Assembly (NCBI GenBank): GCA_937914725.1
Contig: CALDMJ010000078.1
Span: forward strand, 1-38,638
Length of the DNA: 38,638 nt
Direction of reading: 5' to 3'
Origin: an uncultured Clostridia bacterium
Lineage (GTDB): Bacteria; Bacillota; Clostridia; Christensenellales; UBA1242
The position numbers were made by a program, and so were the translations under genes. A model generated the notes under the pieces. That model saw only the letters and a list, made by a program, of their open reading frames with translations, made no database searches and had not been told where the DNA came from. This document shows positions 1 through 38,638 of this stretch, piece after piece. Within the stretch, counting starts at the first letter, position 1; each line of letters starts with the position of its first letter.

Positions 1-12
1 CTCAAATAATAC

Positions 13-36
13 AAAAAGTGGCATACACCACTTTTT
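13..36 (-). terminator. Rho-independent terminator after the DD-carboxypeptidase gene
   Basis: Inverted repeat AAAAGTGG (14-21) / CCACTTTT (28-35) with a 6-nt loop. On the minus strand it is followed by TTTTTGTATT, about 10 nt past the stop at 47. Confidence 0.5.
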
Positions 37-46
37 CAATTTGCAT

Positions 47-1201
47 TTACGCAATGATTTGTTTGATTGCATCAAATATAGTTGTCTTTTTGACATCTTG
101 GTCGATTGTGATTTTGATTTCCTTAATTACAACGCCGTCTTTCATAACATACGCGATGCCGATTTCATCTCCCGCTTTGAGTGGCGCGCTAATGCTTTGA
201 TTGATTTCTACTTTTGTCGTAATCTCGCTTTGTTCGCCTCTTTTTGTCACGCAACTATAGCCTTCGCTGAGAACTGGCGTGATTCCCTTAATTTTGGCTT
301 TTGAAACCTTTACTGGGTCAAGTTTTTGCCCCTTTTCAAAAATTGTTTTGTTTTCATAATTTGCAAAAGCCCAATCTAGCAAACTTGCACTTTCGCTAAA
401 GCGTTTAGCGCCACTTTCAGCGCCAATAACTACTGAGATGACGCGCAAATCGTTTTTCTTAGCACTAGACGCGATACAGTAGCCCGCTTCTTTTGTCGAA
501 CCCGTTTTGCCCGCGTCGCAGCCCGCATAATAGCGGATGAGTTTGTTTGTGTTGGTAAGTCCCGTAATTCTACCTGACGGGTGAACCAAATCTTCCATCC
601 AAATAGTGCTGTACTTAAAATACAAGTCGTGGTTAAGCACTTGCCTTAGCAAAATTGCAACATCTTTGGCGCAAGAATATCCGTCGACCGCTGGTAGCCC
701 CGTCGCGTTTGCGTAGTGCGTCATTGTCATTGACAACTCGTTTGCGCGCGCGTTCATTTTTTGGACGAAACTTTGTTCATTTCCCGCGATTGTCTCGGCA
801 AGCGCAACGCTTGCGTCATTTGCGGACGCAATGATTGTGCTTTTCAAAAGTTGGTCGACCGTATATTCACTGCCCGCATCCAAAAACACTTGGCTGCCGC
901 CCATTCCCGCAGCGTTTTTGGACACGCAAATTTTTTGGTCGAGTGATAGCGCGCCGTTATCTATGCTTTCCATTGTGAGCAAGACGGTCATCAGTTTTAC
1001 CATACTTGCGATAGGACGTTTTTGCGTTTCGTCTTTAGACAGCAAGATTTCGCCACTGCCCGCGTCGGCAACGACAACTGATTTTGCAGTCAGCGAGTCG
1101 ACAAGACTTTCGGCAGTAACCGCGCTAAACACTGGTATGTTTGATATAAGCATATGCACGCCCAAAATCGCCGTCGCAATTATTGTTGTTATTTTTTTCA
1201 T
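47..1201 (-). CDS. D-alanyl-D-alanine carboxypeptidase (peptidase S11, PBP5/DacB/DacF type)
   Basis: 384-aa ORF with an N-terminal signal sequence. It carries the SxxK (SMVK), SxN (SAN in IIASANDA) and KTG (KTGST) active-site boxes of low-molecular-weight PBPs. Confidence 0.9.
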   Translation of the reverse strand: MKKITTIIATAILGVHMLISNIPVFSAVTAESLVDSLTAKSVVVADAGSGEILLSKDETQKRPIASMVKLMTVLLTMESIDNGALSLDQKICVSKNAAGMGGSQVFLDAGSEYTVDQLLKSTIIASANDASVALAETIAGNEQSFVQKMNARANELSMTMTHYANATGLPAVDGYSCAKDVAILLRQVLNHDLYFKYSTIWMEDLVHPSGRITGLTNTNKLIRYYAGCDAGKTGSTKEAGYCIASSAKKNDLRVISVVIGAESGAKRFSESASLLDWAFANYENKTIFEKGQKLDPVKVSKAKIKGITPVLSEGYSCVTKRGEQSEITTKVEINQSISAPLKAGDEIGIAYVMKDGVVIKEIKITIDQDVKKTTIFDAIKQIIA

Positions 1202-1220
1202 AGTTTTTCCCTCCTATTAC

Positions 1221-2360
1221 CTAAAACTTGTTGATAATGTCCTTGATTTTATCAATTATTGCGTCCGATTCAATATTTTCCATTGTGAGAATATCCGTTT
1301 CAAACATTAGTTTATCCCCAAAGTAAACACGCGCTGTGCCGACCTTTGTTTCGGCTTTTATTGGTGCTTTCAAAGTGTTTGGCAGGTCATAATCGACGCT
1401 AATTTTTGCTTGCTCTTCTTTTGTAAGCGGATATTTATAACCTTGCGGATTGTACACGCGGACTTTATTTTTTTCGCCGTTTTCCACATTTATGCTGCAA
1501 ATGTAATTATATGGTGGGAGAACATCGGCATTTTCATATCGGTCGAACGCTTTATTTAATAAATCCGCACTTTCTTCAAACATTGGTCCGCAATTAAGCA
1601 CAACGCACACTGCAGTCATATTCCCGCGCTTGACTGCTGAAACAAGGCATCTTCCCGCCCCTTTTGTAAAGCCAGTTTTGACCCCAACACAGCCGTCAAG
1701 CGAATTAAGTAAACGATTCTTGTTGACAAGATACCTTGTTCCCGTTTCGCCCCCGCTGATTTTTATATTTTTGGTTGAAACAATTTCCGCAAAGGTTTTG
1801 TTTTGCAACGCCCTGCTTGTTATTAGCGCTAAGTCATACGCGGTCGTATAATGCCCGTCCGCGTCTAGCCCGTGCGGATTGACAAAGTGGCTGTTTTTTG
1901 CGCCGCACTCAAGCGCCGTTTGATTCATCATTTCGGCAAATGCCTCAATCGAATCGGCACAATGGAGCGCCAGCGCGACGCTCGCATCGTTACCGCTGCG
2001 GAGCATTAGCCCGTACAAAAGTTCGCGCGCGGTCAAAACTTCACCACTCTTTAGATAGATTGAAGTACCTTCAATGCCGATTGCTTTATCACTAATTTTA
2101 AATGGTTCGTCGAGGTTTTTGCAATGCTTTATAACAGTATAGGCGGTTACAATTTTGGTCGTGCTTGCCATTTTAAGTTTTTCATTCATATTTTTACTAT
2201 ATAAAACTCTACCGCTCTCCATTTCCAGCACCGCCATACCGCGAGCGCTGCAGTTTTGCGCCGAAACTTGTGGTAGATTTACTGAAAATGAATTGATAAT
2301 CAATATAAAACTCATCACAATAAAGACTGCAAGCGCAAATTTTGAATATATTTTTGTCAT
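1221..2360 (-). CDS. D-alanyl-D-alanine carboxypeptidase, second tandem paralog
   Basis: 379-aa ORF with a signal/TM segment and the boxes STTK, SGN (LRSGNDA) and KTGFT. It sits 19 nt upstream of the first paralog on the same strand. Confidence 0.9.
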   Translation of the reverse strand: MTKIYSKFALAVFIVMSFILIINSFSVNLPQVSAQNCSARGMAVLEMESGRVLYSKNMNEKLKMASTTKIVTAYTVIKHCKNLDEPFKISDKAIGIEGTSIYLKSGEVLTARELLYGLMLRSGNDASVALALHCADSIEAFAEMMNQTALECGAKNSHFVNPHGLDADGHYTTAYDLALITSRALQNKTFAEIVSTKNIKISGGETGTRYLVNKNRLLNSLDGCVGVKTGFTKGAGRCLVSAVKRGNMTAVCVVLNCGPMFEESADLLNKAFDRYENADVLPPYNYICSINVENGEKNKVRVYNPQGYKYPLTKEEQAKISVDYDLPNTLKAPIKAETKVGTARVYFGDKLMFETDILTMENIESDAIIDKIKDIINKF

Positions 2361-2803
2361 TTGCTCTCTCCATTTTCTTTTTCATTATTCTTGTTTTTTG
2401 CCTCACTTACCACTTTGCTTGCTTGAGTCTTTAGATATGTTTTTGCTAGATCGGAAACAATGTCAGCAAGTTTTTTATAAGCAGGTTCTTCCTGAATGCT
2501 GATAAGTTCAAAATTGCCTTCGCGCCCCACCAAAAAGCCGATAGGCTTGACCGAAAAGCCCGCACCTGAGCCGCCCGAAAATGGGTAGGCGGAGCGCTTT
2601 TTTTGTGCGCAAGGCGCAGTATACTCTCCACCGCCCGCGACAAAGCCAACCGAAACCTTTGTTATAGGAATGATGACACTTCCGTCGTCTAACCCCACGG
2701 GATCACCCATTACTGTATCAACATCAATTATGTTTTTCAAATTCCCCATTGATTGTTCCAAAATTCTTGAAACTGGGTCATCCTTTATTCCTTCCTCTTT
2801 CAT
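2357..2803 (-). CDS. ytfJ: Sporulation protein YtfJ (GerW family)
   Basis: The ORF contains VIIPITKVSVGFVAGGGEY and PFSGGSGAGFSVKPIGFLV, typical of YtfJ/GerW. I chose the ATG at 2803 because AGGAGA lies about 6 nt upstream, whereas the ORF-track start at 2905 has no RBS. It overlaps the dac start by 4 nt. Confidence 0.8.
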   Translation of the reverse strand: MKEEGIKDDPVSRILEQSMGNLKNIIDVDTVMGDPVGLDDGSVIIPITKVSVGFVAGGGEYTAPCAQKKRSAYPFSGGSGAGFSVKPIGFLVGREGNFELISIQEEPAYKKLADIVSDLAKTYLKTQASKVVSEAKNKNNEKENGESK

Positions 2804-2891
2804 CGCTCTCTCCTTTTCATTTTCATTATTTTTCCTAAAATTTGAAAAATATTGCATATTTTTTTTTATTTTTTTATATTTTTGTGTTATT

Positions 2892-3491
2892 TTAATTTCC
2901 AACATTTACTTTTGTTTCATTTTTTTGTTTTTCTAAATTTAATTCTTTTATGCGTTTGTGCGCCTTAAGTAGAGATTTTACAAAACTAAAGAGCGCGTCA
3001 AAAAGCGTTATTGAAAAAACAACTTCCACACTAAGCGACAACTTGTTTTGACAAAACAACGCTTCATTGTCGACTGTGTGATACGAGCCCGCTTTGCGCG
3101 AAAAAATTTGCGCAAAGATAAGGTCAATCATAAATAACACTGCGCCAGAAATAACCGCCGTTGCCATTGCATTGTCTTTTTTGCCGACTTCGGCACAAAT
3201 ATAAGTGTCACGCAAAACGATTTTGCGGATGATAGAATTGATAAACAAATTGAGAAAAATCAATTTTTTATCTTCTTTAGTGAGTTCGATTTTTGTTTCC
3301 TTGTTCCTTTTGTTTCGCGCAGTAATTTCGCCGTCCGAAATCAAAAACTTTTCCGCAAGCAAATGTATGCCCCACATATTTAGGACAATCGCACCCTTGT
3401 TGTGCAACAAATTGATGTAAAACATAAAAGTAAATTTGAGCGGAACAAAAAACAAAAACACAACCACTGCTACAATAATTTCTATTACCAT
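2892..3491 (-). CDS. DUF2953 / YtfI-like sporulation membrane protein
   Basis: 199-aa ORF with an N-terminal TM helix and a central GKKDNAMATAVISGAV segment resembling DUF2953. Its position directly upstream of ytfJ mirrors the Bacillus ytfI-ytfJ pair. The family assignment is from memory and was not searched. Confidence 0.55.
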   Translation of the reverse strand: MVIEIIVAVVVFLFFVPLKFTFMFYINLLHNKGAIVLNMWGIHLLAEKFLISDGEITARNKRNKETKIELTKEDKKLIFLNLFINSIIRKIVLRDTYICAEVGKKDNAMATAVISGAVLFMIDLIFAQIFSRKAGSYHTVDNEALFCQNKLSLSVEVVFSITLFDALFSFVKSLLKAHKRIKELNLEKQKNETKVNVGN

Positions 3492-3542
3492 ATTTTAGTA
3501 TTTTTGAAAACGATAAAAATATACTCCACGTAAACAAATCTG

Positions 3543-3571
3543 TTGCGAAAAATGCGTTTTTGTGTTATAAT
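3543..3571 (+). promoter_or_regulatory. Sigma-A type promoter with extended -10 for the MBL hydrolase gene
   Basis: TTGCGA (3543-3548), a 17-nt spacer, and TGT-TATAAT (3563-3571), located 18 nt upstream of the ATG at 3589. Confidence 0.6.
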
Positions 3572-3588
3572 TTCAAAAAGGTTATAAA

Positions 3589-4380
3589 ATGAACAAAATC
3601 AATATTACTGTTTTGGGCAGCGGCAGTAAAGGCAACTGCACTTTGGTCGAAACACAAAATACCAAACTACTCATTGACTGCGGCTTTTCCGCGCGCGAAA
3701 CCGTCAAACGCTTGGAAAGCGTGGGCGTCAACCCAACTGAAATCAACGCCATTTTACTGACTCACGAACATAAAGACCACACGGCTGGCGTGGCAACTTT
3801 CGCAAAAAAGTTTGAAGTACCCGTCTTTGGCAACGAAATTTCGCTTGCTGAATATACGCGCTCGACCGACGCGCCAGACATTGAGTTTAACGATTTCAAA
3901 ACGGATGACTTTTATTTCCGCGAATTGACGATTGCGCCTTTTGAAGTTTCACACGACTCGCGCCACTGCAATGGCTACGCCATTTACTGTGAAGGCGAAA
4001 AATTTAGTTTAGCAACTGACCTAGGCTACGTCGATGAAAGAATACTCGCGAGTATGGAGGGCAGCCAAACAATCGTCCTTGAATCCAACCACGAACCCGA
4101 CTACCTAATGGCAAACCCACACTACCCCGCCATACTTAAGGAGCGCATTGCAGGGCGTCGCGGACACCTTTCAAACCAAGATTGTGCAAACGCGATTTTG
4201 CAACTTGCAAAAAGCGGCACGCAAAATTTTGTACTTGCTCACCTAAGTCACGAAAATAACACACCACAAAAAGCAAAACAAATAACATCTACATTACTAA
4301 GTTCATACGGCGCTGACGTAAATAACGAAATAAAAATTGATGTGGCAAGTCAAGAATTTGCAGTAAAACCAACATTATAA
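3589..4380 (+). CDS. MBL-fold metallo-hydrolase (YycJ/WalJ-like)
   Basis: 263-aa ORF with the HEHKDH (HxHxDH) metal-binding motif and later conserved His/Asp positions (HDSRH, ESNHEPD, AHLSHENN). Confidence 0.85.
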   Translation: MNKINITVLGSGSKGNCTLVETQNTKLLIDCGFSARETVKRLESVGVNPTEINAILLTHEHKDHTAGVATFAKKFEVPVFGNEISLAEYTRSTDAPDIEFNDFKTDDFYFRELTIAPFEVSHDSRHCNGYAIYCEGEKFSLATDLGYVDERILASMEGSQTIVLESNHEPDYLMANPHYPAILKERIAGRRGHLSNQDCANAILQLAKSGTQNFVLAHLSHENNTPQKAKQITSTLLSSYGADVNNEIKIDVASQEFAVKPTL

Positions 4381-4410
4381 ATGTAGTTTTGTACGTAAAA
4401 CTACATTTAT
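4381..4410 (+). terminator. Putative terminator hairpin after the MBL hydrolase gene
   Basis: ATGTAGTTTT (4381-4390) / AAAACTACAT (4397-4406) gives a 10-bp stem with a 6-nt loop immediately after the stop. The trailing T-tract is weak (TTAT). Confidence 0.4.
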
Positions 4411-4539
4411 GCACACTACACTGCCTTTTTACAAAACTGTATTATACTTTTAAACCAACAAAACAAACAAAAATTGCACACTATGTTGCGTTGTTTGTAT
4501 AGCATAACTTATAAAAATTGCAGGAATACTGCATAAACA

Positions 4540-4571
4540 AGAAAAGAGGACGTGTGACGCCCTCTTTTCTA
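4540..4571 (-). terminator. Terminator hairpin at the 3' end of the glycosyltransferase gene
   Basis: AGAAAAGAGG (4540-4549) / CCTCTTTTCT (4561-4570) gives a 10-bp stem that overlaps the stop codon. On the minus strand it is followed by a T-rich run. Confidence 0.55.
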
Positions 4572-5768
4572 CTTATCATTATTTTCTTTGTTTTGTTTAT
4601 ATTCCTCAATAATTTGTTTATATGCATCCATTAATTTATCAGTGCATTGCGCCCAATTTATGTACAAAGTTTTTCCCGCATTTTTTCCAATTTGTTCTAG
4701 TTTATCTCTGTCGGCAACGGCTCGCATAATGGTTTCAGCATAATTTTCGACATTGTCGTCGCACAAAAAACCGTTTTCACCGTCAACGATTTCACAGCCC
4801 GCGCAAGAATCTTTGACAAAGACGCCTGCAGTGTCATACGCTGCCGCCTCAACTTTGACAAGCCCAAAGTTATCATATAGTGATGGAAACAATAGCAAGT
4901 TTGCACGCGAGTTGATGAGCGGGAATTTTTCACGCTCCAAAAATCCTGTGAAAATAACTTCGTCATCAGTAAAGCCAAGTTTTTTTGCATACTTTTGCGT
5001 GCTTTCTAGGTCAACACCTTTGCCAACGACATAGAATTTAAATTTGACTCCCTTTTCTTTGACAATCTTCAAGGCGTCTAGCGTGAAGTTAATGCGTTTT
5101 AGTTTCATAACGCGCCCAACATAAAGGAATACTAATTCATCTTCTTTCAAGTTAAATACTTCGTTTGCTTTAGCAACATTTGCCGCGATTTCATCGCTTG
5201 ATGCCTTACTAAGTTCGGTTCCGTACGGCAAATAAATTATGTCCCCTTTATAACCAAAGGAACGCGCTTGTTCCGCCACTTTGTCGCTGCAAACAAATAT
5301 CTTGTCAAATTTATTGTAGCGCCTACCCAGATGCTTGACAAACAATTCCGCCAGCCACTTGATTTTGAACACCTTTTGAAAAATAGGTCTAAAGTTTGAG
5401 TGGAAAGTCGCAACGCAAGGTATCCCCTTTTTCTTTGCAGTCTTTAGAGCAAATTTTGCCATATTAAACGGCGAATGAACGTGCACGATGTCAAACTCGG
5501 CTTCTTTGACAAGCTTTTTGAATTTTCTATCTGCATTGGGCAAGCAATAATATTGACGCAAAATTGGAATATATAAACTCTTGCAGCGCACAATCTTGTA
5601 CGGCAATTTTGAGTCATCCGCTTTTTTGTGGCGCGGAACAGTCGCGACAAGTGTGCATTTGTCATACAAGTTCATACAATAGTTGTGCATACATTGTATG
5701 ACGCCGTCCACATCAGGCAAATAAACATCCATTGCCATCATCACGCGAATATTTTTGTTTTCTTCCAT
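4569..5768 (-). CDS. Glycosyltransferase family 4 (GT-B fold)
   Basis: 399-aa ORF. The C-terminal half carries the GT4 signature region FPSLYDNFGLVKVEAAA (an EX7E-like box) and the N-terminal half is Rossmann-like. Confidence 0.8.
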   Translation of the reverse strand: MEENKNIRVMMAMDVYLPDVDGVIQCMHNYCMNLYDKCTLVATVPRHKKADDSKLPYKIVRCKSLYIPILRQYYCLPNADRKFKKLVKEAEFDIVHVHSPFNMAKFALKTAKKKGIPCVATFHSNFRPIFQKVFKIKWLAELFVKHLGRRYNKFDKIFVCSDKVAEQARSFGYKGDIIYLPYGTELSKASSDEIAANVAKANEVFNLKEDELVFLYVGRVMKLKRINFTLDALKIVKEKGVKFKFYVVGKGVDLESTQKYAKKLGFTDDEVIFTGFLEREKFPLINSRANLLLFPSLYDNFGLVKVEAAAYDTAGVFVKDSCAGCEIVDGENGFLCDDNVENYAETIMRAVADRDKLEQIGKNAGKTLYINWAQCTDKLMDAYKQIIEEYKQNKENNDK

Positions 5769-6030
5769 AATTTTAATCCCCTACCATTAAAAAATCACCG
5801 CAGAACAAGTTTTTCTAACCCTTTACCACTTGATTTTCTTGATTATACCAAAAAAGCGCCAAAAAGTAAACTTTTTGCGCTCATTTTGTTTGTTTTTTTT
5901 ATTCCCTAGAGTAAATGTATTTCAATGTTTTTAATCACATAGATGTAATCAAAATAAAAAACATTTTTTTAATTGTTGATACCCAAAATAAATCTATCTT
6001 TGATATAACCAAAACTGTATATAAGCCCTA

Positions 6031-6068
6031 AAAAAGTCGATTAAAAAATATCACTTAATCGGCTTTTT
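6031..6068 (-). terminator. Rho-independent terminator of lysK
   Basis: AAAAAGTCGATTAA / TTAATCGGCTTTTT inverted repeat with one G-T wobble and a 10-nt loop. On the minus strand the hairpin is followed by TTTTT, 15 nt after the stop. Confidence 0.65.
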
Positions 6069-6082
6069 AGTATTATTTTTTT

Positions 6083-7651
6083 TTAGAATTTCAACAAGTT
6101 TAGGTATGAATCTTTGTTTGCTGCTGCCATAAATAGGTAAAGGCGGGGTCCGTCGTTTCTACCAAACAACAGGTTGTAGATATTCTTGAAGTGCAGTTTT
6201 TGTCTTTCAATGTTTTCTTTTTTAGAAAGTGTTGCATCATTTATGATTGTATACAAATATGTTTGAATTTCACTTTCGGTAAAATCATTATTTGCGACAT
6301 AGTCATACAATTTTGCAATGACGTCTTTTTCTTCATCCGTCAGGGTTGCATAGTATTCAGTGTTTGCGCTTTGGAGCAAATCGTATTTCTTCTCAGGATT
6401 GTATGTTTCAATCCAGTTCTTTACTTTTTCGACTCTGCCAAAACTTTCACTATCAAACTTGACACCCGCTTTTGCAAGCGCTTTTTGCAGCGCTTCGATA
6501 TTAAAGTCGACAATCGGCGCGACGCTTGAGATAATTCCAAACCCAGTTTTTTCGACAAGTTTTGCATCACCAAACAACAATGAAATCAAATCTTTTTCAA
6601 AATCGTTGAGTTCGCCCTTATTTGCCCTTGCAATCAATTTATCAAACTCTGAATAGTGGCGAATCATAGTGTCGTTGAAAGCAAATTCAAACGCTTCTTC
6701 AGGTCTATATTTTGCAAACAACCATTCAATGATAATCGGCTCATAGATTTCAAGCAATTTTGCTGGCGTGATGTTATTTCCCGAGGAACTGTGCATACTG
6801 CCAAGCCCTTGAATGCCGAGCCAGCCGTAACCTTGGAACAGTGGTGCTTGTCCGCCAAAAATTTCCTTGACAATCACTTTTGCGACATCGTAACTGCCGT
6901 TTGGCGTCGCGTGGTCGATGCCGCCGGGTTCAAAGTCGACGCCTTCATATACCCAACGCATAGGCCAGTCCACTTTCCACGAAAGTTTAATCAAATGATA
7001 ATCGCGGACATTGACGCGATGTTCACACCCACAGTTGTTGCAGTAGTATACAAGTTCATTTGTCTTTTCATCGAAACTAACGACTTTGGTCAAATCTTTT
7101 TTGCATTCTTCGCAATAAACGGAAATAGGATAATAGTTTTCCCTGTCCTCATCACTAGCGTCTTGTGTCTTAAATGACATCAAAATGTCGTAAATTTGTT
7201 TACGTTTTGCAAGTGCTAAAATGATTTGGTCAGTGTATTTGCCCGATGTGTAATACTCAGTTTGACGCCTAATATCAAGTTTAATTCCAAACTCTGCAAG
7301 AGATTTTTCAAACTCGTGTTCAAAGTGCATTCCGTACGAAACATCGGTCTTGAAGGGGTCTTCTATAAATGTATAAGGAATACCGATATTTTTTTCAAAG
7401 CCATCGACAACGCTTGCAATATTTGATGGGACTTTTCTCAGTCTGTCAAAATCATCCCAACTGAGCATAAGTCTTGCCTTTTTCCCTCTCAGCGCAAGCG
7501 CCCTTGCCACAAACATACTGGTTGCGACATCGCGAAAATTGCCGATATGCACCGAGCCCGACGGACTAATTCCGCACGCGCAAACATATTCTTCCTTATT
7601 AGGTTTTTCAGCAATTAACCTATCCGCAATTTCAAAAGCCCAATGAGCCAT
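6083..7651 (-). CDS. lysK: Lysine--tRNA ligase, class I
   Basis: 522-aa ORF. The N-terminus MAHWAFEIADRLI...GISPSGSVHIGNFRD carries the class-I HIGH box. A degenerate KMSKS region reads GSMHSSSGNNITP, and the C-terminus ends in GRNDGPRLYLFM. It is colinear with archaeal and spirochaetal class-I LysRS as I remember them. AGGAGG lies 5 nt upstream of the ATG. Confidence 0.9.
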   Translation of the reverse strand: MAHWAFEIADRLIAEKPNKEEYVCACGISPSGSVHIGNFRDVATSMFVARALALRGKKARLMLSWDDFDRLRKVPSNIASVVDGFEKNIGIPYTFIEDPFKTDVSYGMHFEHEFEKSLAEFGIKLDIRRQTEYYTSGKYTDQIILALAKRKQIYDILMSFKTQDASDEDRENYYPISVYCEECKKDLTKVVSFDEKTNELVYYCNNCGCEHRVNVRDYHLIKLSWKVDWPMRWVYEGVDFEPGGIDHATPNGSYDVAKVIVKEIFGGQAPLFQGYGWLGIQGLGSMHSSSGNNITPAKLLEIYEPIIIEWLFAKYRPEEAFEFAFNDTMIRHYSEFDKLIARANKGELNDFEKDLISLLFGDAKLVEKTGFGIISSVAPIVDFNIEALQKALAKAGVKFDSESFGRVEKVKNWIETYNPEKKYDLLQSANTEYYATLTDEEKDVIAKLYDYVANNDFTESEIQTYLYTIINDATLSKKENIERQKLHFKNIYNLLFGRNDGPRLYLFMAAANKDSYLNLLKF

Positions 7652-7670
7652 AACATCCTCCTAAAAAAAA

Positions 7671-7746
7671 TGGTGACCCATCCGAGGCTCGAACTCGGGA
7701 CAACTTGATTAAAAGTCAAGTGCTCTACCTACTGAGCTAATGAGTC
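7671..7746 (-). tRNA. tRNA-Lys (anticodon UUU), CCA encoded
   Basis: I folded the reverse complement by hand. Acceptor GACTCAT/ATGGGTC has one G-U pair. The D-arm is GCTC-AGTAGGTA-GAGC. The anticodon arm is CTTGA-CTTTTAA-TCAAG, giving UUU. The T-arm is CCGAG-TTCGAGC-CTCGG, followed by discriminator A and CCA. Total length is 76 nt. Confidence 0.92.
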
Positions 7747-7765
7747 ATCCATATTAACAACGCAA

Positions 7766-7794
7766 ATTATAACAAATAAAAACAAAAAATGCAA
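7766..7794 (-). promoter_or_regulatory. Consensus sigma-A promoter driving tRNA-Lys and probably lysK
   Basis: On the minus strand: TTGCAT (7794-7789), a 17-nt spacer, and TATAAT (7771-7766). The -10 box ends 19 nt upstream of the tRNA 5' end. Confidence 0.65.
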
Positions 7795-8165
7795 CCCCTT
7801 TGCACTAAAAAATTGCAAATACTTGCATTTTATTCCCCTTGTTACTTATCAAAGTAAATTTCTAGCAGTTTTTATTTGACTGCTGGCGCGTCCAAAATTA
7901 CTATAGCCACTTAATATTTTTTATCTCCTTTCGCGAGATTTTTCCACGTCGGCAAGTGCTAAATTTCTGCCTTTTGTCGAATTGACAACAGGGTGGGTGA
8001 CTTGCCATAACGGTAACGAAGTTTTCTTTAAATTTTAACGTTTTAAAATTTATACACTTTCCATCATAATTTTTTCATTTTGCTATTGCATTTTTTGGGG
8101 AAATATGGTAACATTTTACCAAGATGTTTGACGTGCGTGATTGCGGTCAAACAAAGGATGAAACT

Positions 8166-8669
8166 ATGGATAAACTTGAACAATATTTGAACAATTTAAA
8201 TGCTATTGATGACGAACTTTTGGAACTCAGCAAAGGCTGCAGTATGCTCCCTATGTACGCGTTTGTCGAACTTAGACGTAGGCAACTTTTGAAGCGCCGC
8301 GCTGTTGCTGCAAAAAATTATTATTTAGCTTTTGCTAAGCAAAACCCACATAGTTTGTGGATTGTTGACTATTTGGAAAAAGACACCCCGATTTCCTTTA
8401 TCAGTGAAACGCTAAACTGCACCACCACAGTCAAGGAATTGTGCAAATTGTACAGGCTTGAGTGCAACGAACGCGGCGTTCGAGAAATTGAAAAATACGG
8501 GTTTTGCAATACGTATACGTACGTCGACCGAAATGGCAAATGTACAACGACTGAAATGGCAACTCCGCTCGGGCAAATTAGGTTACTGACGGACGAAAGA
8601 ACGACTTTGCAAGTCGCAAAACGCGCGCAACTTGCTTACAATCAACGCGATGATTCTTGTCAGCGCTAA
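8166..8669 (+). CDS. Hypothetical protein
   Basis: The ORF 8124-8669 has an internal ATG at 8166 preceded by AAGGA 8 nt upstream, which I prefer as the start. I recognised no motif. Confidence 0.5.
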   Translation: MDKLEQYLNNLNAIDDELLELSKGCSMLPMYAFVELRRRQLLKRRAVAAKNYYLAFAKQNPHSLWIVDYLEKDTPISFISETLNCTTTVKELCKLYRLECNERGVREIEKYGFCNTYTYVDRNGKCTTTEMATPLGQIRLLTDERTTLQVAKRAQLAYNQRDDSCQR

Positions 8670-8815
8670 GCCACTCGCAAGCACACGCTATAATACCCTG
8701 CGCAGATTTTTATATTGAGATAATTTACAGCAACAAGATGCAAAAAATATTTTAATCGAGCAGAAACAGCAATACGTATTTAACTACACACATAAATTAC
8801 AAGGGGCAACAAAAT

Positions 8816-9520
8816 ATGGATAAATACAAAAAGGAAATGCCAATTTCCTACACGTTTGGCATTTTTCCCACATTTGAACTTTTGAAGCACAAAACCACAT
8901 ATGTACAAAAGGTTATGGTCCACGAAAAGTTGACCATAACCCCAGACATCCAAAATATGCTTGATTTTTGCAAGCAGCACGACATTCTTGTCGAATTTTG
9001 CACCAAGCAAATCGAAAAAATCGCCGACAAAGAAAACACAATGGTTGTGGGCGTTTTTTCAAAGTATGAAGCCACAATTGAGCGCGGGAAAAATCATATT
9101 GTGCTTGTCAACCCTAGCGATATGGGTAATCTCGGTACAATTATGCGCACAGCGCTTGGCTTTGACGTCAAAAACATCGCGATAATTGCGCCGTGCGTCG
9201 ATATTTTCAACCCGAAGGCAATTCGCGCGTCGATGGGTGCGGTTTTTTCTTTGAATATTCAAATTTACAACAGTTTCGCCGAATATTTAACACAGCACGG
9301 CAACAATCATATGTATCCATTTATGCTAAAAGGCACGCAGACGTTGCAAACGCTTGGTAAGCCTTGTGCGCCTTTCTCACTGATTTTTGGAAACGAAGGC
9401 AGCGGGCTTGACGATAGTTTTCTTTCGATTGGCACAAGTGTTGTAATCAAGCACTCGCCCGCGATTGACTCACTCAATCTCGCCATATCCGTCGCCCTCG
9501 CCCTTTACACCATGCGATAG
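8816..9520 (+). CDS. TrmH/SpoU-family RNA 2'-O-methyltransferase
   Basis: 234-aa ORF with SpoU-methylase motifs NLGTIMRTALGF, FGNEGSGL and SLNLAISVAL. Confidence 0.85.
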   Translation: MDKYKKEMPISYTFGIFPTFELLKHKTTYVQKVMVHEKLTITPDIQNMLDFCKQHDILVEFCTKQIEKIADKENTMVVGVFSKYEATIERGKNHIVLVNPSDMGNLGTIMRTALGFDVKNIAIIAPCVDIFNPKAIRASMGAVFSLNIQIYNSFAEYLTQHGNNHMYPFMLKGTQTLQTLGKPCAPFSLIFGNEGSGLDDSFLSIGTSVVIKHSPAIDSLNLAISVALALYTMR

Positions 9521-9544
9521 CGCACTGAGAACATAAATGATGAA

Positions 9545-9907
9545 TGACAAAAAACAAGACCGGATAAAATGCAAATGATTTGTAGGGATTGCACCTGCAG
9601 CCGTGGGCTATCCCATCGAACAGATATATAATTATATAATATAGAATGCACTTATGTGCGCCGTCCGCACAAATCAGTTGGGCGTAGGGATTACACCTGC
9701 AGCCGTGGGCTATCCCATCGAGCATACAAATAACATAGAATGCACTTATGTGCGCCGTCCGCACAAATCAGTTGGGCGTAGGAATAGTACTTACAGCCGT
9801 GGGCTATCCCACCGAGCAGATATATAATATAGAATGCAGATAAATATGCCGCCCCAAGAATTGTTTGCTTGTAAAGATAGTATCTGCAACGGTGGCTTGC
9901 GCCCCAC
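9545..9907 (-). repeat. Array 1 of the structured ~94-nt repeat family (4 units, minus orientation)
   Basis: On the plus strand, units begin at 9641, 9735 and 9829, a period of 94 nt. Each reads ATAGAATGCA..GCGCCGTCCGCAC..GCGTAGGGAT..CTGCAGCCGTGGGCTATCCC..CGAG. Units 2 and 3 are identical over about their first 48 nt. The first unit (9545-9623) is degenerate at one end and the last abuts the stop codon at 9908. Confidence 0.85.
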
Positions 9908-11032
9908 TTATAAAAAGTCGTCAAGGTTATTGAAATTAACGTCAGCAGGGTCATAATTACGGTGGTGAATTGCGACAGGATTGACTTTTTTGTACGTCGA
10001 AAAATCCCTGTACCTACCAGCTACTACGTCGTCATAATGTGCGACTAGCCAATCTATATCAAGGTTCATACTGTTTTGCAAAAAAGCACTTTCTCGCACC
10101 GCTTTATATAGCAAATCGAGGTTTATATTGTTACTATCAATCATTAAGTTAGGATTTTTTAGTGGTTTATTCAGTTTTTGAGAGAGAAATTGAGCGAGCG
10201 GAACGCGCGCCGTTTCGTTAGGCGGCGGAATCGCCGCCGTTTGCGAAACATTTTCCTCTTTCTCTCCTATAACTTTTATTTCACTTTCTTTTTTTATTTG
10301 ACTTTTTCTTTCTTCTTTTCTTTCTCTTTGTTTCAAAATGACGTCATTTTGCCCCAAAATGTCGTCCGTTTGCCCCAAAATGTCGTCGGTTTGAGCCAAA
10401 TTGACGTCATTTTGAATTTTGGACGCCATTTTCTCCCCGTTTTGCGAGGTAGTGACTTTGCTCTTATGTGTCGATTTGTTGTTTTGTTTACCATAATTTT
10501 GGATGCACTTCTCATTTTTTTCACGTTTGAGTACTCCACTGCTATAGTTCTGCTGCAAAATAACGTGTTCAACGGCCGCAGGACCTTGTGCATTTGCTGT
10601 TTCGTCTGCTACAGAATTTGCGTATTCGACGGCAATGGATTTGCGTTCGTCCAACAACTCGGGGTAAACATATTGCGGCGCGTGCCAAGGGTTTATTCGC
10701 TTTTGCGTGATTTGCTTGTAATCCTTTTGGATCTCGCGACTTGTCAAAACGTGATGTTTTTCGTACATATCTTTGTCAAAAATACCGTTGTCGAGGCAGT
10801 ACTGCACACAGTTTTCGATGAGTTGTTCATCCTTTTCGTATATGTCGAGCGTGAACAGCGCTTGCTTGCGGGCGTTCCACTCGAGATAGTAGCCGTTTTC
10901 CATTGCCATTTTGTTGAACAACAGTTGCAGACAACCATACCCTGCAAGCCCTAATTTGCCTATCATTAATTTGGTGTCGTCGTCGAAGTAGCACACGAGC
11001 GGTCTATAGTCTATTCCTTTTTTGATGTTCAT
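9908..11032 (-). CDS. DUF4373 (Lin1244/Lin1753-like N-terminal domain) protein, phage replisome-organizer-like
   Basis: The N-terminus GIDYRPL..YFDDDTKL..GYGCLQLLFNKMAMENGYYLEW..VLTSREIQKDY matches the DUF4373 pattern as I recall it. A central Lys/Glu-rich linker carries the QTDDILG repeats. I chose the ATG at 11032 (AAAGGGA upstream) rather than the ORF-track start at 11053. Confidence 0.75.
   Translation of the reverse strand: MNIKKGIDYRPLVCYFDDDTKLMIGKLGLAGYGCLQLLFNKMAMENGYYLEWNARKQALFTLDIYEKDEQLIENCVQYCLDNGIFDKDMYEKHHVLTSREIQKDYKQITQKRINPWHAPQYVYPELLDERKSIAVEYANSVADETANAQGPAAVEHVILQQNYSSGVLKREKNEKCIQNYGKQNNKSTHKSKVTTSQNGEKMASKIQNDVNLAQTDDILGQTDDILGQNDVILKQRERKEERKSQIKKESEIKVIGEKEENVSQTAAIPPPNETARVPLAQFLSQKLNKPLKNPNLMIDSNNINLDLLYKAVRESAFLQNSMNLDIDWLVAHYDDVVAGRYRDFSTYKKVNPVAIHHRNYDPADVNFNNLDDFL
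10331..10414. repeat. Four tandem 21-bp direct repeats (iteron-like) inside the DUF4373 ORF
   Basis: The four copies are TTTCAAAATGACGTCATTTTG (10331-10351), CCCCAAAATGTCGTCCGTTTG (10352-10372), CCCCAAAATGTCGTCGGTTTG (10373-10393) and AGCCAAATTGACGTCATTTTG (10394-10414). A partial inverted copy lies at about 10419-10433. Copies 1 and 4 contain the palindrome TGACGTCA. Confidence 0.85.
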
Positions 11033-11052
11033 AATGTTTTCCCTTTGTAACA

Positions 11053-11061
11053 ATTATAGCA
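11053..11061 (-). promoter_or_regulatory. Extended -10 element (TGCTATAAT) upstream of the DUF4373 gene
   Basis: The minus strand reads TGC-TATAAT, about 20 nt upstream of the ATG at 11032. I found no convincing -35 box. Confidence 0.4.
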
Positions 11062-11088
11062 CACTTTTTCGACAACTCGCCCAAAAAT

Positions 11089-11375
11089 CTCGGCGGGGAT
11101 AGCCCCGCGGCTACAGGTACTGTCCCTACACGCAAGCCATCTTCGCAGACGGCGTAGTTTATTCTTTTTATGAATTGTATATCCTCGGCGGGGATAGCCC
11201 ACGTCTGCGGGTACTATCACTACAAGTCATATACATTTTTGGGCGGCGAAGTTGTTTTATTCTATATTATTTGTATTCTCGGTGGGATAGCCCCGCGGCT
11301 ACAGGCACTGTCCCTACCACCTAAGACATTCACGCGGACGGCGTTTATTTATGCCCCCCCCTATAATTGTTACCC
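11089..11375 (+). repeat. Array 2 of the repeat family (3 units, plus orientation)
   Basis: CTCGG unit heads lie at 11089, 11184 and 11278, giving periods of 95 and 94 nt. Each unit reads CTCGG-GGGGATAGCCCC-GCGGCTACAGGTACTGTCCCTAC-variable-GACGGCG-T-rich. The array is inverted relative to array 1. Confidence 0.85.
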
Positions 11376-11552
11376 CTTTAAACCACCTATTCTATAATAA
11401 ATCACATTTTTAAGTTTTATTTTCAAAAACAGTCACACTAATTACTTACTTTTATCCAATATCTCTTGTTTTATTGGAGTAAGCGGAGAAAATCGGGCGT
11501 TTTTTGTTCCGCAGTATTTTGCTGCGCCGCGCAATTGTTGCAAATTTTCCGC

Positions 11553-11580
11553 TTGCTTTTTGCGCAAAAAATGGTATAAT
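11553..11580 (+). promoter_or_regulatory. Sigma-A promoter with extended -10 for yqeY
   Basis: TTGCTT (11553-11558), a 16-nt spacer, and TGG-TATAAT (11572-11580), located 31 nt upstream of the ATG at 11612. Confidence 0.6.
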
Positions 11581-11611
11581 ATGTTCATAATTGATTATAA
11601 GGAGAACTATT

Positions 11612-12037
11612 ATGTTATTAGACGAAATCAAAAAAGCAAGTATGCAAGCACTAAAGGAGCGCGACAAGGTCGCGCGCGCGATTTATGACGTTGTCATCAA
11701 TAAGTGTCAACTTACGCTTGTCGAAAAGCGCGCTAAGGGCGAAGAACTTGTTGACACGGATGTTTTGCAAATTATGCAAAAAGTCGCAAAGGAACTTGCG
11801 GAAGAAAAAGAAAACTATTTGAAAGTTGGGAACACGGACGAAGTCGCTAACATCGAAAGACAGCAAGCAATTGTTGCGTCGTACCTACCGCAAATGATGA
11901 GCGAGCAAGAAATTGTGGCGGAGATTGAAAAACTTGACGACAAGTCGATTGGCTCGGTTATGCGCCACTTCAAGCAAAACTTTGCGGGCAAGTGCGATAT
12001 GGCGCTTGTTCAGCGTCTTGCAAACCCACGCAAGTAA
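11612..12037 (+). CDS. yqeY: GatB/YqeY domain protein
   Basis: 141-aa product MLLDEIKKASMQALKERDKVAR...YLPQMMSEQEI is typical of YqeY. AAGGAGAA lies 7 nt upstream of this ATG. Confidence 0.85.
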   Translation: MLLDEIKKASMQALKERDKVARAIYDVVINKCQLTLVEKRAKGEELVDTDVLQIMQKVAKELAEEKENYLKVGNTDEVANIERQQAIVASYLPQMMSEQEIVAEIEKLDDKSIGSVMRHFKQNFAGKCDMALVQRLANPRK

Positions 12038-12061
12038 TACAAAACACAAAGGATAAATATT

Positions 12062-13108
12062 ATGGATTTTGCATCAATATTCAACAATTTTTGGTCAACC
12101 ACTGGCGTGACCTTGATAAAAACATTCGCGATAATCGTTTTGGGGCTACTGCTCATCAAAATTATTATGCGATACGTCAAAAAAGTGTTTATGGCGTCGC
12201 AAATGGAGGCGGGCTTAAGTTCTTTTCTATTGTCCGTCATTCGCGCCGTGCTATATGTTTTGCTGATTTTTCTCATTTTCTCGACGCTTGGCGTCTCGAT
12301 GGGCGCATTCATTGCCGCATTATCTGCTGCAGGCTTAGCAGTCGCTCTTGCACTGCAAGACAGTTTGAGCAACCTCGCCTCAGGCATTCTCATTTTGGTA
12401 AACAAACCATTTGTTGAGGGCGACTACATCCGCGTTGGCTCAGATGAAGGCACGGTGAAGTCAGTGCGCATTTTCACGACACAAATTGAGAGTTATGACA
12501 AAAAAATTATAACTATTCCAAACAAATCAGTCATCAACAGCAATGTTGTCAACTACACTTCAAGCCCAACTCGCCGCGTGACAATCTTGTTTTGCGTACC
12601 ATATAATGCGGACATTGATTACATTAAAAAAGTTATTTTCGAGGAATTTAAAACCTGCAAATACGCAATCAAGTCGCCCGAAATGTTCGTCGGCATTGAA
12701 AACTACGATGAACACGGCGTTCAAATGACTTTAAAAATTTGGAGCAAAGCAGAAGATTATTGGGGACTATACTACCTCGCGTATGAAAAACTTACGCGCG
12801 CACTTAATGAGGCGGGCATTACAATCACAAACGACCACTCTATCATCAATATTTCGGACACTGAACGCAAATTGAAAGAAAACGAAACGCGCAAAGCAAT
12901 TTTTGAGAGCAAACTGAAAGCACAAAAAGAAAACAACGAAAAAGCCGCAAAAACAAAGCAAATTGAAAAACAAGCGGAAGAAGTAGAAAAAACGCAAAAT
13001 TTTGAAACAAAAATTACTACAGTAGAAGAAAACGCTGATATTTTAGAAGAAAAACCAAAGAAAAAACGTAAATTTTTGTGGGGGCGTAAAAATGATGAAG
13101 AAAATTAA
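12062..13108 (+). CDS. mscS: Small-conductance mechanosensitive channel (MscS family)
   Basis: 348-aa ORF with three N-terminal TM helices followed by LQDSLSNLASGILILVNKPFVEGDYI..GTVKSV..IPN, the MscS pore and beta domain. It has a Lys/Glu-rich C-terminal extension. Confidence 0.85.
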   Translation: MDFASIFNNFWSTTGVTLIKTFAIIVLGLLLIKIIMRYVKKVFMASQMEAGLSSFLLSVIRAVLYVLLIFLIFSTLGVSMGAFIAALSAAGLAVALALQDSLSNLASGILILVNKPFVEGDYIRVGSDEGTVKSVRIFTTQIESYDKKIITIPNKSVINSNVVNYTSSPTRRVTILFCVPYNADIDYIKKVIFEEFKTCKYAIKSPEMFVGIENYDEHGVQMTLKIWSKAEDYWGLYYLAYEKLTRALNEAGITITNDHSIINISDTERKLKENETRKAIFESKLKAQKENNEKAAKTKQIEKQAEEVEKTQNFETKITTVEENADILEEKPKKKRKFLWGRKNDEEN

Positions 13109-14834
13109 TCAAAAAAATGCTACAACCCGCAATTTTGCTGCGTTTTTGGCAAAAAACGCTAAATTGTGGCTAAACTTTATTTTAGCACTTGCACTTTTGG
13201 CACTACTTATGCCAATTTGCGCACTATCCTGCACAAAATCAATACCAAAGCCGCAAATTTTGAGCGCATACGCGCAAGATTCGACAATTACATCTGAGGA
13301 ATTTCCAGCGGAAAACTTTACTGCATTTACCACGCAAACAATAAATTTCAAAATTTACTCGCAATATGAAATTGAATGCACAAATAATGACGGGCTAACA
13401 CTAAATACTACAACAATTTCAACTGATTACTATCTTGTATCTGTCACAAGTGCAAAGCCAATCACGTCACAAATAATTGTCAAAAACAAGTTTGGTGGCG
13501 TGGCATTTGCAAACTTTAGTTTTGTCGCATATAAAATAAACACAATAAAATTAATTCCATATCAAGCAAAATTCAATGCAACGGGCGACAACTATTTGCA
13601 AGTTTGCTACAATGACAATCCTCAACTCATATATAGCGGCATCATTATTAGCGAACTCGAAAAAGGCAGCGCGACGATCGAAGATTTAAACCCAAGCCAT
13701 ATCACTAAATCAATTAATCCGCATATGATTGTACTCAATTTTGAAAATGTTGATTACACCCAATACATCGGCGCAAAATTTGTTGTCGCTTCAAAAAATG
13801 ACAGAGCAAGCGTTGATTTAGAAATTGAAAATTTACCATTTACAAACACATTTACATTGCAAGAGTCGACACTTGACTACTTTGCAAGCAGCAAACTGAT
13901 TACTGTAAATGTGTTGGTGGATGCAAACAGTTTTGCGACTTTTTCGCTTGCCTCAAACTCTTTTGCACAATTTGCAAACATTGAGAAAGTTGCGTCGGGC
14001 GAAAGTTTTGACACCTATGCCCTATCAATTGACATTTCAAGCCTTAGTGCGTCGACCGAAATTATGATTTCCGCACTAACTGCAAGCGGCAGCATTGAAC
14101 GCGCTTTGAGACTCAATCCTATTAGCACAATTTCAAAAATTGTAATTTCTGCAAGCAAAACTTCGCTAAAATCGGGCGAAAAAGTTACTTTTACCGCAAT
14201 TTTGAACGATGATGACACGCTTTCAAGCGAAATTGACTGGTATGTCAACGACCAAAAGGTCGAAACAGGCACACAATTTGGATATACGCGCAAACAAGGC
14301 GGTGCGTTCACCGTCTATGCAAAAGTCGGCGAAACGCAAAGCAACAGCGTTTCACTCAATGTCTCGTACAATAACTCGGACCTCATCATTTGGTATATTG
14401 TTTTTGCAATTGCACTTGTAATTTTAATCGGGCTTATCATTTTTAAAAGAAAAAAGAAAACTTTTATTTCTTCAATGTCGCTGACTGACCGCGCGCGAAA
14501 ATTCATCCCACGCTACAAAACATACATCAACAAGTACACTCGTCACCAATTCTTTGACCTTGTGTACGACATTGCAAATTTGCGCGAAGATGTAATGTTT
14601 AATTTTGACGAAACGAAAGATTTGTGCTTCGAAAAAGCTAGCCGCGAACTTGCGGACGCCCACAAGATTGTTCGCACAATCTACAAAGCGCCAAAAGAAG
14701 AAAAAAAGGCGCTGCTTGAAAGCAATCTTTCTTCTTTCGAATCAATTATGAATTCAGTAATTGACGACTTAGACGACTATGCGCAAAAACATCCTGATCA
14801 AGCAATCTTCAAGCGAAAAAATAAAATAAAATAA
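13092..14834 (+). CDS. Hypothetical surface/membrane protein (N-terminal signal or lipobox-like, C-terminal TM anchor)
   Basis: 580-aa ORF. It has an N-terminal hydrophobic segment ending ALSC. A long Ser/Thr/Asn-rich ectodomain is followed by a TM helix (IIWYIVFAIALVILIGLIIF) and a KRKKK stop-transfer signal, then a cytoplasmic tail of about 120 aa. It overlaps the mscS end by 17 nt. Confidence 0.6.
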   Translation: MMKKINQKNATTRNFAAFLAKNAKLWLNFILALALLALLMPICALSCTKSIPKPQILSAYAQDSTITSEEFPAENFTAFTTQTINFKIYSQYEIECTNNDGLTLNTTTISTDYYLVSVTSAKPITSQIIVKNKFGGVAFANFSFVAYKINTIKLIPYQAKFNATGDNYLQVCYNDNPQLIYSGIIISELEKGSATIEDLNPSHITKSINPHMIVLNFENVDYTQYIGAKFVVASKNDRASVDLEIENLPFTNTFTLQESTLDYFASSKLITVNVLVDANSFATFSLASNSFAQFANIEKVASGESFDTYALSIDISSLSASTEIMISALTASGSIERALRLNPISTISKIVISASKTSLKSGEKVTFTAILNDDDTLSSEIDWYVNDQKVETGTQFGYTRKQGGAFTVYAKVGETQSNSVSLNVSYNNSDLIIWYIVFAIALVILIGLIIFKRKKKTFISSMSLTDRARKFIPRYKTYINKYTRHQFFDLVYDIANLREDVMFNFDETKDLCFEKASRELADAHKIVRTIYKAPKEEKKALLESNLSSFESIMNSVIDDLDDYAQKHPDQAIFKRKNKIK

Positions 14835-14847
14835 AATAAAATAAAAT
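14818..14847. repeat. (AAAAT)x6 pentanucleotide microsatellite
   Basis: Six perfect AAAAT units counted by hand. The stop codon of the 580-aa ORF (14832-14834) lies inside the tract. Confidence 0.9.
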
Positions 14848-15016
14848 AATGATGTGTAATTGAATTTATAAATCAAATAGTTTTTAATTGCATTATTCAA
14901 TCTACTTAATTGAAACAAATTTGTATTAACAAATAAAAAAAATAATCTATTTATTAGATATAAATAGATTATTTTAATAATCACAAACGTTTTATTATTA
15001 ATAAAATGAATGCAAA

Positions 15017-15060
15017 AAAAATAGGAAAAATCGCAAAATTGTGCGGTTTTTCCTATTTTT
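15017..15060. terminator. Bidirectional terminator hairpin between convergent genes
   Basis: AAAATAGGAAAAATCGCA / TGCGGTTTTTCCTATTTT forms a long inverted repeat with A/T runs on both sides. Confidence 0.6.
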
Positions 15061-15086
15061 CTGTTTACAATTTCTTTATTTATTGT

Positions 15087-15509
15087 TTAGCGCTTGAATA
15101 TACCTATAAGCAATGCAAGAATTCCCCAAACGCCAATTAGTGCGTAAAGTGCAGTAAGGACAATTCCCCAAATGTTGGTCATTTCCATTTCGACAACGCC
15201 CGTGTTCAAACTAATTGTGAAAAAGTTGTCAACCTTGAATAATGCCACGCCCGTGTCAATATCAAAATCTTTTGTTGCTCCAACATAAATCTTTTTATCC
15301 TTGATTTTGTAGTACCAATCTCCCGTATCATATCCAGCAATATCTGTTTTTATTTTGCCGTCAAACGACATTTCAACACTATACTTTACTTCCGCTCCTG
15401 CAATTGTTGATGAACCGCTGTAACTCCCGAATGGGTAGATATAAAACGGGAAAGCAAATGTTATTGTCAATAACGCTGCACTCAGCAAAATTCTAATTAA
15501 ACCTTTCAT
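15087..15509 (-). CDS. Small hypothetical membrane protein
   Basis: 140-aa ORF with an N-terminal signal/TM helix, a C-terminal TM helix and a strong RBS (AAGGAGAGGTGA). Confidence 0.6.
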   Translation of the reverse strand: MKGLIRILLSAALLTITFAFPFYIYPFGSYSGSSTIAGAEVKYSVEMSFDGKIKTDIAGYDTGDWYYKIKDKKIYVGATKDFDIDTGVALFKVDNFFTISLNTGVVEMEMTNIWGIVLTALYALIGVWGILALLIGIFKR

Positions 15510-15745
15510 ATTTCTTCACCTCTCCTTATATTCTAACAATTTTCGCAAATTTTGTCAATATTTTGCGCCAATTTTGCAAGACATATCGTAAATTAGTTCC
15601 CTTATAAAAATAGTTATTATTAAAATAACAATCAACAAACAATTGCTAAAATTAAATATACTGTGCCTGATAATTCCTTTAATTAGATGTTATAAAGAAA
15701 AGTTCAACTTCAATTGCTGAAAAGAATTAATAATACTATTCTGTA

Positions 15746-16012
15746 TTATTTGTTCAAGTCGTTCTCACTCGCTACAAATTGAAACGCAGGCAATTCTTTT
15801 AACTCGCGCGAATGTGCATAACTCATTCCCGAGACGTTTGAAATAATCTTTAATTTTAAATCAACCAGAACACGAAACGTACAATCGTCATCATCCTCGA
15901 TACCACTTGTCAAACTCCACCTAAAACCCTCGCCCTTTGCCTGCGTCAAAAATTGTTTGCGATTGTTTTCATTCAGCACAACAATGAATTGTTCATCATT
16001 AAAATCACACAA
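15746..16012 (-). CDS. Hypothetical small protein (TTG start)
   Basis: 88-aa ORF with GGAGGGGAG about 8-12 nt upstream of the TTG start. I recognised no motif. Confidence 0.35.
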   Translation of the reverse strand: MCDFNDEQFIVVLNENNRKQFLTQAKGEGFRWSLTSGIEDDDDCTFRVLVDLKLKIISNVSGMSYAHSRELKELPAFQFVASENDLNK

Positions 16013-16351
16013 AACCGTATCTCCCCTCCAATCTCATTCCATTGTTTGCAGTTGTTTGATATGCAATTCCAATTTCAGCTTTACACTATATTTTATCATT
16101 ATTCCCCACTTTTTTCAAGTGCTTTAACGTACAAAACGCTTTTTATTTCTTTTTGCGAGAAAGAAAGCAAAACCAAAAAATAATTTGTAAAAAGCAAAAA
16201 CATACAAACAACGCCAACAAAATGCGAGCGGAGGTTGTACATTGTTGTAGCATTGTGTGGTATGAAAATATCATAAATTGCACATCATAATTTGATAGCC
16301 CGACAATTGATAAATTGTTGGAATTTTCAAGAAAAAAATAAGGAGAAACAA

Positions 16352-18577
16352 ATGAATAAAATTAGTTATTTTATTGCGACAATTGTTTTGTCAGTGTGCC
16401 TCATCGGCTTTAGCGCGTGCGGCGGCAGCAACAAGGGCAAAACAATTCAAGGCGCGGAAGCGGTAGGTCTCAAGGTGTATTATCACGTCAGCGAAACTAT
16501 CGACTTTGCGTCAGTTAAAATCAAAGTCACCTATGACGACAAGTCAACGACGGAACTAACAAAAGGTGAAGTCGACATTGACTCTACAAACGCAAAGGCG
16601 GACACACAGTTTGTACTTGGCACAAACGGACTTTCCGCACAACAAGGCGGCAGCCTCACTGCGGGCGAATACAAAATCACGTGCCAAATTGTTGGCGACA
16701 AAACAAACGCCAAATACGAACTTATGACAGTAATTGTATCGACGGATATGTCGCTTGTCTACGATTTACAACTTTTTGAAGCCCCGCAATTTATTGATAC
16801 ATTTAATGAAAATAATCAATCATCCGCGACAAATGAAAGCAATTTTTATAAGACGACCGACTACTATGTTGGCGACGACAACGCGTTTGTGCTTAATCCA
16901 GTGCTCAAATTAATGAGCAAAAAGGACGCAAGTATTGCAACGGTTACTGATTTCAAGGCTAATGTTAAAGTCGAAATCAAGGGTGCGGACGCGTTCAGCG
17001 AAGTCACGGACGACACATACTTTGATTATGCTAACTTCAAGTTCAATTTCAAGGAAAGCGCAATCGGGCACAAATTTAGAATTACAATGACCCCAGCCGA
17101 ATTTGATGCTGACTTTGCGGGTAACCCAATTCAACCCGTTGTGTTTACGGTTGTAGTTGCGGACGGCTACAATGTTTACGACGCTGTTGACCTTGGTAGA
17201 ATCAACATTGTTTCGGACAATGTGAAAAATCAAATCACTGTGGACAGCAATTCGTGGAGTCGGGACGGCAATTCGTGGGGACGCACATTTTACACAAACA
17301 CACAAGAAAATACGCGCAAAAATATAAAATACAGCGACATTTGGTTGCCTTTCCTTGCTAGCGAGGGCAAAACCGATTTAGAACCCATCAACGGCGTTTT
17401 CCTTCACGGCAACATTAATGTGACACCTAACGACATTCCTAGCGAATACTTTATTGGCGAAGCGGAGGCTGCTGCAAACGGCGCAAGCAAATCGGCAGGT
17501 TCTTTGCGCGACTGCGCTGAACTTTACACACACTACCTTGAAAATGATTTTACTTTCAACGGAAACTTGTTCAAAATCGACTTCAGCGCTATCCCTTGGT
17601 GCCGCAACAATAAAGACTATGATCCGTTCTACTTCCCTGACGAAGGTGCAGACACACACGCGACACCGGGGCACGCAACTGCGTTTGTTATGGCAAACAA
17701 GTCGGATGAAAGCAACAACACAAAGGCGTACTTTATAAATGTTGAGGCAGTCGGCAACACTGCAAATGCATCACTCAGTGCAAAAGAAGGCGAGGACCTT
17801 TTGGCGGCTGGCGGACTTATTATGATAAAATCAATCACGTCAACAACTGTTGCTGAAAACAATATCGCAAAAGGTTGGATGATTGCGTGGTTTGCTGAAA
17901 TGACCGACAATATCAACTCTCTTGAAATGAATTATATCAAAACATATGACTGCTTCAACAGCGGAATTTACAACTACGGCAGCGAAAAGAACACACTCGC
18001 GAACTCCGAGTTCAAGCGCTTCGGCGGTCCAGTCATCCTTGCGACAAGCATCGCGACGGATTCAGGCGAAAAGCGCGATGGTGTCGGCTTTACGATTGAT
18101 AAAAATACAACTACGCTTGAAAGTTTCGTCAACGGCACGGAAGCGTGGTTTACAATTGTCAAAGCAAATACAATCGTGGCGCCATTCTTCGCGCTCGACC
18201 AATTGTTCAATGCGTACGGCAACACGGTTTTGCAAGCGCAAGAAGGTAAAAATTATATGAATATGATAGCAATTTGTCTTGACTCAGATACTGTTACGTC
18301 TACCGACCCAACATACGCAACTCTCGAATATGGCAACAATAAATACGCGCTCGACAAAGATGAAAACAACCCTATCAATCAAATTTGGACGCAAGCAAAA
18401 ACTGCCGTATTCCTCTCGAGTGGCGGACAAATCGCATATATGCCAAATGAAAAATCTATAACATTCATAAATGATGCAACAACCTTTACAGGTGACAACC
18501 TATTCATTGCCTACCCAATGAATGCAACGGCAACGGCAGGCGTCCTTGTCTCTCTCTACACAATCACCGCCGCTTAA
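16352..18577 (+). CDS. Large hypothetical lipoprotein
   Basis: The ATG at 16352 is preceded by AAGGAGAA. The signal peptide ends in the lipobox GFSAC. The mature protein of about 720 aa has no recognised catalytic motif. Confidence 0.7.
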   Translation: MNKISYFIATIVLSVCLIGFSACGGSNKGKTIQGAEAVGLKVYYHVSETIDFASVKIKVTYDDKSTTELTKGEVDIDSTNAKADTQFVLGTNGLSAQQGGSLTAGEYKITCQIVGDKTNAKYELMTVIVSTDMSLVYDLQLFEAPQFIDTFNENNQSSATNESNFYKTTDYYVGDDNAFVLNPVLKLMSKKDASIATVTDFKANVKVEIKGADAFSEVTDDTYFDYANFKFNFKESAIGHKFRITMTPAEFDADFAGNPIQPVVFTVVVADGYNVYDAVDLGRINIVSDNVKNQITVDSNSWSRDGNSWGRTFYTNTQENTRKNIKYSDIWLPFLASEGKTDLEPINGVFLHGNINVTPNDIPSEYFIGEAEAAANGASKSAGSLRDCAELYTHYLENDFTFNGNLFKIDFSAIPWCRNNKDYDPFYFPDEGADTHATPGHATAFVMANKSDESNNTKAYFINVEAVGNTANASLSAKEGEDLLAAGGLIMIKSITSTTVAENNIAKGWMIAWFAEMTDNINSLEMNYIKTYDCFNSGIYNYGSEKNTLANSEFKRFGGPVILATSIATDSGEKRDGVGFTIDKNTTTLESFVNGTEAWFTIVKANTIVAPFFALDQLFNAYGNTVLQAQEGKNYMNMIAICLDSDTVTSTDPTYATLEYGNNKYALDKDENNPINQIWTQAKTAVFLSSGGQIAYMPNEKSITFINDATTFTGDNLFIAYPMNATATAGVLVSLYTITAA

Positions 18578-18665
18578 TGCAAATTCACTTAGCAAAATAT
18601 GATAATCAATTTATTATAACTATACAATGGTTATTTAATTATCAAAGAAAACTTATTTGATTATG

Positions 18666-18722
18666 AAAAAACTCTTTAAATGAAGAACAAATCTAAATTC
18701 TTCATTCTAAAGAGTTTTTTTT
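18666..18722. terminator. Bidirectional terminator between convergent surface-protein genes
   Basis: AAAAAACTCTTTAAATGAAGAA / TTCTTCATTCTAAAGAGTTTTTTTT forms a long imperfect hairpin flanked by A and T runs. Confidence 0.65.
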
Positions 18723-18732
18723 ACGTATCCAT

Positions 18733-20148
18733 CTAGAGCAATTTAGGCAGTCCATCTTTACTAGGCGCAAGATCCCACACATTTTCGTCAAGATTATCAT
18801 ACCCTAAAGTTAGTATGTTATTAACATTTTGATATCCCGTTACATCGCCCAAAATTTCACCTTTCTTTTGATAAACGGCATAATTAACGTGTTCATAAAC
18901 TGGATCACCATTCCTATCATTATAAAGTTTTATATTCTCATCATAATCATAATAAGCAATGTTGCTAAGCAAAGTTTCCGCTACTGTATGTGCAAAATCA
19001 TATGCGTGAACATATCGCGACTCTTGTCCATCCGTATTATCACCCATATTGCATTTTTTTGCGTAAGCGTATGAATTTTCAACCCTGCCTAAAAGCTTTC
19101 CGCCAAACCCGCACAAATATACATCGTGACGTACGCCTCTAAAAATACCGCTGACAAGCCCTTCTTTGCCTGTCATAGTGCCTGAAGCACCCGAATCTTT
19201 GATACTTCCTTTGTAATACCCAACTAAAAGACCTACCCACGTTGCAGCAGTAACCCTATTCCCGCCATACGAGAATACATCAAACATAGCATCATTAACA
19301 ATTGTTTTTTCAATCACGCCACTACTACTTATTTCTTTACCAACAACTCCGCCAATAAAATTACTATCAGTATCACTTGATAATTTTCCTGTAATTGAAC
19401 CGTAATAACTACATCTTTTAATTCGCGCGCAATCCGATTCTCCAACAATGCCTCCGATATTGCACGCGTGTAATGCTCCAAGCTTTAATGTCATTTTTGA
19501 ATTTATATTTTCAAAATAGCAACTATCCGCATAACCCACTGCGCCACCAAAACTTGTCATAAGTCCTTCATTTATGACAATTACTCCATACAGGTCACAA
19601 TTTTGGAATCTAGTATCGTGCGCTTCGCCTACAAGTGCTCCCACATATAATTTGTACGCTTTTTCATTTCCTTCTGCGTCAACTTTGACCGAATATTTCC
19701 AACTTATAGCAACATTAAGCTTAAGGTTTTTTATAGTTGCTTTGTTGGTATATGCAAAAAGCCCCATTTGCATTGTATCGGAAACTTTGTTGTCTTCATT
19801 ATATGTCCACCCCATACCTTTAACAGTGTGCCCATCACCATCAAATTTACCTGAAAATTTTTTTATTGGAACCCAGTTTGCGCGCACACTTCCGTCCTCA
19901 TTATAATTTGTCAAATCAATATCATTGCCAAGTTTATAGGAATAACTAGGGTTCAACCTTACAGCATTTAATTCTTCGCAGTCAGTTATAACATACGGGT
20001 CGCTTTCAGTTCCTGAGCCAGTTTCATAAATGTGGCTTACATCAACACGTTTATCGCCTTCAGATTTTTTACCAAAAATTCCACACCCGCAAAAAAGTCC
20101 CGCACATAAACAAATTATTAATGTCGTAATAATTATTTTATAATTCAT
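18733..20148 (-). CDS. GLUG-motif repeat lipoprotein
   Basis: 471 aa with the lipobox LFCGC. It has repeated G-G-[IVLA]-[VA]-G segments (VGALVGEA, GGAVGYA, GGIVGES, GGVVGKE) typical of GLUG repeats. Its RBS is AGAGGGGTG. Confidence 0.7.
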   Translation of the reverse strand: MNYKIIITTLIICLCAGLFCGCGIFGKKSEGDKRVDVSHIYETGSGTESDPYVITDCEELNAVRLNPSYSYKLGNDIDLTNYNEDGSVRANWVPIKKFSGKFDGDGHTVKGMGWTYNEDNKVSDTMQMGLFAYTNKATIKNLKLNVAISWKYSVKVDAEGNEKAYKLYVGALVGEAHDTRFQNCDLYGVIVINEGLMTSFGGAVGYADSCYFENINSKMTLKLGALHACNIGGIVGESDCARIKRCSYYGSITGKLSSDTDSNFIGGVVGKEISSSGVIEKTIVNDAMFDVFSYGGNRVTAATWVGLLVGYYKGSIKDSGASGTMTGKEGLVSGIFRGVRHDVYLCGFGGKLLGRVENSYAYAKKCNMGDNTDGQESRYVHAYDFAHTVAETLLSNIAYYDYDENIKLYNDRNGDPVYEHVNYAVYQKKGEILGDVTGYQNVNNILTLGYDNLDENVWDLAPSKDGLPKLL

Positions 20149-20160
20149 TGCTGCACCCCT

Positions 20161-21552
20161 CTATTCTTCACTTTTTATTGTCAGGTTTTTATATTCATAC
20201 GGAATATCATTGTAAATAAGTTTGGGGAGCAAATCACCTTCTTCTTGCGTCCAAATGCCCTGCCCGTCGGGAAACTCAACCATTTGCCCAACAGTTGCTT
20301 TCATATAAATTCCTTCTTCTTCAATAAAGTGGTTTGGCTTAATTGGGTGATATATCCCTGCAAAGGATTGATTATAGTAATAACAATTGCTTACAAAATG
20401 GTCATCCCCGCCAAAAATTACGCCATATCCGGTTGTATTCGTTACTGAAAGATGCGAAATAACATTGTTTATTTTCCCGTCCGAAATACCTGCCACGCCT
20501 GCAACCATAAATTGGATGTAGTATTCCTCTTGCTCAAAAAGTGTTACGGGAGGCTGATATTCTTCACTCACACTAAAGACAGCCGCACAGTTTTTAATAC
20601 TGCCATCTTTCTTATTTATCCCTGCTATACCACCTACTACATATGGCATATTAGATTTGTAATCGGTCAAACTTAATTTGCTTTTTAGCACTGCATTCAA
20701 GCGCACTTTGCCCACATCGCTCACACATTTTTCGACCGTACCATTTAACATCCCTACTATTCCCCCAACACAAGTGGTGCTAACAAATTCTTCACTATTT
20801 AAAACTTTTCCTGTTCTATTTAATTCGCTTCTACCCTTGCGAACATAAGCAGTAACATCTAGCGTTCCATTGAACACACAGTTTTCTATATTTGTGCCAT
20901 AGCCCGCTATTCCACCTACGCGCTGACGCCCTTCGCCGTTTCCTGAGTATATGTTTGTTGTAATTTTCACACTTGATGTGCAGTTTCTAATTGTTCCAGT
21001 AGATTCGCCAACAAGTCCACCAATTGCGCCATAATCAGTATTTGCCTTAAAAGTGCCTGTAACGTGACAATTTTCAATCAAATTATCGGACGAGTTAGCA
21101 ATAGTGCCCAAATACCAAAAATTGTTGTTACAATCTATGTTTACATCAAGATTTAGATTTTTGATTTCGCCAGAACATGACCCAAACAAATTATTATTTA
21201 GATTTTTTATCGTGTGGTTATCTCCATCAAAATATCCTTCAAACGGGACGATAGGTTTCCATATAGTAGTTGGATTACCATCAGAATCTTCTCCTTCCCA
21301 ATCGGCTAAATCAATATCAACAGTTAGTTTAAAATAACGTTTAAATTTATCTAGCTTAGACATAGAACTTAATCGATATGCATTGTCAACAATATATGGG
21401 TTTGATTCAGTGCCCTTGCCTTCCGCATAAATCTCTGATGCAATCTTCTCAATTTTGTCATTATATTTTTTTTCGTTTATTGCTCTTGCTATTGCACCCC
21501 CGCCTATTAAAACTCCGATTACTACTATAGTGATTATAATCTCTTTCCACAT
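20161..21552 (-). CDS. GLUG-motif repeat protein, paralog with N-terminal TM anchor
   Basis: GLUG-like boxes are GGLVGES, GGIAGYG, GGIVGML, GGIAGIN and VAGVAGIS. It shares the N-terminal module G(S/T)ESNPY/GTESDPY with its neighbour. I prefer the ATG at 21552 (GGGGATGAG RBS) over the TTG at 21594. It ends 12 nt upstream of the next gene. Confidence 0.7.
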   Translation of the reverse strand: MWKEIIITIVVIGVLIGGGAIARAINEKKYNDKIEKIASEIYAEGKGTESNPYIVDNAYRLSSMSKLDKFKRYFKLTVDIDLADWEGEDSDGNPTTIWKPIVPFEGYFDGDNHTIKNLNNNLFGSCSGEIKNLNLDVNIDCNNNFWYLGTIANSSDNLIENCHVTGTFKANTDYGAIGGLVGESTGTIRNCTSSVKITTNIYSGNGEGRQRVGGIAGYGTNIENCVFNGTLDVTAYVRKGRSELNRTGKVLNSEEFVSTTCVGGIVGMLNGTVEKCVSDVGKVRLNAVLKSKLSLTDYKSNMPYVVGGIAGINKKDGSIKNCAAVFSVSEEYQPPVTLFEQEEYYIQFMVAGVAGISDGKINNVISHLSVTNTTGYGVIFGGDDHFVSNCYYYNQSFAGIYHPIKPNHFIEEEGIYMKATVGQMVEFPDGQGIWTQEEGDLLPKLIYNDIPYEYKNLTIKSEE

Positions 21553-21827
21553 ATTCTCATCCCCACTGCACTTAGATTTGATCGCATAATACAAAATGCG
21601 GTACTATATTATTTGTGATACTGTTTGCTTTTTATTTTATATTTTTTAGTGATACTGTTTTTTTCGCGGCAAAATTGCAGTCGTGCAACGGTTTGTTGCA
21701 CGACACATTTTGCCATTGCACGATTGTTTTTGCGCTCGCGCTTTTTTACTTTTGCACATTTTTTCCCTATTGCGCAATTTTTCTCTCTTGTGACATTTTT
21801 TTAATTATTCATTAATTGTTTTTTCAA

Positions 21828-24116
21828 TTATTCGTTGTCAGCGCCGCTTGTTGCTTCGATTGCGTTGCTGACATCTTCCCAAAGGTCGTCAATGCTGCTT
21901 GTTGCGTTTATTTTGTACGTTACGGTCATCTCGGATGTCGATGACGATGTTGTTGTTTGAGAAGTAGTTGTAATACTTTTGATTTTACCATTCTCTAATG
22001 TAAAGGTTATGTTATTATTTGATTGAGTATTTGCGTCCTCCATACTCGTCATTGTTACAACAAAACTACTAGAATTCTTTTGAATTTTCATTTGGGCACT
22101 TTCACCAGCAGCCATAAATTCAACTACTTCGTCAATAGTGCTAAAATTCCAAAAAACTCTCATAATTGCAGATGTCAAAAGCGCCTCTAACATTGCTTCT
22201 TGAAATTCACTTTCATTGGTATATGTTGTTTTTTCAAAAACATTATTATACTTTTCGTAGAATGTTTTATTCTTGACGTCAATTTGAATTTTCTGCGCGA
22301 TAGATCCCACCTCTGGAGCCCCTTGATTTATGTCAACAAGATAACTAAATACTGCTTTTTGAGTCTTAGCATCATATGTTTCAGTAATCATAGGAGTGTT
22401 CCCTTGATATGCTGTAATTGTATAATCATTAGCAAGAGTATTATTTATTACTTGACGAAGTTCAGCAAACAACGCGTTTTGTTGCTCAGCATTTTGATCT
22501 CCAGTTTCGTCATCCCCGCTTGGTTCATCGCCGCCCCCTGTGGTTGCGTTGTCAAACTTTGAAAAGTCAGTTGGCATAATTGTGCTATCGTAGGTGTAAG
22601 TTATTGATTGCGTAGCCGTATAAAGCATCGTTGGCTCGGCTGCAGTCCCGTCATAACGCTCGTACTTTAGTTCCGTTGATGTCAACTTTGTGTCCGCTTT
22701 ATATATTGCGGTTGCTACACAGCGAATCTTTGCTGCACCCTCGCCTTTTTCGTTGCTAACTCGATAAATTGCAACATAAAGATTGCCGACTTTTTGGACG
22801 TTTTTCTCGAATGTTGCTTCACTTTCAAATGCAACTCCAAATACTTCCGCAAACATTGCATTCAATTCTACACTAGTTGGTTCTTGAATTTGAACGGCAA
22901 GTGCACCACTTCCAATTGAGTACTCATCTCCTACTTGATTTGCTGGTACTTCTTCCACACTTTTTTGAACTGTTGTTCCCGCGCTTTGGTAGGTATACAG
23001 ATTATATGTATTGCCATTTTTCTTCAAGTACGCTTCGCTTACCATTGAATCACTTGTAGCAACATATGCAAATTCGCCCGTTTCACCATTATAAGATACC
23101 ACTCCTATAGTATCAACGTTGACTTCCTCAAATAACATTCCAACGCCATTAGCAGTCATTCTTACTGTATAAGACCCCTTGTACTCCGCTGTTGTTTTAA
23201 GCGCATTTTCAAACGCTACCTTTGCAGAGTTTTCTTCATCTCCGCTTGGCTCGTCACTAGGCTCATCGCTCGGTTCGTCGTCTCCACTTGGCTCGTCGCT
23301 AGGTTCGTCGCTTGGTTCATCGCCGCCACCTGTGGTTGCGTCGTCAAACTTTGAAAAGTCAGTTGGCATAATTGTGCTATCGTATGCATATGTGATTGTT
23401 TCGGTTTGCGTGTATGACAAAGTTGCTTCGGTTGCAGAACCACTAAAAGTCTCATACTTTGATGCGATTGACGTCAACTTTGTGTCCGCTTTATATGTTT
23501 CGGTTGCCACGCAGCGAACTTTTGCTTCGCCCTCGCCTTTTTCGTTGCTAACTTCATAGGTCGCGACATTAAGTTTGCCGTCCTTTTTGACGCTCTTATT
23601 AAATGTCGCTTCAGTTTCAAACGTAACACCGAATACTTGCGCAAACATTTCGTTTACTTCTTCGCTGGTCGGTTCTTTGACTTGCACGCCTGACATCCCG
23701 CCTGCGATTGAGTATTTTCCAACTACCTCACTTGCTGGTAATTCTTCCACACTCTTGTCGATTGTAGTTCCTATTTTTGTATAGGCATATTTTTTATAGG
23801 TATCGCCGTTTTTCTTCACGTACATTTCATCTGCTACAGAACCGCTTGATATAATGTACGCGAACTCGCTCGTTTCGGCGTTATAGGTAATAACGTCCGT
23901 ATCTTCGCCAGTCATTGCATTGCTTTTAGAAGTCATTCTTACTGTATAAGAACCCGTGTACTCAGCCGTCGTTTTGACTGCTTTGTCAAACGCGTCCTTT
24001 GCGGCGCTATCACCACCGCCAAACAAATCGCACGCGCTGAACATTACTGCTACAACAAACATCGTTGCGATTAGTAGCGCATACTTCACTGCGCCAAAAA
24101 CATTTTGTTTTGTCAT
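21828..24116 (-). CDS. Lipoprotein with an internal ~264-aa tandem duplication and acidic DEPS linkers
   Basis: 762 aa with the lipobox MFSAC. Two homologous modules begin AFDKAVKTTAEYTGSYTVRMT and AFENALKTTAEYKGSYTVRMT. They are separated by GGGDEPSDEPSDEPSGDDEPSDEPSDEPSGDEE. The RBS is AAGGAGAA. Confidence 0.75.
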   Translation of the reverse strand: MTKQNVFGAVKYALLIATMFVVAVMFSACDLFGGGDSAAKDAFDKAVKTTAEYTGSYTVRMTSKSNAMTGEDTDVITYNAETSEFAYIISSGSVADEMYVKKNGDTYKKYAYTKIGTTIDKSVEELPASEVVGKYSIAGGMSGVQVKEPTSEEVNEMFAQVFGVTFETEATFNKSVKKDGKLNVATYEVSNEKGEGEAKVRCVATETYKADTKLTSIASKYETFSGSATEATLSYTQTETITYAYDSTIMPTDFSKFDDATTGGGDEPSDEPSDEPSGDDEPSDEPSDEPSGDEENSAKVAFENALKTTAEYKGSYTVRMTANGVGMLFEEVNVDTIGVVSYNGETGEFAYVATSDSMVSEAYLKKNGNTYNLYTYQSAGTTVQKSVEEVPANQVGDEYSIGSGALAVQIQEPTSVELNAMFAEVFGVAFESEATFEKNVQKVGNLYVAIYRVSNEKGEGAAKIRCVATAIYKADTKLTSTELKYERYDGTAAEPTMLYTATQSITYTYDSTIMPTDFSKFDNATTGGGDEPSGDDETGDQNAEQQNALFAELRQVINNTLANDYTITAYQGNTPMITETYDAKTQKAVFSYLVDINQGAPEVGSIAQKIQIDVKNKTFYEKYNNVFEKTTYTNESEFQEAMLEALLTSAIMRVFWNFSTIDEVVEFMAAGESAQMKIQKNSSSFVVTMTSMEDANTQSNNNITFTLENGKIKSITTTSQTTTSSSTSEMTVTYKINATSSIDDLWEDVSNAIEATSGADNE

Positions 24117-24351
24117 AATTGTTTTCTCCTTTCCCTCATAAATTTTCGATATTTATACTTATATATATGTATACATTTGCGTATAAATGTAGATAAATAT
24201 ATACATATATGTTATACACGCAACGCAACAAATTGTCAAGTATTTTCGGCAAATTTTTCCTCGATTTGCCATTTTTTTACATAAATTGCGCCTAATCGCC
24301 GCCACAAATCTACATAATGCACAACATATTGCCATCCCACCACTTAAACAA

Positions 24352-24387
24352 CAAAAAAAAGCGGAACAGTCACCCAACTGCTCCGCT
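24352..24387 (-). terminator. Rho-independent terminator of the zinc-ribbon/acidic protein gene
   Basis: The minus strand reads AGCGGAGCAG-ttgggtga-CTGTTCCGCT followed by a T8-9 run. Confidence 0.7.
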
Positions 24388-24459
24388 CTAAGTTATTTTA
24401 TTAAAAATATTATTATTGTATCTTACGACAAGTCACGGTATTAGTGAAACTTGGCGGGG

Positions 24460-24996
24460 CTATTCCCGCTCGTCGTCTTCATCGTCAAAATCGTCGTCTT
24501 CTTCATCCTCTTCATCATCGTCAAAATCGTCGTCAAAGTCCTCGTCCGAAATATCTTGCGCAAACTCGTCCTTTGCAAGTTCGTCAATTTCCGCAAAATT
24601 CAAATCCGAATCAATCGCGATGTCGTCAAGGTCAGTAGAAATACCCGCGTCGTAGCCGTCGTCAATATTGCCGATTGACGCCATCGGCCCCAAATTCTCC
24701 TCTTCCTCATTATCGTCCTCAACGCCGTCATCATTAATATAGTCGTGCCATTCGGTAAGGTCAATGTCATCCATATCCGCACCTTCCGCCTCTTTCTCAG
24801 CTGCACAACTAGCGCACATAATTTCGTCATCAGTGATGTAGTTTGTCTTGCAGATTGGGCACAATTCAAGGTCGATGTCGCACGCAAGGTCGTCGTGTCT
24901 TGAATTCATTTCGTTGATGCAAACACTACAATAATCTTCCCCTTTTTTTATGTAGTTGAGTTCACATCTAGGACATCTTTTATATACTGTTTTCAT
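24460..24996 (-). CDS. Double zinc-ribbon protein with a hyper-acidic C-terminal tail
   Basis: It has two CxxC..CxxC pairs (CPRC..CSVC and CPIC..CASC). A tail of about 110 aa follows that is almost entirely D/E. The ATG at 24996 has AGGAGA 9 nt upstream. Confidence 0.65.
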   Translation of the reverse strand: MKTVYKRCPRCELNYIKKGEDYCSVCINEMNSRHDDLACDIDLELCPICKTNYITDDEIMCASCAAEKEAEGADMDDIDLTEWHDYINDDGVEDDNEEEENLGPMASIGNIDDGYDAGISTDLDDIAIDSDLNFAEIDELAKDEFAQDISDEDFDDDFDDDEEDEEDDDFDDEDDERE

Positions 24997-25186
24997 AATT
25001 ATTTTTTCTCCTAACATTTTTTAAAAAGGTTTAGTATATTTTAATGATTTTTGATACAAAAGTCTACTATTTTGACACACTTTTTCAATTTTAAGCACAA
25101 AAAATACCGATAATTGCTAAGTTTAGAGTTATTGACACCTCAAAAACAGAAATCTATATCACGCAACACAGCACAACCACGCCATC

Positions 25187-25660
25187 CTACTCGCGCTCGG
25201 GCAGTTGATGATTGCGAACATATATCGCTCGTTCGTTGTTCAATACGTCGCAATTATCCGCCCCGATATACTTTCTATACTTGCGCAAAATTTCAATCCC
25301 GCCTTGAGTATAAAGTGGCGCGCCGTGCGCAACCAACTTTTTTGCAAAGTCCATATTGTTGATAATCACGGCATATTCAAGCGGCTCGGCATAAAACATT
25401 GAATGCCCATTGTAGGCACGCCCGCCCACCAAAATGTTCGCATTTTTTTCTAGCAACAAATCAAAACATTTACTCGCCGAACTATTAATCGCGGCAAACA
25501 CAAAATTGTCCGAACGCAAACTAAGCCCGCAATCAATGAGCGTGGATAGCCCCTCACTGTCGTCATTTTCAATCGCCGAATAGGCAATTGAGGACGCTTT
25601 TTCTCCCTTAATTAGTCGCTGTATATAGTCTTTTAATTTATTATAGTTCTCCATTATCAA
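25187..25660 (-). CDS. Hypothetical protein, possibly ankyrin-repeat-like
   Basis: 157 aa with helix-turn-helix-loop periodicity. Segments such as AAINSSASKCFDLLLEKNANI and LEYAVIINNMDFAKKLVAHGAPL resemble ANK repeats. It lies 10 nt downstream of tilS. Confidence 0.4.
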   Translation of the reverse strand: MIMENYNKLKDYIQRLIKGEKASSIAYSAIENDDSEGLSTLIDCGLSLRSDNFVFAAINSSASKCFDLLLEKNANILVGGRAYNGHSMFYAEPLEYAVIINNMDFAKKLVAHGAPLYTQGGIEILRKYRKYIGADNCDVLNNERAIYVRNHQLPERE

Positions 25661-25670
25661 TTAACACCCT

Positions 25671-27005
25671 TTAATCCTTTTTCAAAGTCACCTCATAAAT
25701 GTTTTTACTGTCCATATCAATGCGAACTTTGTCGCTAATTTCAACATCGGCAACAACAAACACTTCTTCATCCGTCGCAAGTAGCGGCAAATTATCTCTA
25801 AGTCTTGCAGGAACTTTTTTATTGACAAGAAAACTCTTCAACTTCTTCGTTCCGCCACCAAATTTTTCAAAAACATCGCCGTCGCGCCTAAATCTCCACA
25901 CGACACCTTTGGGTAGTTTGTCGGCGTCAAATTTCAGCACGCCCTCGCGCATTGTAGCGTCGCTGGTACGCTTGATAATTAGCGTACCCAAACCGTCTAT
26001 TTTTATGCGCCCTGAGCGAAACGCCCACGTTTGAGCATTAACTTTCGGCTTCTTTTGAAAAATCGTAATATAATCATATTCGCAAACTGCAAAAATCTTG
26101 TTAGGAAGTGAAACTTTTGACCCGTTTTCGCCCATTTTTGCAAGCGCCTTTATCATTTCAATATGTTTTGACTCAATGTCGGCATAGACGTCAAGGCTTG
26201 TAAAAGCGTGCCTAATCATACGATTGACAATTGGCTCAGGATACACAAAGTAGTTGCGTGGCAACTTGACTACATCCTTTTCAGTGATAACCGCGTCAAG
26301 ATTGACAAGCGAATCAATGTATTCGTCGTCCTTTTTGCAAATTGCTCCAAAGTTGGCAAGATTTTCTTGACAGTTTGGAAACTTTGTCTCAAGCATAGGG
26401 AAAATTTCGTTGCGAATGAAATTGCGCGTATATGTACTATCTACGTTGGTCTCATCCTCAACATACGTGAGCGCATTTTCGGCGATGTACTCGTCGATTT
26501 CCTTGCGTGAAACGTTGAGCATCGGGCGAATGAATATTCCTTCACTCGTCATCGCCATACCGCTGGCACCATTCAACCCAGCGCCGCGCAAAATGTGCAT
26601 TAACACTGTTTCCGCTTGGTCGCTCATATGGTGCCCAAGTGCAATTTTATCGACAAGTCCTTTCTTTATAAGCGCGCGAAACATCTCGTAGCGCCCCTCG
26701 CGCGCCGCTTGCTCAAGCGTCAAGTGACGCGTGCGCGCCAAATTGTAAGAATCAATAACAAACTTGTAGCACCTAATGCGATTTTCCTTGCAAAACTCCG
26801 CCACAAAGCGCGTGTCACGATCGGACGTATCGCGAATACTGTGGTTGATGTTGACGCACACAACCTCGATGTCCAAATCTTCGCGAATTGAGTTCAAATA
26901 GTTTAACAAACTAATGCTATCTCTGCCACCGCTGCACGCTACGCCGATGATGTCACCCGCCTTTGTAATTGCTTTCATATTGTCGTAAACTTTCTTAAAT
27001 GTCAT
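25671..27005 (-). CDS. tilS: tRNA(Ile)-lysidine synthetase
   Basis: 444 aa with the PP-loop motif VACSGGRDS near the N-terminus, followed by the LGHHMSDQAETVLMHILRG box typical of TilS. Confidence 0.9.
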   Translation of the reverse strand: MTFKKVYDNMKAITKAGDIIGVACSGGRDSISLLNYLNSIREDLDIEVVCVNINHSIRDTSDRDTRFVAEFCKENRIRCYKFVIDSYNLARTRHLTLEQAAREGRYEMFRALIKKGLVDKIALGHHMSDQAETVLMHILRGAGLNGASGMAMTSEGIFIRPMLNVSRKEIDEYIAENALTYVEDETNVDSTYTRNFIRNEIFPMLETKFPNCQENLANFGAICKKDDEYIDSLVNLDAVITEKDVVKLPRNYFVYPEPIVNRMIRHAFTSLDVYADIESKHIEMIKALAKMGENGSKVSLPNKIFAVCEYDYITIFQKKPKVNAQTWAFRSGRIKIDGLGTLIIKRTSDATMREGVLKFDADKLPKGVVWRFRRDGDVFEKFGGGTKKLKSFLVNKKVPARLRDNLPLLATDEEVFVVADVEISDKVRIDMDSKNIYEVTLKKD

Positions 27006-27134
27006 AACTTTTTTCTCCGCGAGATATTATATAACATATTTTGCAAAATTTCAAGAGTTATGTACATATTTATAATGAAAATCTTATTTTCTTCTTTATT
27101 TCACAAAATTGCGTCTAAACCCATAAGTTAGTTT

Positions 27135-27250
27135 GACCCCTTCCGGCAAGGCTCGCCTTGACCGCAGATTTGGTTGCTGTCTCACAACAACATATGCACA
27201 CCAACTTACACCTGCACCTGTGCCGTTTGGCACCGGTCGAAATGGCAAAG
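27135..27250. repeat. Two degenerate units of the repeat family in opposite orientation
   Basis: CGGCAAGGCTCGCCTTGACCGCAGATTTGGTTGCTGTCTC aligns with GGCGGGGATAGCCCCGCCGCTGCAGGTTTGGTTAGTGGCAC at 38556. The hairpin sequence differs but a hairpin is retained. ACCTGCACCTGTGCCGTTTGGCACCGG matches the reverse complement of the CTGGTGGCAAACGCCACTGG insert. Confidence 0.6.
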
Positions 27251-27306
27251 AAATGAACAACTTACCATAAAATAAGTAAAACATTATAATTTTTTCTCCT
27301 AAATGC

Positions 27307-27335
27307 TTGACTATTCTCCTATTTTTGCATATAAT
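27307..27335 (+). promoter_or_regulatory. Consensus sigma-A promoter of the fic gene
   Basis: TTGACT (27307-27312), a 17-nt spacer and TATAAT (27330-27335). TATTCTCCTA (27312-27321) and TAGGAGAATA (27337-27346) form a 10-bp inverted repeat around the -10 box. Confidence 0.65.
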
Positions 27336-27364
27336 TTAGGAGAATAACGCAAGGGATTAGGAGA

Positions 27365-28411
27365 ATGAGAACTTTTAATTATACAGATTTAAAGAACACT
27401 AAGTGGGACAATGAGATTGTGGCATATGTTGCGCAAATTCACGAACACAAGGCAAAGCAAGAATTATATCTAAAGCAAAAACCACAAGAACTACAAAAGC
27501 TTGTCGAAATTGCAAAGGTGCAAAGCACGCTAAGTTCTAATGCTATTGAGGGCATTAGGACAACAAACACGCGGCTAAAACAACTTGTCAATGAAAAGAC
27601 AACGCCAAAAAATAGAGATGAAGAAGAAATTGCGGGCTACCGTGATGTTTTGGAAACAATTCACGCAAGTTTTGAGTATATACCTATTACCCCAAATTAT
27701 ATTTTGCAACTTCATAAAATGCTTTATAGTCATTCTTCAAAAGCGATTGGGGGAACTTTTAAAAACGTTCAAAACTATATAAGTGGCACAGATTCAAACG
27801 GTCAAACTTATACAATTTTCACACCTCTACCGCCGTTTGAAACGCCTATTGCTATTGAAAACATTTGCAATGAGTTTAACAAAACTATCGCGGAAAATGA
27901 AGTTGACCCGCTCATTTTGATACCGATTTTCATACACGACTTTTTGTGCATTCACCCATTTTTAGACGGCAACGGCAGAATGAGTCGTCTGCTAACGACG
28001 CTACTACTTTATAGGTGCGGCTATATGGTGGGCAAATACATTTCACTTGAAGCCAAAATCGCAAAAAACAAAAACCTTTACTATGACGCGCTCAAGCAAT
28101 CTCAAGAAAACTGGCAAAGCGGCAAAGACAACCCCGAAAGTTTTATCAAATATTTGCTAGGAACAATCATAGCCGCCTATAGAGATTTTGAAGAAAGGGT
28201 TGATATTGTATCATCAAAATCTACCGCACTAGAAATGGTTAGAAAAGCAGTAACCTCTGTTATCGGCAAGTTTAATAAGTCGTCTATCATTGCCCTGTGC
28301 CCTAGTTTGAGTGTCAAATCTATTGAAAGTTCGCTCAAAAAACTTGTAGATGAAAATTTTATCGAAAAACAAGGCTTAGGCAAAAATACCTACTATATTA
28401 GAAAAAATTAA
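27365..28411 (+). CDS. Fic-family protein with an N-terminal inhibitory motif
   Basis: 348 aa with the Fic core HPFLDGNGRMSRLL, which fits HxFx[DE]GNGRxxR. The upstream SSNAIEG fits the [ST]xxxE[GN] alpha-inh motif. The C-terminal part looks winged-helix-like. Confidence 0.9.
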   Translation: MRTFNYTDLKNTKWDNEIVAYVAQIHEHKAKQELYLKQKPQELQKLVEIAKVQSTLSSNAIEGIRTTNTRLKQLVNEKTTPKNRDEEEIAGYRDVLETIHASFEYIPITPNYILQLHKMLYSHSSKAIGGTFKNVQNYISGTDSNGQTYTIFTPLPPFETPIAIENICNEFNKTIAENEVDPLILIPIFIHDFLCIHPFLDGNGRMSRLLTTLLLYRCGYMVGKYISLEAKIAKNKNLYYDALKQSQENWQSGKDNPESFIKYLLGTIIAAYRDFEERVDIVSSKSTALEMVRKAVTSVIGKFNKSSIIALCPSLSVKSIESSLKKLVDENFIEKQGLGKNTYYIRKN

Positions 28412-28432
28412 TATTCATAAAAATTAAAAAAT

Positions 28433-28477
28433 AAGACCGCATTGACAACTAATTCAATGCGGACTTTTTCTTTTTTG
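28433..28477. terminator. Bidirectional terminator between fic and the transglutaminase-like gene
   Basis: AAGACCGCATTG / CAATGCGGACTT forms the hairpin. It is followed by TTTCTTTTTT and preceded by an A-run. Confidence 0.65.
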
Positions 28478-28540
28478 GTTTTACCCTTACGAGGTATTGA
28501 TAAGGTTTTCCTTTTCCTTTTCAAAGGGTTTCAATTTATA

Positions 28541-31222
28541 TTATTTTTTGCTTTTTCCAGTTAAACTTTTGCGCGTGATGAGCACAATTGCGACACAAAT
28601 GCCGACAACTGCCAAAATGATAATGATTGCCAAAACAATTTCAAGTGTTGACGATTTTTTATCTTTGTCCGCTACTGTTGCAACTGTTTCGTTTTGCGCA
28701 AATTGTTTATTAAGGTTTTCAATTTTGTTTGCGCTTTCGTAGTTTGCGACACTTGTTGCGACAAAAGCAATTTTGATTTCGTTTTCACTTTTCAATGAGT
28801 CATATGAAAGGCTGAACTTATTGTCGACAACATCGATTTTCTTTTGATTGAGCAAAACATAGTCGACTTGCATACCGTCGTTTGGCGTGAGCGTATACTC
28901 AATTGTTTCGCCCGAATTGAGCATTGCGACGCCGTTTACATCGGTTGTACCGACTTTAGCGGACACTTTGCCGCCAACTGTCGTTTGGTAGGCATAAACA
29001 TTTTTTGTTTCGCTTGTGACTTTGCTGCTATCAACTGCCATAACCATAAATGGGCTGAACGAGTTGACGACGACCACGAGTCCATACTCAGTGACGACGC
29101 AAGGGATTTCCTCAGTTTGCGTCGGGTCAATTTTGCCGTCCGCGCCCTTTTTGAAGTGGTAAACCTTAAATGTCGTGCCTTTGTTTTCTGGTCCAAAGCC
29201 TTCTGGGAAGCCAAACGCGAGTTTCATATACGAGCCCGCTGGAATTTCTTGCAGCACGCCGCAAATGTGCAAGTCAAGTTCAAACGTAGCGCTTGCTTTG
29301 ACGTCCTTTGCGTCGATGCCTGCTAATTCTATCGAACTATCCATCATATCGCTAGCCGTTTTGCTATCAGGCTTTGTAGCGACAAGCACAAGTTGACTTC
29401 TTTGATTTTCGGCAACTTGATTACCATACTCGTCGACAAATCCTGTCATACTCAAGTCTTGATTGTCAATCAAAGTTGGTTCGCCGTAGATGTTCATATA
29501 CAATCTACCATCGTTGTAGACCTTGCTGCACACTGACCACGGTTTTGAGAATGTAAAACTTGCGGCGCGCGGTGCGGCGTTGCTTGTTTTGCCGACAATG
29601 TTTGTTGGCGTAATGTAATAAGTGAGCAAGTCGTGTTTATACATTTTGCTTGGCGTCAGTGTGAAACTGATTGTTCTATTTCCGTCGAAAACAACATTTT
29701 CAATTTTGACAAACGTTTGCAAATCGCTGTCTTTTGTGCTATAAATACTAATTCCAACGTCTTTGCTTTCATCCACTTTTTTGAGTTCGGCATCATACTC
29801 AATAGACATATCGTATGTGTTGCCTGCGTCCAAAATTGCGGAGTTGGACGGCGTCATATTGCGTGGAAATGGCGAACGCGGAACTGCATTGTAGAATTCA
29901 TTGTATATGATGTCACTTTTTGCAAAAACAAGTTTTTCATCAAGTGACTTATATATGCCACCATTGTCAGGTGCTTGTGTTGTTGCGACAAAATGCATAT
30001 TTTTGACATATGTGTTGAACGGCATTTTATCCACAACGCCATTCGCTTCAAGCGAGAAGAACTTTAGCCAACCCTCGTCCGTTTCTTCAATGCAGGCAAT
30101 ATATTTGCCTTCCTCTTTTAATTGCTTAGCGTTTTTGCCATTATATAGCACTGTGATTGACGAACTTTCGTATTCGGTTTCACTTTTCTTTGCACCATAC
30201 TCAATTTTTGTTGTCAATTCCTCACAACCATAACTATATGTAGCAAGTGTTGGGTACTTGAACTCAAAACCCGATTGCGAAATGACGCCATTTTCGACAT
30301 ATGCGCTAGCATACTCAGCGCCGAGCAGCAAGTAATCTTCTTTGTAACTTGCTGCGTCATTGTATGTGCAGTCGACAAGATACCATTTGCCGTCGAGTGA
30401 AACATAGTTCCACGCGTGCGGCTCAAGGTTGTTGTTCTCATCATAGACATATCCAACGACTTCAATACACGGAATGTCTTGCGTATCCATTAATACTTTG
30501 AACGCGCGCGAATACCCTTCACACACGGCTTTCCCGTTGACAAGCGCGCCATATGGTGTGCGAATTGCGGAAGCAAGCGCCGCGTCATCCGCGCAAAAGT
30601 CGTAAATTGCAAGCGAGCAAATGAACGTATTTGCAAGCGCGACTTTTTCTTTTGGCGTCACTTTCAAGTCGAGTTCCGCCTTTAATTCTGTGACCTTGTT
30701 GTTAAACGCTGTCTTTGCGCTAGCAACATCCGTAGCGGTGCTAAAGCCGCCGTTTATATAATAACTACCGTATCTACCCGCGTCAATGCTAGCGGTATAC
30801 TTTCCGTTTTGAACGGCAAAACTAAGCGATAGCGCGTCAAAATCTACATAAAAGATTTCAGGATGTTCAAGAAAATAAGCATCCCTGCCCGCGCCAAAGT
30901 CCTTGAGGACTTGGCTTGCGCCACTTTGGTACGCCTTGACATCGGCTTCGGTCAAAACCTTGTTTTCGATAAGGTCGTACTTTCCGTTGCCACTCTCTAG
31001 CGCGCCCGATTTGTTCATCGCATCAATCGCAGTATAAAACTTCTTTGCGTTATCATTTAGTTGGCTATAATAACTAAATGCGTTTTCGACGCTTGCATCC
31101 GCGCCACCAACCTTTGGCGGCAAGAAGCAAAGCAGCGCACAAAGTGCAAACACGCACATTGCAATAGCCGCAATGACGCTATATTTGTTTATTGTAAATC
31201 TGCTTTTATTATTTTTAGGCAT
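28541..31222 (-). CDS. Transglutaminase-like (cysteine protease fold) surface protein with a C-terminal TM anchor
   Basis: The transglutaminase-core triad context is GKAVCEGYSRAF (Cys), EPHAWNYV (His) and WYLVDCT (Asp). It has an N-terminal signal anchor and a C-terminal TM helix ending KSLTGKSKK. I prefer the ATG at 31222 (GGAGGG 10 nt upstream) over 31240. Confidence 0.75.
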   Translation of the reverse strand: MPKNNKSRFTINKYSVIAAIAMCVFALCALLCFLPPKVGGADASVENAFSYYSQLNDNAKKFYTAIDAMNKSGALESGNGKYDLIENKVLTEADVKAYQSGASQVLKDFGAGRDAYFLEHPEIFYVDFDALSLSFAVQNGKYTASIDAGRYGSYYINGGFSTATDVASAKTAFNNKVTELKAELDLKVTPKEKVALANTFICSLAIYDFCADDAALASAIRTPYGALVNGKAVCEGYSRAFKVLMDTQDIPCIEVVGYVYDENNNLEPHAWNYVSLDGKWYLVDCTYNDAASYKEDYLLLGAEYASAYVENGVISQSGFEFKYPTLATYSYGCEELTTKIEYGAKKSETEYESSSITVLYNGKNAKQLKEEGKYIACIEETDEGWLKFFSLEANGVVDKMPFNTYVKNMHFVATTQAPDNGGIYKSLDEKLVFAKSDIIYNEFYNAVPRSPFPRNMTPSNSAILDAGNTYDMSIEYDAELKKVDESKDVGISIYSTKDSDLQTFVKIENVVFDGNRTISFTLTPSKMYKHDLLTYYITPTNIVGKTSNAAPRAASFTFSKPWSVCSKVYNDGRLYMNIYGEPTLIDNQDLSMTGFVDEYGNQVAENQRSQLVLVATKPDSKTASDMMDSSIELAGIDAKDVKASATFELDLHICGVLQEIPAGSYMKLAFGFPEGFGPENKGTTFKVYHFKKGADGKIDPTQTEEIPCVVTEYGLVVVVNSFSPFMVMAVDSSKVTSETKNVYAYQTTVGGKVSAKVGTTDVNGVAMLNSGETIEYTLTPNDGMQVDYVLLNQKKIDVVDNKFSLSYDSLKSENEIKIAFVATSVANYESANKIENLNKQFAQNETVATVADKDKKSSTLEIVLAIIIILAVVGICVAIVLITRKSLTGKSKK

Positions 31223-31339
31223 AACAATATTTCCCTCCATTTTTCTTTTAATATTATATCAATTCTCCGCTCTCTTTGTCAAGTGACAGAGTCATTAACA
31301 AGTAAAAAGCGCTCCTACTCAACGACGCAACAAATAACT

Positions 31340-31466
31340 TGCTTGTAGGCGCTATCCCTAAATCCGCAACACTATCCCGAAAAAAGGTACATAGTAATTT
31401 AACTATGTACCCAATTACATATAGTGTCACCTAGCCCAACCTATAGCAGCGGGGCTATCCCCGCAA
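31340..31466 (-). repeat. Repeat-family module (unit plus GGTACATAGT hairpin) downstream of the UPF0104 gene
   Basis: GGTACATAGT-aattta-ACTATGTACC (31386-31411) is followed by CAATTACATATAGTGTCACCTAGCCCAACCTATAGCAGCGGGGCTATCCCCGC. This is the reverse complement of the 38556-38638 module. A further degenerate GTAGGCGCTATCCC unit lies at 31345. Confidence 0.75.
31380..31411 (-). terminator. Intrinsic terminator supplied by the repeat module
   Basis: The minus strand reads GGTACATAGT-TAAATT-ACTATGTACC followed by TTTTTT. It lies about 75 nt downstream of the stop at 31485. Confidence 0.6.
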
Positions 31467-31484
31467 ATTGTTTTGTTGTTAATT

Positions 31485-32816
31485 TCATTTAACGGTTCTA
31501 GCGCGCTCCGCGTCGATGCGAGCAAGGCGCGCCTTGGTTTTCTCAATTTTCTTATTGCCAAACAAAAAGTCGTAGGCGAGGACGAGTAGCCCTTGAATTA
31601 AATAAATGTAGTACTGGAATATGCGGTATATTAGCATCGCCCAAACGACTGTTCCCGACGTCAAGCTGAAGTACGCAAACATCGTGACGTACGAAATTTC
31701 CGCCACGCCCGCCGCGCCCGGCCACGGAATGTACGACAGCACCGCGTCAATGAGTGTGCACCAAATGAATACCGCCGAATATGTTGCCCAATCAAAATGC
31801 CCGTTGCTAAACATACACACGACGCACGCGGGTATCATAAATTTGACAACAATGTTCAAAAACGACGATAGCAGCATTGTCAACATCACAAAAATGTTTG
31901 ACATAAAGTAGCGGAACGTCTTTTGATACTCCGAAACAAAACGCATAACTTTACGGAAAAGCGCCGTGTAGTCCTTGATAATGTGCATTTTGTCCAACAG
32001 TTTCAAAATCCAAATCGTCAGCGTCGGTCCCACTTTTTTGCTGACAGACAAAAGAAATACGAACGCCATAATGGTCGTGTTCAAAACCACTCCAACTACT
32101 GCTGCCGTAAACACGGTGGGGTCAAGTCCGCCCGCAATTTTTTTGCTGAAAATCAGCACGCTCATCGACACCAAAACTGCGACAATTTGATTGAAAATAT
32201 AGACCGCAAACGGTATCGACGACGCCGTGCTGCCCTTAATGCCGCGTTTTGTCATATAGTATATTTGAAAAGGTTGCCCGCCCGTCGCAAGTGGCGTTAT
32301 GTTGTCATAGTAGCGCCCAAGCGCCATTGTTTTATAACTTAGGAAAGGCCGCGAGTGTTTTGTCGAGCGCAAAATGAGCAGCCACCAACGGAACGTGTCC
32401 GTTACCATAAGCAGCGCAAAGCACCCAAGCGCCGCAAGCAAGTACCAAAAGTTTGCCACCGCAAACATATCGCCAATGGACGCCATACTGTCATCTTTGA
32501 GGCTCTGCGTGATAATGATTACTGCAATAATTGCAATGTTGACAATGAAAAAAATTAGGCTAAGAATCTTTGATTTTTTGCTCTTTTGTTTTTTAGTTTT
32601 TTCTTCCGCCTCAATGACTGCCTGCTCCGCAATTTGTTCCTGCGTGGCAATATCCTCAGGCTCTTTGTAAACAGTCAGCATCTCATCGAGCGGCTTAGTC
32701 TTACCCTTGCAAACAAAAAGCGCGCCGTGCTTACACTTTAGATGCACACTCTTTTTGATGATTCCCCTTTGGACGCGCAAGGACTCCTTTTCAATATTTT
32801 TTTCGTTTTCTGCCAT
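31485..32816 (-). CDS. UPF0104 / lysylphosphatidylglycerol-synthase-TM-like (flippase-like) membrane protein
   Basis: The multi-pass membrane region carries GRYYDNITPLATGGQPFQIYYM, characteristic of the LPG_synthase_TM family. I prefer the ATG at 32816 (MAENEK) over the upstream start at 32906. Confidence 0.7.
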   Translation of the reverse strand: MAENEKNIEKESLRVQRGIIKKSVHLKCKHGALFVCKGKTKPLDEMLTVYKEPEDIATQEQIAEQAVIEAEEKTKKQKSKKSKILSLIFFIVNIAIIAVIIITQSLKDDSMASIGDMFAVANFWYLLAALGCFALLMVTDTFRWWLLILRSTKHSRPFLSYKTMALGRYYDNITPLATGGQPFQIYYMTKRGIKGSTASSIPFAVYIFNQIVAVLVSMSVLIFSKKIAGGLDPTVFTAAVVGVVLNTTIMAFVFLLSVSKKVGPTLTIWILKLLDKMHIIKDYTALFRKVMRFVSEYQKTFRYFMSNIFVMLTMLLSSFLNIVVKFMIPACVVCMFSNGHFDWATYSAVFIWCTLIDAVLSYIPWPGAAGVAEISYVTMFAYFSLTSGTVVWAMLIYRIFQYYIYLIQGLLVLAYDFLFGNKKIEKTKARLARIDAERARTVK

Positions 32817-33153
32817 TTGCCCATTAACCCTTTCACTTAGTATTAGTATAATAGCAAAAAAACATTTTTTTGTCAACACAAAACCCCCCACATACAAAAA
32901 AAGCACATAGTCAAATGACTATGTGCATAATGTGCTTTTGTGTCGTCCAACCAACATCCGTATTTGTGGCGTAAACCATACAAATATGACCACCCTATAG
33001 ATACAAGTTCCCGTCCTCTAAGATTTATATACATAGTAATGTTCCCTGCACCAATGCTCCTGTCATACAAATACAGCGTCTCATAAATATTACTAGGTAT
33101 ACCACCTATAAAAGTAGTTCACTCGTAAGAACAACACGCCAGTGGCTTTGCCA

Positions 33154-33534
33154 TCAGCCGCCCGCACCTGCAGAGCCCGTTGGACCTGTCGGACCTGTCG
33201 CGCCTGTGGCACCACGTGGGATGAAGAAATTGAGAGTATGCACATTGCCAACAATTGTGTCAGTAACGTATGCTTCTTCATCTGGCTCAAGAGTGGTGGT
33301 TTCGCCAACAGCAAAGATTGGGGAAATGCCGTCTGCGCCTGTTGCACCCGTCGCACCTGTCGGTCCTGTTGCGCCCGTCGGGCCGGTAACCCCTTGCGCG
33401 CCTTGCGGCCCTGTCGCACCCGTCGGCCCTATCGGTCCAACAATCGCGCCAGTCGCGACGACTGTGCTTGCCGTTCTAAAACGAGGCGTCGGGCAACAGC
33501 ATCGACATCTAGTGCATCCGCAAATATTGCACAT
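33154..33534 (-). CDS. Small collagen-like (G-X-T repeat) protein with a Cys-rich N-terminus
   Basis: The 126-aa product begins [15 protein letters not shown], with 7 Cys in 14 residues. About 17 GxY triplets follow ([22 protein letters not shown]...), then a 35-aa non-collagen insert ending FFIPRG. More GxY triplets run to the stop. The RBS is AGAGGTGA. Confidence 0.65.
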
Positions 33535-33620
33535 CTTTCACCTCTTGTTTTGTAGCACATTTTGTTTTGTGCTACACTTCATAGTATGCACGAAATTTGT
33601 TTGTGTGCAATTATATACGA

Positions 33621-33930
33621 AAACGGGGATAGCCCCGCTGCTGCAGGCACTGTTCCTACGCGCAAGTTGGTTACGTGGGCGGCGAACTTGTTTGCTTGCT
33701 ATAAGCACTTGTTCTCGTGTGGGGATATCCCCGCTGGTGGCAAACGCCACTGGTACAAATACTGTACCTACGCCAAATTAACATACGCGGACGGCATTGT
33801 TTTGTGCCTTCTTTATACTCTCATCCTCGAAACAGACGCCGCTTGTGCAGATTTGGCGGGAAAACCCGCCGCTACAGGTTCGGTACGTGACTACATACAA
33901 TTTTGGTACATAGTTAATTGACTATGTACC
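33621..33930 (+). repeat. Composite repeat block (3-4 plus-orientation units ending in the GGTACATAGT palindrome)
   Basis: Hairpin heads GGGGATAGCCCC (33625), GGGGATATCCCC (33721) and GCGGGAAAACCCGC (33856). Palindrome GGTACATAGT-TAATTG-ACTATGTACC lies at 33905-33930. The segment 33625-33764 recurs at 38415-38554. Confidence 0.85.
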
Positions 33931-33949
33931 AATTTCATATAATGCCACT

Positions 33950-34290
33950 CACCCAACCTGCAGTAGCGGGGCTTTCCCTCACGCGTGAACAAACTATAAT
34001 AGTAAGTTCGCAAATACGCCGTCCACCAAAGTGACTGACGCGTAGGAACAGTACCTGCAGCAGCGGGGCTTTCCCCGCCTGCACCTGTGGCGTTTGTCAA
34101 CGAACAATAAATATTGTAGAAAGCACATATATGTGCCGCACGCGAAAGTAATTTACACGTAGTGACAGTACCTGCAGCCGTGCGCTATCGCCCCCACGAG
34201 GTGCATCCTAACTAGAAAGCGCTACAAATTTGCCGTCCACGCAAGCAACTTACGCGTAGTAACAGTATCTGTAGCTGTGCGCTTTCGCAC
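33950..34290 (-). repeat. Array of 4 minus-orientation units convergent on the preceding block
   Basis: GTAG-type heads lie at about 34042 (GTAGGAACAGTACCTGCAGCAGCGGGGCTTTCCCCGC), 34159 (GTAGTGACAGTACCTGCAGCCGTGCGCTATCGCCCC) and 34256 (GTAGTAACAGTATCTGTAGCTGTGCGCTTTCGCAC). A partial unit lies at 33957-33985. GCCGTCCAC boxes precede each head. Confidence 0.8.
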
Positions 34291-34662
34291 TTATTTAAAA
34301 ATCAAGTTGCCCGAAAAATCGAACTCAAAATAGTCATCATCAACCGCATCATAGTCCACATCAAAGCGTGGCTCTTTGGGATATGCTACCATTCTTGATA
34401 CGCGAAGATTGAGACTCTCGCACAAAATCAAAAACTCCCGCAAAGTGAGCGTGCCTTGCTCATCCCCCAAAAATTGACGCAACCGCTCATAATCAATGCC
34501 GCAACTTTCGGCAAACGCCTTGATTGAAATGTTTGGCTTTTTAGGCGCTTGCGCAACATTCTTTGCAATGCCTTTCAGCCATTTTTCAACATCCTTTCTC
34601 GCCCGCTCTCCACTGCCCATTGTCACAACAACGGTTTTTACAAACTCCTCGTCACTCTCCAT
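34291..34662 (-). CDS. Hypothetical HTH-containing protein (acidic N-terminus)
   Basis: The C-terminal half, SIKAFAESCGIDYERLRQFLGDEQGTLTLREFLILCESLNL, looks like an XRE-type helix-turn-helix. I prefer the ATG at 34662 (GAGG 5 nt upstream); the ORF track extends to 34710. Confidence 0.5.
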   Translation of the reverse strand: MESDEEFVKTVVVTMGSGERARKDVEKWLKGIAKNVAQAPKKPNISIKAFAESCGIDYERLRQFLGDEQGTLTLREFLILCESLNLRVSRMVAYPKEPRFDVDYDAVDDDYFEFDFSGNLIFK

Positions 34663-34715
34663 TGCCACCTCATCGCCTCTCATTATATCACTATTTTTAG
34701 TAATTGACAACTATT

Positions 34716-34733
34716 TTTAACGATATCGTTAAA
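34716..34733. promoter_or_regulatory. Perfect 18-bp palindrome in the divergent intergenic region (candidate operator)
   Basis: TTTAACGATATCGTTAAA is perfectly self-complementary. It lies between the divergent HTH genes, just downstream of a TTGACA hexamer (34704-34709) and a duplicated CTATTTTTA (34691 and 34711). Confidence 0.45.
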
Positions 34734-34789
34734 CTTAACCCCTAAAATAAGCTATGCAACTTGTTAAAATTCATTTGAGGTAATAAATT

Positions 34790-35032
34790 ATGACTATTGG
34801 CGAGGCATACCTAATTAGGTTAAATAAATTGTTGAAAGACAAAAACATAACAACATATAGATTTGTTAAAGAAAGTTGCATCCCTGAAGCAACTTTGAGA
34901 AACTTGAAAACAAAAAGGTCGAAAAGCCCTAAAATGTCATTGTTCTATCAAACAGCAAACGCACTTGATATGACAATAAATGAATTTCTTGACGACCCAA
35001 TTTTTAATAGTGACGATATCGAATTTTTGTGA
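34790..35032 (+). CDS. 80-aa XRE-like HTH protein, paralog 1 of 3
   Basis: MTIGEAYLIRLNKLLKDKNITTYRFVKESCIPEATLRNLK... ends in DDIEFL. GAGGT RBS lies 9 nt upstream. Confidence 0.7.
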   Translation: MTIGEAYLIRLNKLLKDKNITTYRFVKESCIPEATLRNLKTKRSKSPKMSLFYQTANALDMTINEFLDDPIFNSDDIEFL

Positions 35033-35042
35033 GGCAATTTTT

Positions 35043-35285
35043 ATGACTTTGACTGAAGCATATATTATAAGGTTAACTGAACTACTAAATGAGAGAAACA
35101 TAACTTTCTACAAATTTGCCAAAGAAAGTTGTATACCACATACTACAATAGAAAATTTGAAGAAAAAAGTTACAAAAAGCCCGTCGCTGAAATTGATATA
35201 TCAAACAGCAAACGGGCTCGGTATGTCAGTCGTCGAATTTCTTGACGACCCTATTTTTTGTAGTGATGATATTGAATTTTTGTGA
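35043..35285 (+). CDS. 80-aa XRE-like HTH protein, paralog 2 of 3
   Basis: MTLTEAYIIRLTELLNERNITFYKFAKESCIPHTTIENLK... ends in DDIEFL. By manual count 52 of 80 residues are identical to paralog 1. Its RBS GAGG overlaps the stop of paralog 1 (TTTTTGTGAGG). Confidence 0.7.
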   Translation: MTLTEAYIIRLTELLNERNITFYKFAKESCIPHTTIENLKKKVTKSPSLKLIYQTANGLGMSVVEFLDDPIFCSDDIEFL

Positions 35286-35294
35286 GGACAAGCA

Positions 35295-35537
35295 ATGACA
35301 ATAAGTGAGGCATACATTTTGAGATTGAAAGAACTACTGAAAGAGAAGAAAATGACACAATATAGGTTTGTGCGCGAAAGTTGCATTCCTATGTCGACAT
35401 TGCAAAGCATAAAACAAGGTAAAACAAAAAGCCCTAATATGACGTTATTTTTTATGACGGCATACGGACTTGGTATTTCGGTTGTCGAATTTCTTGACAG
35501 CCCCTACTTTAATATGGACGATATTGAATTTTTGTAA
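35295..35537 (+). CDS. 80-aa XRE-like HTH protein, paralog 3 of 3
   Basis: MTISEAYILRLKELLKEKKMTQYRFVRESCIPMSTLQSIK... ends in DDIEFL. It shows the same stop/RBS overlap junction (TTTTTGTGAGG). Confidence 0.7.
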   Translation: MTISEAYILRLKELLKEKKMTQYRFVRESCIPMSTLQSIKQGKTKSPNMTLFFMTAYGLGISVVEFLDSPYFNMDDIEFL

Positions 35538-35568
35538 GAGGTGATTTTGGCAATCAACAAACTCATAA

Positions 35569-36345
35569 TCATTCATACGAAATTAAATTAAATTTTTTTG
35601 AAATTTTTTCGCCATATTCTCCAGTAAGTTTAAACATTAAATATGAACAATGTGAATTTTTGACAGAAAATCTTGTATTGAATTTTTCGCTAAAATTAAA
35701 CTTTGTTTCTAGTAAATTTAGTTCATCATCATACCATTCAATTTTGTTGGTCTTATCACAAGTTATAGATATCGTTCCTTCATAATTATTGATACTAATA
35801 TCTAAAATTCTAGGTGTAAAGCCACATTCATTTTTAAGTAAGTTTATTTCATTCTCATTATATTCTGATTCAATTAATGGCAAATAGGACTCTTTAATTT
35901 CAATATTTTTGCCACCAAACTTTTCTAAATTTGCAACAATTTTCCATCTATAAACCTTATTTCTTTCTTCAAATTCTATTTGTGCCTTGGCTAAATGTTT
36001 TGCAAATTCAAATTCGTTACAATTATTAACTTTCATAAAATGTTTCTTTGCGTTTTCTCCAAAACCTAGCCTTTGCGAATTTCTTATGTGTATAACTCCA
36101 TGACATCTACTACAAATGGCAATTATATTTTTGAGTGTTTGAGTTCTTGTTTCAATGTTAAAATCCCACACCTCATGAGCATCTAAATCATCAGTCTCAA
36201 AACCACAAATAGCACATTTATGATTTGCTTTGTCATAACAAAATTTTCTCAAAACATCCCAATCTTTTTTAGGTAAAGTTTTACTAAAATCATTACCCCA
36301 AGCACCTTTGGGCAATAATTCAATTTTTAATTTCACATCTTTCAT
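35569..36345 (-). CDS. HNH-like zinc-finger nuclease-fold protein with an unknown C-terminal domain
   Basis: CAICGFETDDLDAHEVWDF...IAICSRCHGVIH shows a CxxC...H-E...CxxCH..H arrangement, as in phage-associated HNH proteins. The C-terminal ~130 aa are unassigned. The gene is visibly AT-rich. Confidence 0.55.
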   Translation of the reverse strand: MKDVKLKIELLPKGAWGNDFSKTLPKKDWDVLRKFCYDKANHKCAICGFETDDLDAHEVWDFNIETRTQTLKNIIAICSRCHGVIHIRNSQRLGFGENAKKHFMKVNNCNEFEFAKHLAKAQIEFEERNKVYRWKIVANLEKFGGKNIEIKESYLPLIESEYNENEINLLKNECGFTPRILDISINNYEGTISITCDKTNKIEWYDDELNLLETKFNFSEKFNTRFSVKNSHCSYLMFKLTGEYGEKISKKFNLISYE

Positions 36346-36352
36346 ATTTTAC

Positions 36353-36838
36353 CTACCTTGTTGGATATAACTCGCCTGATATGTATTTATTCATATAGTT
36401 TTCAAACCCCATTTTAGCAATTAATTCTTCTTGGTCGAATGGGTTTACTGCCTTTATGTTTCCCGTCATTTCATCAAAAGGTGTTCCGTAACAAATAATT
36501 CCAACAGGTTTTATTACTTCCAGCATTTTATTATAACTTTTCATAAACTCATATTTATATTCCTGTCTACAATAAGTTGAAACCGCAACCACAGAACCTT
36601 GCTCTATACCATCAAAGCAAAAATCATAACTATCGCTGCCAGCACAACAAACGGTTGGAATTACCTTCATTCCATATTTTTGGAAAAAGGCCCCACACCA
36701 CCTATTTTTGAATGTACTATATATTTGAAGAGCCTTTGGCATATCCCAGTACAAGCTAAATTCGGGAGATAACACTGCATAATATTGTTTCAATTTTTCC
36801 ATAGCTAATTCTGGCTTTTCGTAAACATTTCCAAACAA
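36353..36838 (-). CDS. DUF4417 domain protein, apparently 5'-truncated or degraded
   Basis: LSPEFSLYWDMPKALQIYSTFKNRWCGAFFQKYGMKVIPTV...GIEQGSVVAVS matches my recollection of DUF4417. The frame stays open upstream to 36979 and encodes IHFFTYDW, also DUF4417-like, but with no ATG. The ORF-track start is a TTG. Confidence 0.6.
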   Translation of the reverse strand: MFGNVYEKPELAMEKLKQYYAVLSPEFSLYWDMPKALQIYSTFKNRWCGAFFQKYGMKVIPTVCCAGSDSYDFCFDGIEQGSVVAVSTYCRQEYKYEFMKSYNKMLEVIKPVGIICYGTPFDEMTGNIKAVNPFDQEELIAKMGFENYMNKYISGELYPTR

Positions 36839-37126
36839 CCAATCATAAGTAAAGAAATGTATTGTTTTATTGCTGTTTTCTTCATCTTTTAGTTTTGTTT
36901 TTGTATAATTCCATAAGTCTATTTTATCTAAGTCAATTTCTTGTTTCTTAATTAGTGGTATACCATATTTGCAACTGTTTTAAATTCATTTCTTACTAGT
37001 TTAAGTTTTTTTAACAACTTTTCGTTTTCATATTCTGTTTTTTCCTGTATTAAATGGTTATCTACTTAATATTTCTCTTTCATAAAAACTCCTTTCAAAT
37101 AATCATAAATTCATTCTTCACAATTT

Positions 37127-37426
37127 TCATTTATTGTTTTGAAGTTTATCAAAATATTCTTGTGATATTTCTATAGCATAAAATCTATTGTTTTTAAAAT
37201 TAGCTAATATTTCGTTTTTATTTTCTTCCCAAAATTTCTTATACTGGTTTAAACTCATTTCATTTGCACCCCCCATATAATCTGGCTGTTCGTTTTGTAT
37301 ATCATCATCCTCCCAACCACAATACGGGCAGATGTCATATGAATTTTTTATGTCCCCCATACCACACACTTTGCATTTGTATGGTGGGCAATCTATTTCG
37401 TTTTTATTTTTTTTACTATTAATCAT
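37127..37426 (-). CDS. CPCC-family cysteine-rich protein
   Basis: CPPYKCKVCG...DICPYCGWEDDDIQ...PDYMGGANEMSLNQYKKFWEE is the classic CPCC (Cys_rich_CPCC) pattern. I prefer the ATG at 37426 with AAAGGAGA just upstream. Confidence 0.75.
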   Translation of the reverse strand: MINSKKNKNEIDCPPYKCKVCGMGDIKNSYDICPYCGWEDDDIQNEQPDYMGGANEMSLNQYKKFWEENKNEILANFKNNRFYAIEISQEYFDKLQNNK

Positions 37427-37436
37427 AATTTCTCCT

Positions 37437-37769
37437 TTAATTCCAATGGTCTCCCCATTTTTCATATTGTTTATAAAAATATTTTATGCCATCTCTAGGT
37501 GGAAAATATGTCACAATCTTACCGTCCCTAGAAATGACCATAAATTCGTTTGTTTCTTTATCATATTTATATGTTGAATTATGTTTATGTTCATTTGCAA
37601 TAAAAGATATTATATTGTCATCTTCTTTCACTGCAAATTCTTTTGCTTCTTTTGAATACCCTTGAATATTATTTTCAAACCCCATTTGCTTGCCATGCCG
37701 TTTATAATGTTCAACTTCAGTATATTCACTTGTCCAATATTCAGCATAAGTACTAGGACCTTTCTCCAT
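37437..37769 (-). CDS. Hypothetical 110-aa protein resembling a stand-alone polymorphic-toxin C-terminal (RNase-like) domain
   Basis: The pattern HYKRHGKQMGF..YSKEAKEF...GKIVTYFPPRDGIKYFYKQ resembles CdiA-CT/BECR-type RNase toxin domains as I remember them. The RBS is poor and an in-frame TAA lies immediately upstream of the ATG. Confidence 0.35.
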   Translation of the reverse strand: MEKGPSTYAEYWTSEYTEVEHYKRHGKQMGFENNIQGYSKEAKEFAVKEDDNIISFIANEHKHNSTYKYDKETNEFMVISRDGKIVTYFPPRDGIKYFYKQYEKWGDHWN

Positions 37770-37947
37770 TTATTATATCATACCCCCTTTTAGAATGCAA
37801 AAGGTTGAAGACATATATATCTCTTCAACCTCTTGCCTACATTATATCACTGTATTTTACAAAGTCAATATTTTAGTACCATACTTTTTAATTTTCATTT
37901 CAAATTTTTTTTCGTTTTTAATGACAAGCAATTCAATAACAAGTTAC

Positions 37948-38394
37948 TCACTTTTTGACGGTGCTGCCGAAGCCTCCGTTGCGCGCGGCGGTCACTTCTT
38001 CTTCGTCGTCCACTTTCAAAAATGTGGTGAAGATGCCTTGCCCGATTTTGTCGCCGCGCTTGATTTCATAGGGCTCGGCGCTCAAATTCCTGAGCATAAA
38101 CCCGATGTTGCCTTCGTTGCCCGCGTTGTTGTAGTAGTCCGCGTCGATAACGCCGATTCCGTTGGCAAGCACGATGCCGCGTTTGCCCATTCCGCTGGTT
38201 GAGCAGAGAATTAGCACTTCATTTTCCTCAAAGCGTGCTTTGATGTCTGTAAAGATAAGTTTTGCGGCGTTTGGCTCAATTGTCACATCTATTGGCGAAT
38301 AAAAGTCGTAACCTGCGGACGCTTTTGTTGCGCGGTTCGGCATTTTTATTTCGCTGTCGTATTTTCTACTATTCACTATTTCAAATTTTCTCAT
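37948..38394 (-). CDS. dut: dUTP diphosphatase (trimeric dUTPase)
   Basis: 148 aa with the motifs ATKASAGYDFYSP, GVIDADYY and a C-terminal RNGGFGST. Confidence 0.9.
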   Translation of the reverse strand: MRKFEIVNSRKYDSEIKMPNRATKASAGYDFYSPIDVTIEPNAAKLIFTDIKARFEENEVLILCSTSGMGKRGIVLANGIGVIDADYYNNAGNEGNIGFMLRNLSAEPYEIKRGDKIGQGIFTTFLKVDDEEEVTAARNGGFGSTVKK

Positions 38395-38410
38395 ACTCTC
38401 CTCCGTGGGG

Positions 38411-38638
38411 ATGCGGGGATAGCCCCGCCGCTGCAGGTACTGTTCCTACGCGCAAGTTGGTTATGTGGGCGGCGAACTTGTTTGCTTTCTACAAGCACTT
38501 GTTCTCGTGTGGGGATAGCCCCGCTGGTGGCAAACGCCACTGGTACAGATACTGGCGGGGATAGCCCCGCCGCTGCAGGTTTGGTTAGTGGCACTATACT
38601 AAATTAGGTACATAGTTAAATTTCTATGTACTTTTTTT
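38411..38638 (+). repeat. Composite repeat block (plus orientation), a copy of 33621-33930 with a ~90-nt deletion
   Basis: 38415-38554 aligns without gaps to 33625-33764, with 7 mismatches in 140 nt by manual alignment. It is followed by GCGGGGATAGCCCCGCCGCTGCAGGTTTGGTTAGTGGCAC and the GTACATAG hairpin. Confidence 0.85.
38607..38638 (+). terminator. Intrinsic terminator at the end of the repeat block
   Basis: GGTACATAG-ttaaattt-CTATGTAC is followed by T7 at the window edge. Confidence 0.55.

Follow-up and report, generated by a model that had tools for sequence, protein, structure and literature searches.

What are the repeats that fill the spaces between genes in this stretch of clostridial DNA, and to which known kind of bacterial repeat do they belong? 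The window, that is, the whole stretch of 38,638 nt analyzed here, was originally predicted to hold about 25 full or partial units of a previously unrecognised REP/BIME-like family at six intergenic loci. Our analysis confirmed that the ~94-nt non-coding repeats of the window are a real family. A covariance model (filters off) finds 13 full units of the main type, type A, each of ~94 nt (E 1e-8 to 2e-25), and the count of all full and partial units, with two degenerate full-length copies, truncated copies and five units of a second type, type B, comes to ~22-25, which occupy ~5% of the window (Table 1). The core CTRCAGGNACTGTNCCTAC (at most 3 mismatches) is matched 11 times in the window versus 0.03 expected. 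All six loci were recovered by the covariance model, nhmmer and sequence reading, and the predicted tandem period of 94-95 nt agrees with the period of 94 nt reported by Tandem Repeats Finder at 9582-9835 and with start-to-start distances of 94, 94, 97, 112 and 117 nt in the repeat search. The diverged type-B unit at 32897-32970 and the solitary hairpin at 24454-24470 had been missed in the first reading.

Table 1. Repeat units and arrays of the window (A, type A; B, type B; CM, covariance model; TRF, Tandem Repeats Finder).
Feature	Position	Strand	Evidence	Remarks
Array of four A	9535..9911	-	CM matches 34.7-83.6 bits; TRF period 94	First hairpin directly past TAA stop (9908-9910) of replication-initiator-like gene
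A units of this array	9819-9911, 9723-9818, 9629-9722, 9535-9622	-	CM	3' half of 9535-9622 degenerate
Array of three A	11089-11183, 11184-11277, 11278-11373	+	CM matches 41.6-80.9 bits; repeat search	Orientation opposite to 9535-9911; hairpin end 42 nt from start of gene 9908-11053(-)
Solitary hairpin 1, GCGGGAATAGCCCCGC	24454..24470	-	Sequence reading, motif match	Loop TAG is stop codon of ORF 24460-25017(-); full array at orthologous site in related MAG
Convergent doublet of two truncated units	27135..27250	.	Sequence reading; CM match 27210-27233	+ strand: CAAGG-CTCG-CCTTG, then CCGCAGATTTGGTTG; - strand: GTGCC-AAAC-GGCAC, then AGGTGCAGGTG; homologous copy (89.6% identity) in metagenome contig L044
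Degenerate A	31290..31384	-	CM match 16 bits, E = 0.007	3' of B unit 31381..31464, same orientation
B	31381..31464	-	nhmmer E = 8.6e-22; terminator-like site 31412-31385(-)	5' part: GCGGGG-ATAG-CCCCGC, then CTATAGGTTGGG...CACTATATG; 3' part: hairpin GGGTACATAGT/ACTATGTACC, then T6
Diverged B	32897..32970	-	nhmmer E = 3.2e-7; terminator-like site 32926-32903(-)	Hairpin GCACATAGTC/GACTATGTGC and T7; downstream of collagen-like gene
Degenerate A	33071..33160	-	CM match 20.4 bits	Hairpin TGGC-AAAG-GCCA abuts/overlaps TGA stop of collagen-like ORF 33154-33534(-); orthologous copy in related MAG (L023 131-280, 80% identity, blastn)
Array A-A-B	33619..33935	+	CM, nhmmer	
A	33619-33714	+	CM	
A with extra GGTGGCAAACGCCAC hairpin module	33715-33826	+	CM match 33731-33826	
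B	33856-33935	+	nhmmer	
Array A-A-A-B	33901..34296	-	CM, nhmmer	First hairpin directly past TAA stop of ORF 34291-34710(-)
A units of this array	34200-34296, 34104-34199, 33987-34082	-	CM	
B	33901-33978	-	nhmmer	GGTACATAGT palindrome (33905-33932) common to this unit and convergent + strand array
Array A, truncated A, B	38409..38638	+	CM, nhmmer	Continues in contig L001; hairpin end 21 nt from dUTPase start, only ribosome-binding site between them
A	38409-38504	+	CM	
Truncated A: two hairpin modules and CAGATACTG	38505-38554	+		
B, T-run at window end	38554-38637	+	nhmmer	

Both types share a 5' module, which consists of a covarying hairpin of 5-6 bp with an A(T/A)A(G/C) tetraloop (hairpin 1), followed by GCTGCAGG. 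In type A the body that succeeds it runs TACTGTCCCTAC, ~20 variable nt, GGACGGCG, CTTTCTAT and GTTCTCG; type B is a variant in which a GGTACATAGT/ACTATGTACC hairpin with a T-run takes the place of the 3' part, so that its body is TTTGGTGAGTGGCACTATA followed by a 10-bp hairpin and the T-run. The motif CTAC (GTAG on the other strand) lies 20-24 nt away from the hairpin foot, and its TAC is kept in at least 90% of units. Beyond the hairpin the linear sequence is conserved (CTGCAGGTACTGTCCCTAC, GGACGGCG, CTTTCTAT), and excess folding is absent there. Several details of the original prediction were found as described, namely the second box G(A/G)CGGCG, the subtype with a GGTGGCAAACGCCAC hairpin insert, the one fused to the GGTACATAGT palindrome, the replacement hairpin CAAGG-CTCG-CCTTG near 27140 (present at 27146) and the remnant over the 3' end of the collagen-like ORF, which is the degenerate unit 33071-33160(-).

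The hairpin is under structural constraint. Its stem reaches at least 5 bp in 84 of 96 units and is built from at least six different complementary sequences: CGGGG/CCCCG (27 units), GTGGC/GCCAC (19), GTGCG/CGCAC (11), GCGGG/CCCGC (8), GCGGC/GCCGC (5) and GTGAC/GTCAC (1). In the MAFFT alignment 81.9% of cells are paired versus 68.2% in shuffles, with 62 double-sided changes versus 16.5; none of 500 shuffles matches either value, and controls slid along the alignment pair to at most 58%. The result was repeated on the model-fitted alignment, and these compensatory changes agree with the structural selection that the replacement hairpin had hinted at. Compared with shuffles, folding gives z = -3.2 for the hairpin and z from -0.2 to -0.5 for the remainder of the unit, and no RNA structure or covariation was found in the units outside the hairpin. 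The long GGGA...TCCCC palindrome headed by GTAG, as first proposed, does not hold up: structural support is confined to the short hairpin of 14-16 nt.

Within arrays the units are co-oriented and head-to-tail, often in the order A(n)-B. Repeats within arrays are direct, unlike the alternating inverted REPs of BIMEs with which they had been compared; a few convergent doublets exist. The placement of arrays is polar. At their hairpin end the median distance to a coding-sequence boundary, be it a ribosome-binding site or a stop codon, is 11 nt, and 42 of 62 such ends fall within 25 nt, whereas the opposite end lies at a median of 168 nt from the nearest gene and within 25 nt in 5 of 54 (Mann-Whitney p = 2e-8); in these figures the start-codon distances of related loci are approximate, because genes there are crude longest-ORF calls, and the stop-codon positions are exact. 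Four stop codons of the window abut or fall within hairpin 1 (9908, 24460, 33154, 34291). Type-A arrays have no strong orientation bias relative to genes, either in the first tally (35 co-oriented, 29 opposed) or with clean flanks only (39 to 23). Of 33 type-B units, 27 have a co-oriented gene at their 5' side; a conserved T-run succeeds the stem, the hairpin scores as terminator-like, and the stem carries some compensatory changes (mismatches G-T 7 versus A-C 2). The family was to be doubted if covariation were missing and orientation random; we found a covarying hairpin and a non-random polarity of placement.

The window and two related Clostridia MAGs, 265 kb together, hold ~150 type-A and 35 type-B units. 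The family is confined to the source organism and these two MAGs, members of a small clade of uncultured gut Clostridia. Among metagenome contigs just two small ones have the repeat, and among viral contigs none. The repeat matches no Rfam family, whether by gathering or E-value threshold, and blastn finds nothing similar among 72,556 plasmid and 50,697 phage records, in line with the claim that it was previously unrecognised. Thus the family is apparently undescribed, though the kind of repeat ("junk or regulatory" bacterial repeats) is already familiar.

Judged by their divergence, the units are old: mean pairwise identity is 63%, few pairs exceed 90%, and the best dispersed pair (33624-33764 and 38414-38554) is 95% identical over 141 nt. 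Near-identical dispersed copies indicating recent transposition were not found. Between related species, arrays differ by whole units gained, lost or exchanged through indels and recombination. Downstream of mnmE the two MAGs share flanks of ~93-95% identity (by eye from the alignment) and a single orthologous unit (91% identity), and in one MAG an extra unit of exactly 93 nt separates the stop codon from the orthologous unit, with no target duplication. Downstream of MetRS there are 3 units in one species and 5 in the other, one of them a chimera of two others.

With a probability of roughly 55%, we consider these to be modular, non-coding DNA repeats that form a lineage-specific family, of the broad kind that includes REP/BIME, BOX and SPRITE. 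Such a family would be spread and maintained by DNA-level processes acting on the hairpin-headed unit: whole units would be added or removed with no duplication of the target, and would recombine unequally or convert one another. The responsible enzyme could be of the HUH/Y1 type, with its gene at another place in the genome. In the 30 largest window ORFs Pfam detected neither Y1_Tnp nor any other transposase domain (some of the small ORFs were compared with PHROGs only), which agrees with the earlier statement that the window has no Y1 or RAYT gene. No transposase recurs among 78 array-adjacent genes in the MAGs, no Y1 was matched in six-frame ORFs of the 265 kb, a weak test, and neither a clear target motif nor a duplication of the target site was apparent. 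The linear blocks conserved in very old units also count against this explanation, since selection exerted by the host on every copy would account for them equally well. Since the arrays sit between coding sequences and their signals, they are probably co-transcribed with neighbouring genes; the hairpin beside a stop codon or ribosome-binding site may then block exonucleases at the transcript end, and the type-B module may provide the upstream gene with an intrinsic terminator.

One would argue that the units are not selfish DNA at all but host-selected cis-acting RNA modules that mark transcript boundaries genome-wide, with hairpin 1 blocking 3' or 5' exonucleases, type B as terminator and selection on each copy keeping the conserved blocks. 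The tight fit of the hairpin end to stop codons and ribosome-binding sites, the co-orientation of type B with the upstream gene, the blocks conserved in units otherwise ~63% identical and the arrays kept at orthologous sites across species (downstream of mnmE and MetRS, upstream of pyk) speak for this. However, a boundary function needs no multiple tandem copies, units at orthologous sites are replaced and not conserved, structure and covariation are missing outside the hairpin, and type-A arrays lie either way round with respect to genes; we regard this explanation as improbable, if the strongest of the competitors. Somewhat less probable still is a true REP/REPIN-type system, in which a single-copy RAYT/Y1 HUH transposase elsewhere in the genome would recognise the hairpin and CTAC/GTAG as single-stranded DNA and generate arrays by cutting and rejoining units. 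The conserved TAC, the hairpin covariation, which recognition by shape would lead one to expect, the single clean indel of a unit without target duplication and the few convergent, REPIN-like doublets (27146-27233, 33856-33978) favor it, and the balanced mismatches of hairpin 1 (G-T 7 versus A-C 6) would fit a structure at the DNA level that serves on either strand. The family also resembles REP/BIME of enterobacteria and REPIN-RAYT of Pseudomonas in consisting of abundant, extragenic and clustered hairpin repeats with a conserved GTAG/CTAC, in having some copies right past stop codons, in leaving no target duplication and in the roles proposed for it, stabilising mRNA at the 3' end or terminating transcription. 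Yet REPs are palindromes of 20-40 bp with GTAG at the palindrome end, set in inverted pairs or alternating, and the RAYT gene is flanked by REPs; here the hairpin is embedded in a 94-nt unit, CTAC does not adjoin it, units are directly repeated and co-oriented, and no Y1 domain was found in the scanned ORFs of the window or, by the weak test, in the 265 kb. Taken as family membership, the original REP/BIME label is not supported by these features. The window also lacks strand bias (7 type-A units on +, 7 on -), and the phyla in which GTAG REPs have been reported are Proteobacteria, Cyanobacteria, Chloroflexi and the Planctomycetes-Verrucomicrobia-Chlamydiae (PVC) group, Firmicutes not being mentioned (PMC3733652).

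The arrays could instead be clusters of small-RNA genes, type B giving an RNA of ~85 nt with 5' stem-loop, single-stranded middle and Rho-independent terminator, transcribed from a promoter in the 3' half of the type-A unit (TGGACG, 18 nt, TAT...). The layout of type B is indeed classic for small RNAs, and one unit is promoter-like (TGGACG, 18 nt, TATTAT at 34025-33996), but the putative -10 has no conserved final T, only the T and A of its first two positions being kept, promoter-like sites are not in excess (30 versus 23 +/- 5 in shuffles), tandem type-B units leave no space for promoters and no Rfam family matches, which makes this a rather remote alternative. The regular direct repeats, and the contigs of one MAG that often end in arrays, might finally recall an artefact of assembly, an array of the CRISPR kind, or pieces of a known IS, MITE or prophage attachment site, the last of which the original prediction had named as a possible refutation. 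All of this is refuted: identical arrays (~99.9-100%) occur in independently assembled contigs (L001, L002 and apparently L045), related arrays occur in two other species, the window ORFs scanned contain no cas gene domains, the plasmid and phage records give no matches, and terminal inverted repeats and target duplications are absent. The stretches between hairpins are not unique spacers, because they share conserved boxes.

Elements derived from IS200/IS605 (palindrome-associated transposable elements, MITEs), which are moved by Y1 transposases, likewise have a subterminal hairpin, flanked by 10-25 nt of conserved single-stranded sequence, and insert without target duplication, and they can insert in tandem where their own 3' end restores the target. 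In the window family, however, distinct left and right ends are not recognised, no conserved target tetranucleotide lies 5' of the hairpin, and TnpA and TnpB genes were not found in the available sequence.

For a lineage-specific family of modular repeats, the closest analogues are the pneumococcal BOX and SPRITE repeats: a tandem module with a terminal terminator-like module is closer to these than to REP/BIME (PMC3049150). BOX of Streptococcus pneumoniae (boxA, tandem boxB, boxC) is also a modular, non-coding, intergenic repeat of a Firmicute with a variable tandem module and a different terminal one; both families have stem-loops and sites suited to co-transcription with neighbouring genes, a dedicated transposase is known for neither, and proliferation looks mostly ancient (PMC3049150). 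The two differ in that no sequence relationship was detected, that the window family has neither terminal inverted repeats nor A...C pairing, that in it the entire 94-nt unit, with a covarying hairpin at its head, serves as the tandem module, and that its arrays have a polarity, their hairpin end lying next to coding sequence. Type B resembles SPRITE as a dispersed repeat with hairpin and T-run enriched downstream of co-oriented genes (PMC3049150), but it has a 10-bp stem, a 6-nt loop and a T6 run, and it is fused to the shared hairpin-1 module within mixed arrays with type A.

The window carries a real, lineage-specific and modular repeat family in which one hairpin is under structural constraint, and it does so at the loci where the original prediction had placed it. 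The repeat search of the window returned repeat families at every one of these loci, Tandem Repeats Finder reported a 94-nt period at 9582-9835, and the core CTRCAGGNACTGTNCCTAC, allowing up to 3 mismatches, was matched 11 times in the window against 0.03 expected. A covariance model made from 96 distinct units of the basic repeat (type A) found 13 full-length units in the window; further matches were several partial copies and the degenerate copies 31290-31384 and 33071-33160, the second of which bears out the remnant anticipated at the 3' end of the collagen-like ORF. Five units of the variant type B were found with a second model. The repeats cover 1,974 nt (5.1%) of the window and have a G+C content of 48%, against 39.8% for the window overall. 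Over 33116-38638 the window is 99.95% identical to the metagenome contig L001, which reaches 1.1 kb further; therefore, the arrays are not peculiar to a single assembly.

Read in the orientation that begins with the hairpin, the type-A consensus opens with a (tcg) GGTGGG-AAAC... hairpin and continues with nGCTGCAGGTACTGTCCCTAC, about 20 variable nt (gcgtAAGTtACTTTtGtG), GGACGGCG, about 10 variable nt, GCTTTCTAT, about 8 nt and GTTC. In 84 of the 96 units the hairpin at the 5' end (hairpin 1) has a 4-nt loop on a stem of 5 bp or more. The loop is ATAG (42 units), AAAG (16) or AAAC (7) in most of these, and for the stem at least six fully complementary forms were counted: CGGGG/CCCCG, GTGGC/GCCAC, GTGCG/CGCAC, GCGGG/CCCGC, GCGGC/GCCGC and GTGAC/GTCAC. 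The compensatory changes proposed as a check in the original prediction were found here: in an unfitted MAFFT alignment 81.9% of the hairpin 1 cells are paired, compared to 68.2% in shuffles, and double-sided changes number 62, compared to 16.5. None of 500 shuffles attained the observed pairing or the observed double-sided changes, and slid controls reached at most 58%.

This stem of 5-6 bp with its 4-nt loop (14-16 nt) is the sole supported helix within the 94-nt unit. A mutual-information scan of all column pairs gave a signal inside hairpin 1 alone and no other covarying pairs. The second helix proposed by RNAalifold (CUGUCC/GGACGG) was rejected, because its 84.8% of pairing cells is equalled by shuffles and there is thus no covariation. 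Outside hairpin 1, in the variable region and the tail, no excess of folding over shuffled sequence was observed, which indicates that the other conserved blocks are kept as sequence and not as structure. At least 90% of units keep the TAC of CTAC; CTAC sits 20-24 nt 3' of the hairpin foot, with the conserved non-palindromic GCTGCAGGTACTGTCC in between. The ratio of G-T to A-C mismatches in hairpin 1 (7 to 6) carries no information on the strand of action. All-G/C hairpins of the form GCGGGG/CCCCGC are found in 27 of 64 first units of arrays and in 15 of 66 internal units (contigs L003-L041, outside the window; Fisher's exact test, p = 0.024).

An array holds 1-6 units, which are co-oriented and follow one another head to tail with a period of 94-97 nt. 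Its form is most often A(n) or A(n)B (AA, AAA, AAB etc.), with ABA and BBB occurring too. What had been described as an "insert" subtype consists of extra hairpin modules stacked in a unit, and units cut off after ...CAGGTACTG often continue straight into a new hairpin. Convergent doublets are few (27146-27233 and 33856-33978), and the arrays converging at 33619-34296 have one type-B palindrome in common.

Type B is a terminator-like alternative module. It has hairpin 1 and GCTGCAGG in common with type A, continues with TTTGGTGAGTGGCACTATATGAATTT and ends with GGTACATAGT, a 6-nt loop, ACTATGTACC and a run of 5-7 T; of the 40 type-B units aligned, most have a 10-bp stem followed by T5-7. A few compensatory changes occur in the second hairpin (e.g., CATAGA/TCTATG, CATAAT/ATTATG and GGCAC/GTGCC), and its 7 G-T to 2 A-C mismatches, counted on the T-run strand, weakly favour this strand as the putative strand of action. 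Terminator-like scores were obtained for the copies 31412-31385, 32926-32903 and 38606-38633. The gene located 5' of a type-B unit is co-oriented with it in 27 of 33 cases, as would be expected of a terminator in use. Having a hairpin and a T/U run 3' of a co-oriented gene, the module is a predicted intrinsic (Rho-independent) terminator.

Placement of the arrays against gene ends is polar. This was tallied on pooled type-A and type-B calls, with crude longest-ORF calls as genes, for which stop codons are exact and start codons approximate. For the hairpin end of an array the median distance to the nearest coding-sequence boundary is 11 nt, and 42 of 62 such ends are within 25 nt of it; for the opposite end the median is 168 nt, and 5 of 54 are within 25 nt (Mann-Whitney p = 2e-8). 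The boundary is either a stop codon, in the window at 9908, 24460, 33154 and 34291, or the ribosome-binding site and start codon of an opposite-strand gene, for example those of dUTPase in the window and of pyk in the two related Clostridia MAGs, CAKVOD01 and JBNMHN01. With respect to the gene on their 5' side, type-A arrays show a mild bias (39 co-oriented, 23 opposed).

Spurious ORFs cross the arrays and real genes terminate in them, so that repeat sequence sets C-termini and stop codons. The final ~15 codons of the longest MetRS ORF, FAGEPAA(A/T)GTVPTSK, come from the first repeat unit in both MAGs, and the repeat may thus give MetRS a conserved C-terminal tail, unless the real stop is further upstream. 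A solitary family hairpin (GCGGGAATAGCCCCGC) holds in its loop the TAG that is the stop codon of ORF 24460-25017 (minus strand); the stop is in a hairpin loop also for the orthologue of this ORF in a related MAG.

The array-adjacent genes of the MAGs are mainly housekeeping ones (PK, MetRS, DnaA, MnmE, GpsA, RecX, GerAC). In the window, gene 9908-11053 lies between inverted arrays; its product carries a Lin1244_N domain, the PHROGs that it matches are phage replication initiators and replisome organisers, and an exact look-up of the protein returned no record. We rejected it as a repeat-associated gene, because mnmE and pyk are flanked likewise and the flanking is not specific; such flanking is a consequence of the polarity rule, not an association of the REPtron type. 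The iterons inside this gene look like a chromosomal origin embedded in its initiator gene. In JBNMHN01 three paralogous ATPase genes of ~405-435 aa adjoin arrays, in an arrangement that is inconsistent from one to the next. Among 78 array-adjacent genes Pfam reported AAA_14 in 5 and DUF4143 in 3, and these three paralogues probably explain most of the matches.

Coordinates of repeat-related and neighbouring features (window positions unless a contig outside the window, L number, is named)
Feature	Coordinates	Remarks
Possible MetRS C-terminal tail from repeat	L017 1265-1315 and L018 5532-5582	both related MAGs
Paralogous ATPase genes	L008 2780-4063, L023 823-2040, L039 1135-2442	MAG JBNMHN01
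Three tandem paralogous Cro/C1-type HTH genes	34790-35537	247-nt repeat, 67-71% identity
HNH endonuclease	35569-36345	in phage-like remnant
DUF4417 nuclease	36353-36838	in phage-like remnant
dUTPase	37948-38394	in phage-like remnant
Phage-like remnant	34291-38394	bracketed by arrays 33619-34296 and 38409-38638
Dispersed 141-nt duplicate	33624-33764 vs 38414-38554	95% identity
Solitary family hairpin	24454-24470	
Four 21-nt iterons (CAAAATGACGTCAGTTTGCCC)	10334-10414	within ORF 9908-11053 (- strand); inverted pair of pairs
Collagen-like ORF, short	33154-33534 (- strand)	G-X-Y repeats, 9-nt periodicity; 3' end covered by degenerate unit 33071-33160
Diverged type-B terminator (predicted)	32903-32926	downstream of collagen-like ORF
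Internal duplication of PT-repeat gene, ~792 nt	22517-22816 vs 23309-23608	79% identity
Class I lysyl-tRNA synthetase gene (PF01921)	6083-7746 (- strand)	directly downstream of same-strand tRNA-Lys(UUU)
Simple repeat (AAAAT)x6.4	14818-14849	just past ORF 13092-14834
T-rich 10/18-nt repeat	2857-2898	where two genes join

A pattern search of one genome per GTDB species matched no more than two "Clostridia bacterium" MAGs: JBNMHN01 and CAKVOD01, the latter from a Hadza gut sample. The other matches were single chance ones in high-G+C genomes. In syntenic genes the window is 84-90% identical to JBNMHN01 and ~75-80% to CAKVOD01. The metagenome scan added two small genuine contigs and no more, the viral scan gave no real match to the family, and the plasmid and phage collections gave no blastn match to the repeats. 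Against Rfam 15 at the gathering threshold tRNA was the sole match in the window, and in E-value mode the arrays produced chance-level matches only.

The arrays change faster than their surroundings, and they do so by turnover of whole units. Around the array downstream of mnmE the two MAGs are ~93-95% identical in their coding and promoter flanks (alignment judged by eye); within the array a single orthologous unit is recognisable (91%) and the remaining units are unrelated. At this locus, in one MAG, an additional unit of exactly 93 nt separates the stop codon from the orthologous unit, without target duplication. Array lengths at orthologous loci differ (3 vs 5 units, 4 vs 3 units); MetRS is followed by five units in one species and by three in the other, and one of them is a chimera of two others, the mark of unequal recombination or conversion. 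In place of the window's 5.7-kb three-gene segment (18733-24116), JBNMHN01 carries an A-B array (L036 5376-5700), and nearby the window retains only the solitary hairpin with the adjacent gene's stop in its loop. One gene of this segment has GLUG and M26-like domains and another has PT repeats. Mean pairwise identity of units is 63%, and pairs above 90% are neighbours, orthologues or the single dispersed 141-nt duplicate. Nothing points to a recent burst of copying, and recent transposition was rejected, as no set of near-identical dispersed copies exists.

The original prediction had called the family REP/BIME-like; as family membership this label is not supported, since REP, REPIN and BIME each fail in at least one of the defining features tested. 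A REP is itself a 20-40 bp imperfect palindrome with GTAG closing one end, whereas here a 14-16 nt hairpin sits within a 94-nt unit and CTAC is displaced from its foot. A REPIN is made of two inverted REPs and a short spacer; here the arrays are co-oriented, with few convergent doublets. A BIME is a mosaic of REPs that alternate in orientation, with defined linker motifs between them; here the mosaic of modules survives, but the orientation of the head-to-tail units does not alternate. MITE and CRISPR membership fail likewise. GCGG... and ...GTTCTCG, at the two ends of a unit, do not form terminal inverted repeats, the clean 93-nt unit indel lacks a target-site duplication and 5' flanks are heterogeneous; units that are ~63% identical with conserved boxes throughout differ from near-identical repeats with unique spacers, and no cas domain was matched in the window ORFs scanned with Pfam. 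The family does resemble BOX, a composite with a module in variable tandem number. BOX of S. pneumoniae combines a tandem internal module with a distinct terminal module, as this family does, and SPRITE of the same species is a dispersed terminator-like repeat, as is type B (PMC3049150). The likeness is one of design only, and no sequence relationship to BOX or SPRITE came to light. GTAG-type REPs are on record from Proteobacteria, Cyanobacteria, Chloroflexi and PVC bacteria (PMC3733652); the present family, from a Firmicute and with a CTAC that is conserved but displaced, is a curiosity outside that group. The family is a further case of a familiar repeat kind and no new kind of system.

The reading that we favour, with a probability of about 0.55, is that of REP/BOX-like repeat DNA whose units would spread and get reshaped at the DNA level, with arrays co-transcribed with the neighbouring genes, hairpin 1 acting as a transcript-end block and type B as a terminator. 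We regard a purely host-selected RNA role as unlikely given the whole-unit turnover. Somewhat less likely still is a RAYT-type mechanism for the addition of units, for which several defining REP features fail. Pfam found no Y1_Tnp domain among the 30 largest window ORFs, no transposase recurs among the 78 array-adjacent genes in the MAGs, and phmmer, a weak test here because its queries were approximate, gave no Y1/RAYT match over 265 kb. No target motif or target-site duplication was found 5' of the first unit, where the flanks are heterogeneous (e.g., ..CTAG, ..AGTG, ..CCTCCGC, ..AAGTCAA, ..TACTG).

The tandem units could also be arrays of small-RNA genes; this is highly improbable, as the consensus scan revealed no excess of promoters inside units and the candidate -10 has no conserved last base. 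In a further reading, a non-RAYT enzyme would add the hairpin-headed unit specifically at coding-sequence boundaries, genome-wide, as a polar gene-end cassette that would often provide the stop codon or sit flush with the ribosome-binding site. We consider this very doubtful; if true, the arrays would define transcript ends and represent an independent REP-like replicator-host partnership in Firmicutes.

The family offers a Firmicute case of an abundant hairpin repeat without a visible transposase, and the spread of BOX-type and CGTC-type repeats poses the same question. Its strong polarity toward stop codons and ribosome-binding sites offers a concrete way to test whether repeats of this type are transcript-boundary elements or parasites that the host tolerates. 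In one of the two related MAGs, contigs frequently terminate in arrays. As the arrays also take up ~5% of the window, a model of the unit would aid assembly, binning and annotation of this clade of uncultured gut Clostridia.

The window itself is chromosomal DNA from a spore-forming member of the Clostridia. Pfam identified two PBP5-type carboxypeptidases, YtfJ, class I LysRS beside tRNA-Lys, SpoU, YqeY, MscS, TilS, Fic, a transglutaminase-like protein, LPG synthase, the collagen-like ORF, three tandem HTH genes, DUF4417 and dUTPase. A class I lysyl-tRNA synthetase is unusual in bacteria.

Follow-up and report, generated by a model that had tools for sequence, protein, structure and literature searches.

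In the chromosome of an uncultured gut Clostridia bacterium, two 140-nt direct repeats seem to frame a mobile island, but each consists of the opening 1.5 units of an array from an interspersed repeat family with a unit of roughly 94 nt. They are unsuited to defining such an island; what is accessory in the interval is a 2.3-kb toxin/nuclease cassette (35581–37912) whose ends lie well inside them. We consider it likely that two unrelated things are superimposed here, namely interspersed repeat arrays and a separate cassette. The repeats have many dispersed intergenic copies and a stem-loop with covariation, as small interspersed repeats do; as a family they are new, but their kind is known and has its counterparts in BOX, REP and SPRITE.

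The window (the whole 38.6-kb stretch of DNA that was analysed) is chromosomal, since Pfam scans find in it genes for PBP5, YtfJ, LysRS, TilS and an MprF-like protein. The same scans found no integrase, recombinase or transposase domain among its 34 main ORFs, in agreement with the initial annotation, which had been made from the letters and translated ORFs, and no cas domains among the ORFs scanned. The GC content of the whole window is 39.8%, compared to 28.9% in 35569–37800, so the stretch that had been judged by eye to be far more AT-rich than its flanks is so by computation as well. Genes of this stretch have a GC3 of 18–31% and most other genes of the window 36–60%, the low exceptions outside it being two Glug genes and a Fic gene (28–35%).

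The two repeat copies (33625–33764 and 38415–38554, both on the plus strand) align over 140 nt without gaps and with 7 mismatches (at 33639, 33648, 33674, 33698, 33702, 33728 and 33758), just as first described; repeat-finding on the window scores the same pair as 141 nt at 95% identity. The likeness breaks off sharply at either end, and the longest perfect runs reach up to 29 nt. Mapped onto the repeat family, the left copy corresponds to unit 1 of an array that we call B1 and the double-hairpin start of its unit 2, and the right copy to unit 1 of array B3 and a short double-hairpin unit. The initial annotation had allowed that the segment might simply be one of many near-identical copies scattered genome-wide. 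This holds for the 36-nt repeat core, which reaches 10–15 times single-copy depth in metagenomes and has many different flanks, but not for the full 140-nt segment, which occurs there in exactly two versions, both corresponding to the copies described here.

A full unit comprises a hairpin, with a covarying 5-bp stem and a loop of 4 nt (usually ATAG), followed by the boxes GCTGCAGGTACTGTCCCTAC, GGACGGC, TTTCTAT and GTTCTCGG; short forms consist of the hairpin and GCTGCAGGTACTG only, and units stand singly or in tandem, in arrays of up to five. In an alignment of 46 units, taken from the window and from four related genomes, hairpin positions pair in 89.6% of cells compared to 63% in shuffles, and double-sided changes are found in 54 cells compared to 20 (0 of 500 shuffles were as high), with at least six stem types represented. 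Counts of G-U versus A-C in the hairpin favour neither strand, and the fold of the whole unit does not rise above shuffles on either strand (z about −1.3). A 20-nt core box occurs nine times in the window with at most three mismatches, against zero occurrences expected by chance. Many arrays end in an end module with a palindromic intrinsic terminator, the T-run of which sits on the forward side of the palindrome in most cases; palindromes of this family lie at 31386–31409, 32903–32925 and 38607–38630, and also at loci L003, L005, L007, L012 and L016. The median identity between units is 58%, units do not group by genome, and all pairs that are at least 85% identical, B1/B3 included, fall within a single locus. 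No Rfam family matches the unit, and the family is absent from a full-text literature search. As a separate observation, conservation of the boxes in units that are otherwise roughly 58% identical suggests purifying selection, and it agrees better with a specific role in protein binding than with junk alone.

The window holds seven arrays. Array B1 (33624–33901, plus strand, delimited with nhmmer) consists of two ~94-nt units and a diverged end module, and begins 89 nt upstream of a divergent collagen-like gene. It converges with array B2 (33938–34290, minus strand; three units and an end module) on the palindrome GGTACATAGT-N6-ACTATGTACC (33903–33932), part of a recurrent terminator-like end module. 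The first hairpin of B2 lies directly 3′ of the TAA stop codon of a 139-aa gene; the initial annotation had correctly placed this minus-orientation array, followed by the genes of 34291–38394, between the two repeat copies. Array B3 (38412–38633, plus strand) is built of a long unit and a short double-hairpin unit and closes in an end module, in which an intrinsic terminator (38606–38633) is joined by a T-run; its first hairpin lies roughly 20 nt from the start codon of the dUTPase gene dut. Farther away, array A− (9568–9906, minus strand, four units) starts 1–2 nt after the stop codon of a replication-initiator-like gene, and array A+ (11091–11370, plus strand, three units) is divergent from that gene and upstream of yqeY. 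This arrangement recurs at loci L030 and L010, and more distant homologues of the initiator-like gene carry no recognisable arrays. A solitary end module (31380–31466, minus strand), made of a hairpin, terminator palindrome and T-run, follows the MprF-like gene.

In related genomes, arrays come after rpsG, fusA, dnaN and recX, and they generally occupy intergenic space up to the gene edges, next to core and accessory genes alike. The array edge is often a stop codon and sometimes the RBS or promoter of a divergent gene. Relative to the gene on the hairpin side, 19 of 31 arrays are co-oriented and 12 are antisense; 10 of the 19 co-oriented arrays begin within −12 to +8 nt of the stop codon, and in the dnaN locus L013 and at position 16880 of L016 the TAG of the loop is the gene's own stop codon. 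Exact cores were found at 13 loci, in two MAGs, whereas viral contigs contained no match to the family and the metagenome-contig collection that was scanned only 2 true matches. By extrapolation, arrays may occur roughly once per 5–10 kb genome-wide. Terminator orientation and gene context suggest that the arrays are transcribed, and point to the strand that would be relevant.

To either side of the AT-rich stretch, the genes between the repeats have counterparts in a relative of 84–88% nucleotide identity. Locus L016, with its extension L001, is collinear with the interval at 81–89% nucleotide identity and shares the order sulfatase, DUF4926, array, dut, slot, three HTH genes, 139-aa gene, slot, collagen-like and MprF-like gene. 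The array upstream of dut is kept at the same position, as backbone of 84% nucleotide identity; the left 140-nt copy, B1 and B2 are all missing, and a 4.5-kb gene block stands in their place. The gene blocks that replace arrays have no units at their flanks. Both dut (37948–38394, minus strand; 48.5% GC, host-like) and the 139-aa gene (34291–34710, minus strand; no family match) have syntenic counterparts in L016 at 84% nucleotide identity, and the HTH triple (34790–35537, plus strand), three tandem paralogous 80-aa Cro/C1-type HTH_26 genes, is kept at that identity as well. Judged by sequence comparison, these genes are conserved backbone rather than cargo. The gene calls first made for the interval hold (three HTH_26, HNH, a decayed DUF4417, Cys_rich_CPCC and dUTPase), but their description as accessory, mobile-flavoured material survives for the AT-rich genes alone and not for dut, the HTH triple and the 139-aa gene. 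Instead of an empty site with a single repeat copy and no cargo, L016 shows dut, the HTH genes and the 139-aa gene in place and the left copy missing. Because L016 is collinear without the left repeat, the 4.8-kb segment between the repeats is not an insertion.

The syntenic site in L016 also lacks the cassette and carries a 79-aa phage-like gene. In the window, the cassette (35581–37912, minus strand; 2.3 kb, 28.7% GC) has four genes and its own promoter (37841–37868). The first gene (37437–37769, minus strand) encodes a 110-aa toxin-domain protein with a PT-VENN match and overlaps a small gene for a CPCC protein (37127–37465, minus strand; Cys_rich_CPCC). An N-terminally decayed DUF4417 nuclease pseudogene (36353–36838 and an upstream remnant, minus strand; phrog_940) and an HNH endonuclease gene (35569–36345, minus strand; phrog_5200, 4e-32) make up the rest. 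The cassette sits where the third HTH gene and dut converge. One edge is at its own promoter and the other at the 3′ terminus of the HNH gene, and they are 0.5 kb and 1.8 kb away from the closest copy of the repeat. As a block it recurs at loci L034–L038 and L042, 78–87% identical and in at least three other contexts (next to radical SAM and serine recombinase genes, next to Fic and methyltransferase genes, and next to SpoIVA), and in these loci homology stops at window positions 37912 and 35581. No repeat units were detected in these loci, and the cassette has neither terminal repeats nor a recombinase of its own. The proposal that the direct repeats bracket an island is at odds with variable DNA confined to 35581–37912, with a relative that is collinear without the left copy, and with recurrence of the cassette where no units were detected. 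A profile of 33 homologues of the toxin-domain protein matches the PT-VENN domain of PDB 8ey4 at 1e-7, and colicin D at 0.3. Across cassette copies the CPCC gene always comes next after the toxin-domain gene, and its product is presumed to be the immunity partner of a putative colicin-D/PT-VENN-like toxin.

On the reading that we prefer, with repeats and cassette independent of one another, new units would arise locally, as near-identical unit pairs occur only within one locus. B1 and B3 would be a recent local pair, produced by gene conversion or by ectopic copying across a distance of 4.8 kb, of which B1 is probably the derived copy because L016 lacks it. One low-support contig joint in run X4 (33619 to 34225) suggests that B1 is also missing from the strain in that run. 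The units are most likely largely selfish or neutral structured repeats with a role of the REP, BOX or SPRITE type; their arrays would be co-transcribed with neighbouring genes as 3′-UTR or intercistronic hairpins and terminators, and may serve as substrates for rearrangement. The cassette would travel between genomes as a block, independently of the repeats.

The units might instead be selected binding or processing sites rather than selfish DNA, read by an RNA-binding protein or RNase that tunes mRNA 3′ ends or translation termination, or by a chromosomal protein that binds DNA. We regard this as unlikely, but it has more in its favour than the alternatives below: four sequence boxes and a hairpin are retained in units that otherwise share roughly 58% identity and show no grouping by genome, hairpins lie directly 3′ of the stop codons of rpsG, fusA and dnaN, the terminator is consistently on the forward side, and arrays occupy the same positions (at dnaN, dut and the initiator-like gene) in different species. 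Against it, both orientations relative to genes occur (19 versus 12), unit number varies freely among close relatives and strains, the whole unit gives no fold signal, and the family is confined to a narrow clade, as is typical of parasitic repeats (PMC3049150). A more speculative version, to which we give somewhat less credence, is that the units form a selected class of 3′-end elements, a stop-abutting hairpin with three protein-recognition boxes, read by a clade-specific factor (an RNA-binding or processing protein, or a HUH-type or other recombinase) that would link translation termination with the fate of the mRNA or promote the swapping of gene blocks at intergenic sites. If true, this would account for the mutual replacement of arrays and 4–6-kb gene blocks between sister genomes.

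It is improbable that the arrays belong to a cassette-exchange system as attC- or pdif-like recombination sites, next to which genes would be inserted or exchanged by a site-specific or HUH-type enzyme, with B1/B2 as a scar or acceptor. Like attC sites, the units adjoin stop codons and keep their hairpin in structure rather than sequence; moreover, breakpoints recur at …GGTACTG|hairpin, two sites have arrays in one genome and a 4.5–5.6-kb gene block in the other, and array ends coincide with synteny breaks near the initiator-like gene. Yet arrays come after core genes within conserved operons (rpsG-fusA, dnaN), the blocks that replace them lack flanking units, and the one cassette here whose mobility is demonstrable is not bordered by units, nor were any detected in its other loci; the 38.6-kb window has no integrase or transposase, and the units are old, diverged copies and not products of a recent genome-wide spread. 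Least probable is that the 4.8-kb segment is one mobile or excisable island, gained by Campbell-type integration or capture and lost by homologous recombination, an account already contradicted as to the segment's origin: the repeats are similar enough (95% over 140 nt, with runs to 29 nt) for occasional RecA-type recombination, are each other's only full-length match and enclose accessory-type genes, but in L016 the three HTH genes, the 139-aa gene and dut are present at backbone identity and the left repeat is missing, the variable part stops 0.5 kb and 1.8 kb short of the repeats, recombination between them would delete dut, and four runs, represented by low-depth contigs only and hence a weak test, showed neither a deletion junction nor a circle junction that fits the register of the repeats. 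A classical island or integrative element bounded by direct repeats can be set aside, as the repeats do not match the ends of the variable DNA and the 34 ORFs scanned in the window include no integrase, recombinase or transposase.

This work documents a repeat family with covariation, a modular grammar that includes its own terminator module, and arrays that start at stop codons and sometimes supply the stop. Repeat families of this kind break up MAG assemblies, serve as markers of rearrangement breakpoints and can change the expression of core genes next to them. This makes them useful in annotation and strain typing, and a candidate system for the origin and spread of interspersed repeats in Firmicutes.

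Among known systems, a CRISPR array is ruled out by the 94-nt period, by inter-core parts that share GGACGGC and TTTCTAT, and by the lack of cas domains among the ORFs scanned. Integron attC sites are likewise structure-conserved hairpins directly 3′ of genes and near variable gene slots; here, in contrast, units are tandem without intervening genes and dispersed at core genes, the ORFs scanned include no integrase and the window's mobile cassette is not bounded by units, and an attC array is ruled out on these grounds. The cassette itself resembles orphan polymorphic-toxin/immunity cassettes in starting with a protein that matches a toxin domain, followed by a small CPCC gene, in being AT-rich and present or absent between strains, and in its many contexts, but its putative toxin domain comes on its own, with no delivery region, and is coupled to a DUF4417 nuclease and HNH endonuclease pair. 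REP and BIME elements are hairpin-forming intergenic repeats of enterobacteria, present in hundreds of copies and often intercistronic or just 3′ of stop codons, to which REPs reportedly lie close; the REP unit is 35–40 nt, and REPs flank RAYT genes. The present family is likewise hairpin-forming and intergenic, with hundreds of copies by extrapolation, often intercistronic or after stops and clustered in arrays in both orientations, and its inverted arrays also flank one conserved gene. Its unit is much longer, however, with a hairpin of only 5 bp and a remainder of boxes rather than palindrome, and the flanked gene is a homologue of phage-type replication initiators; no Y1 (RAYT) transposase was found among roughly 50 ORFs scanned in the window and array-bearing loci. 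Analogous in architecture are the pneumococcal BOX element, boxA-(boxB)n-boxC, and the terminator-like SPRITE repeats (Croucher et al. 2011, PMC3049150). As in these, the repeats are small, interspersed, intergenic and restricted to a narrow clade, combine a tandem internal module with distinct end modules, one of them like a Rho-independent terminator, are enriched downstream of genes with which they would be co-transcribed, and turn over slowly, most copies being old (PMC3049150). Judged by description, no sequence kinship is evident and the likeness to BOX is one of modular architecture only; the internal unit is roughly 94 nt compared to roughly 45 nt for boxB (PMC3049150), no terminal inverted repeats surround the whole element, arrays often begin exactly at a stop codon, and the host is an uncultured gut Clostridia lineage.

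Segments 33625-33764 and 38415-38554 can be aligned gap-free over 140 nt with 7 mismatches (at 33639, 33648, 33674, 33698, 33702, 33728 and 33758), as the initial annotation had proposed; their longest mismatch-free run is 29 nt and the likeness stops sharply at either end. They are not a unique pair. The 140 nt are the leading ~1.5 units of two arrays, B1 (33624-33901, +) and B3 (38412-38633, +), that belong to a multi-copy repeat family, and the right-hand copy terminates in a short unit of that family. A DGR template and variable repeat was rejected as an explanation, given that the mismatches carry no adenine bias and that there is no reverse transcriptase. We found seven occurrences of the family in the window, six of them with listed coordinates: besides B1 and B3, these are arrays A- (9568-9906, -), A+ (11091-11370, +) and B2 (33938-34290, -), and an array at 31380-31466 (-).

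The two copies had been read as the brackets of an accessory island, which comparison with a sister genome does not bear out. The ortholog of the window's MprF-like protein on contig L016 (234 kb) is 92% identical. L016, taken together with L001, a gut-metagenome contig that carries the window's sequence at 99.95% identity and reaches 1.1 kb past its right end, is collinear with the window at 81-89% nucleotide identity. The common order is sulfatase, DUF4926, terminator and array, dut, slot 1, three HTH genes, a 139-aa gene, slot 2, collagen-like, MprF-like, transglutaminase-like and TilS, and the array upstream of dut recurs in L016 and differs there in its unit composition. Slot 2 holds B1, B2 and their shared palindrome in the window (33624-34290), and in L016 a 4.5-kb three-gene block that includes a DUF2201 gene and has no repeat units. 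Slot 1 is AT-rich DNA in the window and 0.4 kb with a 79-aa phage-like gene fragment (phrog_15286) in L016. The collinearity with L016 makes dut, the three HTH genes and the 139-aa gene backbone and the left-hand 140-nt copy lineage-specific, and the variable AT-rich DNA is delimited by the third HTH gene and dut, whose 3' ends converge on it, rather than by the repeats. We show that what lies between the 140-nt copies is collinear backbone interrupted by two variable slots that are independent of each other. The repeats and the AT-rich accessory DNA that were first noted stand, and the repeat-bounded island is not supported.

A contig from metagenome run X4 joins 33619 to 34225, with only 29 nt on its shorter side, and suggests a strain without B1, the palindrome and most of B2. 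Neither an in-register B1/B3 deletion nor a circle joint was seen in four metagenome runs, whose low-depth contigs make this weak evidence; joints in Logan contigs were rejected as such junctions, being cross-matches among paralogous units with none in register. Elsewhere in the window, 5.6 kb at 18836-24457 (two Glug/M26-like genes and a 762-aa repeat protein) correspond to 0.47 kb at 16895-17362 of L016, a two-unit array with an end module. The 762-aa ORF (21828-24116, -) contains direct repeats of 300 and 108 nt at 76-79% identity, and for this reason is taken to encode a repeat protein. The HTH triple (34790-35537) comprises tandem paralogous 80-aa Cro/C1 genes with 67-71% nucleotide identity, divergent from the 139-aa gene, which has no family match; this set is conserved in the sister genome, and the slot adjoining it takes different accessory genes. 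The small collagen-repeat protein (33154-33534, -), with a Cys-rich N-terminus, is likewise conserved there.

The AT-rich stretch at 35569-37800 was confirmed by computation, with 28.9% GC compared to 39.8% for the window and a GC3 of 18-31% in its genes compared to 36-60% for most other window genes (the two Glug genes and Fic are also low, at 28-35%). The gene content first described holds as well: between and including the three 80-aa HTH_26 proteins and the dUTPase, family matches identify a 258-aa HNH endonuclease (phrog_5200, 4e-32), DUF4417 and Cys_rich_CPCC. The profile match of DUF4417 begins only at position 47, and upstream lies an in-frame remnant without a start codon, which marks the window's copy as a pseudogene; as the gene is intact (243 aa) in other copies of the cassette, the window's copy has decayed.

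These other copies were found on the contigs that carry homologs of the 110-aa protein. All four genes (110-aa, CPCC, DUF4417 and 258-aa HNH) recur as a block at 78-87% nucleotide identity in at least three unrelated contexts: adjoining a radical-SAM gene and a large serine recombinase (L034), adjoining Fic and a methyltransferase (L035), and between a 360-aa gene and spoIVA (L038 and L042), a site that in some strains (L039-L041) holds the first two cassette genes only. DNA homology to the window stops at 37912, a short way upstream of the promoter that the cassette carries (TTGACT-16-TATAAT), and at 35581, within the last HNH codons, and no repeat units were detected in the other cassette loci. 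The AT-rich DNA is thus shown to be a cassette complete in itself, which moves independently of the repeats. In a profile search with 33 homologs, the 110-aa protein hits the PT-VENN toxin domain 8ey4 (E = 1e-7) and has a weak match to colicin D; on these matches the 110-aa protein and CPCC look like a putative toxin and its immunity partner. No PADLOC defence-system model matches the cargo. The start of the 110-aa gene with its leader (37700-37811) reaches a depth of 30-45x in runs X3 and X25, compared to ~5x for the host locus, and one loose end of the cassette agrees with the L034-type flank; the cassette is therefore also carried by other organisms that are more abundant in these samples.

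For the repeat family, a scan of GTDB species genomes located the exact core at 13 loci, spread over two MAGs of uncultured Clostridia (CAKVOD01 and JBNMHN01), and each close relative fetched yielded further copies; there were only two true matches in the scanned metagenome-contig collection and none in the scanned viral contigs. In an alignment of 46 near-full-length units, the ~94-nt unit starts with a 5-bp hairpin, whose 4-nt loop is ATAG in 33 of 46, followed by GCTGCAGGTACTGTCCCTAC, ~22 variable nt, GGACGGC, ~14 nt, TTTCTAT, ~10 nt and GTTCTCGG. In short units, a hairpin or double hairpin is followed by GCTGCAGGTACTG with the next hairpin joined on directly. The stem covaries, with types that include CGGGG/CCCCG, GTGCG/CGCAC, GTGGC/GCCAC, GCGGG/CCCGC, GCGGC/GCCGC and TGGGG/CCCCA; 89.6% of cells are paired compared to 63% in shuffles, and there are 54 double changes compared to 20, a count reached by none of 500 shuffles. 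A 20-nt box occurs in nine copies in the window at up to three mismatches, with zero expected. Outside the hairpin RNAalifold found no consensus fold, whole units show no extra stability over shuffles (minimum free energy z ~ -1.3 on both strands), and comparing G-U with A-C pairs in the hairpin singles out neither strand. A known RNA family was rejected, as no Rfam family matches the units at gathering or E-value thresholds, and so were sigma-70 promoters, since a promoter scan placed no site inside B3; by eye, units have no properly spaced -35/-10 pair in either orientation.

Many arrays close with a separate end module, in which GCAGGTTTGGTNAGTGGCACTATA precedes the palindrome GGTACATAGT-N6-ACTATGTACC. 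Where a strong T-run is present it lies mostly on the hairpin-first side of this palindrome, and from this placement the end module is predicted to behave as an intrinsic terminator for transcripts running through the array. The module is itself tandemly repeated, three times in L003 (689-917) and twice in L026 (~200-400).

Arrays are not tied to accessory genes: in related MAGs they lie 3' of ribosomal protein S7 and EF-G (within the str operon), dnaN (in both MAGs), recX, jag/yidC and others. For 31 arrays the gene on the hairpin side is recognisable, 19 being co-oriented and 12 divergent. Ten of the co-oriented arrays start -12 to +8 nt from the stop codon, with the hairpin directly following TAA after the 139-aa gene and dnaN (L012) and TAG after rpsG. 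Divergent arrays run up to the ribosome-binding site or the promoter of the adjacent gene, as ~20 nt from the dut start codon and beside the extended -10 promoter of the initiator-like gene. These start points indicate that arrays fill intergenic space to the edge of functional sequence. At dnaN in L013 (~2338-2348) and another gene in L016 (~16880-16892), the TAG of the first hairpin's ATAG loop doubles as the stop codon, so that the repeat has replaced the native gene end.

Pairwise identity between units has a median of 58% (95th percentile 69%) and units do not cluster by genome. All pairs at least 85% identical are same-locus pairs: tandem neighbours in L006, L016 and the window's array A-, an inverted pair 370 nt apart in L012, and B1/B3, 4.8 kb apart. 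In four metagenome runs with this organism, a 36-nt core reaches 10-15x single-copy depth with many different downstream flanks, and outside it only the two known versions of the 140 nt are present. The restriction of close pairs to single loci and the two versions mark B1/B3 as a recent local duplicate or gene-conversion tract. Thus the family is old with slow turnover, and B1/B3 are recent and local within it. Taken together, the repeats are shown to be a dispersed, structured and modular family whose recent unit copies are local.

We infer that B1 derived from B3 or a common precursor by ectopic copying or gene conversion. Arrays would be co-transcribed with their neighbours, with transcripts ending at the arrays' own terminator module, and may act like REP, BOX or SPRITE, as mRNA 3'-end structures and rearrangement substrates. 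A search for the sequence in RNA runs gave no match. Three observations are compatible with a more specific function: boxes conserved in diverged units, hairpins placed exactly after stops, and swaps of arrays and gene blocks between sister genomes (33624-34290 for the 4.5-kb block; 18836-24457 for an array).

The window otherwise encodes two PBP5-type carboxypeptidases, YtfJ, class I LysRS with tRNA-Lys, SpoU, YqeY, MscS, TilS, a Fic protein and the MprF-like protein. Phage origin was rejected on account of these chromosomal genes and of a search of a phage collection with the window DNA that gave no match. All 34 main ORFs lack an integrase or transposase domain, as the initial annotation had noted for the cargo. 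The tRNA-Lys(UUU) gene (7671-7746, -) lies ~20 nt upstream of the lysyl-tRNA synthetase gene (6083-7651, -) on the same strand, and the Fic-domain protein (27365-28411, +) matches the PADLOC SoFic defence model (8e-42). Between the inverted arrays A- and A+ lies a conserved single chromosomal gene (9908-11032, -) that resembles a phage-type replication initiator (Lin1244_N, phrog_2562). It contains, at 10330-10420, four to five copies of the iteron-like motif CAAAATG(A/T)CGTC, with a 41-nt inverted repeat among them, and this segment is 94% identical in the sister species compared to 84% for the adjoining part of the gene; it looks like a putative origin embedded in the initiator gene, by analogy with lambdoid phages.

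Arrays flank the Lin1244-like gene in the window, L010 and L030. A REPtron-like obligate link to it was rejected, as homologs at 65%, 51% and 45% identity come without recognisable units. Among other known systems, a type III toxin-antitoxin RNA array does not fit the architecture, integron attC and CRISPR arrays fit neither in architecture nor in defining features, and the defining features of a direct-repeat-bounded genomic island are absent. The family's nearest known counterparts are the small interspersed repeats found in Firmicutes and enterobacteria, namely BOX, SPRITE and REP/BIME. BOX has a tandem internal boxB module between end modules, and SPRITE is a terminator-like repeat (PMC3049150). 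The window's family shares architecture and distribution logic with these repeats but shows no evident sequence relationship to them and has no Rfam match. The arrays form a family of the small-interspersed-repeat kind, and the cargo is an ordinary, neatly delimited toxin/nuclease cassette.
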